IMG/VR virus record: IMGVR_UViG_3300028797_000161
Coordinates: 5,384 to 69,383 of that record
Origin: a virus
Taxonomy: Duplodnaviria; Caudoviricetes
Length of the DNA: 64,000 nucleotides
Strand: one strand, 5' to 3'
Part shown: piece after piece, positions 1-64,000 of the stretch
Position numbering within the stretch: the first letter of the stretch is position 1
Layout of the letters: every line of letters starts with the position of its first letter
The notes under the pieces: generated by a model
Told to the model about the DNA's origin: nothing
What the model saw: the letters and a program-made list of their open reading frames with translations, nothing else
Databases searched by the model: none
Program-made: the position numbers and the translations under genes

Positions 1-1
1 A

Positions 2-934
2 GCCGAGTATCTGATGCATTTCGGCATTAAGGGACAGAAACACGGTATTCGCCGTTGGCAGAACGAAGACGGCAGTCTTACCCCTGAAGGATACATACAC
101 TATGGTGTCGGACAGGGAAATAAAGCCCAGGCAAAAGCCGACAAATACCAGGCAAAGGCAGATAAAACTCAGCTTAAAGCAGATAAATATAGGGTTAAAG
201 CCGATAAATATGCTAAGAAAGCTGAGAAAAATGAAGAACGTGGAAAGGCTGAAATCGAGAAAGATAAGGAAACTTATAATAAGGATCTTAAAGATTACAA
301 AGATCAGGAACTCGATAGTCGTATAGAAAAATACGATGGTCTTAGTAAGGAAGATCAGGCATCTCTTCGAAAAGAAGTTAATGATCAACTCAACGGGTTT
401 TATGAAAAAGCCGCAACCAACACATTAACCAATGAAGAGAGAGGTCGGATGAAAACATTGTTCGATTTCGCATATGCGGCTGATATGAAAGAAGCCTCGG
501 ACAAATATTCAAAGGCAGATAATGACGAGAAAAAAGAAGCATTCTTGAAAGATGCATTCTTCGGAGGTCAAACATCTTCGGAATATATGTTCATGCGTCA
601 TCAGATTATAGACAATAGCGGAGATATCATGACGGGTCATTCTAAAACTGAAGCAAATAAACAAGCTGCTGAGGAGTATGACGCCGCTCAGAATGAATTT
701 TGGTCTGCATGGAATCGGATTCAAGATCAGGCTAAAAAGGAGCATCCGCTTAGCTATAAAAATCAGCAGAAACGAAAATCTGAGTTGCAAAAAGAAGATC
801 AGCCTTATCAAGATGCTAAACAGAAACTGGATACCTCTTTCGAAAAGTATTGTGCCACGGTTCTTAAGGATCTTGGCTTGCCAGTGAACGAAAAAACCCT
901 CGAATACATTGAATCTGTTATCATGTATGATTAA
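2..934 (+). CDS. Putative virion/head-associated protein with N-terminal YLMHFGIKGQKHGIRRWQNEDGSLT motif; probably 5'-truncated by the window edge
   Basis: Frame is open from position 2. The H[YF]GIKGQKxGxRR...DGSLT motif is one I recognise from proteins encoded near terminase/portal genes of this phage type. The rest is charged and helical. Confidence 0.6.
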   Translation, partial: AEYLMHFGIKGQKHGIRRWQNEDGSLTPEGYIHYGVGQGNKAQAKADKYQAKADKTQLKADKYRVKADKYAKKAEKNEERGKAEIEKDKETYNKDLKDYKDQELDSRIEKYDGLSKEDQASLRKEVNDQLNGFYEKAATNTLTNEERGRMKTLFDFAYAADMKEASDKYSKADNDEKKEAFLKDAFFGGQTSSEYMFMRHQIIDNSGDIMTGHSKTEANKQAAEEYDAAQNEFWSAWNRIQDQAKKEHPLSYKNQQKRKSELQKEDQPYQDAKQKLDTSFEKYCATVLKDLGLPVNEKTLEYIESVIMYD

Positions 935-972
935 CTTTTCTCTCTAAAACCGAATAAACGGAGGAGTTCAAC

Positions 973-2340
973 ATGGGATTTTTGGACCGAGTGCGGAATG
1001 CATGGAATCTGTTCAAAAATAGAGACCCTACGTGGACAGTAGGGCCCGGGTCTGGACTTCGTCCGGATCGAATGCGTTTCAGTCGTGGTAATGAACGAAG
1101 TATTATTACTTCCGTGTTTAATAAAATCGCGATCGACGTTGCGTCCGTTCCCATTCATCACGTGAAGGTTGATGATCAGGATAGATTCTCTGAGATTGTA
1201 AAAGACGATCTTGATTCTGTTCTGAACATTGAAGCCAACATTGATCAGACCGGCCGCGCCTTTATTCAGGATGCGGTACAGAGTATGTTTGATGAGGGTG
1301 CAGTCGCTCTTGTCCCTGTCGACACTGATGACGAACCTAATGGTCCTGGTAGCTTTGATATTTACTCAATTCGAACTGCGAGAATCGATAAGTGGTTCCC
1401 AGAACAAATTCGAGTAAATATTTACAATGATCAAACGGGCGAACATGAGGATAAGATCGTCAACAAACTTGACGTCGCCATCATTGAAAACCCCATGTAT
1501 GCTGTAATGAATGAGCCAAACTCGACCATGCAACGTCTTGCCAGAAAACTGGCACTTTTGGATGTTGTTGACGAGCAGGCTTCAAGCGGTCGTCTGGACA
1601 TGATTATTCAGCTCCCCTATGTCATCAAGACCGAAGCAAGACGTCAGCAGGCTGAAATTCGTAGACAAGATATCGCCAAACAGTTAGCGCAAGGCCCTTA
1701 TGGGATCGCTTATACTGACGGTACCGAAAAGGTCATTCAGTTGAATCGTCCGGTTGAGAATAACCTGATGAAGCAGATTGAATATCTTACTAACCTGTTG
1801 TTCAGCCAAATTGGCATCACTCAGGCGATTATGGATGGTTCTGCTGAACCTAAAGTCCTGCAGAATTATTATGTCAGGATTGTTGAGCCCATCCTCAGCG
1901 CTTTTGTCGATGAAATGAAACGCAAGTTCCTGACAAAGACGGCCCGTACTCAAGGGCATAGTCTGATGTTCTTCCGTGATCCGTTTAAACTTATCCCATC
2001 GAGCGAGCTCGCTGATATTGCGGATAAGATGGTTCGTAACCAGATCATGAGCCCCAATGAAATGAGACAGAAAATCGGCCTTAAGCCGAGCACTGATCCT
2101 CGGGCTGATGAACTGCGTAATCCGAATATTTCCGAACCTGCTGGTGAAGCAGAGGAAGAATACAAGGAATACAAAGAACCGATGGCGGCTTCCGCCATTA
2201 AATCTGTTGGCGGATGCGGAAAACCATTGCCTGGAAATCAGACGAATAACTCTCCCCTGCCGAGATTCTCGAGAGAAGATTCGCCGTCCGGCAAGAAAAA
2301 GAAGAGCGGGATCAAAACACCGCGAGGACCGACCGGGTAA
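973..2340 (+). CDS. Portal protein (HK97-like)
   Basis: 455 aa, RBS GGAG upstream, located before the protease/capsid gene. Portal-like segments SVFNKIAIDVAS, LNIEANIDQTGRAF and IMSPNEMRQKIGLKP. Confidence 0.88.
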   Translation: MGFLDRVRNAWNLFKNRDPTWTVGPGSGLRPDRMRFSRGNERSIITSVFNKIAIDVASVPIHHVKVDDQDRFSEIVKDDLDSVLNIEANIDQTGRAFIQDAVQSMFDEGAVALVPVDTDDEPNGPGSFDIYSIRTARIDKWFPEQIRVNIYNDQTGEHEDKIVNKLDVAIIENPMYAVMNEPNSTMQRLARKLALLDVVDEQASSGRLDMIIQLPYVIKTEARRQQAEIRRQDIAKQLAQGPYGIAYTDGTEKVIQLNRPVENNLMKQIEYLTNLLFSQIGITQAIMDGSAEPKVLQNYYVRIVEPILSAFVDEMKRKFLTKTARTQGHSLMFFRDPFKLIPSSELADIADKMVRNQIMSPNEMRQKIGLKPSTDPRADELRNPNISEPAGEAEEEYKEYKEPMAASAIKSVGGCGKPLPGNQTNNSPLPRFSREDSPSGKKKKSGIKTPRGPTG

Positions 2341-2380
2341 TAACCCGGTTTTCAATTTTTTGGGAGAGGAGTAACTGCTT

Positions 2381-4408
2381 ATGCCATGGGATTTCCAAGG
2401 GTATGCCACACGAAACGGCATAAAGTGTTCTGATGGTCGAACCATCATGCAGGATGCGTTCAAAGATCAGGATGGAACTGAAGTGCCTCTGGTGTGGAAT
2501 CACCAACACAATAGTCCGGAAAACATTCTGGGCAAGGCCAAACTTGAAAATCGTAAAGACGGCGTATTCGTTTATGCTGAATTTAACGACACTGAGAATG
2601 GCCAACGCGCTAAGAAGCTTGTCCGTCATAAGGACATCACAGCTCTTAGTATCTATGCGAACAGGCTCAAGGAGCATGCCGGTCAAGTACTTCACGGCGT
2701 TATTCGCGAAGTAAGTCTGGTGCTTGCCGGTGCTAATCCTGGAGCTTTGATCGACTCCTATGTCGCGCACGGCGATGGGAGTGTGGTTGAAGATCGGACT
2801 CAGGGCCAATTCTATTCTGGTATGGAGTTCGAGCTTTGTCATGCTGAGGAAGAGGAACCTGAAGAGAAAAACGACCAGGAACCTACCGATGAAGATAAAG
2901 CCAGAATGGACCGTATCGCTAAGATTATGGCCCGTAGAGAACAGTCCGGTAAAACCGAAGACGAAGACGACAAGGAAAAACCCAGCGAAGATGACGAGGA
3001 GAAAGAAGAAAAGGATGAAGTTTCTCATTCTGAGTCCGATGACTCTGACACCAATGAAGATGGTGAAGATGACGAGGATAATACTGAAGACGAAACGGAT
3101 GATGTTTCACATGCTGACTCCGATGACTCTGACGGTGGCGGGAAGACTGTCGGCGACGTTCTGAAAACATTTACTGAAGAACAAAAAGTGGTCGTTGCAG
3201 CCATGATCGATGATGCTGTAGAAGAAGCGACTGCAAAAGCCAAAGAAAATAAGGAGGATTCCACTATGCAGCATAATCTGTTTGACAAAGGAACAGAGAA
3301 AGAAACCAATGTCCTGACCCATAGTGATGAGATGAAAATTCTGTCCATGGCCAAGGATTCCAGCATCGGCAGCCTGAAGGCCGCTATTGACGCGTTCTGC
3401 AAAGATGAAGCTCTGGCTCATGGCTTTGACAGCGAGAGCCTGACTCTGCTGTTCCCCGAATACAAAGATCTGAAGCCCGGCGCTCCGGAAATGCTGACCA
3501 CAGACCAGGGCTGGATCACCAAAGTCCTGGCTAAGATCAACAAGATCCCGATCTCCAAGGTTCGTGTTCGGTTCACTGATATTCGTGATATCGAGAACAT
3601 CCGTGCCAAGGGATACACCAAGGGTGCGCAGAAGACTCTGCCCGGTGACATTTCTGCTATCTATCGTGTCGCTGATCCTCAGACTGTGTACGTTCGCAGC
3701 GATCTGGATCGTGATGACATCATCGATATGGTCGACTTCGACTATGTCGCCTACATGTACAACATCGACCGTATGGTTCTGAATGAGGAACTGGCCACGG
3801 CTGCTATGCTGGGTGATGGTCGTGAACCTGGTACCCAGTACAAGATCAAGGAAGACAAGATCATTCCGGTCTGGACTGATGATGAACTGTTCACTATTCA
3901 CCGCCTGGTTGACTTCGACACTGTCGCGGCCGAACTGCAGGGCTCCAATACCACTGGATATTTCGGCGAGAACTTCATCTATGCCGAGACCTTCGTTCAG
4001 GAACTGCTGTATGCCCGTGAGACTGCTAAGAATGTCGGCAATGGCGACCTGTACATCACCCCCCATGTCCTGAACAAGATGCTGCTGGCCCGTGACAGGA
4101 ATGGCCGTCGGATCTATAACACTGTGGAAGAACTTCGCAGTGCCCTGAATGTCCGCGAAATTATCACCTGCGAGCAGTTCGAAGGCAAGACTCGTACCGT
4201 CGGCAACAAGGAACGCGAACTGCTGGGCATCCTGTACAAGTTCGAGAACTATGATTTCGGTGCTAATAAGGGCGGCCAGATTACTCACTTCACCGACTTC
4301 GACATCAACTTTAACAAGGAGCAGAGCCTGCTGGAAACTCGTATTTCCGGTATGAATACTCGCCCGCTGAGCGCTGTCGTGCTCGAATGTGAGGTCACAA
4401 ACCCTTAA
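2381..4408 (+). CDS. Prohead protease + acidic scaffold-like linker + major capsid protein fusion
   Basis: N-terminus DFQGYATRNG..VPLVWNHQH..SIY..REVSLV resembles the HK97 protease. D/E-rich linker follows. C-terminal ~380 aa is capsid-like with strongly biased codon usage. Confidence 0.88.
   Translation: MPWDFQGYATRNGIKCSDGRTIMQDAFKDQDGTEVPLVWNHQHNSPENILGKAKLENRKDGVFVYAEFNDTENGQRAKKLVRHKDITALSIYANRLKEHAGQVLHGVIREVSLVLAGANPGALIDSYVAHGDGSVVEDRTQGQFYSGMEFELCHAEEEEPEEKNDQEPTDEDKARMDRIAKIMARREQSGKTEDEDDKEKPSEDDEEKEEKDEVSHSESDDSDTNEDGEDDEDNTEDETDDVSHADSDDSDGGGKTVGDVLKTFTEEQKVVVAAMIDDAVEEATAKAKENKEDSTMQHNLFDKGTEKETNVLTHSDEMKILSMAKDSSIGSLKAAIDAFCKDEALAHGFDSESLTLLFPEYKDLKPGAPEMLTTDQGWITKVLAKINKIPISKVRVRFTDIRDIENIRAKGYTKGAQKTLPGDISAIYRVADPQTVYVRSDLDRDDIIDMVDFDYVAYMYNIDRMVLNEELATAAMLGDGREPGTQYKIKEDKIIPVWTDDELFTIHRLVDFDTVAAELQGSNTTGYFGENFIYAETFVQELLYARETAKNVGNGDLYITPHVLNKMLLARDRNGRRIYNTVEELRSALNVREIITCEQFEGKTRTVGNKERELLGILYKFENYDFGANKGGQITHFTDFDINFNKEQSLLETRISGMNTRPLSAVVLECEVTNP
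3266..4408 (+). CDS. Major capsid protein from an internal in-frame start (380 aa, MQHNLFDK...)
   Basis: AAGGAGG at 3251-3257, 8 nt before an in-frame ATG at 3266. Codon bias shifts to C-ending codons downstream. Confidence 0.7.
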   Translation: MQHNLFDKGTEKETNVLTHSDEMKILSMAKDSSIGSLKAAIDAFCKDEALAHGFDSESLTLLFPEYKDLKPGAPEMLTTDQGWITKVLAKINKIPISKVRVRFTDIRDIENIRAKGYTKGAQKTLPGDISAIYRVADPQTVYVRSDLDRDDIIDMVDFDYVAYMYNIDRMVLNEELATAAMLGDGREPGTQYKIKEDKIIPVWTDDELFTIHRLVDFDTVAAELQGSNTTGYFGENFIYAETFVQELLYARETAKNVGNGDLYITPHVLNKMLLARDRNGRRIYNTVEELRSALNVREIITCEQFEGKTRTVGNKERELLGILYKFENYDFGANKGGQITHFTDFDINFNKEQSLLETRISGMNTRPLSAVVLECEVTNP

Positions 4409-4794
4409 AGAGCCTGTCGGTCGACGCTGACATTCCGGCAGGCACAGATCTTCTGGGCAAGTCAGTAACTGATCTCCAGTCCAATATCACCTTCGGTAAT
4501 ACTGCTATTCGCGGTGAACTGAAGCATGTTACCGATTATACCGGCTTCAGTGGAAATCCTGATGAACAGGTCGGCAACTATCTGGCTCTGCACTTCGAAT
4601 GCGAAGCTGCTGATTCCATCGTAGTTGAACTGGTCGGTGGTAAGTCTGGTCCCGTAACGCTTGATCCCGACGGTCTCCATATCATGAAGATCGCAAAGAA
4701 CACGCAGCAGGTCCGTGTCACGGCAAATGCCGACGGTTATGAGTCTGTAACCAAGACTTATACTCTGACCGGCCTGAAACTGGACAAGGAGTAA
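4402..4794 (+). CDS. Capsid C-terminal extension (~130 aa, beta-rich decoration/Ig-like domain) reached by -1 programmed frameshift
   Basis: The -1 frame is open from 4393 to 4794 (PLKSLSVDADIPAGTDLLGKSVTDLQ...TGLKLDKE) with no ATG/GTG/TTG for ~94 codons. Slippery heptamer A AAC CCT (4399-4405) lies immediately before the TAA stop. Confidence 0.8.
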   Translation, partial: PLKSLSVDADIPAGTDLLGKSVTDLQSNITFGNTAIRGELKHVTDYTGFSGNPDEQVGNYLALHFECEAADSIVVELVGGKSGPVTLDPDGLHIMKIAKNTQQVRVTANADGYESVTKTYTLTGLKLDKE

Positions 4795-4807
4795 TCGTCA
4801 CTCCAAA

Positions 4808-4864
4808 ATTGGAAGGGTGTATTAATTTGGGTCTGTGAACCTAATATGCGCCCTTCCAATCTTT
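4808..4864 (+). terminator. Long hairpin after the capsid gene (terminator or processing element)
   Basis: ATTGGAAGGG (4808-4817) pairs with CCCTTCCAAT (4851-4860), with further inner pairing; the U-tail is weak. Confidence 0.55.
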
Positions 4865-4885
4865 CAAAGAAATGAGGAGATCAAA

Positions 4886-5206
4886 ATGGCAAGGTATAGT
4901 GGCGACGTTGGCTTTATTGAAAACGTAAAAACCGGGCCTGGTAAATGGACTCCACAAACAACTGAGAATCATTATTATGGTGATGTCACCCGGGCTGTCC
5001 GGAAACTCGTTGATGGACAGGACGTTAACCATAATATCGTGATCGATAATGTGATCAGTATTGTTGCAGACCCATATGCCCGAGAGCACTACTTTGCTAT
5101 TCGATATGCATGGTATCAAGGGGCCAAGTGGGAAGTTTCGAGTGTCGAAGTCCTTTACCCCCGACTCATTCTAACATTAGGGGGGCTGTATAATGGGGAC
5201 ACGTGA
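4886..5206 (+). CDS. Head-tail adaptor / head closure protein
   Basis: RBS GAGGAG, ATG 4886 (MARYSGDVGF). Position after the capsid gene; beta-rich, with KWEVSSVEVLYPRLILTLGG. Confidence 0.7.
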   Translation: MARYSGDVGFIENVKTGPGKWTPQTTENHYYGDVTRAVRKLVDGQDVNHNIVIDNVISIVADPYAREHYFAIRYAWYQGAKWEVSSVEVLYPRLILTLGGLYNGDT

Positions 5207-5498
5207 AGAACTGGATGCATGTCTTTGTGCACTATTAGATAGTGAAAACGTGTATTTTCAACCTCCGGAGAACCTACAAATACATTACCCCTGCATAATT
5301 TATCAGCTTGATGATTTTTACGAACCGAAAGCTGATAATTCGGATTATCATCGGACTCGACGTTATAGACTAACCTATATTACTCATGACCCTGATGATC
5401 CAAATATCGAAAGGATCTCTGATCTTCCCTTTTGCAAGATGAATAAGCCTTACACGGCTGAAAATTTGCATCACTATCCGTATACTATTTATTATTAA
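5193..5498 (+). CDS. Tail terminator / tail completion protein
   Basis: 101 aa immediately before the major tail protein; VYFQPP..YPCIIY motif. Confidence 0.65.
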   Translation: MGTREELDACLCALLDSENVYFQPPENLQIHYPCIIYQLDDFYEPKADNSDYHRTRRYRLTYITHDPDDPNIERISDLPFCKMNKPYTAENLHHYPYTIYY

Positions 5499-5513
5499 AA
5501 GGAGGACATAACT

Positions 5514-6200
5514 ATGGGCGCAACTGCTGGTGCTCTGAGCTGGGATGGCGTTGGTCAGAAAGTCTACGAACGCGGTGTCAGCAAAGGTGTTCTGTATCTG
5601 TATAATTCCACCACCCATAAATGGGAAGGTGTGGCCTGGAATGGTCTGACCAATGCGACTGATAGCCCTGAAGGCGGCGATGCTGAGGACTTCTACGCGG
5701 ATAACAGCATTTATGCTTCCATCCGTGGCATCGAGAAGCTGAACGGATCCATTGAAGCTTTCACCTATCCTGATGAGTTCATGGCCTGTATCGGTAAGGT
5801 TGCTATTGCCAATGGTATTACCATTGGTCAGCAGAACCGGGTTCCGTTCTGTTTCTGCTATCGTACCGAAATCGGTAATGACCTGAATCCGAATGCTGGC
5901 TACAAGCTGCATTTGATCTACAATGCTACGGCTAATGCTTCTGAGATGAGTCACGATACGGATGAAGATTCTCCGAATCTGGAGCCTCTCTCCTTCGATT
6001 ATTCCTGCACGCCGGTTCCGGTTGAGGGACATAAACCGACCAGCTGTCTGGAAATCGACAGTACGAAGACTGCCGAAGGCAAGATGACGATTCTGGAGAA
6101 TGCTCTGTATGGTACTGCCGCTGTAACCGGTACCAATGCTCATGACGCAACGGTTCCGTATATGCCGCTGCCGGGCGATGTGCTGACTCTGATCGCGTAA
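5514..6200 (+). CDS. Major tail (tube) protein
   Basis: RBS AGGAGG. LSWDGVGQKVYERGVSKGVLY..GVAWNGLT..FYADN..EAFTYPDEF matches siphovirus tube proteins. Confidence 0.88.
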   Translation: MGATAGALSWDGVGQKVYERGVSKGVLYLYNSTTHKWEGVAWNGLTNATDSPEGGDAEDFYADNSIYASIRGIEKLNGSIEAFTYPDEFMACIGKVAIANGITIGQQNRVPFCFCYRTEIGNDLNPNAGYKLHLIYNATANASEMSHDTDEDSPNLEPLSFDYSCTPVPVEGHKPTSCLEIDSTKTAEGKMTILENALYGTAAVTGTNAHDATVPYMPLPGDVLTLIA

Positions 6201-6205
6201 AAAAT

Positions 6206-6304
6206 TCCCATTCTTCTCGCATCTGCATTTGTATCCACACCCCATACAAACGCGGCGATGGGATATTAGGAGCCGGAAAGAGAGAAGATAACGGCTTTTT
6301 TTTT
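6206..6304 (+). terminator. Long hairpin followed by a Rho-independent terminator
   Basis: TCCCAT/ATGGGA, TCGC/GCGA and TTTGTAT/ATACAAA form one hairpin (6206-6263). AGCCG/CGGCT plus T9 follows (6271-6304). Confidence 0.7.
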
Positions 6305-6321
6305 GAAAGGAGAAAATAAAA

Positions 6322-6783
6322 ATGATTGCTAAACCTCTGACATATCATGATTATGATGAAAAAGAACACACGAAGACATTCTTTTTCAGCATCAACCAAA
6401 CTGAATTTGCATTGCTGAACAACCGGCTCCCTAATGGATTCGAGGGTTATATTACCAGACTCATGGAGGATCATGACGAAGAAAAGATTCTCGACCTTCT
6501 TATGTTGTTTATCATCGAAGGATACGGCATTCGTGAATCCAGCGATGATTTCATCAAAGAAGACGACCAGGGACGGAAACTCGGTCTTCGATTCAAGTGC
6601 TCTGAAGCCTGTGATACACTGATTGAAGAGCTGCTCACTAAGGAAAATAACATCTGGGCATTCATCATCGGTATGCTTCCTGCTAAAGTTCAGGCAAAAG
6701 TTAAGGAAGGCTTTAAGAATGGCACTTTTAAGGATGCCGATAATATTATCAGCATCAGTGACCCCATTACTGATAATACTTGA
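6322..6783 (+). CDS. Tail assembly chaperone 1
   Basis: Position between the major tail protein and tape measure genes; RBS GAAAGGAG. Confidence 0.65.
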   Translation: MIAKPLTYHDYDEKEHTKTFFFSINQTEFALLNNRLPNGFEGYITRLMEDHDEEKILDLLMLFIIEGYGIRESSDDFIKEDDQGRKLGLRFKCSEACDTLIEELLTKENNIWAFIIGMLPAKVQAKVKEGFKNGTFKDADNIISISDPITDNT

Positions 6784-6804
6784 TAAAGATGAGGGAGTGG
6801 ATTT

Positions 6805-7350
6805 ATGCTTCAGATAACCATTCCCGGTGGTACGATCTTCAATGAGAGAACTAATAAGTTTAAGACGGTTGAGGGTCAAACCATTGAACTTGAGCATAGT
6901 TTAATCTCTATCAGTAAATGGGAATCAAAATGGAAAAAACCATTCCTCAGTCAAAAACCTAAAGCTGGGGATGCGATGACGGATTATATTCGGTGTATGA
7001 CTATTACACCGAGAGTAGATCCGGATTTATATTTTTGTTTATCAGCGCAAAATCTTGAGGATATTCAAAAATATATGGACGATTCTTATAGTGCAACAGT
7101 GTTTCGGGGCGAAAATGATAAATCTAAAGGCACTACTCCTAAACCCCAGACTTCTGAGAAAATATATGCTCGAATGATAAATTTAGGAATACCTTTAGAA
7201 TGTCAGAAATGGCATTTAAATCGACTATTAACCCTGATACACATGTGTGAATTGACACAAAACGGACAAAAGATGAGTCGTAAAGATTCAGCCAAATATG
7301 CAGCACAATTAAATGCCATGCGTAAAGCTAAATACCATACTCGTGGATAA
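6805..7350 (+). CDS. Tail assembly chaperone 2
   Basis: Own RBS GAGGGAG. LEHSLISISKWESKWKKPFL and CQKWHLNRLLTLI segments are typical of this position. Confidence 0.6.
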   Translation: MLQITIPGGTIFNERTNKFKTVEGQTIELEHSLISISKWESKWKKPFLSQKPKAGDAMTDYIRCMTITPRVDPDLYFCLSAQNLEDIQKYMDDSYSATVFRGENDKSKGTTPKPQTSEKIYARMINLGIPLECQKWHLNRLLTLIHMCELTQNGQKMSRKDSAKYAAQLNAMRKAKYHTRG

Positions 7351-7369
7351 AGAAAGGCGGTATGCTTTT

Positions 7370-7762
7370 ATGAGCAAAGCCTCCCCAATTATTGTGAAGC
7401 ATAAAGGCGACTTCAAGAAAACAGAAGCTTTTTTTAAACGTAATAGACATAAAAGGCTTATAGCGGTTCTTAACAGTCTAGGACAAAGGGGAGTAGAAGC
7501 ATTGGCTTCTGCAACCCCTGTCCGGACTGGCAAAACTGCTGCTAGCTGGAGTTACGAAGTTATTGAAAGTAATGATCGAATAGCCATTTCTTGGAATAAT
7601 AGCAACACCACAAAAGATGGCGATAATATTGTGGTTTTACTCGTTCGCGGTCATGGCACTCGCAATGGGTATTATGTTCGCGGAAATGATTTTGTAACCC
7701 CAGCTATAGAACCAATATTTAAAGAAATCGCTGATGAGGCATGGGCGGAGGTGAGGAAATAG
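7370..7762 (+). CDS. HK97 gp10-like neck/tail component
   Basis: ALASATPVRTGKTAASW and GHGTRNGYYVRGNDFVTPA resemble the gp10 family. Confidence 0.7.
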   Translation: MSKASPIIVKHKGDFKKTEAFFKRNRHKRLIAVLNSLGQRGVEALASATPVRTGKTAASWSYEVIESNDRIAISWNNSNTTKDGDNIVVLLVRGHGTRNGYYVRGNDFVTPAIEPIFKEIADEAWAEVRK

Positions 7763-10700
7763 TGTCTTACTCAGACGTGGATAGTCGACTTGTAGAAATG
7801 CAATTCGATGCTAAGGACTTTGACAAAGGAATTAAGAAAAGTCAGAAGAACTTCGAAGATTTTAAAAAGTCCTTAAATTTCGACGACGCCTCTAAACAGC
7901 TCAGCAAGATTTCGGAAGCTATGTCCCCTGCCAATAATGCAATATTAAGCCTCGCTAGTAATGTGCAAAAGCTTACCAATGAATTTTTGGGGATTGGTAA
8001 ATTAAGCACATATATTGCTAAGAAAATTCAGAGTGCTTGGAGAGGGGCTTTAAATGAAATTGAACGATTCGGCAAAAGCATGACTGCTGTCCAAATTGAT
8101 GTTGGTAAGGAAAAGTATGAAAAACTTCTGCGAAGTGTTCAAACAATTAAGAATGCTACCGGTGACACCGAAGAAGTAGTTTACGGTGTCATGGATACTC
8201 TAAATAAATATACTGACGAAACAAGTTATGACTTTGCGGATATGGCACAGAATATCGGTAAGTTTACAACTGCCGGAATAAAGTTAGGCGATGCTGAAAA
8301 AGAAATGGAAGGCATTGCTAACTGGGCAGCTCTTGCCGGCCAAGGCGTAAATGAAGCTCAAAGAGCGATGTACAACATTAGCCAGGCTATGAGTGCAGGA
8401 TACATGTTGAAGATCGATTATAAGTCGATTCAAAATGCCAACATGGACATTCGCGATTTTCGAAAGGAAGCACTCGAGGCCGCTGTTGCCATGGGAACCC
8501 TTAAGAAAGCCAAAGACGGCGTCTATAAGACAGTTAAAGGCAATAAGGAAGTCAATCTTGATAACTTTGTCGAAACACTGCAGTTTAAATGGTTTGATAA
8601 AAAGACCATGGAAGCTGTTTTTAAAACATTTGGCGATAATACGCAAGGAATTGGTGAGAAAGCTTATAAAGCAGCTCAGCGTTGTGTAACATTATCTGAT
8701 GTGCTTAATGCATGGAAAGATATGCTATCAACCGGTTGGATGAAGAGCTATGAGCATGTTTTCGGTCAGCTTAGTGATGCAATGGGACTATTTAGTGGTC
8801 TTTGTAATAAAGTGAGCGAAGACCTTGCTAAACTTGTAAACATCCGTAATGGAATTCTGGAGCATTGGAGTCTTGGTGGAGGTCGTAATGCTCTTTGGGG
8901 AGCATTGTTTGGAGAACTTGAAACTCCGGATGGGGAAAAATTATTTAAAGGAGCTTATGGTTTCCTTGATGCCCTTAGGGATATAGGTGAAGCAATTCGT
9001 CAAGCGTTTTGGGATTTTGTTGGTGAGTTCATAGATCCCGCTAATAAATCACTATTTAACTCAGATAAAGAAGGTCAGGGAATCGCTTTCCTTTCTGCTA
9101 AGTTAACCGACCTTACCATGAAATTCCAGGAGTTTACTGGAAAAATCAAAGACTTTTTATTTACCGCAGATGATGACAGCACCGAGACTCGTATGGACCG
9201 CATTAAGAACGTTGCCAAAGCCGTCTTCTCTGCAATCACGCTCGTGGTAAATGTTATAAGTGGAATCGGCGGTTTTATCGGAAAGATCCTTCAGCAACTT
9301 CACCCAGCAATTTCTGCGGTCGAACAACTGATCGATTTTATTGCACAGATGTTTACTGGAGCGGTTGTAAAAGGCGCTAAGAGTAATGCAATAGGGAATT
9401 TCTTTACAACACTTGCTGAAATTCTCCGTCCGGTAACTACGGTCATTAACTTTGTTGTTAGGGCGCTTGCTTCTCTTATAGCCAATATAATCGCTACCGC
9501 AAAGAATAGTGGAGTTCTAACAACTCTTGGAAATATCTTCAAATATTTATCTGCGCAACTTTCAAATATCGTTGTTAAAGTTCTTAATAGCGGAGTTATG
9601 CAATCTATCTTCGGATGGATTCAAAATGCCATCACCAAAATTCCGGAATTGGCTTCCAAAATTAAAGCATTTGCAGATGTTTTGGTTACTAATTTCAGGA
9701 ATAGCAAGGCCGGAAAAGGAATAAGTGATTTCTTTAAGAATACCTTTAATTCCAAGAATATTAAAGGATTTTTAACTAATCTCAAGACTACCCTTAGTAA
9801 ACTTACTAAGAAAATTCCAGAACTTTTCGGTTCTCTATTTGGAGGCATTTCCTCGAATCTTGGCGATGCATTTTCAAAGATATTCGGGATAAGTACAGCG
9901 TCTGCCGAAGGCGTTGATGTTACAGAAAAGCTTGCGGAATCTATTGCCACACCAATAGAAAATATTGGAAAAGGTAATGTTATAAACGATGCTTTGGATC
10001 GAGCAAGCCCCGGAATATTTGAAAAGCTGAAAACAAAGTTTAAGAGTATTTGGGAAAAAATATCTGGGTTCTTTACCACCCTTGCAAACAGTGAGGGTAT
10101 CCAGAAAATTAAGACATTCTTTGAAGGGACCAATTTCAAAGAATTACTTAGCGGAGCTACTGGCATTCTTAAATGGCTTGCTATTTTCCGTACCGGGAGC
10201 GGCCTTGTAAGCATTGGTAAAGGAGCTAAATCGCTTGGTAAAGGTTTGAAGGTCATAGGCAAAAACTTTAAGAATCTTAATTTCACGGACATGTTCAAAA
10301 ACATGTTTAACATTAGTAACATAATCAACAGCAATAATAACACCAAATCCGTTAATTTCAGCAAATTCGGCAATCAAATCCTGCAATTGTCTATTGCGAT
10401 TGGAATACTCGCCTATTCCGCAAGCATGATCGCCAAGATGAATGATGGGGATCTTCTGAAGGCTGGAAAGTCGATAGGTATTATTATAGCAGCCTTGATC
10501 GCCGCTGGCTTCATGGCAAAGAAGTTTGCTGGGAATGGCGCTAGTATCATGAGTTTGGCTGCTGGTGTACTATTGCTCATGATTCCTATGAAAATTCTCA
10601 AAAAGGAATCATGGGACGATGTGCTTAATAGCGCTGGAAAGCTTTTCCTGGTTATTGCAGCACTCACCTTAGCTAGTGCTATCGCCGGAAACGTCAATAT

Positions 10701-13700
10701 GAAAGGTTTCGTTGGACTTGCTCTTGCGGTAAATCTTCTTATGATACCTTTGAAGATTCTCTCTAATATGTCTATTATGGGCAGTGGTCCAGATATGGCC
10801 GGAGGTCTCCTCAAAGCAATTCTAGCATTGGAAACTTTGATATTGTCAATGGCGATCGCCGCACGTATTGCTGATGGAAATAAAATGAAAGGCATGCTTA
10901 GTTTAGGCCTTGCTCTCACCTTGATGATGATACCTCTGAAGGTCATTGCTAATATGAGCTTCGGCAACGCAGTACAAGGCATTGTATCATTACTTGCCAT
11001 AATGGCTGGTATAACAGCTATGGTTAAGTTGACAAAAGGTGCTGAAATGACTAAACTTGCTGGTCTTGTTGGCGCATTAACTGCATTGTCTGTTGTGGCA
11101 TTGATAATTGGCAACACTACAAGTTGGGATAAGGCTCTTGTGGGTTTTGGAAGTATCGTGGCATTGATGCTCGCTATGTCTCTGATCATGAAACAAGCTG
11201 GCAAAATGGATGCGTCCAAACTGAAACAAGTGAAAGCTATATTCCTTTCATTCAGTCTTCTGGTCGGAATTGTTGCTGGGGCCATTGTCCTTATGGACCA
11301 GCTTAAAGTCGACTGGAAACTTGTAGCATCGTTCCTCGGTGGTCTAACCGCTCTCGTAGCTGTACTGGGAATAATTCTTCCGATCCTTGGCAAAATGAGC
11401 CCCAAGTCTGTTGTTGTCAGTATGCTAGCTTTAGCAGGCGCAGTTGTTGCTATTATGGGCGCTGTTGCTCTAATGATTCCGGTCGTTCTAGGATCCGTCG
11501 GAAATGCAATGACCAAGCTGTCTGTCAAGTTGAAGAGCATGGGCATGTTGCTTCGGGATTTCTTTGGTACAATGGATTCTATTAGTGACACTGCGGTTGA
11601 TCATACTCTTCGGATCTTTACAAAATTGTTTGATCTGATAAAGAGCTTTGCTGGATTTGGCGATTACGAGGTTCATATCAGAAGTGCAATGAGCCAAATG
11701 AATTCCCTCGGAGCTGGAATCGATGCTCTTCTGGTTAATGAAAAAGACTATCCTAATAATTTCGAAGATACCAAGACCTATAAGATACTAAATAAAGTTC
11801 TCGAGATGAGCCCGGCATTCACTTCTTTCTCTGTCGGATCACTCCCAGAAGAATTGTTGTATCTCGGTGTTGGTATGATGCTCTTTGATGAGTCTTCTAA
11901 GCGCATTACAAGCACGGAAAACAAAGCACTGGAGCTTCTCCAAGGGATTTTCGGTCAGGCTGACAACATTGAGAAATTCACTAAACTACCATTGAGTACT
12001 TTTAGTGGTCAGATGTCAGCGCTCGGAGGAGCAATGTCCCTTTATGCGCAAGGTGCTTCGGAAATAACCGGTCTTCCTACTGATAATGGAGACATCCCGG
12101 ATATTTCCAATTCTGTGAAAATTCTGAAGGCTATCTGCGCGGCTATCAGCGGTGAAGATGGATCCGAAGCATTCAAAATACCCGATAATATGCCGGATTC
12201 GTTCTCTCTCGGTTTGTTTGCAGGTCAACTGGAATCTCTTGGTCGTGCTCTTAGTACATTTGCTTCGTCGGCTAAAGAAATGGAAACTGATACATCAAAA
12301 GCTATCGCGTTGCTTGAGTTCCTCGCTGAGATTGGAGGATACGTTACTCCTGAGAACCTTGACGTCGTTAATGCTTTTGATGAGGTCGGTCATGCTGAAG
12401 CAAATGGTAAAGGCGGTAAGTTAAATCAGTTTGCGCTTGATATTGGAGCCCTTGGAGAAGCTCTTGGTACCTTTGCTACGAACATTAAAGGTAGCTCTAG
12501 CGACTTTGAAGAGGGTCTCAGTATTCTGGGTCGTATGAAAGAACTGAATCATAAACTTACAGCTGATAATATTCGGTTCGCTAAAGTATTTGATAATGCT
12601 GGAATCCACAAATCTGCACTCAGTGTTTTCTCTGATGATATCGGAGCTCTTGGTCATTCAATTGCCAGCTTTGCAAAGAATGTAATTCTGAAAGATGGGA
12701 CAAAAGTAGATTTCGACTATGCACTGCAGGCTCTTGATTTTCTTGCCAATCTACAGAATAGACTTCCTGATATGGGTGGTCTGCATCAACTGTTATATGG
12801 CGAAAAAGAGACTCTGGGGAAACTGTCGGATGATGTTATTCTTATCGGAAATGGCTTGAGCTCATTTAGTCAATCAATTACGGGTGCATCTGAAGACGGT
12901 AGCGCTTTTAATATGAAAGCAGTGACCGAAGCTGTGGATTTCCTGAGCAGTCTGATCAATGTTATTGGTATGTTGAATACAACTGTAATCCCCACCGATA
13001 ACATGTGGGCCGATGATTATGGAGATGTCATTACTAACTTTGCTAATCTTTTGGCCATTCTTAATGGTGACTTTGGAAATGAATCAATGATCGAAGATCT
13101 CGCTTCCTTCGCGCAACGTATGACAACCGCATTTAATGAAATTGGCGGTATCGATGCACAAGCAATATCTGTTTTTAGTGACCTTGCCAAAGGCCTGGCG
13201 ACACTTATTACTTTGGATGTCAGTGGTGAATATCGTTATCCTGGTAAAATGATTTCTGAAGGAATAGCCATTGGTATTGAAGAAGGAAGAAGTCGAGTCG
13301 TTAATGCCATTGTTAGTGTGGTATCAGCAGCTATTCAAGCAGGAAAAGATACTGCCAACATCGCATCTCCTTCCAAGGTTTTTGAAGAGATGGGCCAGTT
13401 CATGGATGCTGGTTTGGTCAAAGGTCTGCTAAATGACAAAGACGATGTAGAAAAAGCTAGTGGTATAATGACTGGATCTGCTATAGATAAAGCAACTTCT
13501 CTGATGGCTTTAATAAGTCAAGCTATGGCCGATGAAGTGGATTATAGTCCAACTATTACCCCCGTTCTCGACCTTAGCCAGATTACAGCAGCCGGATCTA
13601 CATTGGATTCGTTCTTTGATAATTATTCATTAAACCTTATGTCTTCATTAAAACGCGCATCCGCATCGGTCGACAATAGCCCGGTTCAGGTTGTGGTTCA

Positions 13701-13887
13701 AAATCCCACAGATTTAACCGGTCTAAACGAAGCGCTGATGCAAGTTCAAACTGAACTCGTCGAACTTCAGACAGCAATGACGAACATGAAGATTGTTCTC
13801 AATAATGGCGTAATTGCTGGAGGAGTTACAGACGATGTTGATAATAATTTAGGCAGAAAAAATCTGTACGCAAGTAGACGTAATTAA
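7762..13887 (+). CDS. Tape measure protein (~2040 aa)
   Basis: Very long, helical and Ala/Gly-rich. Tape-measure domain LNKYTDETSYDFADMAQNIGKFTTAG, hydrophobic central repeats, and C-terminal IASPSKVF. Likely GTG start at 7762 after GGAGGTGAGG. Confidence 0.93.
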   Translation: MSYSDVDSRLVEMQFDAKDFDKGIKKSQKNFEDFKKSLNFDDASKQLSKISEAMSPANNAILSLASNVQKLTNEFLGIGKLSTYIAKKIQSAWRGALNEIERFGKSMTAVQIDVGKEKYEKLLRSVQTIKNATGDTEEVVYGVMDTLNKYTDETSYDFADMAQNIGKFTTAGIKLGDAEKEMEGIANWAALAGQGVNEAQRAMYNISQAMSAGYMLKIDYKSIQNANMDIRDFRKEALEAAVAMGTLKKAKDGVYKTVKGNKEVNLDNFVETLQFKWFDKKTMEAVFKTFGDNTQGIGEKAYKAAQRCVTLSDVLNAWKDMLSTGWMKSYEHVFGQLSDAMGLFSGLCNKVSEDLAKLVNIRNGILEHWSLGGGRNALWGALFGELETPDGEKLFKGAYGFLDALRDIGEAIRQAFWDFVGEFIDPANKSLFNSDKEGQGIAFLSAKLTDLTMKFQEFTGKIKDFLFTADDDSTETRMDRIKNVAKAVFSAITLVVNVISGIGGFIGKILQQLHPAISAVEQLIDFIAQMFTGAVVKGAKSNAIGNFFTTLAEILRPVTTVINFVVRALASLIANIIATAKNSGVLTTLGNIFKYLSAQLSNIVVKVLNSGVMQSIFGWIQNAITKIPELASKIKAFADVLVTNFRNSKAGKGISDFFKNTFNSKNIKGFLTNLKTTLSKLTKKIPELFGSLFGGISSNLGDAFSKIFGISTASAEGVDVTEKLAESIATPIENIGKGNVINDALDRASPGIFEKLKTKFKSIWEKISGFFTTLANSEGIQKIKTFFEGTNFKELLSGATGILKWLAIFRTGSGLVSIGKGAKSLGKGLKVIGKNFKNLNFTDMFKNMFNISNIINSNNNTKSVNFSKFGNQILQLSIAIGILAYSASMIAKMNDGDLLKAGKSIGIIIAALIAAGFMAKKFAGNGASIMSLAAGVLLLMIPMKILKKESWDDVLNSAGKLFLVIAALTLASAIAGNVNMKGFVGLALAVNLLMIPLKILSNMSIMGSGPDMAGGLLKAILALETLILSMAIAARIADGNKMKGMLSLGLALTLMMIPLKVIANMSFGNAVQGIVSLLAIMAGITAMVKLTKGAEMTKLAGLVGALTALSVVALIIGNTTSWDKALVGFGSIVALMLAMSLIMKQAGKMDASKLKQVKAIFLSFSLLVGIVAGAIVLMDQLKVDWKLVASFLGGLTALVAVLGIILPILGKMSPKSVVVSMLALAGAVVAIMGAVALMIPVVLGSVGNAMTKLSVKLKSMGMLLRDFFGTMDSISDTAVDHTLRIFTKLFDLIKSFAGFGDYEVHIRSAMSQMNSLGAGIDALLVNEKDYPNNFEDTKTYKILNKVLEMSPAFTSFSVGSLPEELLYLGVGMMLFDESSKRITSTENKALELLQGIFGQADNIEKFTKLPLSTFSGQMSALGGAMSLYAQGASEITGLPTDNGDIPDISNSVKILKAICAAISGEDGSEAFKIPDNMPDSFSLGLFAGQLESLGRALSTFASSAKEMETDTSKAIALLEFLAEIGGYVTPENLDVVNAFDEVGHAEANGKGGKLNQFALDIGALGEALGTFATNIKGSSSDFEEGLSILGRMKELNHKLTADNIRFAKVFDNAGIHKSALSVFSDDIGALGHSIASFAKNVILKDGTKVDFDYALQALDFLANLQNRLPDMGGLHQLLYGEKETLGKLSDDVILIGNGLSSFSQSITGASEDGSAFNMKAVTEAVDFLSSLINVIGMLNTTVIPTDNMWADDYGDVITNFANLLAILNGDFGNESMIEDLASFAQRMTTAFNEIGGIDAQAISVFSDLAKGLATLITLDVSGEYRYPGKMISEGIAIGIEEGRSRVVNAIVSVVSAAIQAGKDTANIASPSKVFEEMGQFMDAGLVKGLLNDKDDVEKASGIMTGSAIDKATSLMALISQAMADEVDYSPTITPVLDLSQITAAGSTLDSFFDNYSLNLMSSLKRASASVDNSPVQVVVQNPTDLTGLNEALMQVQTELVELQTAMTNMKIVLNNGVIAGGVTDDVDNNLGRKNLYASRRN

Positions 13888-13892
13888 TTAAC

Positions 13893-13920
13893 GCCGGGGA
13901 ACTTTCTCCGGCTTTCTTTT
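13893..13920 (+). terminator. Rho-independent terminator after the tape measure gene
   Basis: GCCGGGGA-ACTT-TCTCCGGC followed by TTTCTTTT. Confidence 0.65.
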
Positions 13921-13944
13921 GTGTAAAGGAGGTCGGAGAAGTTC

Positions 13945-16900
13945 ATGGCCGGCGAGACTGTAGTTTTTTATATTAAAAACTTTATACGTAACGGCTCAAA
14001 TGTTACAACTGAAACCGTTATGCAAACGATTCCATTTTCAGGAGATCCGGTTTTTAATAACCCGAAAGCAAAAAATGATTTAGGAAAAGCTGGATCTTTT
14101 GAATTTGAAATCGCTCCTACCAGCCCATATTACGATTCTTTCATACAGTTTAAAACAAAGATTCGGATCGAGTATTTCGGAGTTCAATTGTTCCGTGGTC
14201 GTGTTATTACTGTCGATCCAAGAACAACCGGAATTCGTACGGTCCATTGTGAAGGTAGTTTTGCCTTTTTCCTCGATAGTCACCAATTAGGGACCAAAGA
14301 GGAAACGAGACCTAAAATTGATGTTAATGCATACCTGCAGCAGATAATCACACAGCATAATCAGGATATGCATGGAGATACAGACCGGATGTTCACTCTT
14401 GGTGAGGTGCCTGGTCAATATACCAATGCCACAGATGCTAAACAACGGGTTACTATCCCGGTAGATAAATCATCTCAGCAGTTCGGAGATACCAGTTGGA
14501 ATAAATCCATGGATCGCCTTGAAGGATTACTGAGTGAATTTGGTGGCTATTTCCGGGTAAGATACAATTCAAATGATGGATCAAATTATCTGGATTGGTA
14601 TGATAAATACTATAATGCAACCCTTAATGCACAAACAATCGAAGTTGCGAAGAATCTTATTGATCTGAGCGGATCTAATAATGTGGATAATCTGTTCACT
14701 GCCGTTGTTCCGATAGGAAAAGGTAAAAATGGCGAAGATATTTTCATCAGCGACTATTGGCCGATTGTAAGTGCCAATCATGAAAAAGTAGATTATATCC
14801 TCGTTTCAGAGCTTGCTACAATCCCCCTTTATTCCGACAATGAGTTGAATACGGATTATCATAGAAAATCAGACTATCAGAATGCGGTATCTGATTATGG
14901 ATATATCTGGAGACCAGTTGAATTTGAGAATGCAGATACTCCAGAGAAATTGTTTAACTATGCAAAAGATTGGATCAAAAACAATTATATTTCCGAAATT
15001 ACACAATGGTCGGTAACTGCCGTAGATCTTAAAATTGTTGACCCGTCAAAGCAATATCTTCTGTGCGGCGATATTGTAAATCTGGTTCATCCTGAGGTAT
15101 CCAATATATATCGAGGATTAACTATCATATCTGCCGAATATGATTTTTACAATCCAAAAAATAATAAATATACGATAGGTATTCCTCATCAGGAGATTAA
15201 TGGCTCTTACGGCGTAAAGAATAAGTCCAAGGGCAAAGGTGGAGGCGGACCTATAAGTAACCAAAATAATGGCTCCGATCCTACTGAGGAAGAAAAGCGC
15301 ATCGCGGAATTAAGAACTCAACTTCAACATGATTATTATTTTAAACAAACCGATGGTCGAGATATTACATTAGATAATCCTCTTGCTTTTACGATTTATA
15401 CTACCGATATAACGCAAAAAGAGAAGAAGCAGTCAGTCGAGGAATTTATTGATGCCGCTTCAAAGTTATCTGAAACCAAAAGAAATAATTATGCGACATT
15501 ATTGGCTGAAGCCCAAAGACGAGGAGTCTCGGTAGATGATACTCAACTGTTAATTGACTACACTCCGTCAGTTAAACGGCAACAGACTCGTTTTAAGAAC
15601 CAAGCTGCTGATTTTTTGCTTAATACAGTTGGACTGAATCATCAACAGGTTAATGTTCTTCTTAATGAAACCGCTAGCCAAAGTTATTTTGCCAACCTGG
15701 TTGATGATAATGGTAACTGGACTGATTTTGCCTTACGTCAAGGTGCTACTATATGGAACAATAGCGAATCTATTAGAGAGCAAGCATTTAATACAAGAGT
15801 CATTCTTAGTGGTGGGAAACTTCCGAATACTACTATTGACACTGTTTCAAATGTTGCTAATCAATTTAAGGATTTGCTCGCCGGGAAAAAGCTTAATGTC
15901 GGGAACACTCTTGATGTTGATAATGTTGTTGATAGTGTTACTGGATTTGTAACCAAAACAGCTGAACTTCTTAACGGGAACGTCCAATTCAAGATGGAAG
16001 AGGTGGCCGCAACAGTAGGTCAAGGCTCTTGGAATCAGTTAAATCTTGATTTTCTTGGTGTTTTCACAGCCAACAATACAGAAGAAGACGGAAAAGAATT
16101 TGAGATTGAATCTGACACCGCCCATATTGATGGCGTAGACGGTACTGCCCAATTCGGACGAGATTCAAATTGGGAGTGGCTGTGTAAGGTAAACGATACA
16201 ATCACATATGTTGACGATCAAGGCGTTACGCGTACGTCCCCTGGTTTCATGAATGCTATGGATTTTCATACCAGGGAAATCCCATCATTCAAGACAAAGT
16301 TTGCTGCAATTGATACATTGGTCGCAAACAAAGCTACCATTGGTGAGCTGAATGCCGCAGTCGCACGGATTGCATCATTGGAGACTGACAAGTTAACTAC
16401 CACTCAGCTTAAGGCGGCAATTGCACAAATCACTTCATCACTTATTGTAAACCACGGCATGGTTATTGGCGGAGTTGTGCAAAGCTCCGGTCCGATATAC
16501 GCTTCTGATTTTTACTTTGGAACGCCCGATGGCTCACGTAGTTTAAAACATTGTTTGCTCGGCGGCAAAGTAGAACTTGTTAGCGGCACTACCGATACAT
16601 ATCATATCGTTGGTTATGATGGCGATGGTAATGAAGTAACTTTTTCAGGAACTTTTAGTAGAGCCGGAGGACCCTCTATCGGAAGTGCGGGCTGGTCTGA
16701 CGGCGTATATTCGGTTAAAGATACAAATGATGTAGTTCTAGTATCTACCGCATTGCAAGCCCTACTTCCGACCGGCGCAACAACTGTAAGCGGAAAAGTC
16801 GTATCAAGAGACTTTTATGTATTATATGGACCCGATGAAGATCATATGTATTCAACTGGGTTCACATGTCCGGTATCTATAGACGCTTCGGATGTATTTG

Positions 16901-18003
16901 ACGATGGAGTTGCCGATGCAGGACTTGAAGTAGACACTACCAACAAGCAAGTTAAGCGTGTGGCGTCTAGCAACATAAAGGCCGTGTCGATAACCGCAGA
17001 TGCAAGTATTACATATGATTCCCAAACTCATAAATATACTGCAGGAGCACAATCCAAAGCCGGTACTCATCTAATGCAATACCAAAGCATAGAAAGTGGA
17101 CTTGAAGCGTATGATGATGGGTATAATACTGGCTGGAATGACGGCGGCAAAGCTTCATATGTAGCGTATCAGTCAGGCGCCTCAGTTCCTTCTGGAATGA
17201 CCCCTACGGAATTGGCATACAATACGAACTATAAGATGTATGCTAGATACAATGATAGTGGCGGAACTGCTAGGGACGCTAGTGGAAATGCCAATGCCGT
17301 AAGATATTTCAAGACAAAGCCAGATCGGTACGATACTGGTGTATCTGATGGCGCTACAGCAGCAGGACTTGAACTAGATACGACAAATAAAAAAGTAAAA
17401 AGAGTTGCATCTAGTAATGTGAAAGAGTACTCCATTACTGCGGAAGCAAGCATCACATATAATTCGCAGACCCATAAGTATACAGCAGGAGCCCAATCCA
17501 AGGCCGGTACAGCAAATATGCAGTATCAGAGCAGAGAAAGCGGGCTTGAAGCATATAATGACGGGTATGATGCTAATAATTCCGCATGGTTGTATGAACA
17601 AAATACAGGTAATTCCGCTGGCAACTTGAATCCTGGTATATGGGTGACCGCTGGTTATAGGGATCACAATAACGGTGTACATTATTGTGGTACAAAATGG
17701 CGCACACTAGAAGTTGGCGGTGTTCGTGAACATACTGGAACAGAACCATCTGGACTAATTCCACTAGGATACAATAAAGTTTATGAAGTTTATTATGATA
17801 ATGGCAATGGTGGAACCCCTGGTTCTGGTAAGTATTTTAAAACACCTGCAGCAGCTGCAGCAGTTACATTATCAGAAATTTGTACTCTGATTGCTTCTGC
17901 CGGAGGACCTGGTCCTGTTAGGGCAAAGTACAAATTGTCGAACGGAACCAAAGGCGTAGTAACAACTAGAGGCTTAAGTCAAGCTCAGTGGGATTCTTAT
18001 TAA
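13945..18003 (+). CDS. Tail-associated (Tal/endopeptidase-fold) baseplate hub with long fibre/spike extension
   Basis: N-terminal GKAGSFEFEI..LFRGRV..CEG..FFLDS is typical of phage tail endopeptidase-fold proteins. Coiled-coil segment and repeated C-terminal beta modules follow. Confidence 0.8.
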   Translation: MAGETVVFYIKNFIRNGSNVTTETVMQTIPFSGDPVFNNPKAKNDLGKAGSFEFEIAPTSPYYDSFIQFKTKIRIEYFGVQLFRGRVITVDPRTTGIRTVHCEGSFAFFLDSHQLGTKEETRPKIDVNAYLQQIITQHNQDMHGDTDRMFTLGEVPGQYTNATDAKQRVTIPVDKSSQQFGDTSWNKSMDRLEGLLSEFGGYFRVRYNSNDGSNYLDWYDKYYNATLNAQTIEVAKNLIDLSGSNNVDNLFTAVVPIGKGKNGEDIFISDYWPIVSANHEKVDYILVSELATIPLYSDNELNTDYHRKSDYQNAVSDYGYIWRPVEFENADTPEKLFNYAKDWIKNNYISEITQWSVTAVDLKIVDPSKQYLLCGDIVNLVHPEVSNIYRGLTIISAEYDFYNPKNNKYTIGIPHQEINGSYGVKNKSKGKGGGGPISNQNNGSDPTEEEKRIAELRTQLQHDYYFKQTDGRDITLDNPLAFTIYTTDITQKEKKQSVEEFIDAASKLSETKRNNYATLLAEAQRRGVSVDDTQLLIDYTPSVKRQQTRFKNQAADFLLNTVGLNHQQVNVLLNETASQSYFANLVDDNGNWTDFALRQGATIWNNSESIREQAFNTRVILSGGKLPNTTIDTVSNVANQFKDLLAGKKLNVGNTLDVDNVVDSVTGFVTKTAELLNGNVQFKMEEVAATVGQGSWNQLNLDFLGVFTANNTEEDGKEFEIESDTAHIDGVDGTAQFGRDSNWEWLCKVNDTITYVDDQGVTRTSPGFMNAMDFHTREIPSFKTKFAAIDTLVANKATIGELNAAVARIASLETDKLTTTQLKAAIAQITSSLIVNHGMVIGGVVQSSGPIYASDFYFGTPDGSRSLKHCLLGGKVELVSGTTDTYHIVGYDGDGNEVTFSGTFSRAGGPSIGSAGWSDGVYSVKDTNDVVLVSTALQALLPTGATTVSGKVVSRDFYVLYGPDEDHMYSTGFTCPVSIDASDVFDDGVADAGLEVDTTNKQVKRVASSNIKAVSITADASITYDSQTHKYTAGAQSKAGTHLMQYQSIESGLEAYDDGYNTGWNDGGKASYVAYQSGASVPSGMTPTELAYNTNYKMYARYNDSGGTARDASGNANAVRYFKTKPDRYDTGVSDGATAAGLELDTTNKKVKRVASSNVKEYSITAEASITYNSQTHKYTAGAQSKAGTANMQYQSRESGLEAYNDGYDANNSAWLYEQNTGNSAGNLNPGIWVTAGYRDHNNGVHYCGTKWRTLEVGGVREHTGTEPSGLIPLGYNKVYEVYYDNGNGGTPGSGKYFKTPAAAAAVTLSEICTLIASAGGPGPVRAKYKLSNGTKGVVTTRGLSQAQWDSY
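16921..17568 (+). repeat. Internal 68-codon duplication in the tail spike (16921-17124 and 17365-17568)
   Basis: GLEVDTTNKQVKRVASSNIK...GLEAYDDGY versus GLELDTTNKKVKRVASSNVK...GLEAYNDGY; offset 444 nt. Confidence 0.9.
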
Positions 18004-18021
18004 TGAAAGGATGGACACATT

Positions 18022-18276
18022 ATGGAAAATCAGAACACAGAAAAAGACATGTGGGTTAAGACAGCAATTAATATTCTTCAGAATATATCAGTACCGATTA
18101 TTCTTGAAGACCAAATTACGATTCCGATTAAATCTGCTATCGGATATCTGTTTATGTATAATAAGCTTTCTGGAGAGGAAAAAAGACAAAAACAAGAAAC
18201 AGTTCTTGAACTTGTAGAAACTCCTGTTACTGAAGAGGTTAAGGAGGATCAAAATGGACCAGAACAAGATACCTGA
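18022..18276 (+). CDS. Small tail-region hypothetical protein
   Basis: 84-aa ORF directly after the tail spike and overlapping the next ORF. Confidence 0.55.
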   Translation: MENQNTEKDMWVKTAINILQNISVPIILEDQITIPIKSAIGYLFMYNKLSGEEKRQKQETVLELVETPVTEEVKEDQNGPEQDT

Positions 18277-18562
18277 GATCTATCTCCCGAAAGCATTCAC
18301 ACCGACTGTAGAGTTTAGTGATGGATCTTCTTTGAATGCCACGGCTGGATACAATGCCATTTCCGATGATTTATGGATATGGCTTAGTGATCCTATGAGT
18401 TTTGCTGATGCAGTTGAATGGTTTTCAAATAATGCATCTAAAACCGAGAATATAACGGTGAACGCCTCTGCAATCGAACGCACAACTTATAGTAATTATA
18501 CTATTCTAATGGACATTCAGGAAGGATTAGGCGGAACTAAGAATATTCGGTTGAAGAGGTGA
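18254..18562 (+). CDS. Small tail-region hypothetical protein
   Basis: RBS AAGGAGG; 102 aa. Confidence 0.65.
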   Translation: MDQNKIPEIYLPKAFTPTVEFSDGSSLNATAGYNAISDDLWIWLSDPMSFADAVEWFSNNASKTENITVNASAIERTTYSNYTILMDIQEGLGGTKNIRLKR

Positions 18563-19014
18563 GATTTATGTATGCCTATGATGGAGCACATGCCATAACT
18601 TTTATTAATTCTTCTAATACTAGCAAGAATACATGGAGTGATTGGCATCTGATCCCGACTCAGAAACCGGTATTCCCTGCTCCAGAGTTCGAAGCTAATT
18701 ATGTGGATATTCCTGGTCGGAATGGATCTCTTGATTTGTCGGATTATCTTACTGGTGGTCCGTCTTATAAGGATAGAATCGGATCATTTGAATTCATATT
18801 TGTCGGATCTGACATGAATACAATGCTTAATACCATTTGTCAGTTCCTTCAAGGAAAGAAAATGAAGATTGTTTTATCTGATGATCCTAATTTTTATTAC
18901 GAAGGTCGAGTTTCCGTTACGAATAAAGCCGACCAGGGATATCCTCGATTAACATTCGCATGCCGGGTTGGTCCGTATAAGACTAATCGTAGCTCCGGAG
19001 CACACCAATTCTGA
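18559..19014 (+). CDS. Distal tail (Dit-like) protein
   Basis: NTWSDWHLIP..YVDIPGRNGSLDLS..LQGKKMKIVLSDDPNFYYEGR is Dit-like. Confidence 0.72.
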   Translation: MRFMYAYDGAHAITFINSSNTSKNTWSDWHLIPTQKPVFPAPEFEANYVDIPGRNGSLDLSDYLTGGPSYKDRIGSFEFIFVGSDMNTMLNTICQFLQGKKMKIVLSDDPNFYYEGRVSVTNKADQGYPRLTFACRVGPYKTNRSSGAHQF

Positions 19015-19024
19015 TTTCTAAGTA

Positions 19025-20160
<1,136 letters not shown>

Positions 20161-20164
<4 letters not shown>

Positions 20165-21543
20165 TCTACTTAGGCAGAGATAGTGTTGGCGTAGGCTTTC
20201 GTCAAATTATATCCCAAGAGTTATCTACAGGTGCTCCCGAAAAAGCTGTAAATTTTATAGATTATGACGGTACTATTGTCGCGTCATTTACAAAAGAAGA
20301 GGCTCTTGTTCTTGATGCGTTGCCTCCGAATCCTACTCACGAAGGCCTTACTGCTCAGGGTTGGAACTGGACGCTCGCTGAAATTAAATCCAGAGTCCTT
20401 GATATTGTATACGACGAATCTATATATGTAGGTCAGATGTATGTTACAACATCTGGGAAGACAGAATTATTTATTGAGATCGTAAATGATAATGTTTTAG
20501 ACTTTAGATTATATTTTGCGATGAACGGTACTGGGACCATAGATTGGGGCGATAACACAGAAGTTACTTCAATCTCTGGTAACTCTGACCAACGTCAATA
20601 TGTTACACATGCTTATGCTCAGAAAGGTTCATATAAGATAACAATTTCGGTAACGAGTGGAAAACTTACATTCGTTAATCAGAGTTCTTCACTTATATTA
20701 AGCAGAAATTTTGCTTCTCAGTCCATGCCATATAATATGCCATTCGCTTCTGTACTAACAGAAATACGACTCGGTAATGATATTTCACTGGATGCCAATG
20801 CGTTTGCCTATTGCACAAAGTTGCAAGTAATTACCATTCCGTCTAGTGTAACTGTTTTCGGAGCTTCGGCATTCTATAGTTGTTATTCGTTGCGAAGCAT
20901 TACAATTCCAAGAGGAACTGTAAATTTACCACTTTCAATATTATCATCGTGCTGTATAATTAAATCTATTTCTCTTCCATGTACTATTGAGACAGTAGAA
21001 GGAACTGCATTTTCCAATTGCTATTGTCTTGAAAAAATAGCGGCACCTAATAGCCTTACTTCTTTTAGTCTTAATTGCTTTAATTATTGTTATGGATTAA
21101 AAAAGATTTTAATGCCTACGGCCTTGACTTCAATTGGGAACAGCGCTTTTAATAATTGTCGTATGCTAGATCGCGTGCATCTAAAAAATAACATTACCAC
21201 AATTGGTGAAAGTGCATTTTCTTATGCATCTGGCTTGACAGAAATAAATATACCAAATGGTGTTACAACGATTAATAAAAATGCGTTCCAGGGATGTTAT
21301 AGTCTTATGGAAGTAATCATTCCGAGTACAGTTACATCAATCGGAGATAGTGCGTTCATCAGTTGTTCATCACTTTCTAAAGTCTATGTCAAGCCGACTA
21401 CACCTCCAACGTTAGGGTCTTCAGTATTCAATGCTGCGTTCCCGAACCTTATTATTTATGTACCAGCCGGTTGTCTCGATATATATCAGAATGAACCTGG
21501 ATGGTCTACGTATGCGTCGAAAATGCAGGAGGAGGTCGCGTGA
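20161..21543 (+). CDS. BspA-like leucine-rich-repeat (LRR_5) protein, putative receptor-binding/adhesin
   Basis: Repeated [21 protein letters not shown] units preceded by a PKD-like WGDNT...[13 protein letters not shown] segment. Confidence 0.85.
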
Positions 21544-21582
21544 TGAATAAGATCAAAATGGAAGTAAAAGGAGGTGACGTTT

Positions 21583-22803
21583 ATGCCTAATTATCAACAG
21601 CATATTGTTTATCTTTCTGAGGCCCAGCTTGCAGAGCTGTTTGCCAATGGTACTATTACTGTAGACGGTGTAACCGTTACCTACAGCGACAATGACCTGT
21701 ATGTTACTCCCATGGCTATTCCTGTACTGGATATTCAGATTGATGGATCCTCTATTAAGCAGAACAGCATAGCCAACATACCCAAGGCATCCGGTAATGC
21801 CCTCGGCGTCGTGCTAGTCGATACCTCTCATGGGTTGCATATTGGAAATGATGGCACTCTCGGAGTTCTTTCTGCGGGGGTCAGCCACATTAAGGCTGGT
21901 TCAAATAATGTTCGTCCATTAACGGCCTACACATTGCGGGAATCAATCTACTATGGTCTTCCTAAACTTGCTGGAGCCGACATGGCATCTGCATCTGGAG
22001 AAACTGTAGGTGTCTATCCTGATGCCCAGAAACAGGCTATCCAAAAGATGCTTGGTCTCGATGGTCTTTTTGGAGATTATCAAACTGGGAATACTGCTTC
22101 ACGGGCATATGCCGCTGGTGAGACCTTCGTAATGGATGGCAAGAGGTATAAAGTTACCGCTGCAATTTCTGATGGTGGTCTGATTACTGTTGGAACGAAC
22201 TGCGAGTTGGATCCTGTCGATGGCAGATATGTTAAGAATATCGATTATGCTACAAGTAGTAAGGCAGGCGTTGCAAAAATAGGTGCCGGTCTTTATATGT
22301 ACAACGGTGAACTGAGGATAAACAAAGCAGATGCGAGTTCAATGAAAGCTGGAACAGACGGCAACTCGCCTGTTGTTCCGAAGTATCAACATACTTTGGT
22401 ATACTACGCTCTCGCCAAACTTGCTGGAGCCGACATGGCTTCTCTATCTGGAGAAACTGTAGGCATTTATCCTGAAGCCCAAAAGCAAGCCATTCAATCT
22501 ATGCTCGGTGTATCTACGGGTGCTATCCTGATCGAGAATGTTTCAGGCGGTACCCCTACACTCACATGCCTGCCGAATGTTCGGTATAAGTGTGGCGAAG
22601 TTAGTACTCTATCTATTACTCCTCCGGCTTCTGGCAGTTGCGAAGTGATATTTGAGTCTGGTAGTACTGCTACACTCTTAACAGTACCTAACACGGTCAA
22701 ATTCCCTCCGTGGTTTGATGCTACTGCGCTTGAGACTGGTATGATCTATGATATTATCATCACTGATGGAGTATATGGGGCGGTGATGTCATGGGCAAGC
22801 TGA
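21583..22803 (+). CDS. Tail fibre/accessory structural protein with internal repeat
   Basis: RBS GGAGGTGA, ATG 21583. Repeated KLAGADMASxSGETVGxYPxAQKQAIQxMLG. C-terminal NVRYKCGEVSTLSIT domain. Confidence 0.7.
   Translation: MPNYQQHIVYLSEAQLAELFANGTITVDGVTVTYSDNDLYVTPMAIPVLDIQIDGSSIKQNSIANIPKASGNALGVVLVDTSHGLHIGNDGTLGVLSAGVSHIKAGSNNVRPLTAYTLRESIYYGLPKLAGADMASASGETVGVYPDAQKQAIQKMLGLDGLFGDYQTGNTASRAYAAGETFVMDGKRYKVTAAISDGGLITVGTNCELDPVDGRYVKNIDYATSSKAGVAKIGAGLYMYNGELRINKADASSMKAGTDGNSPVVPKYQHTLVYYALAKLAGADMASLSGETVGIYPEAQKQAIQSMLGVSTGAILIENVSGGTPTLTCLPNVRYKCGEVSTLSITPPASGSCEVIFESGSTATLLTVPNTVKFPPWFDATALETGMIYDIIITDGVYGAVMSWAS
21964..22509 (+). repeat. Direct repeat of ~90 nt (21964-22056 and 22417-22509)
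   Basis: Both copies begin AAACTTGCTGGAGCCGACATGGC..TCT..ATCTGGAGAAACTGTAGG; offset 453 nt. Confidence 0.9.
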
Positions 22804-25469
22804 CACATACTGTCAAAGGGCCTATTGCTTCTTTCCGTAGTGCAGATAAGGCGAATATTGAAAGTCTAAAACTCCACTTCCTTCCCAAACAAGAGGGGAG
22901 TGGAGACCCTTCTCCGACCAATATAAGGCCGATAACAGGGTGGACAGGGTGCAATCTGTTTAAGACGAAGAAGAATCTTCTCGATATTAGTAACGCATTT
23001 TGTAATAGTACCGCTACTCTTTCAAATGGCGTTGTAACAAATAACGTCGTGGATACAAGAGCATATGTTAGTTTATATATTGAGGCTATTAAAAAAGTAA
23101 ATACTTCATATAGCAGACTAAAACTATTCAGAATGAGTGGCGAAATTACAGAGGCTGTACACTATACAACAGGCGTATTAACTGTTTCTTCTGAATGCGA
23201 AGATATGGAATATTTGCGTATAAAACACAATGGTAGTTCAAAAGACTTTGCCATATACTTTCCATTAAAGTTGCCTGTTGGAGCTAAATTCGCAGTGACC
23301 CTCGATATTACAGGAGCCGATATTTCGACGATTGGTGGTTTTTCGATGACGAATTTCCATATGGAAGTTGATACGGCTTCGGACACCCTCGAACAGTATG
23401 AAGGATCAACTATCCCTCTTTCATGGTTTGACCACGGCGTAGAGTATGGCGGATACATTGATCCTGTAAACGGGAAACTGGTTGCAGAGTATAAAGCTCA
23501 TGTATTCAATGGAGAAGAAAACATTTCCAATTATTCAGGAACATTTACAGGCGGTATACGTTTGGCAAATGATACGTTCGACGACTGCACGGGGGTTGGT
23601 GCTCTCACAAAATGCGATAAGGCGGCTTTGGAGTCCACTACTCCATCTGATATATCTCGTCTTGGGATTCGTATCGGTGGCGGAGTATATAAGACATATT
23701 TCTATGTACCGGATTCTATGTTTGATGGAGAAGCTACTGTCGATAAATTTAAGCAGTGGCTATCCGAGAACGGCTTGACCATCGTTGCAAAGCTCACCAC
23801 CCCAATCGAATACGACATCGACCCCATAACTCTCCAAACATTCCTCGACTACAACAACTTCTGGACCGATATGAATGATGACACAGAAGTAGAGTATGCG
23901 TTTGCGGATCGCTTGTCGATTAGAAAACCGGAGTTTGATACACCGCATGTTGCTTCTGCTTCCAGTTTGATTGCTTCTTTCAGTACAGATCTGAAAGCCC
24001 CAATCGTCGATCTGAAGGCTCATTTCGCTCCGGTACAGGAAGGTACAGGTGACCCAGGTCCGACGAATATAAGACCTATTTATGGACGATGTTCTCTTGG
24101 AATATTCCATACAAACGACAATCTCATTGATTACACATCGCTTCCTTGTTTTGATGCTGCAAATGCACAACATTCATTTAATGAAGATACGCTTACAGTA
24201 AGTGTTAAGACTGCTGGAAGTGCTTATAATGTGTACTATCAGACAAGCTTGAGATGGATCATACCAGAGAATTTAAGAGGAAAAACAGTTCGATTCGTAT
24301 GCGGTGGTATAGTTAATAGTAATTCGACACATCATGGTGTAATGATTGGAGAGTTTAGAAAAAAAGATGGAACTCTTATAGCCGATCCAACCATGTTTAA
24401 TGAATCGGATAATACATTAAGTAGAAGCTATACAATCCCGGCTGATGCTGTATATGCTGTATTTATATTCCGAATGAATCAGAGCACAAGCGTAACATTC
24501 TCTGATGGCGACTATATAAGATTCAATGGTGTCGGAATAAATTATGATTCTTCAGATACTGAGTATCATAAATACAGAGGACAGTATATTCCGGTATTAT
24601 TTCCTTCAATTGGAAATATTCTGAATATTGGTTTAACCGATTTGATTAAGCCAGGAGCAAATGATAGCAATATAACAATTTCAAAAGATACTGGCGTCAT
24701 ATCCATTGATGCTGTGGCTACAAGCGCGAGATCACATGTTATATTCTCACAGGTCTTTCCTGCTGGAACGTATGTAATTCAAGCTCAGAATGACGGAGCT
24801 GTTTCAAGGGCACGTTTACTATTGGATATAGAATCTGACGGTTTTACATACAACACATATTATGCAATGTATGTAAAAACATTAGGTGCGAATAATAATC
24901 TAGTATTCACGCTATCTGCTCCTTCAAGAATAGGTCTTGTATTACAAAACGGAACAACAGGATCACCTGGAAGATTGTATGATATTCAGCTTGAATCTGG
25001 TTCTAATCCGTCTACGTTTGAACTATATGAAGATAAGTACTTTGGCGGTTATATTGATCTGATTCGTGGGAAGATCGTTGCAGAATATGAAATACTTACC
25101 GATACATGGGGCAATTGGGGAACCGCTCAAGACCAAGGCGACGGAACAGTTCTTCGTGTCAAGAAGTTTGTTAATCCCGTTTATGGAAATGGTATTACAA
25201 ACCATAATACTGATTATTGCAATGTTGCGAAATATCAATATGCAAACAATAATGGAACTACTCATTATTATATTGTTGGTCAGTCTTATAATTGCCGTGT
25301 ATATCTGCCGGATAGCTTCTCAACGGATCAAGTGATACAGGTAATCGGCAAATTGATTACCCCCATCGAATACGATCTTACACCAGAACAGATCAAAGCG
25401 TTCCTTGGACAAAATAATATCTTTGATGACTCCAACGGCAACGTTGAAGTTAAATATTGGACTCATTAA
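22791..25469 (+). CDS. Tail fibre / receptor-binding protein made of two tandem homologous halves
   Basis: IASF..KQEGSGDPSPTNIRPI / IASF..VQEGTGDPGPTNIRPI; GGYIDPVNGKLVAEY / GGYIDLIRGKIVAEY; KLTTPIEYD..NNFWTD / KLITPIEYD..NNIFDD. The variable middles look like carbohydrate-binding beta-sandwiches. Confidence 0.72.
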   Translation: MGKLTHTVKGPIASFRSADKANIESLKLHFLPKQEGSGDPSPTNIRPITGWTGCNLFKTKKNLLDISNAFCNSTATLSNGVVTNNVVDTRAYVSLYIEAIKKVNTSYSRLKLFRMSGEITEAVHYTTGVLTVSSECEDMEYLRIKHNGSSKDFAIYFPLKLPVGAKFAVTLDITGADISTIGGFSMTNFHMEVDTASDTLEQYEGSTIPLSWFDHGVEYGGYIDPVNGKLVAEYKAHVFNGEENISNYSGTFTGGIRLANDTFDDCTGVGALTKCDKAALESTTPSDISRLGIRIGGGVYKTYFYVPDSMFDGEATVDKFKQWLSENGLTIVAKLTTPIEYDIDPITLQTFLDYNNFWTDMNDDTEVEYAFADRLSIRKPEFDTPHVASASSLIASFSTDLKAPIVDLKAHFAPVQEGTGDPGPTNIRPIYGRCSLGIFHTNDNLIDYTSLPCFDAANAQHSFNEDTLTVSVKTAGSAYNVYYQTSLRWIIPENLRGKTVRFVCGGIVNSNSTHHGVMIGEFRKKDGTLIADPTMFNESDNTLSRSYTIPADAVYAVFIFRMNQSTSVTFSDGDYIRFNGVGINYDSSDTEYHKYRGQYIPVLFPSIGNILNIGLTDLIKPGANDSNITISKDTGVISIDAVATSARSHVIFSQVFPAGTYVIQAQNDGAVSRARLLLDIESDGFTYNTYYAMYVKTLGANNNLVFTLSAPSRIGLVLQNGTTGSPGRLYDIQLESGSNPSTFELYEDKYFGGYIDLIRGKIVAEYEILTDTWGNWGTAQDQGDGTVLRVKKFVNPVYGNGITNHNTDYCNVAKYQYANNNGTTHYYIVGQSYNCRVYLPDSFSTDQVIQVIGKLITPIEYDLTPEQIKAFLGQNNIFDDSNGNVEVKYWTH

Positions 25470-25484
25470 AGGAGGAATCCTATT

Positions 25485-25841
25485 ATGACACAGGAAAGAC
25501 AGATTTTCATTGTGCGCGCTGAAGTCGTTAATTCTTCTGGCGGTTTTCAGGCATTGACTCTGGACAACGTCACTTATCCTGTTATTTTCGACAGCAACTT
25601 ACAGACGTATGCTGATGATATCGACAAGTGTCTGAATTATGCTAAGGCAGAGTGGCACAAGGTTGTCGGATATATGCTGAAGCACGACGACTATCAGCTT
25701 CAGACTGCTGTTCTGATGACAGCGGACGGCCGTATTATCGGTGAACCTTTCCACAAGGGTGCTATCGCTCCGGTTATTGTACCGGATCCCGAACCGGAAG
25801 AGAATGGAAATGAGAATGAGAATCCTGGTGAGGGCGCATGA
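25485..25841 (+). CDS. Hypothetical protein
   Basis: RBS AAAGGAGG; 118 aa; acidic Pro-rich tail. Confidence 0.7.
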   Translation: MTQERQIFIVRAEVVNSSGGFQALTLDNVTYPVIFDSNLQTYADDIDKCLNYAKAEWHKVVGYMLKHDDYQLQTAVLMTADGRIIGEPFHKGAIAPVIVPDPEPEENGNENENPGEGA

Positions 25842-26608
25842 CTTATGAGCAGATAATTGATCTGTTTATTAAAGCTATCGAAAAAATACAGTCTCTTAAT
25901 CCGGCATATAAACAACCGGGGAAAGGAGATGATGGTACATGTGATTGTATTGGACTGATCATCGGAGCTATTATTCGTATTGGTTTGAAGTGGCTAGGTA
26001 TTCATGGCAGTAATTACGCTGCTCGATTTGATATCGAAAACCTTCAACCAATTAAGAGTGAAGCAGATCTCGAACGCGGTGATATAATCTTCAAAGGCTG
26101 TACACAAGCAGCCAAACCGAAAACTTATGCCCTGCCTTCTCGATACAAGAAAGGTGGGGCATATTACACTGGAGATCTCAATGACTACTATCATGTAGGT
26201 GTTGTACTCAGTGTTAAGCCTCTTCGAATTATTCACATGACAAGCCCTAGAATGAGAGTCGATACAAAACTGGATCAAAATAAGAATAGCCCTTGGGGAT
26301 TTCACGGCAAATCTAAAACTCTTCTTAAAGCAGTTGGCAAAGCCGTTACTCCCTCTAAACAGATCAATGAACCCATCGCTACCACAGGCTCTATTGCTAT
26401 TGTCGTCGCAACAACTGGGAATAACGTGTTCCTTCGTCAGTATCCGGATAAGAACTGTCGTACATGGGAACGTGTCCCTGTTGGCTCGAAGGTTACTATT
26501 GTCGAACCCGGCGAAACCTGGGCTAAGGTTAATTATGGAAAGCGTAAAGGCTGGTACATGAAGAGCGAATTCCTGGATATTGTCGGGGACGGCAAAGGTA
26601 AATATTAA
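25838..26608 (+). CDS. Endolysin: NlpC/P60- or CHAP-like catalytic domain plus C-terminal SH3b
   Basis: CDCIG (catalytic Cys) and YYHVGVV..IIH (His); C-terminal VFLRQYP..VPVG..WAKVNYG..GWYMKSEFL. Confidence 0.82.
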   Translation: MTYEQIIDLFIKAIEKIQSLNPAYKQPGKGDDGTCDCIGLIIGAIIRIGLKWLGIHGSNYAARFDIENLQPIKSEADLERGDIIFKGCTQAAKPKTYALPSRYKKGGAYYTGDLNDYYHVGVVLSVKPLRIIHMTSPRMRVDTKLDQNKNSPWGFHGKSKTLLKAVGKAVTPSKQINEPIATTGSIAIVVATTGNNVFLRQYPDKNCRTWERVPVGSKVTIVEPGETWAKVNYGKRKGWYMKSEFLDIVGDGKGKY

Positions 26609-26624
26609 AAGGAGGAAAATGTCA

Positions 26625-26885
26625 ATGAAAACTAATCTGGTACGTAAGTTCACTTCCCTGGAATATGGGGACACGGGAGCCGTGGTCAAAGAAGCTCAGC
26701 TTATGCTGGCTAAGACCGGCTCTACGATCAAACCGAATAGTGTGTTTACTATCGGCATGGTTTCCGCAGTGAAAGCTTTTCAGCGTAAGAACGGTCTGAA
26801 AGTCACTGGCGTTATCAATGCCGAGACCTGGAAGAAGCTGGAAGCCTGTTCCAAGCCTGCAAAAACATCCCGTAAAAAGAAGTAA
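26625..26885 (+). CDS. Stand-alone peptidoglycan-binding domain protein (PG_binding_1)
   Basis: LEYGDTGAVVKEAQLML..AVKAFQRKNGLKVTGVINAETWKKL; RBS GGAGG 9 nt before ATG 26625. Confidence 0.82.
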   Translation: MKTNLVRKFTSLEYGDTGAVVKEAQLMLAKTGSTIKPNSVFTIGMVSAVKAFQRKNGLKVTGVINAETWKKLEACSKPAKTSRKKK

Positions 26886-26903
26886 GATAAGGAGGAACAT
26901 CTT

Positions 26904-27272
26904 ATGTCACCTTATCTGCAGATGGCCGTAACGGTCGTATGCGCTGTACTCGCGTCTGGCGGGTTGTGGAGTTTCCTTCAAAGTAAACGGGATAAAAAAG
27001 ACGCTAAGACGAGAATGTTGCTGGGGCTTGGCCATGATCGTCTTCTGTATCTGATGACCAAGTACATTGAACGTGGCTGGGTCAGCAGTGATGAATACGA
27101 AGATCTGATCAAATACCTATATAACCCCTATCGTGAACTCGGTGGAAACGGTACGATCAAACGCCTTATGGAGGAAGTCGATAAATTACCGGTCCGCAGA
27201 ATGACCTATATGCAACAGATAGAAGAGCAGAAAAAGGAGATGGATCATAATGAAAGTGAACTGGAAAGTTAG
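26904..27272 (+). CDS. Holin-like / lysis accessory membrane protein
   Basis: N-terminal TM helix, then LLGLGHDR..PYRELGGNG, a pattern common in Firmicutes phage lysis cassettes. Confidence 0.65.
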   Translation: MSPYLQMAVTVVCAVLASGGLWSFLQSKRDKKDAKTRMLLGLGHDRLLYLMTKYIERGWVSSDEYEDLIKYLYNPYRELGGNGTIKRLMEEVDKLPVRRMTYMQQIEEQKKEMDHNESELES

Positions 27273-27516
27273 GTTTAAGAACAAGGTATGGTTGTCGAGT
27301 TTCTTTTCCCTGCTGATTGGATTCGTGTACAGCATGCTTGCACTGTTTGACGTCTATCCCGTTGTTACTCAGAATCTTATTGGTCAGATCATTAACCAGA
27401 TTCTGATGTTCCTTGGTCTGATTGGTGTTATTGTGGATCCCACCACTGCCGGGGCAAGCGACAGTAATCGGGCTATGAGTTACGTCGAACCCTGGGATGA
27501 TAACGTAAATAATTAA
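27250..27516 (+). CDS. Holin, phiLC3 family
   Basis: MKVNWKVRFKNKVW, two TM helices, GVIVDPTTAGASDSNRAMSY. Confidence 0.88.
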   Translation: MKVNWKVRFKNKVWLSSFFSLLIGFVYSMLALFDVYPVVTQNLIGQIINQILMFLGLIGVIVDPTTAGASDSNRAMSYVEPWDDNVNN

Positions 27517-27538
27517 ATAATTTAGGAGGGTAATCCCC

Positions 27539-27850
27539 ATGCAATTGATTTCTGATCTGTGCGACATGATTGATGAAGAACTCAACGATTCTGAAAAGTA
27601 TATTAAGCGTGCTATCACCTGTAAAGAAAACGGCAGGACTTCCCTCGCCGCAACTTTCAACAAACTTTCTCTAGAAGAAATGAATCACGCTATGATGCTT
27701 CATGAACAAGTTACGTCAATCATTGAGGCATATCGGAAAGAGCATGGGGATCCTCCGGAAAAGATGTTGTGGGTCTATGATTATCTGCATGGCAAGCATA
27801 TCGAGCATGCCAATGCCATCAAAATTCTTCAGGGATCCTTTAAATCTTAG
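27539..27850 (+). CDS. Ferritin-like four-helix protein
   Basis: DEELNDSEKY...LEEMNHAMMLH: acidic helix plus ExxH. Confidence 0.6.
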   Translation: MQLISDLCDMIDEELNDSEKYIKRAITCKENGRTSLAATFNKLSLEEMNHAMMLHEQVTSIIEAYRKEHGDPPEKMLWVYDYLHGKHIEHANAIKILQGSFKS

Positions 27851-27861
27851 TCAGAAAGAGG

Positions 27862-28404
27862 ATGGTTCCAATGGGTGTGTATGATAACCCATATCTTCCA
27901 CCATTTGTCGCTCAGAGGCCGAGGGTGGAACCCATTAAAATGAGTCAGCAGCCACCACAACTTCAAATGCCTGGTTCTCTTAAATACAGTCAGATTCAAC
28001 CGGTCAACGGATATTCTGGAGCAAGAGCATATGCTGATACTCTCGCTTCGGGGTCTTCTGAGATTATTTCTGAATCTGATCCGAATATTGCCAGAGTTTA
28101 TGTCGTTGCTAAAGATATGAACAATCAGATTATCGTACAGGGTTATCAGCTTATTCCTGAAGACGAACCTAAGCCAGTGACTCTTGAAGATCTGAATGCA
28201 AAAATGAATGCACTTCTAAACCGTATGGATAAATATGAGGAGGACCAACATGCAAAACCCAGTACAGAACTTGCTTGGAAGAATAATGGGCCAGAGACTT
28301 CAGCCGCTTCAAAATCTGCAGCAACTGGCAACCGGAGCCAGCAACCCGCAAGCGGCAATAATGAAAATCCTCCAAAACGACCCCAGAACCCAGCAAGTTC
28401 TTGA
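27862..28404 (+). CDS. Pro/Gln-rich hypothetical protein (cassette gene 2)
   Basis: Low-complexity P/Q N-terminus, IQPVNGYSGARAY core and coiled coil. Confidence 0.7.
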   Translation: MVPMGVYDNPYLPPFVAQRPRVEPIKMSQQPPQLQMPGSLKYSQIQPVNGYSGARAYADTLASGSSEIISESDPNIARVYVVAKDMNNQIIVQGYQLIPEDEPKPVTLEDLNAKMNALLNRMDKYEEDQHAKPSTELAWKNNGPETSAASKSAATGNRSQQPASGNNENPPKRPQNPASS

Positions 28405-28516
28405 TTTCATAAGTAATAATGGTGGTAATGCCGAATCATTGTTTTACCAAACAGCCCAACGAATGGGTAAAGATCCAAACGTAATTCTAAATCAGATTAA
28501 CTCCATGAAGTTCTGA
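28250..28516 (+). CDS. Gln/Asn-rich small helical protein (cassette gene 3)
   Basis: RBS GAGGAGG, ATG 28250; MQNPVQNLLG...AESLFYQTAQRMGKDPNVILNQI. Confidence 0.72.
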   Translation: MQNPVQNLLGRIMGQRLQPLQNLQQLATGASNPQAAIMKILQNDPRTQQVLDFISNNGGNAESLFYQTAQRMGKDPNVILNQINSMKF

Positions 28517-28613
28517 CATACTCCTTACCTCCTGTGATGAAAACACCTGGCTGAGAACGGATGCGCACGCTATGAAGTCTGGTGTTTTTATATTTTTACT
28601 ATCGGAGGTATGT
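28517..28613 (+). promoter_or_regulatory. Candidate structured cis-regulatory RNA with an anti-Shine-Dalgarno segment
   Basis: AAAACACCTGGCT (28540-28552) pairs with AGTCTGGTGTTTT (28576-28588). Upstream ACATACTCCTTACCTCC can pair with GGAGGTATGT (28604-28613). Confidence 0.5.
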
Positions 28614-28618
28614 GCTCT

Positions 28619-29197
28619 ATGGCGGAAGGACTTTCTACTGGCGATCTCGCTCTCATGCGTGATAACGAAGGTTTTGGTGGTAACGGTTTCTTTTGGGTGT
28701 TTGCTCTTCTGATCCTGATGTTTGGTGGGAACGGCTTCGGATTTGGCGGAGGTCGTCCGATGGGTCCCGATCCTGCTACAGCCGATCAGGTTGCTCAGGG
28801 CTTCAACAATCAGAACATGCAGCAGATTCTGCTGTCCTCTGCAAACAACAATTATGAAACTGCCCAGCTGATCAGTGCCCAGACAAACGCTCTGATGCAG
28901 CAAAGCCAGACTTATGAAATCAACGCAATTCAGGGATTCAACCAGGTGAACCTCGGTATCCAGAACCAGACCAATGTCCTGAGTCAGCAACTGCAGGCAC
29001 TCCAAGCGAAGATGGATTCCTGCTGCTGCGAGATCAAGACTCAGATGCTTCAGCAGCGTCTCGAAGACGCCCAGGCCCAGAATGTTGCACTCCAGAACGA
29101 ACGTAGCAACTATCAGCAGAGCCAGTATCTGCTCGGCCAGATGGGTCGTTGGGTTGGCTGGACTCCAGAAGGTTCTCAGACAGCTTCCGGAACTTAA
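28619..29197 (+). CDS. Membrane-anchored coiled-coil protein (Gly-flanked TM helix, DSCCCEIK motif; cassette gene 4)
   Basis: GFGGNGFFWVFALLILMFGGNGFGFGG, then a Q/N-rich coiled coil with CCC. Confidence 0.78.
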   Translation: MAEGLSTGDLALMRDNEGFGGNGFFWVFALLILMFGGNGFGFGGGRPMGPDPATADQVAQGFNNQNMQQILLSSANNNYETAQLISAQTNALMQQSQTYEINAIQGFNQVNLGIQNQTNVLSQQLQALQAKMDSCCCEIKTQMLQQRLEDAQAQNVALQNERSNYQQSQYLLGQMGRWVGWTPEGSQTASGT

Positions 29198-29261
29198 TTA
29201 AGTGACGGGCTGGCCGGCGCATAGGCCAGTCTTTATTCTTGTAATAAAGGACTGGTCAATT

Positions 29262-29420
29262 ATGGAGATTAAGGATCATATCGTACGATTTGATATTTAC
29301 TGTGAAAAATGCAAGCACAAAAAGGTTAAGGATACCGATTCTCCTTGTACTGAATGTCTCGAATCCCCTACCAATGTAAATTCAAAACGTCCGGTACTGT
29401 TTGAAGAGCCTGACAAATAA
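29262..29420 (+). CDS. Small Cys-rich (CxxC..CxxC) protein
   Basis: MEIKDHIVRFDIYCEKCKHKKVKDTDSPCTECLES. Confidence 0.65.
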   Translation: MEIKDHIVRFDIYCEKCKHKKVKDTDSPCTECLESPTNVNSKRPVLFEEPDK

Positions 29421-29423
29421 CGA

Positions 29424-29461
29424 GAGCGAGGGACGAGTTCTACAATCCCTCCTCTTTTTTT
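29424..29461 (+). terminator. Terminator ending the late/structural block
   Basis: GAGGGA/TCCCTC stem followed by a T-run. Confidence 0.65.
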
Positions 29462-29485
29462 CGATTTTTACATGTTCTTTTATGG
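29462..29485 (+). promoter_or_regulatory. Phage promoter-like motif, copy 1
   Basis: CGATT-TTTACA-TGTTCTTT-TATGG, then hairpin GGGTAAAACCC and RBS. Confidence 0.75.
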
Positions 29486-29511
29486 GTAAAACCCAGAAAG
29501 GAGTGTTTGAA

Positions 29512-29847
29512 ATGAAGAAAACACTGTATGTTGTACTGAGGGATATCGGTCTTGATCTTGGTGAAGGTTACTCATCTTCATCGTCAGACGAATTCGTTGG
29601 AGTTGTCAACGATTTTCAGACAGCCAGAAACATTATAGAATACTTTATCGATCAGCTTATAGGCGAAATTGATGAAGACAGATCTGTTTGTAAAAGCTGT
29701 CCGAAGGATCGTGGATGTCATGGATGTGAATACTATGAACACGGAACAGTTCAAGAAGACGATTGGGATGAAATATATATTGAAATGGATGATTGGTATA
29801 ACTCGGTCGTGACATATCATTTCAAACAAATTGAGGTTGAGGTCTAA
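29512..29847 (+). CDS. Acidic hypothetical protein with CxxC..CxxC
   Basis: RBS AGAAAGGAG; CKSCPKDRGCHGCEY. Confidence 0.7.
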   Translation: MKKTLYVVLRDIGLDLGEGYSSSSSDEFVGVVNDFQTARNIIEYFIDQLIGEIDEDRSVCKSCPKDRGCHGCEYYEHGTVQEDDWDEIYIEMDDWYNSVVTYHFKQIEVEV

Positions 29848-29866
29848 CAAGACCTCTCCTTTTTTT

Positions 29867-29890
29867 CGATTTTTACAAAGCCTTCTATGG
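29867..29890 (+). promoter_or_regulatory. Phage promoter-like motif, copy 2
   Basis: CGATT-TTTACA-AAGCCTTC-TATGG after terminator GAGGTC/GACCTC; hairpin GGAC/GTCC follows. Confidence 0.75.
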
Positions 29891-29926
29891 ACAAGAGTCC
29901 GTACTAAATTTATAGGAGGTTTTGTT

Positions 29927-30241
29927 ATGAAACAGCTTGTCAATTTTGTAGGGTACTATCTCGGAACTGGAGTTCTGGCATGGATAATCTTTGGAGTTGT
30001 GGTTTTCCTGTCAGTATTGATCGTAGGTCACAAATATGGAAAAGATATATGCGAACGTATAAATCATACGGCAAGGGGGGCTTGTGACGGAAACCTGAAT
30101 CTAATAGATTTAATTAGAATGACACTATTATGGCCAATCTTGATTCCAGCAACCGGATATGTAATCAAAATATGGATTGATCAAGCGATCGAAGACCAAA
30201 AACGAGACTCTCGGTGTCTGGAGTATTGGGGCGATAAATAA
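29927..30241 (+). CDS. Membrane protein (2 TM, WP motif)
   Basis: RBS GGAGG; hydrophobic helices; LLWPILIP. Confidence 0.7.
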   Translation: MKQLVNFVGYYLGTGVLAWIIFGVVVFLSVLIVGHKYGKDICERINHTARGACDGNLNLIDLIRMTLLWPILIPATGYVIKIWIDQAIEDQKRDSRCLEYWGDK

Positions 30242-30285
30242 GTCGCCCCTTTCTTTTTTACGTTTTTTACAATGGATATTATGGA
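30228..30285 (+). repeat. ~58-nt terminator+promoter direct repeat, copy A (copy B at 31164-31222)
   Basis: GGGG[C/T]GATAAATAAGTCGCCCCTTT..TTTTACG[A/T]TTTTTACAA...TATTATGGAA is present in both. Confidence 0.85.
30261..30284 (+). promoter_or_regulatory. Phage promoter-like motif, copy 3
   Basis: CGTTT-TTTACA-ATGGATAT-TATGG. Confidence 0.75.
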
Positions 30286-30300
30286 AAGGAGGTATTGAAA

Positions 30301-30597
30301 ATGGAAGGATTAAACAAATGTCCGTTTTACAACGAAACAACTAGAACACTTTATATGCCAAAAACGATTCAAACAAAATTTGACAACGAATTAAAACGTT
30401 CGGGATATGTTACATTGCATGAATTCTATGTAATGCTTGCAGAATCATTACCCGAAGATATGCGTGAAGAATTTCTTGAGAATTTGGATCGTCCTTGGTG
30501 TGAAAATGATAAAGTCGGTTTTTCACTAGTTTTTTCACAGAATGTAAATACGGGAATCATAGTCGTTGATTTCAATACCGATAAAGAAGCACTATAA
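30301..30597 (+). CDS. Hypothetical protein, stand-alone copy of the GYVxLxEFY paralog domain
   Basis: LKRSGYVTLHEFYVML resembles the domain in 32399, 42331, 43696 and 44310. Confidence 0.65.
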   Translation: MEGLNKCPFYNETTRTLYMPKTIQTKFDNELKRSGYVTLHEFYVMLAESLPEDMREEFLENLDRPWCENDKVGFSLVFSQNVNTGIIVVDFNTDKEAL

Positions 30598-30617
30598 CAG
30601 GTGCTTCTCTTTTTTTT
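30585..30617 (+). terminator. Rho-independent terminator
   Basis: GAAGCAC/GTGCTTC stem followed by a T-run. Confidence 0.75.
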
Positions 30618-30683
30618 CTATTCTATCTTAGATTTAATTTCTAATCTAAGAAAAACCCCGGGATGGACTTTTTGGTTGCTGAT

Positions 30684-30713
30684 TTTACAATCCCCTATTC
30701 AAAATGTTATATT
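30684..30713 (+). promoter_or_regulatory. Host sigmaA-type promoter for the moron gene
   Basis: TTTACA (30684-89), N18, TATATT with extended -10 TG at 30705-06. Confidence 0.5.
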
Positions 30714-30733
30714 TAAATAAAGGAGGAATTAAT

Positions 30734-31156
30734 ATGAAAAAAATTATTTGTTTCAGCATTCTTTTTATCTTTCTTCTGGTGAGTTGTATGAATGTATATG
30801 CATTAGATTTATCTAAATATACTGATGAAGATTTATCTTTGCTATACGAGCAGATAATAAATGAAATGAACGATAGATGTATTGAAAAAATAGCACATCT
30901 TGAAGCAGGAAAATACATTGGTGGTCGAGACATCCCAACCGGAGATTATTTGATATTTGTAGACAATATAAATGGAGACGATGATATTAAGATCAAATAT
31001 ACTTGTAAAAGCGATCTCTTCCAATCCGGATCCGGGATAATTAGTGCTGGTAAAACATTTAGGATGTATGTTACTGTATACGAATCAGATATTCTGCTTA
31101 CGGACGGAAAAATTGATCTGATTCTTAATCCTCAAGCATCTATTACGTTTGAGTAA
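30734..31156 (+). CDS. Secreted or membrane-anchored moron protein
   Basis: Signal peptide MKKIICFSILFIFLLVSCMNVYA, then DLSKYTDEDL and GKYIGGRDIPTGDY; AT-rich; own promoter and terminator. Confidence 0.75.
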   Translation: MKKIICFSILFIFLLVSCMNVYALDLSKYTDEDLSLLYEQIINEMNDRCIEKIAHLEAGKYIGGRDIPTGDYLIFVDNINGDDDIKIKYTCKSDLFQSGSGIISAGKTFRMYVTVYESDILLTDGKIDLILNPQASITFE

Positions 31157-31197
31157 TTCCATGGGGGTGATAAATAAGTCGCCCCTTTATTATTTTA

Positions 31198-31221
31198 CGA
31201 TTTTTACAAGCTTTATTATGG
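31198..31221 (+). promoter_or_regulatory. Phage promoter-like motif, copy 4
   Basis: CGATT-TTTACA-AGCTTTAT-TATGG; hairpin GGA/TCC follows. Confidence 0.75.
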
Positions 31222-31258
31222 AATAATATCCCATTAAAATAAGAAAGGAGACAAACGT

Positions 31259-31333
31259 ATGTTTGGAATCGCAGGCGTGCTGCTGATCGCAGCGGGTGTT
31301 TTCCTGGTAGCAAAGTGGGTAAAAGACGAATAA
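31259..31333 (+). CDS. 24-aa single-TM peptide MFGIAGVLLIAAGVFLVAKWVKDE
   Basis: RBS AGAAAGGAG; sole ORF between promoter copy 4 and terminator GAGTCACTTG/CAAGTGGCTC (31343-31372). Confidence 0.65.
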   Translation: MFGIAGVLLIAAGVFLVAKWVKDE

Positions 31334-31470
31334 AATGAATCGAGTCACTTGATGAAAAATGCAAGTGGCTCTTTTCTTTTTCGAGAAAGGAGACTGACTT
31401 TATGACTAGCGAACCGATTCGAAAAAATCAGATCCTAATATGGAAAATATTTCTATAAGGAGTGATTCGG

Positions 31471-31623
31471 ATGGAAGCTTTACTGGAGTACGCTCAGATT
31501 GGGATTCTGATTTTAGTGTCGCTTATTTGTGTGATTGGTTTGGTGATCAATAGCGTACGTTTACAGAATCAAGCGCTCGCGGAGGCGGAAAAACGTAAGA
31601 ACATGCCTTGGACATGGGACTGA
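31471..31623 (+). CDS. 50-aa single-TM peptide
   Basis: RBS AAGGAG; MEALLEYAQIGILILVSLICVIGLVINSVR... Confidence 0.6.
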   Translation: MEALLEYAQIGILILVSLICVIGLVINSVRLQNQALAEAEKRKNMPWTWD

Positions 31624-31666
31624 TGAAAGATTCAGTCCCTTATTATTTTTGAAAGGAGCAATTAAT

Positions 31667-32095
31667 ATGTCTACTGACACGAGGCCTGAATTATCTGAAA
31701 AAAATAAATGGTATATAAGTAAACACCGATATTATGAGCTTCGTCATTTCTGTCTGCAATATCCAGATTGGAAGAGATTGATATCTGATTTTGAGCAAAC
31801 GTGTATCACATCAGGTATCACTACTGAGCATATTAATGCTGGTCGATATTCTAATAAAGTCGCTGAATTGGCAGTATATCTAGCACCATTGAATGAGAAA
31901 ATAGAAATGGTTAGAAAGGCTGCTTACGAGGCATGCAATCATCAATTTTGGTATCAAATTCTTATAGAAGCGGTCACAGAGAATAAGAGCTATGATGTTC
32001 TTGAAGTTCAAACCCAAATTATGCCAGTGAGCAGAAATGAGTGGTATATTCTCTATAGGAAGTTCTTCTGGTGTTTAGATAAACTTCGGGATTAA
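31667..32095 (+). CDS. Putative transcriptional regulator (ArpU/RinA-like, C-terminal HTH)
   Basis: C-terminal SYDVLEVQTQIMPVSRNEWYILYRKFFW resembles the sigma4-like HTH of ArpU/RinA activators. Confidence 0.5.
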   Translation: MSTDTRPELSEKNKWYISKHRYYELRHFCLQYPDWKRLISDFEQTCITSGITTEHINAGRYSNKVAELAVYLAPLNEKIEMVRKAAYEACNHQFWYQILIEAVTENKSYDVLEVQTQIMPVSRNEWYILYRKFFWCLDKLRD

Positions 32096-32096
32096 G

Positions 32097-32120
32097 TTGT
32101 CACGTAGGTGACAATTTTTT
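32097..32120 (+). terminator. Palindromic hairpin TTGTCAC-GTAG-GTGACAA plus T-run
   Basis: Perfect 7-4-7 inverted repeat right after the stop codon, followed by TTTTTT. Confidence 0.6.
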
Positions 32121-32147
32121 ATTTTATTATGTTAGAAAGGAACAATT

Positions 32148-32402
32148 ATGATACGAAGAATCATTCATGCTTTAGGGTGGTTCAGTAAACGAAGATATTT
32201 ATATCCAGATACGTTTATTGACAGATTAAATATGTTCTTAGAAGACGCACATCGGCATAGATGTAAAACATGTCAATGGTGCTGTCGAAATGGATTTTGT
32301 TTTAAAAATCCGTGTAGTTATCCCGAAGACAGAAACATTAACACTGATTGGTGCGGTAGTTATGGATATTACAAACGTATAAAACGGAGGAGATACAAAT
32401 GA
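32148..32402 (+). CDS. Cys-rich hypothetical protein
   Basis: CKTCQWCCRNGFC...WCG; RBS AGAAAGGA. Confidence 0.6.
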   Translation: MIRRIIHALGWFSKRRYLYPDTFIDRLNMFLEDAHRHRCKTCQWCCRNGFCFKNPCSYPEDRNINTDWCGSYGYYKRIKRRRYK

Positions 32403-33307
32403 ATAAACGTGAATTGTTCGGATGGCTTCTTGCAACTTTTAGCTCAGTGGGTGTTATAACAACGTCGCTTTTGGCGGCTGATGAGATACCGAAAGCTAAA
32501 ATAGCGCTTAAAGTTAAGAAAGAGGCTAAAGGTGAAGAAGACCTTACACTTTTGGAGACGATCAAAGTAGTCACTCCGATTTGTGCTCCTTCTTTGATAT
32601 CCGGCGGTCTTACTATTGGTTCTATTTTTACAAATCAGGCTCTGAATAGCAAGCAACAAGCCGCATTGATCGCTTCTGGCGTTTTTGCTTCCAGCGCTGC
32701 TCAAGAATATGATAAATATCGGCGTGCTATTCAAGCAGAGCAAGGCGAAGCAGTTGATCAGCGGGCTCTTGAGAGAGCGAAGATGACCGAAAAACAGTTG
32801 CGGAAAGAAATAGAGCGCCTTAAAGCAGAAAATGGTCCGTATCTTTACTGCTTTGCTACACTGCCGGGTATGATGTTTGAGGCTCGACCTGGCGATATTC
32901 AAGAAGCCTTTCTTCATTTCAATCGTAATCTCATTCTTCGCGGTTATAATGATCTGCTCGAATTGTATAAGTTTATCGGTGTTCCCGAGAGATGCTATGA
33001 CGCTGAAGAGTCTGCAAATTATGGTTGGAACGAATATATTAATTCGGTAGAGTTTGAATGTCCGTATTGTGATTTTGACATTGTACCGATATTAATGGAT
33101 AATGGCAACTATGTTCATTTAATCAAAACTCCGGTTCCGCCATACAATTTGGATTTAGATTATGAAAATGAATCCACTTCCGATCATCAGTATCCCATGT
33201 ACGATGAACAAATGACCATAGATAATACTAAACGATTATTCAACAGTAACAATTATGAAGTCATCAAAATCGATCATCCATATTTGTATCGTACGGGCAT
33301 TATTTGA
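32399..33307 (+). CDS. Paralog family protein (N-terminal hydrophobic helices, coiled coil, GYxxLxELY..GW domain)
   Basis: Shares its architecture with 42331-43137 and 44310-45215. Confidence 0.75.
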   Translation: MNKRELFGWLLATFSSVGVITTSLLAADEIPKAKIALKVKKEAKGEEDLTLLETIKVVTPICAPSLISGGLTIGSIFTNQALNSKQQAALIASGVFASSAAQEYDKYRRAIQAEQGEAVDQRALERAKMTEKQLRKEIERLKAENGPYLYCFATLPGMMFEARPGDIQEAFLHFNRNLILRGYNDLLELYKFIGVPERCYDAEESANYGWNEYINSVEFECPYCDFDIVPILMDNGNYVHLIKTPVPPYNLDLDYENESTSDHQYPMYDEQMTIDNTKRLFNSNNYEVIKIDHPYLYRTGII

Positions 33308-33321
33308 AAGGAGGAAAAATC

Positions 33322-33693
33322 ATGAATCATTCAATTGAGTATTTACGTTTATCGCCTGCAAAAATGAATGAGATAGCTGAAACTGTAAATAAAGATCCTT
33401 TGATTTTGAAAATGCGAGCTGATGCATTTGTAAACTTGCATCAATATATTACACATGATCAGAAATGTCAAATAAGAGATAATCAGATGATTCACGAAAT
33501 CGATATAGATCTTGAGAATATGCAGCTCAGATGGGCATATTTAAAAGGTCATCACGATGGTCAGCTTGATGCTCTTCAAAGAATGCATAATGCTGCTGTT
33601 ATGGCCGACAATGAAATAACGACCGTTTACAATAAGATAGCCGAACCCCTTGTTGACAAAGCGCTTAAAGAGGAGGAAGCAAATCATGAGTGA
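33322..33693 (+). CDS. Hypothetical protein
   Basis: RBS GAAAGGAGG. Confidence 0.7.
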   Translation: MNHSIEYLRLSPAKMNEIAETVNKDPLILKMRADAFVNLHQYITHDQKCQIRDNQMIHEIDIDLENMQLRWAYLKGHHDGQLDALQRMHNAAVMADNEITTVYNKIAEPLVDKALKEEEANHE

Positions 33694-33937
33694 CATCTGG
33701 CTTGGTGCTATTACTGGCATTTTTATTGCAAGCGCGGTTTGGGTGTTTGTTTATCTCGCTTTGATTGGCAAATGGTATGTGGGTGATCTTAGGGAAGATC
33801 GATCAAGCGGTGACGAACGTCCATTATATTTCATGGAAATTGCTCAAGGTGGATATCGACATATGCAGTCAAATAAATTTGTTCTCCTGCGTATAAAACG
33901 AGAAAATTATATTAAAGAAGGAGAAAACCATCAATGA
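33686..33937 (+). CDS. Single-TM membrane protein
   Basis: RBS AGGAGG; IWLGAITGIFIASAVWVFVYLALIG. Confidence 0.68.
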   Translation: MSDIWLGAITGIFIASAVWVFVYLALIGKWYVGDLREDRSSGDERPLYFMEIAQGGYRHMQSNKFVLLRIKRENYIKEGENHQ

Positions 33938-34056
33938 TTGATTTAATTGAGGTATATCTTTCTTATGAGTGGGATCTGGCGTCAGGTCCCCTCTTTTTAA
34001 TTGCCATCATATCATTTATTCTTGCTTTAGTTGCTTTGGTTAAACTGGATAAATAA
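33934..34056 (+). CDS. 40-aa TM peptide
   Basis: RBS AAGGAG; ATGA overlap with the upstream stop; PLFLIAIISFILALVALVKL. Confidence 0.55.
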   Translation: MIDLIEVYLSYEWDLASGPLFLIAIISFILALVALVKLDK

Positions 34057-34059
34057 ACT

Positions 34060-34083
34060 CCATTTTTACAAACCATATTATGG
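34060..34083 (+). promoter_or_regulatory. Phage promoter-like motif, copy 5
   Basis: CCATT-TTTACA-AACCATAT-TATGG; hairpin GGGT/ACCC and RBS AGAAAGGAG follow. Confidence 0.75.
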
Positions 34084-34113
34084 GTAATAGACCCAGAAAG
34101 GAGAATAAAAGTT

Positions 34114-34632
34114 ATGGATGACAACAGAATTGTAGAACTGCTGGATTCTGAGATCGAGAAAACTCTGGAGGAGGTTTCTCAGGCAGAAACAGGAAGTGAA
34201 GCGGCAAAGGCGGCGTTGACCAAACTGGGAAGACTCCATGATCAGCGTATCAAAGAACTTGATGCGATTCTGAAGAATAAACAGCGTATTGACACTGATT
34301 GCGCTAAGCGTGATGAGTTGCATGTTCGTGAGAAAGAACTGGAGGTTAGGCAGCTTCAGCTTAAGAGTGAGCTGGATGCTAAACTGATGCAGATCGAGAA
34401 CGAACGTGTTGCCACGCAGGCGGAATTGGAACAGAAGACTGCTGAACTTCAGGAAGCAAAGAGAGGTCGGAGATGGCGCACGGTCCTGGATATTCTCGGA
34501 ATCGGTGTCCCGCTGCTGGCGACTGCTCACTGGATGTCTAAGGGACTGAAATTTGAGGAAGAAGGAAAGATCTATTCCAGCAGAACAGCACAATGGGTTG
34601 GAACCCTAACTCGGTTATTCAAGAAAGGGTAA
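34114..34632 (+). CDS. Coiled-coil protein with C-terminal hydrophobic segment
   Basis: Long E/K/L heptads; VLDILGIGVPLLATAHW. Confidence 0.75.
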   Translation: MDDNRIVELLDSEIEKTLEEVSQAETGSEAAKAALTKLGRLHDQRIKELDAILKNKQRIDTDCAKRDELHVREKELEVRQLQLKSELDAKLMQIENERVATQAELEQKTAELQEAKRGRRWRTVLDILGIGVPLLATAHWMSKGLKFEEEGKIYSSRTAQWVGTLTRLFKKG

Positions 34633-34686
34633 TCCCGGATCGGAGGCTCTGAAAGGACAGGGTCTCCTATCTTTTTTTGCACCAAA

Positions 34687-34710
34687 CGATTTTTACATAC
34701 TCCTTTATGG
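34687..34710 (+). promoter_or_regulatory. Phage promoter-like motif, copy 6
   Basis: CGATT-TTTACA-TACTCCTT-TATGG after terminator GGAGGCTCTG/CAGGGTCTCC; hairpin GGAC/GTCC follows. Confidence 0.75.
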
Positions 34711-34751
34711 ACAGGTGGTCCTATTGAAATGACATAAAGGAGGAAATCAAA

Positions 34752-34910
34752 ATGTTGGTAATCATGACAGTTGGGTTTCTCTTACTGGTGGTTTTGGCGA
34801 TTTTGCTCGTCAAGGCATTTGTGGAGTTACTGGCTCAGATCATTGCAAGGGTGATTGAAATCCGTGCAAATTTCAAGAAGGCACTGAAAGAGGAAGGGAA
34901 TCCTGCTTAA
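34752..34910 (+). CDS. 52-aa single-TM peptide
   Basis: RBS AAAGGAGG; 13-bp terminator AAGGGAATCCTGC/GCGGGGTTCCCTT plus T-run at 34893-34930. Confidence 0.65.
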   Translation: MLVIMTVGFLLLVVLAILLVKAFVELLAQIIARVIEIRANFKKALKEEGNPA

Positions 34911-34948
34911 ACGCGGGGTTCCCTTTTTTTCGAAGAAAGGAGCGTAGT

Positions 34949-35212
34949 ATGGAAAGTCCGTTTTATGAGATGACTCATAATATCCCGGAAGAAGCGGCAA
35001 CAGGGGCAAGTGCTTGGCTTCGTGGATATACCGAAGGACAAGTGGAAGGCCGTGCTAATTTGATCCGTGAATTGTGCGGATATACGGATACGGAAATTCT
35101 TAAATGGGTAGCACAGCAACGTCAGGTAAAAGAGTATCTCGAGCATCAGATGGCGATTCTTAACAACGCATTCGGTTTCAATACGACAAACGAAAGGAAA
35201 GACGAAAAATGA
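34949..35212 (+). CDS. Hypothetical protein
   Basis: RBS AGAAAGGAG. Confidence 0.65.
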   Translation: MESPFYEMTHNIPEEAATGASAWLRGYTEGQVEGRANLIRELCGYTDTEILKWVAQQRQVKEYLEHQMAILNNAFGFNTTNERKDEK

Positions 35213-36126
35213 ACAAAAAGGAATTCAATTTTAATCGTGTAGTAACTCACAGCACAATCTTTCATGCGGATGATGTTTTTGGTGCAGCAATGTGTCATTT
35301 GATCTCTCCCGGAATTAAAATCATTCGCACACTCGATCCCGAACAGTATGCAGATGATGAAACCCTGATCTTTGATATCGGTATGGGTGAATACGATCAT
35401 CATCAGCCGGATAAGGCGTTCAGGCCGATGACAGACGGCTATTATACTGATAAAGATGGAATGCGGCAGCCTATCCCCTATTGTGGTTTCGGTTTGCTCT
35501 GGAGAGATTTCGGTCATATTTTGTGTCCGGATCCGATGACATGGCAGCGAGTTGATCGGGAACTTGTTATTCCGATTGATAAAACGGATAACGGCATTGA
35601 CAAGAATCCACTATCCAAAATGATCGGTAATATGAATCCGACCTGGGAAGAGATTATATTAGACAAGAATCAGAATCTCGCGTTTATGATGGCTGAATCT
35701 TTAGCATACGTGCTTCTGAACCACACTATTCGTCAGGCTAATTCCATGGTGCATGCTATTGATAAAGTGACTGAAGCATATTCGGTGTCACCATCCGAAA
35801 AGATTCTTGTCATGGATCAATATATGCCGTATCTGGATACTATTCGTGACGAGAAATATAAGGATCTGTTGTTCGTAGTTTATCCTTCTCAGCGCGGAGG
35901 ATGGAATGTCCAGACAATCCCGAAAGCTCCAGGGAGCACGGCTAATAAGATGGACTTCCCTACTGACTGGCTCGGTCATGCCGATCCCGAACGTGGAATT
36001 CATTTTGCACATACGAGTAACTTCCTGATTGCTTGTGATACGAAAGAACAGGCGATTAAGGTAGCAGAAGAAGCCATTGATATTGGCTCTGTTGAGGCTG
36101 TGGTTGCTTATTCTTTTGATTGTTAA
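35209..36126 (+). CDS. MYG1 (UPF0160) family DHH-like exonuclease/hydrolase
   Basis: VTHSTIFHADDVF, FDIG..YDHHQ, GFGLLWRDFG, VYPSQRGGWNVQTIP and FAHTSNFL are MYG1-type motifs. Confidence 0.85.
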   Translation: MNKKEFNFNRVVTHSTIFHADDVFGAAMCHLISPGIKIIRTLDPEQYADDETLIFDIGMGEYDHHQPDKAFRPMTDGYYTDKDGMRQPIPYCGFGLLWRDFGHILCPDPMTWQRVDRELVIPIDKTDNGIDKNPLSKMIGNMNPTWEEIILDKNQNLAFMMAESLAYVLLNHTIRQANSMVHAIDKVTEAYSVSPSEKILVMDQYMPYLDTIRDEKYKDLLFVVYPSQRGGWNVQTIPKAPGSTANKMDFPTDWLGHADPERGIHFAHTSNFLIACDTKEQAIKVAEEAIDIGSVEAVVAYSFDC

Positions 36127-36141
36127 GAGGAGAGTGATCAT

Positions 36142-36342
36142 ATGTTAGAAGATAAAATATGTAAATATCCAGATGTATGGCCTGCAAAAAGTTGCATGTA
36201 TTGCGAGCATTGCCCGTCCATTTTAATCAACGTAAAAACTGGAATCGCATATATCGACTGCGAAATGTGGGACGCAGACCCCATTAAAGAAGGTTGCAAA
36301 GGAAATTGCAAATATTTTAAGGAGGAAAAGAAAAATGTCTAA
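36142..36342 (+). CDS. Small Cys-rich protein
   Basis: RBS GAGGAG; CMYCEHC, CKGNCKY. Confidence 0.6.
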   Translation: MLEDKICKYPDVWPAKSCMYCEHCPSILINVKTGIAYIDCEMWDADPIKEGCKGNCKYFKEEKKNV

Positions 36343-36580
36343 TGCAGCACAGGACCGTAGGTATCGTACCCAGAAACAGCAGAGGATGACTAAAGGTCAT
36401 ACTCTCACTCCCCGCTGGCTGGCGAGGAGCATCGCCCGGAATCATGGAATTCTCGGAAAGAACTGGCGTCTCGGTGTTGAGGCCTATATGGAGCGGAAGG
36501 ATCAGCAGAACCAGGTTCGCAAGATCGTTCGTCGCCGTAAGCCCGAGGCGCTGAACCGCATTAAGATGGAGGATGCGTAA
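36335..36580 (+). CDS. Small basic protein
   Basis: RBS AAGGAGG; Arg-rich; biased codon usage. Confidence 0.65.
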   Translation: MSNAAQDRRYRTQKQQRMTKGHTLTPRWLARSIARNHGILGKNWRLGVEAYMERKDQQNQVRKIVRRRKPEALNRIKMEDA

Positions 36581-36581
36581 T

Positions 36582-37028
36582 ATGAACACCTTTGTCAAAA
36601 ATATGATAAAGGGGGTGCTCAGCGTGAGCACTCTCTTTATCGTCGGTAAAGTCTGCTATGAAGTAGGCAAAAATGTTGGCGATCTTGAACGTCAACTGGA
36701 AGAACTCAAATCAGCAGAGAATCTTAACAAAGCCGCTGATGTCGACAATATGGAACTTGCCCAGCAAGGGGATGATTTGGTTGCCCATCATATTGAAAAG
36801 ATGGATGCCGAAGAAATGTCCAAACCTGTTGAAGAGATTCCTGCTTCTGGTATCGTGACGAAAGTTCGTAATGCCAAGATGTTCCTGGGATTGAAAAAGG
36901 TCTTTGATAAACGGGACCGACCGAAAGGGATCCTCGGCTCCCTGCTAACAAATCCTGATGGGGCGAAGATCGAGGCAATCGTAAAAGATGGAGGTGTCCA
37001 GATCAGTGTTAAACCCAGAGCAGCTTAA
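36582..37028 (+). CDS. Hypothetical protein, N-terminal TM plus coiled coil
   Basis: RBS GGAGG; GVLSVSTLFIVGKVCYEVGK. Confidence 0.65.
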   Translation: MNTFVKNMIKGVLSVSTLFIVGKVCYEVGKNVGDLERQLEELKSAENLNKAADVDNMELAQQGDDLVAHHIEKMDAEEMSKPVEEIPASGIVTKVRNAKMFLGLKKVFDKRDRPKGILGSLLTNPDGAKIEAIVKDGGVQISVKPRAA

Positions 37029-37219
37029 TTCTCATATTGGACCCACGGATACTTTAGATCGTTTAATAATTTTCGTACGAGCTATGTATCTGAATTCAAT
37101 TCGAGGGGACGGTAACGTTCTGTTTGATACTGATACATTAGGCGTCATGTTGAACGATCTGAAAAACATTAAGAACGGGACAACTTAAACCCAGAGCGGC
37201 TTAAGGAGGGCGATGTTAT

Positions 37220-37402
37220 ATGGCAAATTGGATTATTGAGAAAGATCCGGTTGGTGGTGATTGCTGTATATGCTCCGAATGCGGATGGTTTGATTGGATG
37301 AATCATAGATATCCTCATTGTCCATATTGTGGAACTAAAATGGAATGCAGTAAGGAACCGCCACTTCTTTCTGGGTATTTTCTGAAAGATCAGCACGAAT
37401 AA
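37220..37402 (+). CDS. Zn-ribbon small protein
   Basis: CSECG..HCPYCGTKM; RBS AAGGAGG. Confidence 0.6.
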   Translation: MANWIIEKDPVGGDCCICSECGWFDWMNHRYPHCPYCGTKMECSKEPPLLSGYFLKDQHE

Positions 37403-37419
37403 AACAACCGCTTTTATGG
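37396..37419 (+). promoter_or_regulatory. Phage promoter-like motif, copy 7 (variant)
   Basis: CGAAT-AAAACA-ACCGCTTT-TATGG with the same spacing; RBS AGAAAGGAG follows. Confidence 0.55.
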
Positions 37420-37448
37420 AATCCACATTAAGAAAGGAGTACGAACAA

Positions 37449-37808
37449 ATGTTAAAAGTGTATGCGGTTCCGGAAAATGATACGGCATGGGCCAAGTTCA
37501 AATGTTGGTGCAAAAACAGAAAGACTGATATTCAGTGTATCTGGGACGACAACAAGAAAGAGATCGTAACTCTGGCTCCTGTGGTTGTTGGTGGTTTTAC
37601 TGTGCTCGCAAGGGTTATCAGTAGGCATGCGGCAATCTCTCGGGAGATGAAACTGAAAGATCTCCGGATCTGGGATCCCAAAGGTGGATATTACTGGGAA
37701 ATCAATCGGAAACTGACCAATAACGAACGGCTTGATATTGAACGCCGTAGACAAGCCGGGGAAGCAATGGGTAACATTTTGGCAAGTATGAGAGTACTTA
37801 GGATGTGA
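37449..37808 (+). CDS. Hypothetical protein (one TM)
   Basis: ATG 37449 after the RBS; followed by terminator AAGCGGTTGTG/CACAGCCGCTT (37814-37850). Confidence 0.68.
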   Translation: MLKVYAVPENDTAWAKFKCWCKNRKTDIQCIWDDNKKEIVTLAPVVVGGFTVLARVISRHAAISREMKLKDLRIWDPKGGYYWEINRKLTNNERLDIERRRQAGEAMGNILASMRVLRM

Positions 37809-37862
37809 TTCCAAAGCGGTTGTGATAATTACACAGCCGCTTATTTCTTTTTCTGGAGGTAA

Positions 37863-38195
37863 ATGATGACATTGCTCAGAGTGGTTTTAGTTGTATATGA
37901 AGCTATTCACGGCAAGAAAGGAAAGAATATGGAAGGGAATTTGACTCTCTTAAACTTTGATAATGTGAAGTGCGATACAGGTATTCCGTTATCTGAAATT
38001 ACATCAATCGTGATAACTGTTGTATCAGGTGATGAAATAGCAGAAGTAACGAAAAACAATGGCGAACACCTGCATTTCGATTCAGCAGAATTGAGTGGGA
38101 ACAGTCGCTGGCAGGGATTTTATGACGGTACGTATTTGGTAGACATGAATGACCTTGAAAAATGGGTAAACCGGAAAGATTCATACGATTGGTAG
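37863..38195 (+). CDS. Hypothetical protein
   Basis: RBS GGAGGT. Confidence 0.6.
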   Translation: MMTLLRVVLVVYEAIHGKKGKNMEGNLTLLNFDNVKCDTGIPLSEITSIVITVVSGDEIAEVTKNNGEHLHFDSAELSGNSRWQGFYDGTYLVDMNDLEKWVNRKDSYDW

Positions 38196-38513
38196 AGCCG
38201 TGTATAGGCTGAAAAATCAATTTGACGATATTCACAGCAAGAGAGAAGGTGAGTAATTGGAAAGACTAAATAACGATATATCAACTTGGTCGGATTCACA
38301 GAAACGAGCAAAGATACAAGAACTTGAAAATCGGAAAGATAAAGTGATAGCAGATTGCTATGAAGAAGTGCGAAAAATAACTGTTCTGATAGCAAGGTTG
38401 CAGGATTCAATGAGAAATACGATAGACGGGCGGTGAGAAGTAATGACCAAAGGCGAAATGGCAAGAGTGGACAGAAAAGAATGACGGTATTCACGGCAAG
38501 AGGAAGTGAGAAA

Positions 38514-38858
38514 ATGGCAGACATAAAAGCCGATGCGGAGCGAGTATTAAAAGGCATTTCACACTGTCTACAAACACAACCAGAGTGTAAAGGATGCCCG
38601 TATAACGATATTTGTTATCACGATAGTGTTTGTAAAACGATGGTTCTTCACGCTTCGTTTGTTATCAACGATCTACTGCAAGAACAAGAACGGTCAAAAC
38701 ATGGTCATTGGATTGTGTTAACAGATTGCTCAAACGCAGGAGTATATTGCTCTGAATGCAATAACAAGATGTTTGACCATTATCCGATGAAAAAGAAGTT
38801 TTCGCAGTATTGCGGTCACTGTGGTTCTCATAACGATTTGAACGTTGAAATACGGTAA
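38514..38858 (+). CDS. Cys-rich Zn-binding protein
   Basis: CKGCPY, CSECN..YCGHCG. Confidence 0.65.
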   Translation: MADIKADAERVLKGISHCLQTQPECKGCPYNDICYHDSVCKTMVLHASFVINDLLQEQERSKHGHWIVLTDCSNAGVYCSECNNKMFDHYPMKKKFSQYCGHCGSHNDLNVEIR

Positions 38859-38874
38859 AGGACGGTGAGCAGGA

Positions 38875-39081
38875 ATGGGAAACGCAAACAGATGCGATAT
38901 ATGCGGTGCGTTGTATGTTGCTCCATATACACCGGATATAAAAATCCTTGTTTATCATCATCCATACGGTGAAAAAAAGATGGATTTATGCGCTGAATGT
39001 TATGGAAAACTTGAAACATTTTTACACATATCCACTAAGGCAAGGAACGTTGAAAATGGCGAATGGGTAATGCCGAAGTAA
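38875..39081 (+). CDS. Small Zn-finger protein
   Basis: CDICG...DLCAEC. Confidence 0.6.
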   Translation: MGNANRCDICGALYVAPYTPDIKILVYHHPYGEKKMDLCAECYGKLETFLHISTKARNVENGEWVMPK

Positions 39082-39115
39082 TGCCGTGTATAGGCAGAAA
39101 GGACGGTGAGTAGAA

Positions 39116-39310
39116 ATGATGTTACCGCCAAAGCCGAAGTGCTTGTGCGAAGAAGATACACTTCAAAAAGGAGATAAATTGTACGAGTGCGTTGCATTGA
39201 ATTGTATTAGCGGACTTGAAAAAGGATTTGCTTTTGTTGAGGTGCCAATAAAATTTTGCCCAGAGTGCGGAAAAGAACTGCCAGATAAAAAGGATGGTGA
39301 ATTTAGATGA
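39116..39310 (+). CDS. Small Zn-ribbon protein
   Basis: IKFCPECGKEL. Confidence 0.6.
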   Translation: MMLPPKPKCLCEEDTLQKGDKLYECVALNCISGLEKGFAFVEVPIKFCPECGKELPDKKDGEFR

Positions 39311-39623
39311 AGATCGTTTGCACAAAGGACGAAAAAGACCGTTTTTGCGAAGCTATTAGGATTAATCATATATGCCCATTTATGTCCAAACATTGTTCGG
39401 AAAGACATATATGCGATGACTGTTTGGTTGAGCATATAGAATGGGAAATAACGGATGGTGAACGATAATGGATAAAAAAGAATGTCCATTTTATCAGGTA
39501 GTTTGCAGTCTGGACGAATCACATACTTGCTTCAACAGTTCTGACTATAAGCAATGCCAGATATATAAAAACGAGGACGAACGTAGAGCATTTGAAGAGA
39601 TCACAGACGACGGCGAATGGTAA
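39307..39623 (+). CDS. Two small Cys-rich ORFs (39307-39468, 53 aa; 39468-39623, 51 aa)
   Basis: MKIVCTKDE..CPF..CDDC and MDKKECPFY..; translationally coupled. Confidence 0.5.
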
Positions 39624-39638
39624 GGAAGGAATAAAAAT

Positions 39639-40130
39639 ATGAAAGGCTTGATAATGATCGGTTATCAGGGCATAGGGAAAAGCTCCTGTGCAGGAAAAAA
39701 TAACTGCATTGACTTGGAGAGTGGCAACTTCTGGATTGGTGATGAACGGTCAGAAGATTGGTACATTCCTTATTGCCAGATTGCAATGGACTTGGCGAAT
39801 CAGGGGTACACAGTATTTACGAGTTCTCACAAGGTGGTAAGAGAGCAATTGGCATCGATGCCTTTACTGCCGAACGTAGGTAAAGTAGTTATATTCTGCC
39901 CGGAAACAAAATTTAAGGATGAATGGATCAATAGATTACAAGAAAGATACATCAGAACAGGGTTACATAAAGATTACAAAGCTCTGATGAATGCAAAGGA
40001 TCGTTTCACGGAGAATATACGTGAGTTATTTGATTCTGGTTTACCTGTGTACTATCCTGCATGGATTGACTATGATCTGATGGACTACGTGAATAAGGCA
40101 AGGACGGATTGGTGTAAAGTTGAAAACTGA
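39639..40130 (+). CDS. P-loop NTPase / nucleotide-kinase-like protein
   Basis: Walker A GYQGIGKS at the N-terminus; IDLES. Confidence 0.7.
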   Translation: MKGLIMIGYQGIGKSSCAGKNNCIDLESGNFWIGDERSEDWYIPYCQIAMDLANQGYTVFTSSHKVVREQLASMPLLPNVGKVVIFCPETKFKDEWINRLQERYIRTGLHKDYKALMNAKDRFTENIRELFDSGLPVYYPAWIDYDLMDYVNKARTDWCKVEN

Positions 40131-40146
40131 TTTCTGGAGGTAAGCA

Positions 40147-40371
40147 ATGGATGATGGTTTTATTTCCGATGATCTTCTAGATCTCCTTACGACCTTCATC
40201 ATCAGAGATTCAAATCCTCAAGAACGTTTCATGCTACTTTTACGAGGAGATGAAGAACCTTGTCCGCTCGGTGTCTTATTTCATCCAATGGCTGATCTTT
40301 CAGATATTTTATCCCCTCTTGATAGTCTACGTTATGGTCGAATACAAACGAGCATGTATGAAGGAGATTAA
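40147..40371 (+). CDS. Hypothetical protein
   Basis: RBS GGAGG. Confidence 0.55.
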   Translation: MDDGFISDDLLDLLTTFIIRDSNPQERFMLLLRGDEEPCPLGVLFHPMADLSDILSPLDSLRYGRIQTSMYEGD

Positions 40372-40377
40372 ATAATC

Positions 40378-40842
40378 ATGAAAAAGATTTTTATTTGGAT
40401 ATTGCTCATCTTCTGGATTCTTCTTCTACTTCATGCAGATTCGGTACAGGCTGAAGATCTTGAGCCCACGGACGTCTGTGTAACTGCATCTGTTTTGAAC
40501 GGCCGAGCAAAGCCGAGTAAAAAATCCAGAGTCGAAGCCATATTTGATAATGGTGACCAATTGACTGCGATTGGATGGAGTGCGAATCATCACTGGGTGG
40601 AAGTTCGTGGAGGTGAGCCTGGAACTGTATGGGTTTGGTGGGAGTATGTAACGGAGCGAACAGACGAGTTTACTGTTATAAATGATGGCAAATCAAAAAT
40701 AAAACTCCGAAAAGAACCATACGGGACAGTAACTGGTTATCTAAAGCCTAATAAAGAACTCGTTATTGATCGTGTGATATTTGGCTGGGGGCATAGCAAT
40801 AAAGGCTGGATTGAACTTTATTATGTGACCGAGGAAGACTAA
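40378..40842 (+). CDS. Secreted protein with two SH3b-like domains
   Basis: Signal peptide; VLNGRAKPS..WVEV..WVWWEYV and IKLRKEPY..GWIELYYV. Confidence 0.75.
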   Translation: MKKIFIWILLIFWILLLLHADSVQAEDLEPTDVCVTASVLNGRAKPSKKSRVEAIFDNGDQLTAIGWSANHHWVEVRGGEPGTVWVWWEYVTERTDEFTVINDGKSKIKLRKEPYGTVTGYLKPNKELVIDRVIFGWGHSNKGWIELYYVTEED

Positions 40843-40848
40843 AGACAA

Positions 40849-40990
40849 GCGCGGCTGGGACGGCCAAGATAAAGCGGCCCTAAATTTTGCATTGTAGGCG
40901 GAATAGAAAGGAAGGTAGCGCTCCCTGTGTACGCCTACTAAATTTGTCAGTCAAAGGCTTTATCGATCGGTTCAACTCCGATCCCGCGCA
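40849..40990 (+). ncRNA. tRNA/tmRNA-like structured RNA (142 nt)
   Basis: Acceptor GCGCGG (40849-54) / CCGCGC (40984-89) plus A. T-arm GATCGG-TTCAACT-CCGATC. Stemless 13-nt D-like loop. Helices GATAAAGC/GCTTTATC and GTAGGCG/CGCCTAC. Confidence 0.7.
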
Positions 40991-41012
40991 ATTCTTTAGA
41001 AAGGAGCAATGT

Positions 41013-41267
41013 ATGAGTATGGCAAAGAAATGTGATCGCTGCAAATTATGCTTCGATCCGTATAATCTCGAAGGACGTATGGGGCGGTTTATTAATCCGA
41101 TATTCCAAACTTCTGATGAAATTCGTGAACAATACCGTGGACAACTGCTTGACGAGGATCTCGGTGTCGATGGGATCATCGATTTGTGCCCGAAATGTGC
41201 TGTTGAGTTCCGGAAATTCATGAATCATGAAGAAAACGAACCAGAATCTAATAGAATCTGTGTTTGA
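41013..41267 (+). CDS. Small Zn-finger protein
   Basis: KKCDRC...DLCPKC; RBS AGAAAGGAG. Confidence 0.65.
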   Translation: MSMAKKCDRCKLCFDPYNLEGRMGRFINPIFQTSDEIREQYRGQLLDEDLGVDGIIDLCPKCAVEFRKFMNHEENEPESNRICV

Positions 41268-41323
41268 TGATCTTAAATCTAGGATGTTCAGATTTCCATT
41301 TTTTAAAGAAAGTGGTAAACAAA

Positions 41324-41563
41324 ATGAGCAGGACTAATTGCCCTAATTGTGGCGCGCCTTTTTCTAATTTTGCTTTGTGCAGTTATTGTGGAACCCCTAT
41401 TGATTCAGAAGTTTACTATTCTGGACATAATGAGGTTATATACGCAGACGATCGACCGATTGCTATGTTTATGGATTCAGAACCTATAAACCAGTCTCTT
41501 GTAACAAAATGGAACGGACTACTTTGCGATCGTAATCATGATTTAAGGCATGATTACACTTAA
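41324..41563 (+). CDS. Zn-ribbon protein
   Basis: NCPNCGAP..CSYCGT. Confidence 0.6.
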   Translation: MSRTNCPNCGAPFSNFALCSYCGTPIDSEVYYSGHNEVIYADDRPIAMFMDSEPINQSLVTKWNGLLCDRNHDLRHDYT

Positions 41564-41565
41564 CA

Positions 41566-41589
41566 CGATTTTTTCAAGTTATGTTATGG
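41566..41589 (+). promoter_or_regulatory. Phage promoter-like motif, copy 8
   Basis: CGATT-TTTTCA-AGTTATGT-TATGG; 28 bp (41564-41591) are identical to 43171-43198; hairpin GGGA/TCCC follows. Confidence 0.72.
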
Positions 41590-41625
41590 GAGATGATCCC
41601 GAATAACATTTATGGAGGTTTTAAC

Positions 41626-41814
41626 ATGAAAGAGAAGTTTCACTTTGACAAACTGAGCGTGTTCAAATGGTTGCTGATCGGTATCGGAGGACTGTGTGGA
41701 TTATTTGCTACATTCTTCGATACGAAGATCAAAGACCGGCTGTATGAAAAGAAGCTCGACAAGGAGATCGAACGTCAAACGAAACGGCTGCTGGAAGAGG
41801 ATGAAGCCGCCTAA
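41626..41814 (+). CDS. Single-TM small protein
   Basis: RBS GGAGG; WLLIGIGGLCGLFATFF. Confidence 0.65.
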   Translation: MKEKFHFDKLSVFKWLLIGIGGLCGLFATFFDTKIKDRLYEKKLDKEIERQTKRLLEEDEAA

Positions 41815-41884
41815 TGTACGTGGTAGGAAAAGGTTCTGATGAAATATATCAGGGCCTTTTACCTTTTGCAGAAAGGAGCAGAAT

Positions 41885-42334
41885 TTGAAGGCGTCATTTG
41901 ATCTCGACAGATATCTTCGTCAGCAAGGTATCTCTACACGACCTATGGATTTTCCCTGGCAGAAAATGGATGATAACGAACGATGGCTGACTAAAGACGA
42001 GGCAATTAGATTGATAAATGAGTGGCGGGAAGAGGCGATCCCGACTAAAAATCTGTATTATGCTCGGATCAAATGTTCGTTGGTTCAATTTTCCAGTGGG
42101 GTCCGAAACGCGTATCTCAATACGATGCTGGATTATCTTATTGAGAGAATCAAAAAGAGCGACCATGATCCGATTACGGTTGTTGCGACATATAACTATG
42201 AGATGGATGATGTTCTCGCAATGAGCGATGCAGATCATCGAGTCACACACCGCTTTGCAGGATTCATGGAACGTTCAAGCTACGATCTTCTTTTATATCT
42301 GAAGGACAAAGAAAAGGAGTTGAATGAGAAATGA
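41885..42334 (+). CDS. Hypothetical protein (TTG start)
   Basis: RBS AGAAAGGAG 6 nt before the TTG. Confidence 0.65.
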   Translation: MKASFDLDRYLRQQGISTRPMDFPWQKMDDNERWLTKDEAIRLINEWREEAIPTKNLYYARIKCSLVQFSSGVRNAYLNTMLDYLIERIKKSDHDPITVVATYNYEMDDVLAMSDADHRVTHRFAGFMERSSYDLLLYLKDKEKELNEK

Positions 42335-43137
42335 GTGTAAAACAATGGTTTGGCAAGCTGTGGGAAGGAACAAAGCGTAATGCGCCAACCATTCTGACTG
42401 CGAGTTCGATAGGCTTATTCCTCGCCAGTACCATTGAGGCGGTGAAAGCAACACCGAAAGCAATGGAAGCAATCGAGGAAAAGAAGCAAGAAGAAGGCCA
42501 CATTGAGCTCACTGCCATGCAGACAGTTCAGGTAACCTGGAAGTTCTACGTTAAGTCAGTTCTCGCATTTATCGGTGGTACGGTTTGTGGATTCTCGGCA
42601 TTGCGTGAGAATAATAAACGCATTGCGAGCATCCTGGCAACGGCTGAGGCTGGGAAGAACATCCTTCAAGAATTCCAGGACTATCGGAAATTCGTCGCTG
42701 AGAAGATCGGTGCGAAGAAGGAAGCGGAGATTTATAACAATGCGGCGCAGGAAGTGGTTAATCGTAATCCTCCTCCCGCAAATATGAAACCAGAGTTCGT
42801 CGAAGGTCAGGCTCCTAAGCCTATCTGTTTCCATGCCGCATACGGACGGTATTTCTATGCCGATTATGAAACAGTTCGGGAAGCTATCAACCGGTTAAAC
42901 GAAAAGATCAACACGAGTCTGGAAGGATATGTAAGTCTGAATGACTTCTATTATGAAGTGGGTGTTGCTCCTACTGAATTTGGCAATATGGTCGGATGGA
43001 GTATCGAAACCGGACTTATTAAGATCCCTGCCAAAGAAGATCTTCGCTATGCTGGTACCCCTGACGGATGGCCCTGCTGGATTCTCGAATTTGAAAATCC
43101 GCCGCAATATGAATATCAGTTTTTTCGTAAGCACTAA
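42331..43137 (+). CDS. Paralog family protein (hydrophobic N-terminus, GYVSLNDFY..GW domain)
   Basis: NAPTILTASSIG..KATPKA..GRYFYAD..EGYVSLNDFYYEVGV..MVGW. Confidence 0.8.
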   Translation: MSVKQWFGKLWEGTKRNAPTILTASSIGLFLASTIEAVKATPKAMEAIEEKKQEEGHIELTAMQTVQVTWKFYVKSVLAFIGGTVCGFSALRENNKRIASILATAEAGKNILQEFQDYRKFVAEKIGAKKEAEIYNNAAQEVVNRNPPPANMKPEFVEGQAPKPICFHAAYGRYFYADYETVREAINRLNEKINTSLEGYVSLNDFYYEVGVAPTEFGNMVGWSIETGLIKIPAKEDLRYAGTPDGWPCWILEFENPPQYEYQFFRKH

Positions 43138-43172
43138 ATTCCTGTGCTTCGCTGGATGATATCGGCGGAGCA

Positions 43173-43196
43173 CGATTTTTTCAAGTTATGTTATGG
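43173..43196 (+). promoter_or_regulatory. Phage promoter-like motif, copy 9
   Basis: Identical to copy 8; hairpin GGGAC/GTCCC follows. Confidence 0.72.
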
Positions 43197-43236
43197 GACA
43201 TAGTCCCTCATAAAAAATAATTAGGAGGTCAAAACA

Positions 43237-43623
43237 ATGAACGAAGAACTCAAGAACGAAGTCGTGGAAAAGGCATTCGACGAAATGGCGGAGAAAGCGG
43301 CAGCGCTGGATCAGGCTATTGCCGAAACCGGTGTGAAACCTGCTTCTGCTCTGACTGAAGTGACCAATAACATGAGTGGCAAGAATATTGCTCTCGGCGT
43401 GGGTCTCACCCTTGGTGGTGTTGCGGGCGGCATCGCCCTTGACCGCTGGGTGTTCCCCTGGATCGGGAAGACGGTAAACAATATTCGCGGCAAGCTCAAG
43501 GCTGCTAAGGAAGAGAAGAAGGCAAAGAAGGCTGCCAAGAAAGCGCAGACTGCTGCTCCCGAAAAGCCGGCCACGAACAATGAAGTTCCTGCAGATCAGA
43601 ACTCCGAAAAGAATGAGGACTGA
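43237..43623 (+). CDS. Single-TM, Ala/Lys-rich protein
   Basis: RBS AGGAGG; IALGVGLTLGGVAGGIAL; terminator at 43633-43672. Confidence 0.72.
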   Translation: MNEELKNEVVEKAFDEMAEKAAALDQAIAETGVKPASALTEVTNNMSGKNIALGVGLTLGGVAGGIALDRWVFPWIGKTVNNIRGKLKAAKEEKKAKKAAKKAQTAAPEKPATNNEVPADQNSEKNED

Positions 43624-43695
43624 TGGACTTCTGGAGAAGGCTCTGAATAAAGGGTCTTCTCCTATTTTTTCTTTTAACAAGAGAGGAGACAAAAT

Positions 43696-44295
43696 ATGAA
43701 CGAACAGTATCCGTCCAATAGTGATCGCGGACAGGATCTCGCGAACCAAGCGTCATATCAGCAGAAACGGGTAACGGAACCGGTTGTAAACGGTAGCGTT
43801 TCCCGTAAAGATAAAAGTCTGTGGGATATGGTAGCCGAGTTCTTTGGTCTGGGAGAATGCAAAACATTCCGCGACTATGTCGGTGCGCTGAGCGATATGA
43901 CGAATCGAGTTTATGGCGCAGTTGATACTCTGCTCGGGAATCGGAAGTATACGAATACGACGGTTCCGGGTGCCAGAGTTCAGTACAGTGCCATGTATAA
44001 CCCGCAGAATCCTCCTGCACAGCAACCGGCAGCTCCTCAGGCGACTGGGGCTTATGGGCAGTATTATATTACCTACGATCTTCGTCAGGATGCGGAGGTT
44101 GTTCTTGGTAAGATGTTTGAACTGCTTCAGATGTATCAGAACGTTAGCGTTGGAGATATGTTTGACCTTGCCGGCATATCAAGTCCCAATGGATATACAG
44201 ATATGAAGTTCGGATGGAAGTCTCTTGACGGAGTCCGAGTCGTACCGTATGGAAGCAAATGGGTCATCAGTCTTCCTGCCGCTATTCAAATCTAA
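43696..44295 (+). CDS. Paralog-domain protein
   Basis: C-terminal MYQNVSVGDMFDLAG..FGW. Confidence 0.72.
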   Translation: MNEQYPSNSDRGQDLANQASYQQKRVTEPVVNGSVSRKDKSLWDMVAEFFGLGECKTFRDYVGALSDMTNRVYGAVDTLLGNRKYTNTTVPGARVQYSAMYNPQNPPAQQPAAPQATGAYGQYYITYDLRQDAEVVLGKMFELLQMYQNVSVGDMFDLAGISSPNGYTDMKFGWKSLDGVRVVPYGSKWVISLPAAIQI

Positions 44296-44309
44296 TCTGG
44301 AGGAAAGAT

Positions 44310-45215
44310 ATGAATATTAAAAACTTCATCTCCAATTTGATTGGCAAGGCCAAAGATAATGCCTCCGATCTGAAAATGGGTATTGGTACCGTCAGTGTTA
44401 TTGGCGGTACCATTCTTTTGTGTAAAGAAACGATCAATGCTTGTGATATCGTTCGTGAGTATCGTGAAGCAAAGCAGAAACTGATCGATGAAGGCGCTGA
44501 GAAAAGTGAAATCCGAAAACTGACAGTGAAAACGGTCGGTAAAGTCGCCGTTACCGTTGCTCCTGGCGCTGCTGTCGAAGTAGGCGGACTTGGTCTTATG
44601 TGGAATGGATATTCTAATACCAAGACCGCACTGATCGGCGTTAGTATGGCATACGGTGAACTTCAGGAATTCAACAACAAATATCGTCAGAAAGTTCGTG
44701 ACGAATATGGCGAAGAGGTTGACGAGAAGTTCGCCTATGAATTCCAGGAAAAAGAGGTTGTTATAACCGATGAAAACGGAGTTCAGAAGACCGAAACGGT
44801 TAAAATCTATCCGAATGATTATCGGAAAATGCCGAGCGTTTATGCCCGCTATTTCTGCTATGGTGAAGCGGAAGGAGCGGAGAGAAGCTTCGACTATAAT
44901 GATCATTTCCTTCATGCCCAACAAGAAATGGCAAACCGGTATCTGAAAGCACATAAGAAAATGATGCTGAATGAGCTGTATGATATGCTCGGCATCAAGC
45001 ATAGCAAAGCTGGGTATAATGTCGGCTGGATCTATGATGAAAAGAATCCCGAGGGTGATAACAAAGTTAAGCTTCGTGTTCGTGTTGTCTATCGGGAGAT
45101 TCTGGATCCGATTACTGGCGAACCTACCGGTTACGAACGTGTGCACATGATCGATCCGAATGTCGACGGCATGGTCGTTGATAAACTGGTTCAGCGTGGA
45201 CTGATCGAGGAATGA
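44310..45215 (+). CDS. Paralog family protein
   Basis: Hydrophobic N-terminus; YARYF..MMLNELYDMLG..VGW. Confidence 0.78.
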   Translation: MNIKNFISNLIGKAKDNASDLKMGIGTVSVIGGTILLCKETINACDIVREYREAKQKLIDEGAEKSEIRKLTVKTVGKVAVTVAPGAAVEVGGLGLMWNGYSNTKTALIGVSMAYGELQEFNNKYRQKVRDEYGEEVDEKFAYEFQEKEVVITDENGVQKTETVKIYPNDYRKMPSVYARYFCYGEAEGAERSFDYNDHFLHAQQEMANRYLKAHKKMMLNELYDMLGIKHSKAGYNVGWIYDEKNPEGDNKVKLRVRVVYREILDPITGEPTGYERVHMIDPNVDGMVVDKLVQRGLIEE

Positions 45216-45226
45216 GGTGAAAACAT

Positions 45227-45799
45227 ATGAATAAAGGCCTAGCATTCGTGCTTGGTTGTATCATGGGCGGGGCAGGCGGAGGTTTCCTTGCTCATACTGT
45301 TCTTAAACAGAAGTATGCGCAGAAAGCGGACGAGGAAATTATCGCCTGCCGTGAAGCATTTCAGGATGAACTGGTGAAGCTCCGCAAGGAAGCAAACGAA
45401 AAAGAGGCTGCGGAAAAGAAGGCAGCTGCTGAAGCGGCTCTCCAGAAGTATCGTGGCGAATCTGATGATAATTCCCCTCCTTTCGATGCTGAACCTAAGA
45501 AATCGGAGCCGAAACCTCAGCATGTCGCGATCGATGAGACGGATTATAATGATCCGGCGAATCCGAATAAAAAGAAATGCCTGCAGTTCTTCCCGAATGA
45601 TAATGTCCTTCTTCAAGAGGATGGAACTATTATGGACCAGGCTACCATTGAAACTACGATTGGTCTCGAAACCCTCGCATGTTTCAATGATGAGGATGTT
45701 GATAGTGTATGGATCCATAACGAGTCTCTGCAGACTGACTACGAAATCACCCAGGTTGGCATGAGCTATCTGGAGTGGAAACGTAAGTACAATCAGTGA
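45227..45799 (+). CDS. N-terminal TM plus coiled-coil acidic protein
   Basis: GLAFVLGCIMGGAGGGFLA... Confidence 0.75.
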   Translation: MNKGLAFVLGCIMGGAGGGFLAHTVLKQKYAQKADEEIIACREAFQDELVKLRKEANEKEAAEKKAAAEAALQKYRGESDDNSPPFDAEPKKSEPKPQHVAIDETDYNDPANPNKKKCLQFFPNDNVLLQEDGTIMDQATIETTIGLETLACFNDEDVDSVWIHNESLQTDYEITQVGMSYLEWKRKYNQ

Positions 45800-45810
45800 G
45801 GGGATCCTGA

Positions 45811-46374
45811 ATGGGAATGGTATTCGAAACGAGGTGGGCAGCAGGCGAACTTGAGGAAATGTATTACGATTGGCTCGTTGCAACGCATCTATCATATTGC
45901 AATGAGTACAGTATATTGCTGAGAGCTTTGTACGATACACCGTTCCGGGTTACGATTCTCATGGACGAAAACCGTGTTGGCGACGGGCTGGATATGCGAA
46001 ATAGATTTGCATATCAACTCGGATTAGGACAACAAGATCGTGAGCTCCTTAGACAAAGTCGGCCGTGTAGTGTGCTTGAGATTATGATAGGATTGGCACA
46101 ACGCTTTGACGAGGAGTATATGACGCAATATATCAATGAGGATCCCATTGGAGCTTTGGTTAAACCAATGATAGAAAGTCTTGGTCTTCAAGGATACGAT
46201 GATGTTCATTTTGATCAGTATGGTTTTAACCAGATTATGACAAATCTTTTGAACAGGACATACTCCCCTGACGGCCGGGGGAGCCTGTTTTATATTCCCG
46301 GAATATTTGCAGACATGCGCCAGATTGAAATTTGGCGTCAAATGATGATGTATTACGAAGGAGGAAATCGCTAA
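45811..46374 (+). CDS. Conserved hypothetical protein upstream of the replicase
   Basis: YYDWL..MDENRVGDGLDMR..CSVLEIMIGLA..DGRGSLF. Confidence 0.72.
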   Translation: MGMVFETRWAAGELEEMYYDWLVATHLSYCNEYSILLRALYDTPFRVTILMDENRVGDGLDMRNRFAYQLGLGQQDRELLRQSRPCSVLEIMIGLAQRFDEEYMTQYINEDPIGALVKPMIESLGLQGYDDVHFDQYGFNQIMTNLLNRTYSPDGRGSLFYIPGIFADMRQIEIWRQMMMYYEGGNR

Positions 46375-46733
46375 TGAGCAAAATTATGGAAGCGAACTTT
46401 AAGAAAGGTGTGCAGGAGCATCAGAATTCTCTTCGGGAAAGTGTTGATGCTCTGAGGAGATGTGTCAAGGACCTGTACGAGCTAGACGAGGAGAACTACC
46501 AGAACATTAAGAGTCTGAAACGGGCAGTCGAAGATCATGCCAAACAGATCGGCAATGTAAGGTCTTCTGTTGTCAGTATCCACGCCAAGCGAGCTGGAAG
46601 CGCCATCGTGATCGGAGGCGTTATATGGCTGGTCGGAAAGGTAATTAAGGCACAGTCACGAGAAATTAATGAACTTAACGAGCGTGTGAAAAAGCTGGAG
46701 GGCAATGATACATCCGAAGAAAGCGATGGATAA
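46374..46733 (+). CDS. Coiled-coil plus TM protein
   Basis: ATG overlaps the upstream stop; AIVIGGVIWLVG. Confidence 0.68.
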   Translation: MSKIMEANFKKGVQEHQNSLRESVDALRRCVKDLYELDEENYQNIKSLKRAVEDHAKQIGNVRSSVVSIHAKRAGSAIVIGGVIWLVGKVIKAQSREINELNERVKKLEGNDTSEESDG

Positions 46734-46739
46734 ATAGCC

Positions 46740-49700
46740 ATGGTCGATTTTATGATGGTCTCAGAGCGGTTGATCAAAAAGGGTGGACTTGAAATGTGGG
46801 AAGTCTACCCTAAATTCAAGATCAAAAACCCAAGCGAGGACCTAATGATAAAAGGTAAAGACTTTTATGCCGTTTGGGATGAGAGAAAAGGAATGTGGTC
46901 AACAAGCGAGCAGGATGTAATTGAGATCGTCGACGGGGAACTTGATCGTTATCGCAAGGAAAACCAAGCAAAATACGATCCCCGGCCAGTTCGGGTTCTG
47001 CATATGTGGGATTCTGATACTGGCAGTATTGACCGATGGCATAAATACTGTGAGAAACAGATGCGTGATTCATTTCATATGCTAGACGAGAAACTGGTGT
47101 TTAGTAATATGGAAGCGAAGAAATCTGATTTCTCCAGTAAAAGACTTCCCTACCCGCTTGAAGCCGGATCTACGGAAGCCTGGGATCGCCTCATTGGACA
47201 GTTGTATGGCGAAAAAGAAAAGCACAAGATTGAATGGTGCATCGGAAGTATTGTAACCGGAGCAAGTAAGAAACTCCAGAAATTTATGGTACTATACGGT
47301 GAACCAGGAAGCGGTAAATCTACATTATTGGATATTATTGAAAAGCTTTTCGCAGGATACACGGACAGTGTGGATAGTAAGGCTCTAGGATCGGCAACGA
47401 ACGCATTCGCTCTGGAAAGCTTCAAGAACAATCCTTTGGTAGCAATCCAGCACGAAGGGGATCTCAGCCGAATCGAAGATAACACAAGGCTGAATTCACT
47501 TGTCAGCCATGACAAAATGACTGTGAATGAAAAGTTTAAAGGTATTTATACTAATAAGTTCAAGTCATTTTTGATTTTATCCAGCAATAAGCCGGTTAAG
47601 ATCACGGACGCAAAGAGCGGTCTTCTCCGACGTTTGATAGATGTGAGTCCGACCGGAAATCTGATCAAACCGAAGTCCGAATATAACCGGCTAAATAAGC
47701 AAATCGAGTTCGAATTGGGAGCGATTGCTTATAAATGTAAAGAAGTTTATGAAGCAGATCCTGATTATTATGACGGATATGTTCCGGTAACAATGCTTGG
47801 AGCAACAAACGACTTCTATAACTTCATCATGGATAAATGTTGGTATCGCTTTACCAAAGAAGATGGTATCTCTTTGAAGTCTGCGTGGGCTCTCTACAAT
47901 GAGTATGTAGAAGAAACACGTATGCCATATCCGCTTAGTCAGCGTGCGTTTAAAGAAGAGTTGAAGAATTACTTCACGAACTTTGACGAACGCATTACGG
48001 TCGATGGGGTGCGAACGTGGAATTGGTATAGCGGATTCAAGAAAGGTAAATTCGAAGCAAAGGTGGAGGATCAAAAAGAAACTCACATTGCAGGGGTTCC
48101 AGATTGGCTTAACATGACCGATCATAAGACAAGTGTCTTGGATAAATTCTTGAAAGATCAGCCTGCGCAATATCCGACCGAAAGCGGACGCTTAGAACGG
48201 AAATGGATAAATTGCAAGACACATCTCAAGGATATCGACGTTCATCGGTTACATCATGTAAAGGTTCCGGAACAACTAATTGTGATCGACTTTGATATTT
48301 CAGTTAACGGCGAAAAGAATCTAGAGAAAAATCTGGAGGCGGCATCGAAATGGCCGCCCACGTACGCTGAACTGAGTAGAAGCGGAAAGGCAATCCACTT
48401 ACATTACATCTATACTGGTGACGTAAAGAAACTGAGTTGTGTCTATGATGATCAAATAGAAGTCAAGACGCTTCTCGGGGATGAGTCGCTTCGTAGATGC
48501 TTGACCAAATGTAATGACCTTCCGATCGCTGAGATATCATCTGGTCTTCCACTGAAAGAGGTGAAGAAAACGGTTGATATTCAACAGGTACAAAGCGAAA
48601 AAGGTTTGCGAATGTTGATCGAGCGCAATCTGCATAAGGAAATTCATAATGGAACCAAGCCAAGCATGGATTTCATACAGAAAATCCTTGATGACGCATA
48701 TAAGAGTGGGCTTAGCTATAATGTCAACGATATGCGTAATGCGATAACTTCATTCGCGGCCAAAAGTAGCCATCAGGCAGAATATTGTCTGAAATTAGCA
48801 AACAAACTGCATTATTGCAGTAAGGATCAGGAAGAACAAATTCCTCTGGAACCCGAACCTCAGGCTATAGCGAACGATGATGAAGCTCCATTGGTGTCTT
48901 TTGATATCGAAGTTTTCCCAAATTATTTCTGTATCAACTGGAAAGTTCTTGAAGATTATACACCAAAGGATTTTGAGGGCAAGAACTTTGAGGAAAAATG
49001 GGAAAAGTATATCGAACGACTGAAAGTGGATCATAAACCAGTAGTTCGGATGATCAATCCCACGCCGGCACAGGTTGAGGAATTCCTTCGTGGTAAGCGA
49101 CTCATAGGTTATAACTGTAGACGATATGATAATCATATTCTGTATGCCAGAATGATGGGCTACAGTAATATGCAATTGTATCTCGCGAGCCAGCGAATCA
49201 TTGATAAAGGCGATCGAAATGCTTTTTTCGGTGAAGCATATAATCTCAGTTATACTGATGTTTATGACTTTGCCAGTTCGGGCAACAAGATGAGTTTGAA
49301 GAAGCTTGAGATTATCATGCACTTCTTCCATCAAGAACTCGGCCTCGCTTGGAATAAGCCGGTACCAGAGGAACTGTGGCTAAAGGTTGCAGAATATTGT
49401 GATAACGACGTTCTGGCTACCGAAGCGGCATTCAGGTTCCTGGAACCCGACTGGACAGCAAGGCAAATTCTGGCAGACATCGCAGGGATGAGCGTAAATG
49501 ATACGACTAACAGTCTGACAACGCGAATCATCTTTGATAATGTACGTAAGCCACAAGCTGAATTCCAGTATCGTGATCTCAGTCAACCTGTTAAGGAATT
49601 GAGAGAAGATGTTCTTAATTTCCTGATGGATGCTTGTCCGGAGATGATGAGTCATCTTCACGGTGAAGAAGAGTCTTTACTCCCCTATTTCCCTAGATAT

Positions 49701-51026
49701 TGCCATGAGAATGGTATAAGCACTTATCAAGGCGAGGAAGTAGGAGAAGGCGGGTATGTCTATGCCGAGCTTGGGTTGCATCTACTTGTAGCATTGCTGG
49801 ATATTGCCAGTATGCATCCTCATAGTATCATAGCCGAATGTTTGTTTGGTCCGCGATTCACGAGACGATTCAAGGAAATTGTCGACGGACGTGTTGATAT
49901 TAAACACGAGGCATGGGAGGAAGTTAACAACATTCTGGATGGCAAGCTAACCCCGTATATCCAGCGTGTTAAGAACGGTGAAATGACGTCCAAAGATCTT
50001 GCGAACGCTCTTAAGACGGCTATCAACAGCGTTTATGGATTGACATCTGCAGCATTCGAGAATGCATTCAGAGATCCGCGTAACAAAGATAATATCGTTG
50101 CAAAACGTGGCGCTTTGTTTATGGTCAATCTTAAGAAAGCAGTCCAGGAGAAAGGCTTCACCGTTGCTCACATTAAGACCGACAGCATTAAGATCCCGAA
50201 TGCAACTCCGGAAATCATAAAATTCGTCATGGATTATGGCAAGTCCTATGGATATACATTTGAACATGAGGCTACATACGAAAAGATGTGCCTCGTGAAC
50301 AACGCGGTATATATTGCCAAATATGCCACTGCAGAGAAATGTGAGGAATTGTATGGCAAGAACATGGTCCCCGGAGACAATAAGAAGAAGGGCGGGCAAT
50401 GGACCGCAACTGGCAAACAGTTTGCGGTACCGTATGTATTCAAGACGCTCTTTGAAAGGAAGCCGATCTTGTTTGAGGATATGTGTGAAACCTTCCAGGT
50501 TACAGGATCGCTTTATCTGGATTTCAATGAGTCGCTCCCGGACGTCTCAGCAAAAGAGAAAGAACTAACCAAGACCCTCAAAGCTCAAGGATACGACTAT
50601 GAGGAATGGCTGGATATTCGACGTGAATGGGAACTTGCTTTGAAGAGCGGTGACCCGGATGCTTTCAAGAGATTTAATAGTGATGTTATGGGATTCACTA
50701 AAGATCTCATGAGACTAGATGACGAGATCCAAAAAGGTCACGACTATCATTTCGTAGGACGTGTTGGTTTATTCACTCCTGTGAAGAAGGGCTGTGGCGG
50801 AGGTCTCCTTATGCGGGAGAGCGGAGGCAAATACAGCTCTGCCACCGGTGCAAAAGATTATCGGTGGTGTGAAAGCGATAGCATCGGAGCAACAAGAGCA
50901 ATCCCCGGTAAAGGAACTCGTGTGTTGACTATCGATGATATTGATAGAACATACTATAACAAACTTGTTGATGACGCCAAGGACGCGATATCGCAGTACT
51001 GTGACGTCGAATGGTTCGTATCCTAA
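46740..51026 (+). CDS. Multifunctional replicase: SF3 helicase + primase-polymerase (AEP-like) + 3'-5' exonuclease + family B DNA polymerase
   Basis: Walker A GEPGSGKS (res 187); VIDFD (D517) and HLH (H553); FDIE (D722); DIASMHPHS (D1021); KTAINSVYG (K1092); IKTDS (D1148). Confidence 0.88.
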   Translation: MVDFMMVSERLIKKGGLEMWEVYPKFKIKNPSEDLMIKGKDFYAVWDERKGMWSTSEQDVIEIVDGELDRYRKENQAKYDPRPVRVLHMWDSDTGSIDRWHKYCEKQMRDSFHMLDEKLVFSNMEAKKSDFSSKRLPYPLEAGSTEAWDRLIGQLYGEKEKHKIEWCIGSIVTGASKKLQKFMVLYGEPGSGKSTLLDIIEKLFAGYTDSVDSKALGSATNAFALESFKNNPLVAIQHEGDLSRIEDNTRLNSLVSHDKMTVNEKFKGIYTNKFKSFLILSSNKPVKITDAKSGLLRRLIDVSPTGNLIKPKSEYNRLNKQIEFELGAIAYKCKEVYEADPDYYDGYVPVTMLGATNDFYNFIMDKCWYRFTKEDGISLKSAWALYNEYVEETRMPYPLSQRAFKEELKNYFTNFDERITVDGVRTWNWYSGFKKGKFEAKVEDQKETHIAGVPDWLNMTDHKTSVLDKFLKDQPAQYPTESGRLERKWINCKTHLKDIDVHRLHHVKVPEQLIVIDFDISVNGEKNLEKNLEAASKWPPTYAELSRSGKAIHLHYIYTGDVKKLSCVYDDQIEVKTLLGDESLRRCLTKCNDLPIAEISSGLPLKEVKKTVDIQQVQSEKGLRMLIERNLHKEIHNGTKPSMDFIQKILDDAYKSGLSYNVNDMRNAITSFAAKSSHQAEYCLKLANKLHYCSKDQEEQIPLEPEPQAIANDDEAPLVSFDIEVFPNYFCINWKVLEDYTPKDFEGKNFEEKWEKYIERLKVDHKPVVRMINPTPAQVEEFLRGKRLIGYNCRRYDNHILYARMMGYSNMQLYLASQRIIDKGDRNAFFGEAYNLSYTDVYDFASSGNKMSLKKLEIIMHFFHQELGLAWNKPVPEELWLKVAEYCDNDVLATEAAFRFLEPDWTARQILADIAGMSVNDTTNSLTTRIIFDNVRKPQAEFQYRDLSQPVKELREDVLNFLMDACPEMMSHLHGEEESLLPYFPRYCHENGISTYQGEEVGEGGYVYAELGLHLLVALLDIASMHPHSIIAECLFGPRFTRRFKEIVDGRVDIKHEAWEEVNNILDGKLTPYIQRVKNGEMTSKDLANALKTAINSVYGLTSAAFENAFRDPRNKDNIVAKRGALFMVNLKKAVQEKGFTVAHIKTDSIKIPNATPEIIKFVMDYGKSYGYTFEHEATYEKMCLVNNAVYIAKYATAEKCEELYGKNMVPGDNKKKGGQWTATGKQFAVPYVFKTLFERKPILFEDMCETFQVTGSLYLDFNESLPDVSAKEKELTKTLKAQGYDYEEWLDIRREWELALKSGDPDAFKRFNSDVMGFTKDLMRLDDEIQKGHDYHFVGRVGLFTPVKKGCGGGLLMRESGGKYSSATGAKDYRWCESDSIGATRAIPGKGTRVLTIDDIDRTYYNKLVDDAKDAISQYCDVEWFVS

Positions 51027-51057
51027 AATAATAAGAATAAAAAGGAGAAAAATAATT

Positions 51058-51603
51058 ATGTTTAATCAGGAACAGTTTAACTTTGACGACACTCGCTTCA
51101 TTTTCACGACCAATTTCTCTGGGGACCCCAAGCGTGATAACTTCGGTGATACCCGCCGTAAGGTCAATCTGATCATCCCGAATGAACAGATGGCTAAGAA
51201 CCTGACCAAGGCGGGCATTAATGTTCGTCAGACCAAACCCGGCAAGTACGATACACCTGAAGAGTTTGTTCCGGAATTCTATACTACGGTTCTGATTCAG
51301 TTCCGTAAGCGGGATGGACAGCCCGTGAAGTATCCCCCGAATGTGTATCTGATCCCCGAACCCGGTGCAGAGAAAGTAAAGATGACCGAGGACACCATCG
51401 GCAATCTGGATTTCATTCGTGTGAGAAATGTCAACTGCATCGCCACTGTTCGGGAATACCCGAAAGCTGATGGCACCATGGGTCATAATCTGCAGACGCG
51501 GGTTATGTACGTGGAACAGGATATGGAACAGGATCCGTATGCGGCTCGGTATGCGAGACAGGATGAGCTCGATCCCGAATCGATGCCGGACGATACTCTG
51601 TAA
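51058..51603 (+). CDS. Putative single-stranded DNA-binding protein
   Basis: Directly after the polymerase; beta-rich; acidic C-terminal tail; highly biased codons. Terminator AGGCGGTGGCT/GGTCACCGCCT follows. Confidence 0.6.
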   Translation: MFNQEQFNFDDTRFIFTTNFSGDPKRDNFGDTRRKVNLIIPNEQMAKNLTKAGINVRQTKPGKYDTPEEFVPEFYTTVLIQFRKRDGQPVKYPPNVYLIPEPGAEKVKMTEDTIGNLDFIRVRNVNCIATVREYPKADGTMGHNLQTRVMYVEQDMEQDPYAARYARQDELDPESMPDDTL

Positions 51604-51681
51604 TTGATAAACAGGCGGTGGCTGGGGTGTGGTCACCGCCTTTCTGTACCGATTCATATTTTAAAGAAAGGAAATAAAACA

Positions 51682-52551
51682 ATGAAGATTGTTGATGCTG
51701 GTTTTGAATTTCCCTTTGGCCGAGTAATGGCCGGTTCTGTTTATAGAAAGTTGGAGATGGTTGGTCGTGTTTGTTATCAGTCAGATGCGATCGAATATAC
51801 CATTCGTCCTTCTAATGAAGAGAAATCCGATGAAAACGGCAGTGTTTATATGGAGGAAGTATATGACCTATATGCTAACGATACAAAAATTGCGACCTTC
51901 GAGAGTCTGGATGCTGTTGCTGAAGCAAAGATGAAAGCTGAATTCCTGAATGCAGAGAAATTTGTTCGTAAGCTGATCGCAAGCGGACATGAAGGCATTC
52001 TGGAACATGTCAGTTTGACTGTGAAATTCCGCGTCGACCGTGGTGTCAGTCACGAACTGGTTCGTCATCGGCTTGCCAGTTTCGCACAGGAAAGTACCCG
52101 GTACTGTAATTATTCCAAAGGAAAGTTTGGTAATGAGATTACAGTAATCAAGCCCGTGTTCTTCAAGGACATTGATAATGATGCATTTGAAGATCTTCAG
52201 CATGGAGGATTTACAATTAATCTCGACAATCCGGATCCGCGACTGCAGAAATTAGACCAAGCAGCTTCCTGGTATGATAATTGTCTTGCTGCCGAAAGGG
52301 CATATCTGTCAATGCTGAATGATGGTGCTACGCCTCAGGAGGCCCGTTCAGTTCTTCCCAACAGTCTGAAAACCGAAGTTATAATGACTGCCAATCTCCG
52401 TGAATGGAGACATTTCCTGAAACTTCGCGCGGCTGGAATTACTGGCAAACCCCATCCTCAGATGCTGGAAGTTGCAATTCCGCTGCTGATGGAACTCCGT
52501 GAGCGTCTGCCTGCTGTGTTCGATGATATTGAACCTATGAAGGTTGACTAA
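51682..52551 (+). CDS. thyX: Flavin-dependent thymidylate synthase
   Basis: GHEGILEH, VSHELVRHRLASFAQESTRY (RHRx7SxR), EARSVLP, NLREWRHFLKLR. Confidence 0.95.
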   Translation: MKIVDAGFEFPFGRVMAGSVYRKLEMVGRVCYQSDAIEYTIRPSNEEKSDENGSVYMEEVYDLYANDTKIATFESLDAVAEAKMKAEFLNAEKFVRKLIASGHEGILEHVSLTVKFRVDRGVSHELVRHRLASFAQESTRYCNYSKGKFGNEITVIKPVFFKDIDNDAFEDLQHGGFTINLDNPDPRLQKLDQAASWYDNCLAAERAYLSMLNDGATPQEARSVLPNSLKTEVIMTANLREWRHFLKLRAAGITGKPHPQMLEVAIPLLMELRERLPAVFDDIEPMKVD

Positions 52552-52566
52552 AATTGATGATATGTT

Positions 52567-52590
52567 CCATTTTTACAAACCTTCTTATGG
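52567..52590 (+). promoter_or_regulatory. Phage promoter-like motif, copy 10
   Basis: CCATT-TTTACA-AACCTTCT-TATGG. Confidence 0.75.
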
Positions 52591-52620
52591 AAGAATTTCT
52601 AATAAAAAGGAGGTTTTGGT

Positions 52621-52884
52621 ATGAGTATCTTTTGGGCAATCGTACTTTATCTGGTAATCGGCACTTTGCTGACTTTATGGCTTCATGATTCAAGAATAGA
52701 TGCGGAATTCAGCACATTGGAAAATGTGTTGGGATACATATTCGTTATCTTGACGTGGCCAATGTTAACCTTGTGGCCGGTGATCAAAGGTATATATATC
52801 GGAATAAAGTACATATTAAACCCTAAGAAAGCTGACCGAATCAAGGAGATTCTTGACGATTGGGGTGCCGAAGATAAGGCATAG
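52621..52884 (+). CDS. Membrane protein (2 TM, WP motif)
   Basis: RBS AGGAGG; ILTWPMLTLWP; similar in type to 29927-30241. Confidence 0.72.
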   Translation: MSIFWAIVLYLVIGTLLTLWLHDSRIDAEFSTLENVLGYIFVILTWPMLTLWPVIKGIYIGIKYILNPKKADRIKEILDDWGAEDKA

Positions 52885-52927
52885 AAAGAGGATTAGCCGT
52901 GAAAACGGCCTCCTCTTTTCGTTTTTT

Positions 52928-52951
52928 TTTTTTTTACATACTCCTTTATGG
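52928..52951 (+). promoter_or_regulatory. Phage promoter-like motif, copy 11
   Basis: TTTTT-TTTACA-TACTCCTT-TATGG (same N8 as copy 6), after a GAAA-tetraloop terminator at 52888-52915. Confidence 0.72.
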
Positions 52952-52964
52952 GAGGTGATGTCTG

Positions 52965-53243
52965 ATGACACAAAACGAAAAAGCGATCGACATCCTGTTT
53001 AACATGGCAAAACATCTGGTCTTTGAAAATGATAAAGTTCCAGCTGTAACCAAAGATTGTCGGATTAATTCGATTCTGATGAGGAATATGGTTCGGATTG
53101 GAGATATCGATCTCGAAAATGACCAAGATGTAAATAGTCTACAAGCCATTATACAGTGTGGTCGAATGGATCAGCTTATCGAAACTCAACTCTTTCGCAA
53201 GATTCATCTGAAGGCATCTAAATTGTTAAGTCCCTATGGATAG
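52965..53243 (+). CDS. Hypothetical protein
   Basis: RBS GGAGGTGA. Confidence 0.68.
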   Translation: MTQNEKAIDILFNMAKHLVFENDKVPAVTKDCRINSILMRNMVRIGDIDLENDQDVNSLQAIIQCGRMDQLIETQLFRKIHLKASKLLSPYG

Positions 53244-53260
53244 ATTCTGTATGGACTATT

Positions 53261-53284
53261 CGTTTTTTACAAATCCTTGTATGG
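53261..53284 (+). promoter_or_regulatory. Phage promoter-like motif, copy 12
   Basis: CGTTT-TTTACA-AATCCTTG-TATGG; hairpin GGAT/ATCC and RBS AGAAAGGAG follow. Confidence 0.75.
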
Positions 53285-53313
53285 ATGAATAATCCAGAAA
53301 GGAGTGAACTTCA

Positions 53314-53589
53314 ATGACGTATGAAGAAGTATGGATCAATATGTCCAAAAGGGAACGTGTTGCCTGCGCGGTGATGAGTTTGATGAGGGTCAATGAAACA
53401 GGATTCTGGTCGACGTGTATACTGAATAAATGGCTCAGTAAATTCGCCAGCCTTATCCTCGGAAAGAATGTATTTGACTGGGAACTCGACATTGCCAGTA
53501 AACTGGAAGATTGGCAGGACGTTACCAGAAAAGACGAAAGAGACGAATTGATCAACGAGATGCTGTTATTGAAAGAACTGCTTGCATAA
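53314..53589 (+). CDS. Hypothetical protein
   Basis: Complete promoter-RBS-ORF-terminator unit. Confidence 0.7.
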   Translation: MTYEEVWINMSKRERVACAVMSLMRVNETGFWSTCILNKWLSKFASLILGKNVFDWELDIASKLEDWQDVTRKDERDELINEMLLLKELLA

Positions 53590-53657
53590 GAACTTAAGTC
53601 CCTATGGATAAATTCTGTAGGGGCTTTTGTTTTTCTTTCGAAAAGGAGACGAACTTT

Positions 53658-54017
53658 ATGCATGACCAAAAAACAAAAAAGAAAATGCTTGAGAACTTCC
53701 TTTTAGATCTGGAATCGGAACCGATTTTTGGCATTCGGATTGAGTTTTGTGACAAAAGCAGACCTATTGAAATGTTCAATCTGAATTTGATATCCGCGAC
53801 AAAGGTACTTCAGGAATGGAGTGAAAAGTGGATTCTGGTTCCGGATAAGCATAGCAAACTCAATGATGCTGTATGGAAATGGAATGCCCGTCCACGTAAT
53901 GTCGAGGTCAAAAATATGACTATCGATAAAACTAAAATCGAGACATACGCGGACATTCTGGATCCCAATTACATTCCTGAGACGACGCGAGAGGATGATG
54001 TAGATGAATGTCATTGA
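53658..54017 (+). CDS. Hypothetical protein
   Basis: RBS AAAGGAG. Confidence 0.65.
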   Translation: MHDQKTKKKMLENFLLDLESEPIFGIRIEFCDKSRPIEMFNLNLISATKVLQEWSEKWILVPDKHSKLNDAVWKWNARPRNVEVKNMTIDKTKIETYADILDPNYIPETTREDDVDECH

Positions 54018-54225
54018 TATGCGTTTACAACTGATGAAACGGTATCCCAGCGGTAAAATTCGGGGTACACCGATTGCCGATATGCCAGATGATCGGGTCA
54101 TAGCGATTTATCGCAGTTTGATAGATCGTAAGGACCCGCTAATCGGAAAGAATACCGTTCCCAAGAAACTGCGGATCAATCCGCCAATAAAATGGGAGCA
54201 ATTGAAAATGGAGCTTGATGTCTGA
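54004..54225 (+). CDS. Small hypothetical protein upstream of the helicase
   Basis: RBS GAGGA; MPDDRVIAIY. Confidence 0.62.
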   Translation: MNVIDMRLQLMKRYPSGKIRGTPIADMPDDRVIAIYRSLIDRKDPLIGKNTVPKKLRINPPIKWEQLKMELDV

Positions 54226-55442
54226 TGCTTAAGTTACGGAATAATCAGTTAGAAGCACTTCGTCTACTGAAGAATGGATCAGTGCTCTATGCAGGCATGG
54301 GAACGGGAAAGAGCCTTACAGCCGTCGCTTATTATTATCTGCTGAATGGCGGGCAAAAAGATTTCCTGTATGGCGGCGATTACGTACGAATGCCGGGTAA
54401 ACCATTGGACCTGTATATAATCACGACCGCACGTAAACGAGATACATTTGAATGGGAAAAAGAGTTAGCTCCTTTCCTTCTCTCCACAGAAAACAATGGC
54501 TATGATAACAAAGTAGTCGTGGATAGTTGGAATAATATCGCTAAATATACGGACGTTAAGAATTCGTTCTTTATATTTGACGAGCAACGGGTTGTTGGAA
54601 AAGGTGTCTGGGTGAAAAGCTTTCTAAAGATTGTGAAAAGCAACCAATGGATACTTCTTACTGCAACTCCCGGCGACAACTGGGGCGATTATATTCCTTT
54701 GTTCATTGCAAATGGCTTCTATAGAAATAGAAGTGAATTTAGTCGCGAGCATGAAGTTTATGCTCGTTTTCTCAATTATCCTAAAGTAGAGAAGTACGTC
54801 AACACGAAAAAACTGGAGTATTACCGTAACCAAATTCTGGTAGAGATGTCACATTCATTGATAACAGTTCAGCATCATGAGACTATTCCTGTTAAATTCG
54901 ATGGCCAAAAATATAAGGACACTTACAAGTATCGATTCAACTGGTGGAAAGAACGGCCGATCGAAAACGCTGCTGAACTTTGTTATTGTCTGCGCAAAAT
55001 TGTTAATTCCGATCCTTCCCGTGCGGCTGCCTTACTGGAGTTGGCAGAGAGCAATCCCAAGATGATTGTGTTCTATAACTTCGATTACGAACGCGACATC
55101 TTATTAAGTTTACAATACCCACCGGGAACCGCTGTTGCTGAATGGAACGGGCACAAGCATGAACCCATACCCGTCCATAGCGACCGATGGATATATTTAG
55201 TTCAATATACTGCTGGGGCGGAGGGTTGGAACTGTATCGACACTAACGTTATGGTGTTTTATTCACAAAACTATGGATATAAGACCATGAAACAGGCATC
55301 CGGTCGCATTGATCGTATGACATCTCCGTATGTGAATCTCTACTATTATCATCTCAAGAGTTCAAGCGCTATTGATATTGCTATTTCCCGTGCGCTCGAA
55401 AACAAGAAAAAATTTAATGAAAGGAAGTTCGTAAAATGGTAG
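54225..55442 (+). CDS. Superfamily 2 (SNF2-like) helicase
   Basis: GMGTGKS; FIFDEQR; LLTATPG; GAEGWN; QASGRIDR. Confidence 0.9.
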   Translation: MLKLRNNQLEALRLLKNGSVLYAGMGTGKSLTAVAYYYLLNGGQKDFLYGGDYVRMPGKPLDLYIITTARKRDTFEWEKELAPFLLSTENNGYDNKVVVDSWNNIAKYTDVKNSFFIFDEQRVVGKGVWVKSFLKIVKSNQWILLTATPGDNWGDYIPLFIANGFYRNRSEFSREHEVYARFLNYPKVEKYVNTKKLEYYRNQILVEMSHSLITVQHHETIPVKFDGQKYKDTYKYRFNWWKERPIENAAELCYCLRKIVNSDPSRAAALLELAESNPKMIVFYNFDYERDILLSLQYPPGTAVAEWNGHKHEPIPVHSDRWIYLVQYTAGAEGWNCIDTNVMVFYSQNYGYKTMKQASGRIDRMTSPYVNLYYYHLKSSSAIDIAISRALENKKKFNERKFVKW

Positions 55443-55807
55443 GCAAACAAGACGATTGGAAAGATGGAGCGGATAAGGGTCTCATTCAATTCCACAGTAA
55501 AAAGAGCATATGTGATCGGGTCGAGAAGATCTTCGCTAAAAAGGCAAACTTTGATGAGAGCGGGTTTGCCCTTCTCGATCTGGTCACTGCCGATGTCGCC
55601 CTGGATCTTGGTCACCTGAGCGATGCAGATCGCAAGAATCTCAAGAAACTCGGTTATGAATTCAAGTGGTTTGACCGGGAGATGACGGACGGCATCATTT
55701 ATAGATGGGTCATTGAGGACAACCGGCGTAAGAGCTATGTCCTGAAGTTGTACTTCAATCAGAAACTTATAAAGGAAGGGGTTTTCCCGAATGCAGAAGA
55801 TCAGTAA
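55436..55807 (+). CDS. Hypothetical protein
   Basis: Coupled ORF, 123 aa. Confidence 0.62.
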   Translation: MVGKQDDWKDGADKGLIQFHSKKSICDRVEKIFAKKANFDESGFALLDLVTADVALDLGHLSDADRKNLKKLGYEFKWFDREMTDGIIYRWVIEDNRRKSYVLKLYFNQKLIKEGVFPNAEDQ

Positions 55808-56291
55808 TAAAGGCAAACCCTCTTGGCATTGTAAGAATTGTTGCTGGGTTCTGCTCGTCGATCAGGATGAATTGATAACCCTTATCGATGCCATGAAGAC
55901 CTACGGATTTGACGGCAAAATTGTATCTGCTATCTGGAAGGATCATGACAAAATCGGACCGCGAATGCATGTGACTGTTCAGATCCCCGGTACTAAGCCC
56001 GGAACCTCTCTGCGAGGGTTCAGTTATGGTGATTACGAACGGTGGCAGAAAGTTAAGGCTATGATCTACCGGAAGCGTAAGAACCTCAAAGATCCTTTTG
56101 TATTCCCCACTTGGTGTGCTCCATTGCTGAACTCGGTTATGAAAGCATCTTACGACCATCAAGGCAAGCCTTTAGCAAAGGTTATTTCTGCTCAGCCACT
56201 CAATGGCGGTGTGGTGTTCCGAGCAGAACTTTTAGTATCTGAAAAAGAGTTCCTTCAACAATGCGGGAATCTTGTTGTCGAAAAAGTGTGA
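55791..56291 (+). CDS. Hypothetical protein
   Basis: RBS AAGGAAGGGG; 166 aa. Confidence 0.62.
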   Translation: MQKISNKGKPSWHCKNCCWVLLVDQDELITLIDAMKTYGFDGKIVSAIWKDHDKIGPRMHVTVQIPGTKPGTSLRGFSYGDYERWQKVKAMIYRKRKNLKDPFVFPTWCAPLLNSVMKASYDHQGKPLAKVISAQPLNGGVVFRAELLVSEKEFLQQCGNLVVEKV

Positions 56292-56311
56292 TAAATAAGG
56301 AGGATAAAACA

Positions 56312-56806
56312 ATGAAAGAAAAGACTAAGACAATCATTATCGCTCTTACCGGCACTGCTCTCGGAGTAACTGGACTTACATGTCTTGGATATTCTATCCA
56401 TCAGGTTCGCTCCATGCGCAGAGTTCTGCTCGGCAGCGCTCAAAAGATCAACGAGCTCAGCCATGTGGATATCGACCAGGCTGTGGTTGATAACATGGTT
56501 AAGAAAGCCGTTAAGGAACAGGCAACGACGATTGCTTCCAAAGCGGCCACTAAGGCTTGTGATGCCGTTACTGCCGACATGGTTAACCGAGTCAAGCAGC
56601 TGGTGAGCAACAAGCAAGACGAGATCGAGACTCAGCTGGCTAATGAGATTCTGGACATGATTACCAAAGCGGATAAAAACGAGATCGTTGAGGATGTTAC
56701 TGAGAAAGCCAGCGAGATGCTAGTTGAAAAACTCGGTGACGACCTTGATTGCGAGGTCGGCCGCATGGGTAAGATTTATAAAGGCATCGTTGCCATGGTG
56801 AGCTGA
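56312..56806 (+). CDS. N-terminal TM plus long helical protein
   Basis: RBS AAGGAGG; IIIALTGTALGVTGLTCLGY. Confidence 0.72.
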   Translation: MKEKTKTIIIALTGTALGVTGLTCLGYSIHQVRSMRRVLLGSAQKINELSHVDIDQAVVDNMVKKAVKEQATTIASKAATKACDAVTADMVNRVKQLVSNKQDEIETQLANEILDMITKADKNEIVEDVTEKASEMLVEKLGDDLDCEVGRMGKIYKGIVAMVS

Positions 56807-56818
56807 AGAAAGGAGGAA

Positions 56819-57100
56819 ATGATTATGCCGTATAACGTTTGTGCATCCGAACCGATTGCGGTTGGTAAAAACAATGATCGTGGTAATGTTTCGAATACAA
56901 TTCATTCAACATTAGGATCTCTGGCAGATACTTCTGCTGTTCTGGATATGATTATTAAGAATCTAACCGGATATGAAGATGATTGTAGTGGATGTATTCC
57001 TGATCCGGGATCCCTGTTTGAAGCTGCTGAACAGGCTAAAATCACTTCAGAGATAAATCTGAATAAAGTTAATCAGATTATGGAAATTCTGTTTAAGTAA
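56819..57100 (+). CDS. Hypothetical protein
   Basis: RBS AGAAAGGAGG. Confidence 0.65.
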   Translation: MIMPYNVCASEPIAVGKNNDRGNVSNTIHSTLGSLADTSAVLDMIIKNLTGYEDDCSGCIPDPGSLFEAAEQAKITSEINLNKVNQIMEILFK

Positions 57101-57123
57101 TTTTCAGAAATAAGGAGATACAC

Positions 57124-57669
57124 ATGAACTGTACAAATTGTGGGGCTCCCGTTCCATCCGATGGAGCTAATGTTCCTAAAATTGAGGTAAAAGAACACGA
57201 CGATTCTATTGCTGCTATGCTTGAAGGTCTGGAGGCGGCCAAGCAGTTCGCTGCCGGAATAAAGGAGAATGACAAAGTCAATAACCCGTCTCATTACACG
57301 TATGGCAAGTGGGAGGTTATTGATATTCTCCGTGGAATGCTGACTCCCGAACAATTCGAAGGTTTCCTGCTCGGCAATGTTCTGAAGTATGTATTCCGAT
57401 ATTCACATAAGAACGGATCTGAGGATCTGCGTAAGGCTGGCGTGTATCTGGGATGGCTGACTGAGTTGGTTGCTACGTGGGAGAAGGAAGAAGCCGAATT
57501 CAATGCCGCCGAAGATGATACTAAGAAATACACTTTCGTTAATCGCGACAATGGAATGGTCTTTGGATTTCAGATGCAAGCCGTTACTGAAAAAGATGAA
57601 AATGGCTCAGTTATGACTGGTGATCCGGTTCATGGATATACTATTCACAAGGAGGATTCAAAATCATGA
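57124..57669 (+). CDS. DUF3310 (SaV-like) domain protein
   Basis: DKVNNPSHY..EVIDIL..FLLGNVLKYVFRY..KNG.EDLRKA..YL. Confidence 0.85.
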   Translation: MNCTNCGAPVPSDGANVPKIEVKEHDDSIAAMLEGLEAAKQFAAGIKENDKVNNPSHYTYGKWEVIDILRGMLTPEQFEGFLLGNVLKYVFRYSHKNGSEDLRKAGVYLGWLTELVATWEKEEAEFNAAEDDTKKYTFVNRDNGMVFGFQMQAVTEKDENGSVMTGDPVHGYTIHKEDSKS

Positions 57670-57977
57670 AAAAAGTACATTGGAGCCCGCTGGATGGAAT
57701 GACTGCTTATGAGGCTGTCACCCATGAACTTTTCAAAGACATGGAAAGTACTCCAGGTGCTGCATATCTGGTTCAGATGAAGATTAAACATATTGATGAA
57801 CCTGAATCAGCATATCGTGATATCACTGAACTCCTCACTGACGAACGTGCTGATTGGTATGAAGAAGATGGCTTGGTTTGGAACAACGACTGGCACGAAG
57901 GCGAGGACGATATCATTATTACTGCCTTTGCCAAGGTTGAGGATATTGATATTACCCAAAGTTTTCCGTTTGAATGA
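57666..57977 (+). CDS. Acidic hypothetical protein
   Basis: RBS AAGGAGG; ATGA overlap. Confidence 0.65.
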   Translation: MKKVHWSPLDGMTAYEAVTHELFKDMESTPGAAYLVQMKIKHIDEPESAYRDITELLTDERADWYEEDGLVWNNDWHEGEDDIIITAFAKVEDIDITQSFPFE

Positions 57978-58189
57978 GTACATGCGGTTTGGGCATGAGG
58001 TAAGGACCGGAGCCCTGTAATTGGTGTCAGCGCTTAAACCATCCGCTGTGTAGAGGTGCAAGATATATCAGATGATATCTGGTGCGTTACTTTTGAATGA
58101 GTACGATTCAAAAGAGAAAGGATATCTACTTCGAAGGTTTGATATATTGAGCTTAAATCGTTTTATACGAGCCTCTAACTTTAAATAAT

Positions 58190-58260
58190 AGGCGTATTGT
58201 GTAATGGTAGCACAACGGACTTTGACTCCGTTAGAGTAGGTTCAAACCCTACTACGCCTG
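58190..58260 (+). tRNA. tRNA-Gln (anticodon TTG), no encoded CCA
   Basis: Acceptor AGGCGTA/TACGCCT; D-arm GTG-TAATGGTAG-CAC; anticodon arm ACGGA-CTTTGAC-TCCGT; T-arm GTAGG-TTCAAAC-CCTAC. Confidence 0.92.
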
Positions 58261-58290
58261 TTATTTTTTTTTTCGAAAGGAGGAGAAATA

Positions 58291-58383
58291 ATGACTTGGC
58301 CAAGTGCTTTTATTATTATTGCTATTGTCATCTGTGCTGCTGTCCTGATATGGAAATGGATGGATGAGCGTTCCTGGGGGTAA
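58291..58383 (+). CDS. 30-aa TM peptide
   Basis: RBS GAAAGGAGG; MTWPSAFIIIAIVICAAVLIWKW. Confidence 0.6.
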   Translation: MTWPSAFIIIAIVICAAVLIWKWMDERSWG

Positions 58384-58389
58384 TTGATA

Positions 58390-58620
58390 ATGATTGCTGT
58401 TTTTAATTTCTTTTTCGGTTCTATCTGGATTTTGATTTTGTTACTGGTGGCATCCGGTTATATAGTAACGATCTATTTCAAACAGAAAAAAGGGTTCGTT
58501 ATCTGGAACTTACAAGTTCAAGCAGAGGCTCTTAAAGCAGCATATCAACCGAAAAATAATCAAGATTTAGAAGAAGTTGAGCCTCCGAAAAACTGGGATT
58601 CGTCCATGACCGACCGTTAA
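58390..58620 (+). CDS. Small membrane protein
   Basis: Hydrophobic N-terminal half. Confidence 0.55.
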   Translation: MIAVFNFFFGSIWILILLLVASGYIVTIYFKQKKGFVIWNLQVQAEALKAAYQPKNNQDLEEVEPPKNWDSSMTDR

Positions 58621-58629
58621 AAAGCGGTC

Positions 58630-58925
58630 AAATTCGTGGCTATTTTTGTGGCTAAATCTGGCTAAATGGCTAAATCTTTTTAAAAATTTGTTGGCGATCG
58701 GGTTTGATCGGGAACGGACGATTGATAAAAAACGGCCAAAATTGGCTAAATCTTGCAAAATTGGCTATTTTTATTTAGGATTTAGCCAGCCCGCAAACCC
58801 TTATAAATCAACGGTCCCAGCCGTTTTGCGGCTAAATGGCTACGTTTTTTCTCTATTTATTATAGAAAAAAATTTTATATATAATAATAGAAAAATGCAA
58901 AAATATCCAGCCATTTAGCCACTGC
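58630..58925. other. Candidate replication origin: GGCTA(AAT) iterons in both orientations around an AT-rich core
   Basis: At least 10 GGCTA/TAGCC copies. GGCTAAATGGCT at 58660 and 58830 is inverted as AGCCATTTAGCC at 58909-58920, flanking a very AT-rich segment. Confidence 0.6.
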
Positions 58926-58944
58926 AAGAAGAAAGGAGATTTTT

Positions 58945-59169
58945 ATGCAAACTTTGTTTGATGTTGGTGATAAAGTTGAGATCACTGTCCGAGGTAAAAT
59001 CAGCAGCATTTCGCTCAGTGCAAAAGGCGATTGCTATGTTGTGAACATAGACGCTGATATGAAAGAAGCAAAGGGAAATGCTCCTTATGAGTATAACCTT
59101 TACTTTGATAGTGCCATGCTCAAGAAGTGCGGCGCAAAACTTGTTACTCCACAGATTTCCCAAAAATAA
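58945..59169 (+). CDS. Small beta-barrel (SH3/KOW-like) hypothetical protein
   Basis: RBS AGAAAGGAG; FDVGDKVEI. Confidence 0.65.
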   Translation: MQTLFDVGDKVEITVRGKISSISLSAKGDCYVVNIDADMKEAKGNAPYEYNLYFDSAMLKKCGAKLVTPQISQK

Positions 59170-59219
59170 TCTTTACATCTCCTATCCCCTGTCATACAAT
59201 CAAATCCGGGTGATGATTT

Positions 59220-59529
59220 ATGACTGAAGAATTTTGGGAAGATCTGTATCGAGTAGATGCTACAGACTCATGGATAAACGGAGCTTATACCGAACAAGGT
59301 GATCAAGTATATTGTGACGGTTGCCACGAGGAAATGAGCTTTGATCCTGAGTCACGAGAATGGAGGTGCCGCCATTGCGGAAGTTCTAAAAATAGAATAG
59401 AATGGGTTTGATTATCTTGACGCTGCCCCGCCCGGCCCTGCGTGTTTGACGCGTTGTCAAGAAAATTACCCATTGTGTAAAAATTGGTGTTTGCTGTATG
59501 AAATCCCGGACAGCGACCCAATTTTATAA
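59220..59529 (+). pseudogene. Zn-finger gene split by a +1 frameshift at about 59404-59411
   Basis: Frame 0 (CDGC..CRHCG) stops at GTT TGA. The startless +1 frame continues FDYLDAAPPGPACLTRCQENYPLCKNWCLLY to 59529. Confidence 0.5.
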
Positions 59530-59595
59530 AGCGTTGTAAAGGAGCCCCTGTGATTTATACAAGGGCTCTTCTTTTTTGCCTTTTTAAAGGGGGCA

Positions 59596-59619
59596 CGAAA
59601 TTTACAATCTCTATTATGA
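59596..59619 (+). promoter_or_regulatory. Phage promoter-like motif, copy 13 (upstream of the nuclease-RNAP operon)
   Basis: CGAAA-TTTACA-ATCTCTAT-TATGA after terminator GAGCCC/GGGCTC (59547-59578). Confidence 0.7.
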
Positions 59620-59723
59620 GAGAGAGGACGATTAGGTCGCCTTCTCTTCTTTATTTGAACCTTGAAAATTGAATATGATTTCTAGCTCTTTTTCTTTTTA
59701 ATTATTTGGAGGTGAAGCATGGG

Positions 59724-60041
59724 GTGGCTAAACCTAAACCAATTGAGTCTTCTTTTGAACGACATTTTATAAAGAAAATTAAAGATCTCTTTCCTGGTAT
59801 GATTGTTAAAAAACTACATGATGCTCAAGGGATACCTGATCGATTATTTTTATATGGTTCCAAATGGGCAGTATTAGAGTTTAAACGATCTGCAGATGAA
59901 TCGCACCAACCTAATCAAGATTGGTATGTCCATACAATGAATAAAATGTCGTTTGCTCGTTTTATATTTCCTGAAAACAGTAAAGAGGTTTTGGAAGATC
60001 TTATACAGTTCTTTTCAGACCAGAAAGGGCAACCACAATGA
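59724..60041 (+). CDS. VRR-NUC-like nuclease (putative Holliday junction resolvase)
   Basis: ESSFE..QGIPDRLFL..VLEFKRS..PNQ; GTG start after GGAGGTGA. Confidence 0.8.
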   Translation: MAKPKPIESSFERHFIKKIKDLFPGMIVKKLHDAQGIPDRLFLYGSKWAVLEFKRSADESHQPNQDWYVHTMNKMSFARFIFPENSKEVLEDLIQFFSDQKGQPQ

Positions 60042-60595
60042 GGTTCAATGATCATTCTGAGCTTGTCGGATGTCATGCGTTCCTCGGAGCCAGTAAGTGC
60101 TCGTGGCTGAATTATGATGATAATAAACTTGCATTAAGTTACAACAATGCCTCAGCCGCACAACGAGGAACTGAGTTACATGACTTTGCTGAAAAATGTA
60201 TACGACTTGGTATCAAACTTCCAGAGACTCATCAAACTTTAAACATGTATGTCAACGATGCGATTGGCTACAAAATGACGCCAGAGCAAGTTCTGTATTA
60301 TTCGGATAATTGTTTTGGTACTGCTGACGCTATTCGCTTTGATAAAGACATGCTTCGAATCCATGATCTGAAAACAGGCGTTTCTCCTGCTCACATGGAG
60401 CAGCTAATGATTTATGCAGCTTTGTTCTGCTTAGAATATAAAGTTAAACCTGGAACAATAGCCATGGAATTGAGGATATATAAAAATGATGAAGTCACCA
60501 CTGTTAATCCTCAAGCCGATCAGATTGTTCCGATCATGGATAAAATCATTCATTTTGATAAATTAATCAGACGAATGAAAGAAAGAGGGGCATAA
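60038..60595 (+). CDS. PD-(D/E)XK / Cas4-like exonuclease (DUF2800-like)
   Basis: HAFLGAS..RGTELH..FGTADAI..IHDLKTG..EQLMIYA. Confidence 0.78.
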   Translation: MRFNDHSELVGCHAFLGASKCSWLNYDDNKLALSYNNASAAQRGTELHDFAEKCIRLGIKLPETHQTLNMYVNDAIGYKMTPEQVLYYSDNCFGTADAIRFDKDMLRIHDLKTGVSPAHMEQLMIYAALFCLEYKVKPGTIAMELRIYKNDEVTTVNPQADQIVPIMDKIIHFDKLIRRMKERGA

Positions 60596-60599
60596 CTTT

Positions 60600-63500
60600 A
60601 TGGATCCTATTACTTTGGAAATGCTGGGCGCATATTCTGGCGATCCTCTCGATTTATATGAGGTCGATGCAGAGCTCGCTCACGGAAGCACTTATGAGGC
60701 CCAAGGAGCAAGTGCTCATGGTCCGGGCGGTCGGACTAAAGAAGCGAGCTCCAACGGAGTTGGTTCCGGAAGATTTCCCAAAGGATCCGGAGACAAGCCG
60801 TATCAATCTGGTATCAATAGCTTTCTGGAACGTGTTGATTTTTATAAGAAAAAAGGGATTACAAATCAAAAAGAGTTAGCGGCTCTTTGTGGATGTGTTA
60901 ATCGCGATGGTTCTGGCAATACTACAAGCTTTCGTATTGAGTATAGTAAAGCCCTTCACGATTGGAAGCGAACCAGGGCTGCTAAAGCTCAAGAAATGTT
61001 GAACTCCGGAATGAGCAAGAAAGCGGTAGCTAAAAGTTTTGGTGTTCCTGATTCAACATTAGCCTCTTGGCTTAATCCTAAAGCTTTGGAACGTGTCAAT
61101 ATTTCTTCTAATCTTGCTGATTTTCTTGAGGAACAGGTCAAAGAAAAGAAGATGATTGATGTTGGTTCTGGGGTTGATAAAGAAATAAGCATTGAGAAAT
61201 CTCTGAATATTTCAAAAACCAAGATGGCTGAAGCTCTGTCTATTCTTCAAGATCGTGGATATCAGATGTTCTTTGGACGCGTACCTCAGGCTACGAACCC
61301 TGGACAAAAGACCACGCTCAGTGTGCTAGCTACAGCAGATCAAAAATGGAGTGATGTGTATAATCATCCTGAGTTGATACAATCCGTTAAGGATTATGTT
61401 GTACGTGAAACGATGGATGGTGAAGAGCATATTACTAAGAAATGGGAACCTCCGGCTTCTATGGATAGTTCTCGTTTAATGATTAGATATGCTGATGACG
61501 TAGCTCCTGATGGGCATACTGGCATTGAAAAAGATGGAACTATTGAGATTCGTCGTAATGTTCCTGATCTTGATATGCAGGGTAGTCATTATGCTCAGGT
61601 TCGTATACTTGTTGATGGCAATAAATATTTGAAAGGCATGGCACATTATTCGGATCATATGCCTGACGGTATTGATGTCATCTTTAACACAAATAAGCAT
61701 CGTGGTGAGGATGTTCTAAAGAAAGCGAAAACCGATCCTAAGACCGGTGAGGTTCTTAAAGACAATCCTTTTGGTGCATTGCTTCGTGAAACTGGCGGAC
61801 AGTATCATTATACTGATCCTAAGACCGGTGAAACCAAACTCGGTTTGATAAACAAAACCCGACATGAAGGTGACTGGGAAGAATGGACAGATACCCTTCC
61901 GCATCAGTTCCTTGCTAAACAACCATTACAATTGATAAATAAACAATTAGATTTGGCCATTACGGAAAAGAAGGCCGAGCTCCAAGACATCCTCGCTCTT
62001 ACAAATCCGACGGTTAAGAAATCATTGTTATTAGATTTTGCAGATGGTTGTGATTCGGATGCTGTGCATATGCAGGCTGCCAGTCTTCCCCGCCAAAAAT
62101 ATCAGGTCATTCTCCCTATCCCCACTTTGAAAGACGATGAAGTTTATGCACCCAATTTCAAAGATGGTGAAACTTTAGCTGTTGTTCGTTTCCCGCATCA
62201 GGGCAACTTTGAGATTTGCATTCTTAAAGTTAATAACCGTAATGCTCAGGGTCGTGAACTGATTGGAGAGAATCCGATTGATGCTATTGGTTTAAATAAA
62301 CGTAATGCGGATATCCTTTCCGGTGCCGATTTCGACGGCGATACAGTTATGTGTATTCCTTGTAACGATCCTCGTTATACGGATACCAAGATTGTTAATC
62401 GTCCTCCTCTGCCCGGTCTTGAAGGATTTGATCCTAAAACAGAATATAAATATGATTATTCTGAAGATCGAATGGAAATGGTCCGTGTTAAAGATAAATA
62501 TGGAAAACCTGCATTCAATGAAGATGGAACTCCTGCATACGAAGAAAAGAAAGTAACTCATTATTTCAAAAATGGTCGAGAATTCAAACCTATGACCCGA
62601 ACCGATATGGAAATGGGTAATGTAAGTAATCTTATGACAGATATGACCCTTAAGGGTGCTGCACCAGAAGATCTTGCTTTAGTTGCTCGCCATGCTCAAG
62701 TTGTTATTGATGCTGAGAAACATCATCTCGACTGGAAACAAAGCGAACATGATAACCATATCGCGGAGATGAAAAGAAAGTATCAAGAACGCATCGATGA
62801 AGAAGACGGATCTATTCATTATGGTGCTTCTACAATTCTTTCTCGTGCTAAATCTCCTACTCGTATTACTAAACCCACTGGCTCGCCTCATATTAATCCT
62901 GAAACTGGTAAATATGAGTATACTGAAAGGCAATTGCAGCCTCAAACGTATATTGATAAGAAGACCGGTAAAGAAGTAAAACGTACTGAGGAAGTGCCAT
63001 TACTCTCTACCAAAGACGATGCAATGGACATCGTATATGATAAGTATAACCCTAAGGAGGTAGCCTACGCTAAGTACTCCAATACTCTTAAAGCTCTGGC
63101 AAACGAAGCTCGAAAGGAGTATCTGGCGACTGGAGATATTAAGTTTAATAAGCAGGCAGAAGAACAATATCATGAAGAAGCAGAACATCTTCTTTCAGAA
63201 ATGTTGCTTGCCGAACTTAATGCCCCTAGGGAGAGAATGGCACAATTGTATTCTCGATCCGTATACCTTGCTAAGAAAGACATACCCGGTATTACAAAAA
63301 AGGAATTGCGTAAAGCAACTGATGTCGCTTTAGCAGAAGGACGAATTCGTTATGGTGCATCTCGAAGAAAGATTGACATTACACCGCGCGAATGGGAAGC
63401 AATTCAGGCTGGGGCTATAAACAAAACCAACCTGGAGAAAATCCTAAATTATGCTGATCCTGACAAAGTTCGTGAATATGCAACTCCTCGTGAAAGAACT

Positions 63501-63635
63501 GAATTAACAGCAGGACAAAAGGCTCGTATTATTGCTGCTCTTAATAGTAATAATCCTCCGCCAACTTCTACTCTTGCCGAACATTTCAATGTTTCTGTAT
63601 CCACTATTAATGCTCTTAGAAAAGGGAAAGGATGA
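60600..63635 (+). CDS. Single-subunit double-psi-barrel RNA polymerase (RdRP/QDE-1-, YonO- or crAss-like) with fused HTH domains
   Basis: QVR..YLKGM (K345), LPHQ, VVRFP (R530), ADILSGADFDGD (D577/D579/D581). HTH-like NQKELAALCG, MSKKAVAKSFGVPDSTLASWL and TLAEHFNVSVSTINAL. Confidence 0.78.
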   Translation: MDPITLEMLGAYSGDPLDLYEVDAELAHGSTYEAQGASAHGPGGRTKEASSNGVGSGRFPKGSGDKPYQSGINSFLERVDFYKKKGITNQKELAALCGCVNRDGSGNTTSFRIEYSKALHDWKRTRAAKAQEMLNSGMSKKAVAKSFGVPDSTLASWLNPKALERVNISSNLADFLEEQVKEKKMIDVGSGVDKEISIEKSLNISKTKMAEALSILQDRGYQMFFGRVPQATNPGQKTTLSVLATADQKWSDVYNHPELIQSVKDYVVRETMDGEEHITKKWEPPASMDSSRLMIRYADDVAPDGHTGIEKDGTIEIRRNVPDLDMQGSHYAQVRILVDGNKYLKGMAHYSDHMPDGIDVIFNTNKHRGEDVLKKAKTDPKTGEVLKDNPFGALLRETGGQYHYTDPKTGETKLGLINKTRHEGDWEEWTDTLPHQFLAKQPLQLINKQLDLAITEKKAELQDILALTNPTVKKSLLLDFADGCDSDAVHMQAASLPRQKYQVILPIPTLKDDEVYAPNFKDGETLAVVRFPHQGNFEICILKVNNRNAQGRELIGENPIDAIGLNKRNADILSGADFDGDTVMCIPCNDPRYTDTKIVNRPPLPGLEGFDPKTEYKYDYSEDRMEMVRVKDKYGKPAFNEDGTPAYEEKKVTHYFKNGREFKPMTRTDMEMGNVSNLMTDMTLKGAAPEDLALVARHAQVVIDAEKHHLDWKQSEHDNHIAEMKRKYQERIDEEDGSIHYGASTILSRAKSPTRITKPTGSPHINPETGKYEYTERQLQPQTYIDKKTGKEVKRTEEVPLLSTKDDAMDIVYDKYNPKEVAYAKYSNTLKALANEARKEYLATGDIKFNKQAEEQYHEEAEHLLSEMLLAELNAPRERMAQLYSRSVYLAKKDIPGITKKELRKATDVALAEGRIRYGASRRKIDITPREWEAIQAGAINKTNLEKILNYADPDKVREYATPRERTELTAGQKARIIAALNSNNPPPTSTLAEHFNVSVSTINALRKGKG

Positions 63636-63895
63636 TCGAAATGGTTGAAGGCTGCAGATTGACAACCGATGACAATCCGTATGATCCGTTTACTCAGTTC
63701 GATCATTGGTTCCTGTTCGATGCTGAGAAAGGTTACAATACACCTGGTTACTTAGCTCGGATTGCCAAGGTCGACGACACAATGACAGATGACGAAAAAG
63801 AAGCTGAGATTGAGCGTGCAATTGATGAGATTATTCGCCTTGACTTCCTTGGTATTTACAAGAAAGTGTACAAGAATGAGAAACAAACAGCATAA
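63632..63895 (+). CDS. Small acidic protein coupled to the RNAP gene
   Basis: ATGA overlap; LTTDDNPYDPFTQFDHW..KGYNTPGYLARIA. Confidence 0.75.
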   Translation: MIEMVEGCRLTTDDNPYDPFTQFDHWFLFDAEKGYNTPGYLARIAKVDDTMTDDEKEAEIERAIDEIIRLDFLGIYKKVYKNEKQTA

Positions 63896-64000
63896 TGCCA
63901 ACAAATTTGTTGTTGGGTTCGCCTTATCCCCCTATGGACATTAACAAAGGAACTCTAACCACCCGGGGGGGGTCTCGAAAACAGTCCCTCCCCCCTTTAT

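Follow-up and report, generated by a model that had tools for sequence, protein, structure and literature searches.

The non-virion RNA polymerase of phage phiKZ requires T(-3)ATG(+1) at late promoters (PMC7598289). The promoters of gp64 and gp96 in Thermus phage P23-45 were proposed from motifs co-occurring with the polymerase gene and were later confirmed by cappable-seq and ChIP-seq (PMC10770324), and YonO, from the Bacillus prophage SPbeta, transcribes one late operon from a promoter whose sequence is undefined (PMC5467207). A protein of phage 1706 has been classed among the YonO-like families (PMC2919709); the literature searched contained no biochemistry on DNA-dependent RNA synthesis by the phage-1706/phrog_4291 family. 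In a 64,000-nucleotide stretch of the Caudoviricetes record IMGVR_UViG_3300028797_000161 (record positions 5,384 to 69,383; hereafter the window), which comes from a gut-type phage, 13 copies of an intergenic motif are probably promoters whose reader is a single-chain two-barrel RNA polymerase encoded by the phage and not the host sigmaA holoenzyme.

The candidate system shares with that of phiKZ (PMC7598289) a non-canonical two-barrel phage enzyme, a TATG over the predicted start and, as proposed here, initiation at the G and independence from a host sigma factor. However, the phiKZ enzyme has several subunits and its promoters show no upstream conservation (PMC7598289), whereas the candidate here is a single chain with fused helix-turn-helix (HTH) domains and about 25 bp upstream of the putative start (CGCR, an A/T tract and ACA) are conserved. 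The P23-45 polymerases gp64 and gp96 are likewise single-chain two-barrel phage enzymes, and gp64 and gp62 rank with the top structural hits for the candidate, but sequence similarity is undetectable, and their promoters fall into AT-rich and GC-rich classes (PMC10770324) whereas those described here are candidates from sequence. YonO and the polymerase candidate both fall within the broad set of RdRP-like two-barrel polymerases made of a single chain; unlike the YonO promoter, the promoter candidates here head early, replication and polymerase operons and not structural genes. In layout the motif resembles the T7, T3 and SP6 promoters, with one contiguous stretch (about 23 to 28 bp in that group) up to +1, a TATA-like melting box abutting the initiating G, a purine-rich start and many copies per genome, often paired with terminators, but the polymerase is unrelated (two-barrel, not right-hand) and the consensus differs.

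Exact matches to TTTACA-N8-TATGG occur nine times in the window, every one of them on the + strand, where shuffled sequence would give 0.01, and four near variants (TTTTCA at 41566 and 43173, TATGA at 59596, AAAACA at 37396) also score far above background. The 24-base motif with 13 copies on the + strand only, as claimed in the original prediction, is therefore real. In scans of the window with a PWM trained on the 13 listed sites themselves, these score 23 to 41 bits and the next best site 14. The C[GC]WWW prefix is kept at 12 of the 13, the exception being TTTTT at 52928. The copies and the polymerase candidate are as follows.

29462..29485, + strand: promoter candidate 1, exact CGATTTTTACA-N8-TATGG, PWM 40.6, proposed +1 at G 29484; hairpin plus T-run upstream, 4-bp stem GGGT/ACCC at 29484-29494
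29867..29890, + strand: promoter candidate 2, exact, PWM 38.7; terminator-like hairpin 29839-29856 just upstream, stem GGAC/GTCC at 29889-29900
30261..30284, + strand: promoter candidate 3, exact, PWM 35.3; terminator 30228-30249 upstream, no 5' stem, ribosome-binding site AAGGAGG from about +4
31198..31221, + strand: promoter candidate 4, exact, PWM 39.8; terminator 31163-31186 upstream, 3-bp stem GGA/TCC from +1
34060..34083, + strand: promoter candidate 5, exact core with CC replacing CG, PWM 38.0; stem GGGT/ACCC at 34082-34094
34687..34710, + strand: promoter candidate 6, exact, PWM 33.4; terminator 34642-34667 upstream, stem GGAC/GTCC at 34709-34721
37396..37419, + strand: promoter candidate 7, CGAATAAAACA...TTTTATGG, PWM 23.2, the weakest by the window PWM
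41566..41589, + strand: promoter candidate 8, TTTTCA (one mismatch), PWM 36.2; stem GGGA/TCCC at 41588-41600
43173..43196, + strand: promoter candidate 9, TTTTCA (one mismatch), PWM 36.1, heading the replication operon (primase-polymerase, ThyX); 5' end overlapped by terminator 43143-43174, stem GGGAC/GTCCC at 43195-43207
52567..52590, + strand: promoter candidate 10, exact core with CC replacing CG, PWM 37.9; stem at +1 only with one G-U pair permitted
52928..52951, + strand: promoter candidate 11, exact core with a T-run replacing CGATT, PWM 30.9; terminator-like hairpin 52896-52909 upstream, ribosome-binding site GGAGG from +2
53261..53284, + strand: promoter candidate 12, exact, PWM 36.6, heading the helicase operon; stem GGAT/ATCC at 53283-53295
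59596..59619, + strand: promoter candidate 13, TATGA variant, PWM 31.5, heading the exonuclease and RNA polymerase operon; strong hairpin next (about 59620-59648), then a T-run
32622..32645, + strand: possible degenerate 14th copy, inside an ORF and lacking TATG, PWM 14.0 (25.3 with a longer model), probably non-functional
60600..63635, + strand: 1011-aa ORF, candidate single-chain two-barrel RNA polymerase and putative reader of the motif

Candidate 7 conforms to the core shared by the family, CG-W6-ACA-N9-ATG, with CG, ACA, TTATGG and the spacing all intact, and has the A-rich form found in relatives. The 13 copies span 29.4 to 59.6 kb on a single strand, before non-structural genes. The PWM scan gave no site on the - strand of the window or in its structural region (1-29,400), where the original prediction had found none either, and there is none in the 5.4 kb of genome to the left of the window. 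Some terminator-plus-motif units are nearly identical around exchangeable gene cassettes (30228-30285 and 31164-31222; 41564 and 43171).

By sequence the 1011-aa ORF is a member of the phage-1706 family, one of the YonO-like groups of two-barrel RNA polymerases. It matches the phrog_4291 profile over residues 56-1009 (E 7e-285) and HTH profiles at residues 124-162 (N-terminal) and 976-1006 (C-terminal), and its SGADFDGD loop, which is of the NADFDGD type and includes the catalytic metal loop DxDGD, shows no variation among 16 homologues. The AlphaFold2 model (pLDDT 77) has as its best Foldseek matches QDE-1, the Thermus-phage RNA polymerases P23-45/P74-26 gp64/gp62 and RDR2, with E values of 1e-6 to 1e-4. 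Profile match, loop and model together make the protein a credible YonO/1706-type RNA polymerase with a double-psi beta-barrel fold. A T7-like right-hand single-subunit polymerase was considered and rejected: Pfam RNA_pol (PF00940) matches neither the 1011-aa ORF, even with E values up to 10 allowed, nor any of the other 56 non-structural ORFs, and the modelled fold is that of a two-barrel enzyme.

A tblastn search with the 1011-aa protein found 250 phage records at about 94% coverage. The original prediction had proposed that co-occurrence of motif and polymerase gene be checked, and in 13 polymerase-bearing relatives, whose polymerases are 31 to 69% identical to that of the window, this check recovered a homologue of the motif, again intergenic, confined to one strand and located in the corresponding part of the genome. 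The motif was found in all 13, weakly in three (G001, G002 and MT835495, with only a few clear copies), and is a leading intergenic repeat in 10. It reads CGCR, an A/T tract, ACA, N5 and then TATAAT or TnTTAT abutting a purine, and in the 13 genomes a purine occupies the proposed +1 without exception. The motif always lies on the gene strand; its first copy stands just past the tail and lysis genes and the series closes with a copy upstream of the polymerase operon. As with candidate 13, a copy lies about 1 kb upstream of the polymerase gene in L011, L014, L028, L031, MT835495, FP_oengus, Mudcat and ReqiPoco6, and L012 has a duplicated counterpart about 3.8 kb upstream. The + strand carries 22 copies in G004, 12 in G003, 14 in G005, 14 in FP_oengus, 10 in Lactococcus phage P078, 12 in Streptomyces phage Rima, 9 in Gordonia phage Vardy, 14 in Rhodococcus phage ReqiPoco6 and 7 in Arthrobacter phage Mudcat. 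Faecalibacterium is also among the hosts, and phages of two bacterial phyla, whose hosts differ in sigma preference, have the conserved motif flanks in common. No relative without the polymerase gene was present in the phage collection, and the gene co-occurs perfectly with other core genes of the supercluster, such as the primase-polymerase (253 versus 250 records), so that co-occurrence does not separate the polymerase from another conserved, unrecognised factor. Since the motif recurs in the polymerase-bearing relatives examined, it is most likely the unreported promoter of that enzyme; we found no description of it as the promoter of a phage polymerase in the literature. A 50-bp intergenic motif in Vardy (cluster DJ) was read by its authors as a sigma70 -10 promoter (PMC9671010). 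It is apparently of the same family (nine copies in our analysis, consensus CTCGCA-N5-TTACAC-N-CCTATAATGAGACCCC), and the first of the copies falls within the gene 36-55 interval to which the authors assigned five; unlike here, no link was drawn to the polymerase gene or to relatives from another phylum (PMC9671010).

That reading bears on the alternative that survives best, although we consider it unlikely, in which host RNA polymerase reads the motifs, either as sigmaA with a phage activator at the CGCR/ACA boxes or through an unrecognised phage sigma-like factor (cf. T4 gp55 and AR9 gp226). The hexamer is TATAAT at every site in the Lactococcus, Gordonia, Rhodococcus and Arthrobacter phages and TATAAT or TATAGT in the Streptomyces phage, many phage ORFs here have no recognisable function and host-type intrinsic terminators precede the motifs, all of which would suit a host enzyme, as does the published interpretation in Vardy. 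However, the distance from TTTACA is 8 nt to TATGG and 5 nt to the aligned hexamer, where a sigma70 promoter has 16 to 18 nt, and no TTGACA-like -35 box was found 16 to 18 nt upstream of the hexamer at the motif sites. A sigma70-type scanner showed no enrichment over shuffles (43 matches versus 45 expected; 52 versus 40). T is retained at hexamer position 6, but four gut-phage genomes mostly lack the key A at position 2, which is present at 4 of 14 sites here, 0 of 14 in FP_oengus, 1 of 11 in G003 and 1 of 14 in G005; the Lactococcus and actinobacterial relatives have both bases. A ribosome-binding site begins within +1 to +8 at 21 of 91 sites, and many units have one from +1 to +5, which is incompatible with a start 6 to 8 nt past the hexamer; in such units a start about 7 nt past it would remove the ribosome-binding site. 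The flanks, moreover, are kept across the two phyla in spite of the differing sigma preferences, and neither a sigma factor or sigma-like domain nor any other Pfam DNA-binding regulator was detected among the 56 non-structural ORFs. A promoter of the ordinary sigma70/sigmaA type thus fits poorly in spacing, in the scarcity of A-2 in the gut phages and in the close ribosome-binding sites, and the misfit to sigmaA argued in the original prediction is thereby strengthened.

We regard it as improbable that the motifs, instead of being promoters, are bound on DNA by a phage regulator, such as the 1011-aa protein working as a transcription factor through its HTH domains, or serve as homologous recombination boundaries that shuffle cassettes. 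The near-identical units around exchangeable cassettes would fit such boundaries, and a preprint on cluster AU proposes a recombination role for the intergenic repeats of that cluster, which may be this motif. Against this stand the strict single orientation and fixed place between terminator and ribosome-binding site, the invariant purine at the would-be start with the stem register locked to it, and a base-by-base conservation across phyla well above what recombination homology needs. The repeats may nevertheless recombine with one another as a side effect.

Intrinsic-terminator-like sites are enriched in the 27- to 46-kb interval (30 versus 13), and at 8 of the 13 sites a hairpin plus T-run lies at most about 30 nt upstream of the motif, in agreement with the claim that most copies directly follow a hairpin or terminator. 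At least nine copies had been said to carry a stem opening at the GG of TATGG; perfect stems of at least 4 bp (4 to 5 bp) open at the first G at seven sites (binomial P of about 3e-9, such stems occurring at 2.1% of all GG positions), and nine is reached only under relaxed criteria, when a 3-bp stem (31198) or one G-U pair (52567) is allowed. The compensatory changes held up, since there are four different stem sequences, so that pairing has been kept through changes on both sides. Beyond this phage the 5' stems are shared only by FP_oengus, in part, and most relatives lack them. A recognition hairpin of the N4 type would be conserved and upstream of +1, whereas the stems here lie downstream of the conserved box; an N4 virion-polymerase hairpin promoter is rejected, as the stems start at the proposed +1, vary in sequence and are missing from most relatives. 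Stem-loops that stabilize transcripts from the 5' terminus exist on Gram-positive mRNAs, e.g., the ermC and aprE leaders. The stems here would likewise sit right at the start of the predicted transcript, but they have only 4 to 5 bp, occur in about half of the units and have a putative role; protection against 5' exonucleases is plausible and would be particular to this phage and partly FP_oengus, not a family feature. A role at the RNA level, with the motif serving to process or stabilize long read-through transcripts and the hairpins marking RNase cleavage products, is very improbable: the short stems begin right after TATG and genes all on one strand permit read-through, but the conserved stretch precedes the stems and shows no conserved pairing of its own, most relatives keep the box without stems, and little read-through RNA should carry the motifs because most copies are directly behind terminators.

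Under the preferred reading, with the phage polymerase as reader, the signal would extend over about 28 bp. CG (a likely remnant of the family-wide CGCR box) and the A/T tract come first, followed by ACA, a variable stretch of five bases and a T-rich melting hexamer directly next to the initiating purine; the hexamer is TnTTAT in this phage and TATAAT in the relatives from Lactococcus and actinobacteria. The upstream boxes would likely be read by the fused HTH domains of the polymerase. The G of TAT|G is the most likely transcription start, as originally predicted; the hairpin register, the invariant purine and the ribosome-binding sites beginning 1 to 5 nt later are consistent with this position. 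Together with the terminators before 8 of the 13 copies, the motifs would partition the genome's non-structural half into discrete transcription units, which serve small early genes, replication, nucleotide metabolism and the polymerase operon, and the transcripts of seven to nine units would open with a short stem-loop that probably shields the 5' end from 5'-acting RNases. The polymerase gene sits behind one of its own promoter candidates, an arrangement that requires a virion-delivered enzyme or some basal host transcription.

A bolder version, which we put forward only tentatively and consider rather doubtful, is that the 1011-aa enzyme is self-sufficient, sigma-free and promoter-specific, reads the CGCR and ACA boxes on double-stranded DNA through its HTH domains and is carried in the virion and injected. 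If so, the non-structural genes of this widespread supercluster would all be expressed without host RNA polymerase, and the enzyme-promoter pair, found from phages of gut Clostridia to soil actinophages, would constitute a portable orthogonal transcription system for Gram-positive bacteria.

Two features frame the analysis that follows.

29462-59619, plus strand: 13 copies of the 24-bp motif C[GC]WWW-TTTACA-N8-TATGG
60600-63635, plus strand: 1011-aa open reading frame (ORF), a phage-1706/YonO-like single-chain two-barrel RNA polymerase candidate

TTTACA-N8-TATGG matches the window exactly at nine positions, all on the plus strand, where 0.01 would be expected, and the four remaining copies retain the spacing and the majority of the conserved bases. 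A position weight matrix (PWM) built from the 13 sites scored them at 23 to 41 bits and the next best position in the window at 14; it found no copy on the minus strand or in the first 29,400 bases, and the 5.4 kb that precede the window in the genome also have none. The 13 copies of the original prediction, their restriction to one strand, and their absence from the structural region are thus borne out. Of two de novo motif finders, the first returned mainly T-runs and ribosome-binding sites, and the second, which filtered by sequence complexity, picked up the motif. Eight of the copies lie directly 3' of a hairpin and T-run, and terminator-like sites are enriched between 27 and 46 kb (30 versus 13 expected). 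Sigma70-type matches are not enriched (43 versus 45 expected; 52 versus 40 expected). The next start codon follows the first G of TATGG at a distance of 12 to 43 nt in 11 cases; for the site starting at 59596 the distance is 106 nt, and no ORF of at least 30 codons was called downstream of the site at 31198. Three paralogous genes (DUF6353, phrog_2152; 32399-33307, 42331-43137, and 44259-45215) each lie in a separate candidate promoter unit. Near-identical terminator-plus-promoter units also stand on either side of small gene cassettes (30228-30285 and 31164-31222; 41564 and 43171), and recombination between them, a by-product of having the same candidate promoter many times over, could add or remove cassettes.

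The source record is linear, 69,383 bp long, and rated 100% complete by IMG/VR (the window is its bases 5384 to 69383), and every long ORF of the window is on the plus strand. Portal, protease-capsid fusion, tail, and lysis genes fill the left part; the right part holds many small ORFs and the genes for a 1428-aa primase-polymerase, ThyX, a helicase, and a Cas4-type exonuclease, with the 1011-aa ORF last but one. Gordonia phage Vardy has the same gene order at its right end (primase-polymerase, ThyX, helicase, exonuclease, polymerase). The sole Rfam match within the window, a tRNA-Gln (anticodon TTG; 58189-58261), falls in a 1.7-kb stretch of small ORFs 5' of the polymerase operon.

The 1011-aa ORF matches phrog_4291 ("RNA-dependent RNA polymerase") with an E value of 7e-285 and has about 250 full-length homologs in Arthrobacter, Gordonia, Streptomyces, Lactococcus, Curtobacterium, Microbacterium, Rhodococcus, and Faecalibacterium phages and in gut contigs. 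Its family is the phage-1706 branch of the YonO-like proteins (PMC2919709), which was earlier suggested to be a putative polymerase and the signature gene of a supercluster of Actinobacteria and Firmicutes phages (bioRxiv 10.1101/842583); a literature search found no biochemistry for this branch. The sequence SGADFDGD is unchanged throughout an alignment of 16 homologs, and the structures closest to an AlphaFold2 model (pLDDT 77) are QDE-1, the Thermus-phage gp64/gp62 polymerases, and plant RDR2. We accept the ORF as a two-barrel RNA polymerase candidate. Disorder is predicted for the first 70 residues (pLDDT below 50; residues 1-71, 60600-60810), which nonetheless contain a family-invariant motif (S56 G57 R58, G62, G64, P67, Q69) that may be a packaging or partner-binding peptide. 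The phage 1706 homolog (orf75) is annotated as "structural protein" in GenBank EU081845.1, a label that hints, by analogy with N4 and crAss-like phages, that the polymerase is packaged and injected.

A perfect stem of 4 to 5 bp starts exactly at the first G of TATGG at 7 of the 13 sites, compared with 2.1% of all GG positions (P = 3e-9); by register, seven stems start at this G, three at offset -1, and one at offset +1. The strict stems are GGGT/ACCC (twice), GGAC/GTCC (twice), GGGA/TCCC, GGGAC/GTCCC, and GGAT/ATCC, and since the sequences differ on both sides, the pairing is preserved. Permitting stems of 3 bp or one G-U pair brings in two further sites, so that the "at least 9" hairpins originally predicted hold under relaxed rules and become seven under strict ones. 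The polymerase gene itself is positioned behind one of its own candidate promoters. Directly after the motif copy heading this operon, a strong hairpin (GAGAGAGAGG...CCTTCTCTTC) and T-run (59618-59660) resemble a terminator or attenuator some 40 nt from the start of the predicted transcript, which may limit self-expression of the polymerase or yield a short RNA. Similar units of promoter, hairpin, and T-run occur in five relatives (G001, G002, G004, G005, and MT835495).

The motif was sought in 13 polymerase-bearing genomes whose polymerases are 31 to 69% identical to that of the window. A relaxed WWACA-N8-TATGR matched 13 times in G004, 9 times in G003, and 5 times in FP_oengus in the forward direction and never in reverse, and reversed-pattern controls gave 0 or 1. 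PWM refinement together with de novo search placed a homologous motif among the top intergenic repeats of nine relatives, and clear copies are few in G001, G002, and MT835495, an outcome in line with the co-occurrence of motif and polymerase gene put forward as a check.

Copies of the homologous motif per relative (PWM refinement and de novo search)
G004: 22; G003: 12; G005: 14
Faecalibacterium phage FP_oengus: 14
Lactococcus phage P078: 10
Streptomyces phage Rima: 12
Gordonia phage Vardy: 9
Rhodococcus phage ReqiPoco6: 14
Arthrobacter phage Mudcat: 7

Aligned on ACA, the copies share a plan of (T)CGCR, 5 to 8 A/T-rich bases, ACA, five bases ending C-rich, a hexamer, and a purine; P078 departs from the CGCR clades in its upstream box, TTTAAG. 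The gut phages have TnTTAT or TTTAAT as the hexamer, and the Lactococcus and actinobacterial phages have TATAAT. Except for a few weak ones, the copies share the strand of the genes. They begin directly past the tail and lysis genes, the structural arm has none, and nearly all genomes have one about 1 kb 5' of the polymerase gene whose start is rich in purines (GAGAGAG and similar). Just 5' of the candidate promoter of the polymerase operon, Mudcat (NC_031224.2, 55160-55410; GTGGCCAAAAAC) and ReqiPoco6 (NC_023694.1, about 73,090-73,270; TATAGGGTATTAAG) carry clusters of short direct and inverted repeats that may be iterons or regulator sites. An exact CGATTTTTACA-N8-TATGG scan of IMG/VR matched 20 contigs once each, which we judged to be about chance level and uninformative on co-occurrence; the exact variant thus appears to be without close relatives there. 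The primase-polymerase was found in 253 phage records and the polymerase in 250, the extras being short fragments; the former is always accompanied by the latter, and a search of the phage collection found no relative keeping the primase-polymerase without the RNA polymerase. The motif is therefore tied to the whole supercluster gene set rather than to the polymerase alone.

Several lines of evidence bear on which enzyme reads the motif. Use by the host polymerase is conceivable in the Lactococcus and actinobacterial relatives, in which the hexamer is a perfect TATAAT, and the 50-bp motif of Vardy was published as "sigma70" (PMC9671010). In the phage studied here, the motif fits host sigmaA poorly, as the original prediction had argued from the spacing: the sole -35-like box is 8 nt from TATGG, and when TTTACA was taken for the -35 box and a -10 box was looked for further 3', only 1 of 13 sites (53266) gave a scanner match. 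Sigma region 2 requires A at position 2 of the -10 hexamer, and this base is present at 4 of 14 sites in this phage and at 0 of 14, 1 of 11, and 1 of 14 in three relatives. Of 91 units across genomes, 21 have a ribosome-binding site that starts no more than 8 nt from the base following the hexamer (+2 and +4 are the values in the window), so close that a sigmaA start 6 to 8 nt past the hexamer would cut it off. A T7-type polymerase was rejected, the 1011-aa ORF having no Pfam RNA_pol match and a two-barrel fold.

At every site in every genome examined, the base directly after the hexamer is a purine, on which the stems of this phage start, and it would be the right base for initiation. Pfam searches of 56 nonstructural ORFs detected neither a sigma factor nor another DNA-binding regulator, and the left arm has a weak helix-turn-helix match in one protein only, directly 5' of the large terminase gene and probably the small terminase. 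Given the poor sigmaA fit, the purine start and stem register, and the lack of a detected competing factor, the simplest candidate reader is the conserved polymerase, whose only Pfam matches are helix-turn-helix domains (residues 124-162, and weakly at 976-1006). It would recognize the motif through these domains and start at the purine after the hexamer.

Structural and lysis genes occupy an arm of about 34 kb (positions 1-29400 plus genome bases 1-5383) that contains no motif copy, and a search of its intergenic gaps for a late promoter found no other repeated signal. One possibility is that transcription from the right end continues over joined genome ends into the structural operon.

Phage RNA polymerases of the single-chain two-barrel type are considered similar to the ancestor from which the cellular enzymes descend, and little has been described of how they find promoters. 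The non-virion polymerase of phiKZ, likewise two-barrel, strictly requires T(-3)ATG(+1) (PMC7598289); AR9 promoters read AACA-N6-TA; and the promoters of P23-45, first assigned on the same grounds, were confirmed afterwards (PMC10770324). The YonO promoter is still undefined (PMC5467207), and a search of the literature turned up nothing relevant on the motif sequence or on phage-1706-family promoters. Polymerase-specific phage promoters as such are known; what appears new from these comparisons is a cross-phylum variant for a two-barrel enzyme candidate.

Comparative evidence thus links a consensus of about 28 bp to one family of two-barrel polymerases. It recasts the sigma70-box motif of Vardy and possibly the intergenic repeats of the cluster AU phages, whose 32-bp repeat, reported as a recombination boundary sequence, may be of the same family. 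Together, motif and polymerase suggest a compact orthogonal expression system. More than 250 sequenced phages carry the family, and many of them are easy to grow, among them the Lactococcus 1706 group, Faecalibacterium phage FP_oengus, and hundreds of SEA-PHAGES actinophages, so that promoter recognition by these polymerases is directly testable.

Follow-up and report, generated by a model that had tools for sequence, protein, structure and literature searches.

Introduction

YonO, a single-chain DNA-dependent RNA polymerase (RNAP), transcribes the late genes of phage SPbeta (Forrest et al. 2017, PMC5467207); the way in which it finds its promoters was left open in that study (PMC5467207). In phage P23-45, gp64 and gp96 use their own promoters (10.1101/2022.12.01.518664). 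Promoter finding by single-chain two-barrel RNAPs is an open question, and the family considered here, that of orf75 of Lactococcus phage 1706, appears to fuse promoter-reading modules to a catalytic core. The 1706 orf75 family was listed as YonO-like by Ruprich-Robert & Thuriaux 2010 (PMC2919709), and Koert et al. 2021 (bioRxiv 10.1101/842583) described the same family as having an HHpred match to RdRP, a DxDGD loop and helix-turn-helix (HTH) domains at both termini. The idea of a polymerase with HTHs is already in print for precisely this family. PHROG and RefSeq label the family 'RNA-dependent RNA polymerase', most GenBank records label it 'HTH DNA-binding domain protein', and a literature search found biochemical activity reported for no member of the 1706 orf75 / PHROG 4291 family.

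Here we analyse one member, P0001, which is encoded in a 64,000-nucleotide stretch of a tailed phage genome (the window). An earlier note, written from the DNA alone, took it for an RNAP of the eukaryotic RdRP type with built-in HTHs, in a size class without characterised members. The structural and family part of that reading agrees with every test run, whereas its novelty had been anticipated by Koert et al. 2021. As to size, YonO (839 aa) is about as large and is characterised, and it is only the HTH-bearing family that lacks characterisation.

Results

The polymerase gene (60600..63635, + strand) is an open reading frame without interruption, and its 1011-aa product, a predicted single-chain two-barrel polymerase, matches PHROG 4291 over residues 56-1009 (E 7e-285) and 1706 orf75 at 33% identity (E 5e-140). 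By sequence, P0001 has 1706 orf75 as an orthologue, and among actinophages its orthologue is the 'HTH/RdRP' signature protein found in clusters BI, AM, AU, DJ, CC and EL. The family is very large: clustering at 50% identity leaves 1641 groups, and clustering at 90% more than 7700. P0001 matches 250 phage records, with at least 80% of its length covered in 249, and prophage copies are found in cultured Lachnospiraceae and gut Clostridia.

The open reading frame and all of the motif strings cited in the earlier note were recovered. The metal loop D577-F-D579-G-D581 (DFDGD, nt 62328-62342, +) lies within ADILSGADFDGDTVM, and R530-F531-P532 (R530-x-P532, nt 62187-62195, +) precedes D577 by 47 residues; the QxR..KG string, QVRILVDGNKYLKGM, occupies residues 333-347, and LPHQ is present with Q436 as its last residue. 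Across an alignment of 60 homologues (40-82% identity), Q333, R335, K345, G346, Q436, R530 and P532 are invariant, as are S574, G575, A576, D577, D579, G580 and D581, and because of this invariance the motif matches in P0001 are to be read as other than chance. ADFDGD forms the final six residues of the cellular RNAP motif NADFDGD. The name 'HTH DNA-binding domain protein' in most GenBank records would suit a DNA-binding regulator with a decayed polymerase core, a reading to which we give almost no credence: all catalytic residues stay unchanged across hundreds of 50%-identity clusters, and conservation within the protein is highest in the core segments.

The earlier note had proposed a two-barrel polymerase and named the absence of barrels as refuting it; an AlphaFold (AF2) model of P0001 (pLDDT 84.8, pTM 0.73) contains a double-psi barrel (DPBB) that bears DxDGD. 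The note had also called for a structure comparison with QDE-1, phi14:2 gp66 and YonO. With the model as query, Foldseek ranked QDE-1 first (E 2.5e-8), then P74-26 gp62, P23-45 gp64 and RDR2, and phi14:2 gp66 was only a weak match (E 0.038). VIA-align against the model gave Z 13.9 for RDR2 (371 aligned residues), Z 13.2-13.4 for QDE-1 (367-410 aligned, model residues 282-850) and Z 12.3 for gp64 (357 of 595 residues aligned), with the largest subunits of cellular RNAPs behind these three at Z about 11. The best superpositions of the core, as the QDE-1/RDR-type assignment had it, are those on QDE-1 and RDR2 (Z 13.2-13.9), and gp64 comes next.

Whole-core superpositions on QDE-1, RDR2 and gp64 start at residues 281-287 and align 357-410 residues. 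The first barrel region (beta-like, DPBB-B; residues 285-430; 61452..61889, +) carries the invariant Q333, R335, K345 and G346. It is followed by a helical connector between the barrels (residues 431-494; 61890..62081, +; model helices 443-465 and 470-490), which, by analogy with the description of gp64 and QDE-1 (10.1101/2022.12.01.518664), would hold the clamp-connector position. The second barrel (beta-prime-like, DPBB-A; residues 495-602; 62082..62405, +) contains R530-x-P532 and the metal loop, with invariant catalytic residues; taken alone, it superposes at Z about 10 and rmsd 1.9-3.1 on the DPBBs of RNAP largest subunits from archaea, eukaryotes and bacteria, and on designed DPBB proteins. 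Highly conserved helices with the motifs MGxxSNLxxDM and IDAEKHxLD (residues 667-730; 62598..62789, +) have the highest conservation of all segments (0.72), with M672, G673, N677, L678, D681, D704, K707 and H708 invariant in the 60 homologues; they fall within the part that superposes on RNAP largest subunits (483-826) and are probably the bridge-helix region. A C-terminal helical region (residues 818-962; 63051..63485, +; model helices 818-961) has an ITxREWEAIQAGAI motif, of which W932, A934, I935, Q936 and A939 are conserved in at least 90% of the 60 homologues.

At the level of sequence profiles, the homologue P0018 (68% identical) matches Pfam RdRP (PF05183) at 27.2 bits against a gathering cut-off of 23.8, P0046 (17.7) and P0126 (12.4) fall under that cut-off, and P0001 itself has no PF05183 match at E up to 1. 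Nor does P0001 match the solved polymerases in sequence. An hhalign comparison of a 60-sequence profile with YonO as a single sequence, a weak test, returned a probability of 0.2% (E 0.28), with 81 columns aligned, all in the RxPH..DxDGD stretch. Since these searches gave P0001 no Pfam RdRP, solved-polymerase or significant YonO match, it is fold and motifs that tie it to enzymes of known activity. On its modelled barrels and conserved residues, P0001 is very probably an active two-barrel nucleotide polymerase.

QDE-1 and RDR2, its best structural neighbours, are best known as RNA-dependent, P0018 matches Pfam RdRP, and the PHROG and RefSeq labels agree, as would be expected of an RNA-dependent RNA polymerase that makes dsRNA or antisense RNA from phage or host transcripts, for regulation or counter-defence. 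Those labels, though, were transferred from the Pfam name rather than from assays, and with an RNA template the presence of three to five modules of DNA-binding type would be difficult to account for. Moreover, a passage in PMC9508822 has QDE-1 copying DNA too, QDE-1 structures on DNA templates are among the structural matches, and all characterised phage members of the superfamily are DNA-dependent. We consider an RNA-dependent enzyme very unlikely and a DNA-dependent transcriptase of phage genes likely.

The DNA-binding-type modules lie on both sides of the core, with HTH and winged-helix modules ahead of it and one or two HTHs at the C-terminus; in the model they appear as helical modules 75-183, a winged-helix-like unit 185-260 and helices 929-1008. 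The N-terminal helical DNA-binding region (residues 71-184; 60810..61151, +), delimited by Pfam matches, model helices and alignment pattern, comprises two HTH-like units (about 75-96 and 136-160) with a long helix between. Pfam CENP-B_N, HTH_23 and HTH_7 match P0001 at residues 124-162, CENP-B_N reaching 37.1 bits (cut-off 21.2) over residues 135-162, and the alignment has the canonical HTH pattern G..s..eIA..lG..ESTvR. The winged-helix-like unit (residues 185-260; 61152..61379, +) is helix-helix-strand-strand in the model; the homologue P0090 matches HTH_24, Fe_dep_repress and TrmB at this unit, and TFIIIC extended winged-helix domains are weak structural matches to the region (Z 7.2-8.1). 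For the C-terminal HTH (residues 971-1011, about 971-1008; 63510..63632, +), the Pfam matches of P0001 are weak and sub-threshold, while P0046, P0055 and P0090 are above the thresholds for HTH_23, HTH_7 and Sigma70_r4_2 at this position (Sigma70_r4_2 31.8-36.0 bits vs 25.7, with HTH_23 and HTH_7 scoring higher there), and the alignment reads ys..EIA..LGVS.STV.KY. Pfam, the model and the homologue matches together bear out the three HTH segments, two N-terminal and one C-terminal, that the earlier note had listed.

The polymerase gene is the third of a four-gene block. A small endonuclease gene (phrog_93; 59706..60041, +) comes first and is present at 22 of the 24 viral loci and at 77 of the 80 genome loci. 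The second gene, for a PD-(D/E)XK-type exonuclease (phrog_3953, DUF2800-like, from family matches; 60038..60595, +), ends 5 nt ahead of the polymerase start codon; it adjoins the polymerase at 75 of the 77 genome loci with room upstream and likewise in Rima and ReqiPepy6, and in phage 1706 four genes lie between the two. Downstream, the gene for an 87-aa protein of unknown function (phrog_4303; 63632..63895, +) overlaps the polymerase stop codon with its start codon (ATGA) and adjoins the polymerase at all 73 genome loci with room downstream. This endonuclease-exonuclease-polymerase-87-aa block beside the packaging genes is near-universal; in P162 the polymerase and the small gene are there, as is the genome end, but the genes upstream are not annotated as nucleases. 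In the loci compared, including Rima, P162 and 1706, the polymerase gene lies at the genome end, always just upstream of the packaging genes. The same phage encodes a primase-helicase-polymerase fusion.

A motif of the type TTTACA-N8-TATGG occurs in 12 copies, all on the + strand, vs 1.4 expected. Eleven have the form cgATTTTTACA-N8-TATGG, at 29467, 29872, 30266, 31203, 34065, 34692, 41571, 43178, 52572, 52933 and 53266 (span 29467..53284, +). The copies lie in intergenic gaps, 15-40 nt ahead of an RBS and ATG and usually behind a terminator-like hairpin. The twelfth, a TTTACA-N8-TATGA variant followed directly by a predicted leader hairpin and T-run (59601..59651, +), stands 55 nt upstream of the four-gene block, and the relatives L003 and L004 have the same motif/hairpin arrangement ahead of theirs. 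No copy was found in the structural half (window 1-29 kb, genome 1-5500), and by its placement the motif marks early and middle rather than late genes. Sigma-70-like sites occur at chance level (48 vs 45.9 and 52 vs 43.1 expected). The motif recurs in relatives with polymerases 50-69% identical, and in a variant form, CGCGAAAAATAC-N8-TAATGA, at 43% identity; in the 10-20 kb examined per relative, the strict form was not found in most relatives at about 40% identity. The cgATTTTTACA-N8-TATGG sites are candidate promoters for the polymerase; what ties them to it is that both occur together in a single phage lineage, for which common descent is also an explanation.

Host RNAP, alone or with a small phage factor, could instead read TTTACA-N8-TATGG, the two-barrel enzyme making primers, R-loops or structural RNA for replication, recombination or packaging. 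TTTACA does resemble a -35 hexamer, and the motif is without a direct tie to the enzyme, but the 8-bp spacing and TATGG misfit sigma-70 geometry, and a chance -10 at 16-18 bp accompanies just 1 of the 12 sites. The polymerase is locked together with the endonuclease and the PD-(D/E)XK exonuclease in nearly all relatives and sits at the genome end beside cos, as a role in replication or packaging might predict. T7, however, has its own RNA polymerase together with an endonuclease and an exonuclease, so that the block suits a host-takeover module equally well. Given also that the phage already has its primase fusion, and that the characterised phage enzymes nearest in fold, gp64 (Z 12.3) and the more distant YonO, are gene transcriptases, we find such a reading of the sites by host RNAP, with a narrower task for the two-barrel enzyme, improbable.

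The N-terminal leader (residues 1-70; 60600..60809, +) is predicted to be disordered (pLDDT below 50 for residues 20-70) and contains an acidic stretch, ELAHG (25-29) and a Gly-rich motif, SGRFPKGSGDKPYQ (56-69), with conservation 0.80. All 60 homologues have the motif Phi-x-H-(Y)-G ... SGRYPxGSG..PYQ, as do the proteins of Rima, P162 and FP_oengus. Three head-module paralogues carry the same N-terminal tag, which is similar to LAHG|..LFP, a predicted site of capsid maturation that occurs in Rima and P162 too. The polymerase homologue P0126 matches DUF7211 (PF23847) at 31.8 (threshold 27); residues 1-100 of P0001 have no match to it and keep only the L-x-H-G start of the motif. We suggest the leader as a candidate head-loading or protease-processing tag. 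The depositors of EU081845.1 annotated 1706 orf75 as 'structural protein', and this label and the conserved tag suggest that the polymerase may travel in the virion.

Because the polymerase operon is itself behind a motif copy, the initial enzyme must either be brought in by the virion or be made through host transcription. A sigma-A-like site, TTTACA-17-TACAAT (59172-59200), lies upstream of the operon as a possible host-type promoter, and would fit a middle or late RNAP like YonO, made early from that promoter and never packaged, with the tag serving another role. The gene for YonO is likewise just upstream of the late operon that it transcribes, and prophage copies of the present family reside in cultured Lachnospiraceae. 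Set against such an enzyme are the absence of the motif from the structural half and its position at early and middle genes, the 'structural protein' label on 1706 orf75, and the sharing of the N-terminal tag with head-module proteins. We regard a polymerase that is never packaged as rather unlikely.

Discussion

The best explanation of the whole, and on balance a probable one, is that P0001 is an active single-chain RNAP of the QDE-1/RDR branch that transcribes phage DNA, reads promoters with its own HTHs and is delivered in the virion. The polymerase would copy phage dsDNA, initiating at the cgATTTTTACA-N8-TATGG sites ahead of early and middle genes and recognising them through its N-terminal HTH-HTH-winged-helix module and C-terminal HTH, without a sigma factor. 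It would probably be a late product, expressed together with the packaging genes; the N-terminal tag would take it into the head, and it would be delivered along with the DNA, freeing phage transcription from host promoter recognition. We infer both DNA dependence and sigma-free promoter reading; nothing was found against them, and some of the context is in their favour. Promoter reading by the enzyme's own HTHs is an evenly balanced proposition, and virion delivery has about a one-in-two chance of being right. More tentatively, the enzyme might be a complete portable transcription machine, synthesised late, loaded into the capsid by a tag shared with other head cargo, trimmed by the prohead protease after L-x-H, injected, and reading a bipartite promoter of about 24 bp with fused HTH and winged-helix modules, using neither sigma nor host polymerase. 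On that reading, freedom from host promoter recognition could help to account for the spread of this one phage lineage across Actinobacteria and Firmicutes.

Polymerase and a clear, countable candidate promoter occur within the same genome, and the family is present in about 250 cultured phages as well as in prophages of cultured gut Clostridia, so test material is easy to get. If the preferred reading is true, it would offer a compact sigma-free polymerase/promoter pair for gene expression in Gram-positive bacteria and would add one more independent example of an RNA polymerase delivered by the virion.

Among the virion RNAPs, that of N4 has a fold that differs from two-barrel RNAPs. With N4 vRNAP, phi14:2 gp66 (PDB 6vr4) and P23-45 gp96, P0001 may share a lifestyle, with a late gene, packaging of the enzyme and phage-specific promoters used for early transcription, although its packaging is one that we infer from tag and annotation; gp96 is a moderate structural match (Z 9.3-9.7), and gp66, from a crAss-like phage, a weak one (Foldseek E 0.038). 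QDE-1 (Neurospora) and RDR2 (plants), of PF05183, are the best overall structural matches (Z 13.2-13.9), yet they are eukaryotic RNA-silencing enzymes with 10-14% identity to P0001, lack HTH modules, and work on RNA or single-stranded DNA independently of promoters. The closest phage structures are those of P23-45 gp64 and P74-26 gp62 (PDB 8f72, 8f5m; Z 11.7-12.3 over 348-357 of about 595 residues, model residues 284-845). These are non-virion, DNA-dependent, single-chain two-barrel RNAPs with their own promoter motif, and P0001 shares with them the single chain and a candidate motif; in contrast to P0001 they are about 600 aa long, with 13-15% identity to it, and helix-turn-helix is not mentioned in the report on them (10.1101/2022.12.01.518664). 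YonO is likewise a phage-encoded single chain of similar size (839 aa), with RxPH then DxDGD in the same order and its gene just upstream of the late/structural operon, but no HTH is seen in its sequence or record as read without a domain scan, the 81 aligned columns being core.

From the 1706 orf75 family, which includes the 'HTH / putative RNA polymerase' signature protein of Faecalibacterium phage FP_oengus, P0001 shows no categorical difference. Its leader is longer, with about 25 residues separating L-x-H-G and SGR..GSG, and its source is an uncultured 69-kb gut or rumen-type phage. With that family it shares full-length orthology (33-41% identity over residues 56-1009), the same motifs and HTHs at both ends, and a four-gene block that again sits at the right end of the genome. 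The phage type is shared too, its genes all lying on one strand and its protease being fused to the capsid protein.

Conservation and distribution of the probable polymerase

The virus record is 69,383 bp long, of which the window covers bases 5384–69383, and is complete according to CheckV. Translation of the open reading frame at 60600–63635 (+) yields a protein of 1011 residues, P0001, which an earlier note had read as a two-barrel RNA polymerase carrying helix-turn-helix (HTH) domains. Every string quoted in that note was found: DFDGD at nt 62328–62342 corresponds to D577–D581, RFP to R530–P532, 47 residues upstream of D577, the string QVRILVDGNKYLKGM to residues 333–347, and LPHQ ends at Q436. 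An alignment of P0001 with 59 homologues of 40–82% identity shows no variation at Q333, R335, K345, G346, Q436, R530, P532, S574-G575-A576-D577 and D579-G580-D581, together with M672, G673, N677, L678, D681, D704, K707 and H708. Because they are invariant across all 60 sequences, these motifs are under strong selection rather than chance matches. The observation on this reading frame is confirmed, and its interpretation as a polymerase is supported.

P0001 matches PHROG 4291 ('RNA-dependent RNA polymerase') with an E-value of 7e-285, and tblastn located its gene in 250 phage records at 32–41% identity over residues 56–1009. The hosts include Arthrobacter (95 records), Gordonia (55), Streptomyces (54) and Lactococcus (13), as well as Curtobacterium, Microbacterium, Rhodococcus and Faecalibacterium; human-gut contigs were also matched, and labels among the matching records read 'HTH DNA-binding domain protein' or 'RNA-dependent RNA polymerase'. 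The family is large, with over 7700 clusters when grouped at 90% identity and 1641 when grouped at 50%, and 309 loci occur in species-representative bacterial genomes. A search of plasmids for the gene returned no carriers, and NCBIfam models cover neither the polymerase nor any of its three neighbors in a four-gene block described below. P0001 is 33% identical (E 5e-140) to orf75 of Lactococcus phage 1706, a protein placed among five families of YonO-like two-barrel polymerases (Ruprich-Robert & Thuriaux 2010, PMC2919709). Exactly this protein family has been described as the signature of a phage group that spans Actinobacteria and Firmicutes; its DxDGD loop, its similarity to Pfam RdRP in HHpred and its HTH domains at either end were noted, and RNA polymerase activity was proposed for it (Koert et al. 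2021, 10.1101/842583). A literature search for a biochemical study of the family found none. P0001 is a further member of a catalogued, computationally described family, and its main interest lies in the ease of testing and in the question of how such enzymes recognize promoters.

Predicted structure and domain order

An AlphaFold2 model built on the 60-sequence alignment has a mean pLDDT of 84.8 and a pTM of 0.73, with low values at residues 20–70 and 273–279 only. The earlier note had named QDE-1 and gp66 of phage phi14:2 as structures for comparison. QDE-1 ranked first in a Foldseek search of the PDB (E 2.5e-8), followed by P74-26 gp62, maize and Arabidopsis RDR2, and P23-45 gp64; the crAss-like gp66 was matched too, but far more weakly, as were P23-45 gp96 and the cellular RNA polymerases. 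An independent structural alignment against representative structures gave Z-scores of 12.6 for QDE-1 (393 residues, model 282–842), 12.2 for gp62 and 11.5 for RDR2, and re-alignment of the top 1000 Foldseek chains gave 13.9 for RDR2, 13.2–13.4 for QDE-1, 12.3 for gp64 and about 11 for RNA polymerase largest subunits. Residues 495–602 alone superimpose on double-psi barrels with Z of about 10 and an rmsd of 1.9–3.1, the matches being largest subunits of archaeal, eukaryotic, bacterial and viral RNA polymerases and designed DPBB proteins. A double-psi barrel, whose absence had been named as grounds for abandoning the polymerase reading, is present in the model; the predicted DxDGD-bearing barrel is unambiguous, and the first barrel is supported in the model by whole-core superpositions that start at residues 281–287.

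The model, Pfam and conservation together suggest the following domain order. A disordered leader (residues 1–70) precedes two HTH-like units linked by a long helix (71–184) and a winged-helix-like unit (185–260). Barrel B (285–430), a helical connector (431–494) and barrel A (495–602) are followed by a variable beta insertion (603–666) and by the most conserved helices of the protein (667–730), which carry MGxxSNLxxDM and IDAEKHxLD and probably correspond to the bridge-helix region. Mixed and helical regions (731–925), a conserved three-helix unit (926–962) and a terminal HTH (971–1011) complete the chain. HTH-like segments at both ends, as claimed from the sequence, are borne out by the model and by Pfam: the HTH at 135–162 matches CENP-B_N (37.1 bits against a cut-off of 21.2), and the C-terminal HTH and the winged helix have Pfam backing through homologues (HTH_23, HTH_7, Sigma70_r4_2, HTH_24, Fe_dep_repress). 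We do not term the C-terminal HTH a sigma domain, since it resembles other short HTH families at least as closely as sigma region 4. A search of solved-structure sequences with P0001 and the 60-sequence profile returned HTH proteins only and no polymerases.

A candidate promoter motif

The motif TTTACA-N8-TATGG, named in the earlier note, has 12 copies in the window when one mismatch is allowed, where 1.4 would be expected, and every one is on the + strand; its extended form is cgATTTTTACA-N8-TATGG. Each copy is intergenic, lies 15–40 nt ahead of a ribosome-binding site and ATG, and usually directly follows a terminator-like hairpin; the GG often starts a short hairpin. The copies are confined to 29.4–59.6 kb of the window; the structural half has none, nor do the genome's first 5.5 kb. 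We discount the motif as a sigma-70 promoter: the 8-bp spacing does not fit, and a consistent −10 element is absent 16–18 bp past TTTACA. Sigma-70-like sites occur at shuffled-sequence frequency (48 vs 45.9 and 52 vs 43.1).

The same motif is found in relatives whose polymerases are 50–69% identical to P0001, where one copy, accompanied by a conserved leader hairpin, directly precedes the gene block. A relative at 43% polymerase identity (locus L007) carries the variant CGCGAAAAATAC-N8-TAATGA; beyond this, strict and relaxed searches found little in relatives at about 40% identity, and no copies in the examined stretches of Rima, P162 and FP_oengus. The pattern is consistent with a phage-specific promoter recognized by the phage's own enzyme, as co-occurrence in one lineage rather than as proof, and a bipartite site of about 24 bp would suit a multi-HTH protein.

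Ahead of the polymerase operon, at 59601–59651 (+), the motif takes the variant form TATGA and is directly followed by a leader-terminator-like 14-pair hairpin and T-run. As this arrangement is kept in two relatives (L003 and L004), it may control expression of the polymerase. Terminator-like hairpins number 32 in 27000–46900 of the window, against 13.7 expected, nearly all on the + strand; many abut the promoter-like motif, and the early region therefore looks like a string of terminator-promoter cassettes. Counts of k-mers in the intergenic gaps of relatives returned mostly ribosome-binding sites and an unrelated word, TTGATATT. This mostly intragenic 8-mer is strongly strand-biased, with 14 copies on the + and 1 on the − strand of the window (5.5 expected in total) and ratios of 19:0 (L004, L014) and 13:0 (L020) in relatives, where tandem arrays sit close to the genome end, directly downstream of the polymerase block. 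The word could serve as a polar signal in packaging or replication, or as a Chi-like signal.

Gene block and possible virion delivery

The polymerase gene is the third in a block of four on the + strand, after an endonuclease (59706–60041) and a PD-(D/E)XK exonuclease (60038–60595) and before a gene for an 87-residue protein, phrog_4303 (63632–63895). The start codon of this last gene overlaps with the stop codon of the polymerase. The block occurs in 22 of 24 related viral loci and also in FP_oengus, Rima and ReqiPepy6. Where a genome locus extends far enough to tell, the exonuclease adjoins the polymerase in 75 of 77 cases and the small gene does so in 73 of 73. P162 shares the polymerase, the small gene and the genome end with the window phage; in phage 1706, four genes separate the exonuclease and polymerase that are directly adjacent here. 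The small protein, translationally coupled and almost always adjacent to the polymerase, has invariant T12, D14, N15, W26, D30 and Y76 and matches no family; a complex prediction with polymerase residues 120–1011 scored 0.17 (mark 0.32), which is uninformative on binding either way. Elsewhere in the window, a 1428-residue protein (46740–51026, +) joins a DUF5906/primase-helicase part to a DNA polymerase part of family-B type and matches phrog_4210, phrog_1252 and several primase PHROGs.

The block was also found within large contigs from cultured Lachnospiraceae and their relatives (L041, L050, L054, L071, L087, L088, L091), namely Hungatella hathewayi WAL-18680, [Ruminococcus] torques ATCC 27756, Blautia faecis, Lachnospira hominis, Enterocloster lavalensis and Cuneatibacter caecimuris (two copies), which indicates that the lineage has integrated prophages besides lytic phages.

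All homologues, including those of Rima, P162 and FP_oengus, begin with a variable acidic leader, then Phi-x-H-(Y)-G (ELAHG at residues 25–29 of P0001), then SGR(Y/F)PxGSGxxPYQ, an element whose conservation of 0.80 is the highest outside the core. The start of one homologue (P0126) scores above the Pfam threshold for DUF7211, for which a literature search found no papers. This N-terminal tag also starts three paralogues that flank the large terminase gene (genome 1412–2371, 4149–5288 and 5304–6317). These paralogues (phrog_32444, locus L027; the last continues as window 1–934) share a tag of the DUF7211 type, L-x-H-(H/F/Y)-G-(V/I)-K-G-Q-K-H-G-I-R-R-W, and one has a weak C-terminal HTH match; they are candidate head cargo proteins. 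In a protease-scaffold-capsid fusion (window 2381–4408, +), six Phi-x-H-[AGS] sites fall in the acidic linker, residues 128–348, and the density of such sites over the whole fusion is 11.8 per 1000 residues against 1.8 in the proteome. The last site, EALAHG|FDSESLTLLFP, falls at the expected start of the mature capsid, just before the conserved ..LFP, and Rima gp14 (NLQHG|VENIDILFP) and P162_0011 (DLKHG|LTNLDVLFP) show the same arrangement. Phi-x-H-[AGS] is likely a prohead-protease cleavage motif. The virion proteins of phage 1706 were reportedly identified by mass spectrometry, and its original GenBank record labels orf75 'structural protein'. Taking together the tag, this label, the packaging-gene neighborhood and the motif-free late region, we regard delivery of the polymerase in the virion as about an even bet.

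Relation to characterized polymerases

By sequence, the family reaches Pfam RdRP only marginally: the homologue P0018 clears the cut-off of 23.8 with 27.2 bits, and P0001 itself gives no match. Similarity to YonO of SPbeta, which the earlier note had cited, was non-significant in a profile comparison by hhalign (E 0.28), in which the RxPH..DxDGD stretch alone was aligned. Since RdRP is reached marginally and YonO not at all, we assign P0001 to the QDE-1/RDR side of the two-barrel superfamily and to the 1706 family, but not to that of YonO. YonO (PMC5467207) and gp64 (10.1101/2022.12.01.518664) are single-chain two-barrel phage enzymes that copy DNA, and that P0001 may work like YonO or gp64 would be a better statement than membership of the YonO family. 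The polymerase and small gene end about 100–350 bp short of the right genome end, and in a circularized or concatemeric genome both would therefore directly precede the HNH, terminase and head genes, much as the YonO gene lies directly upstream of a late operon.
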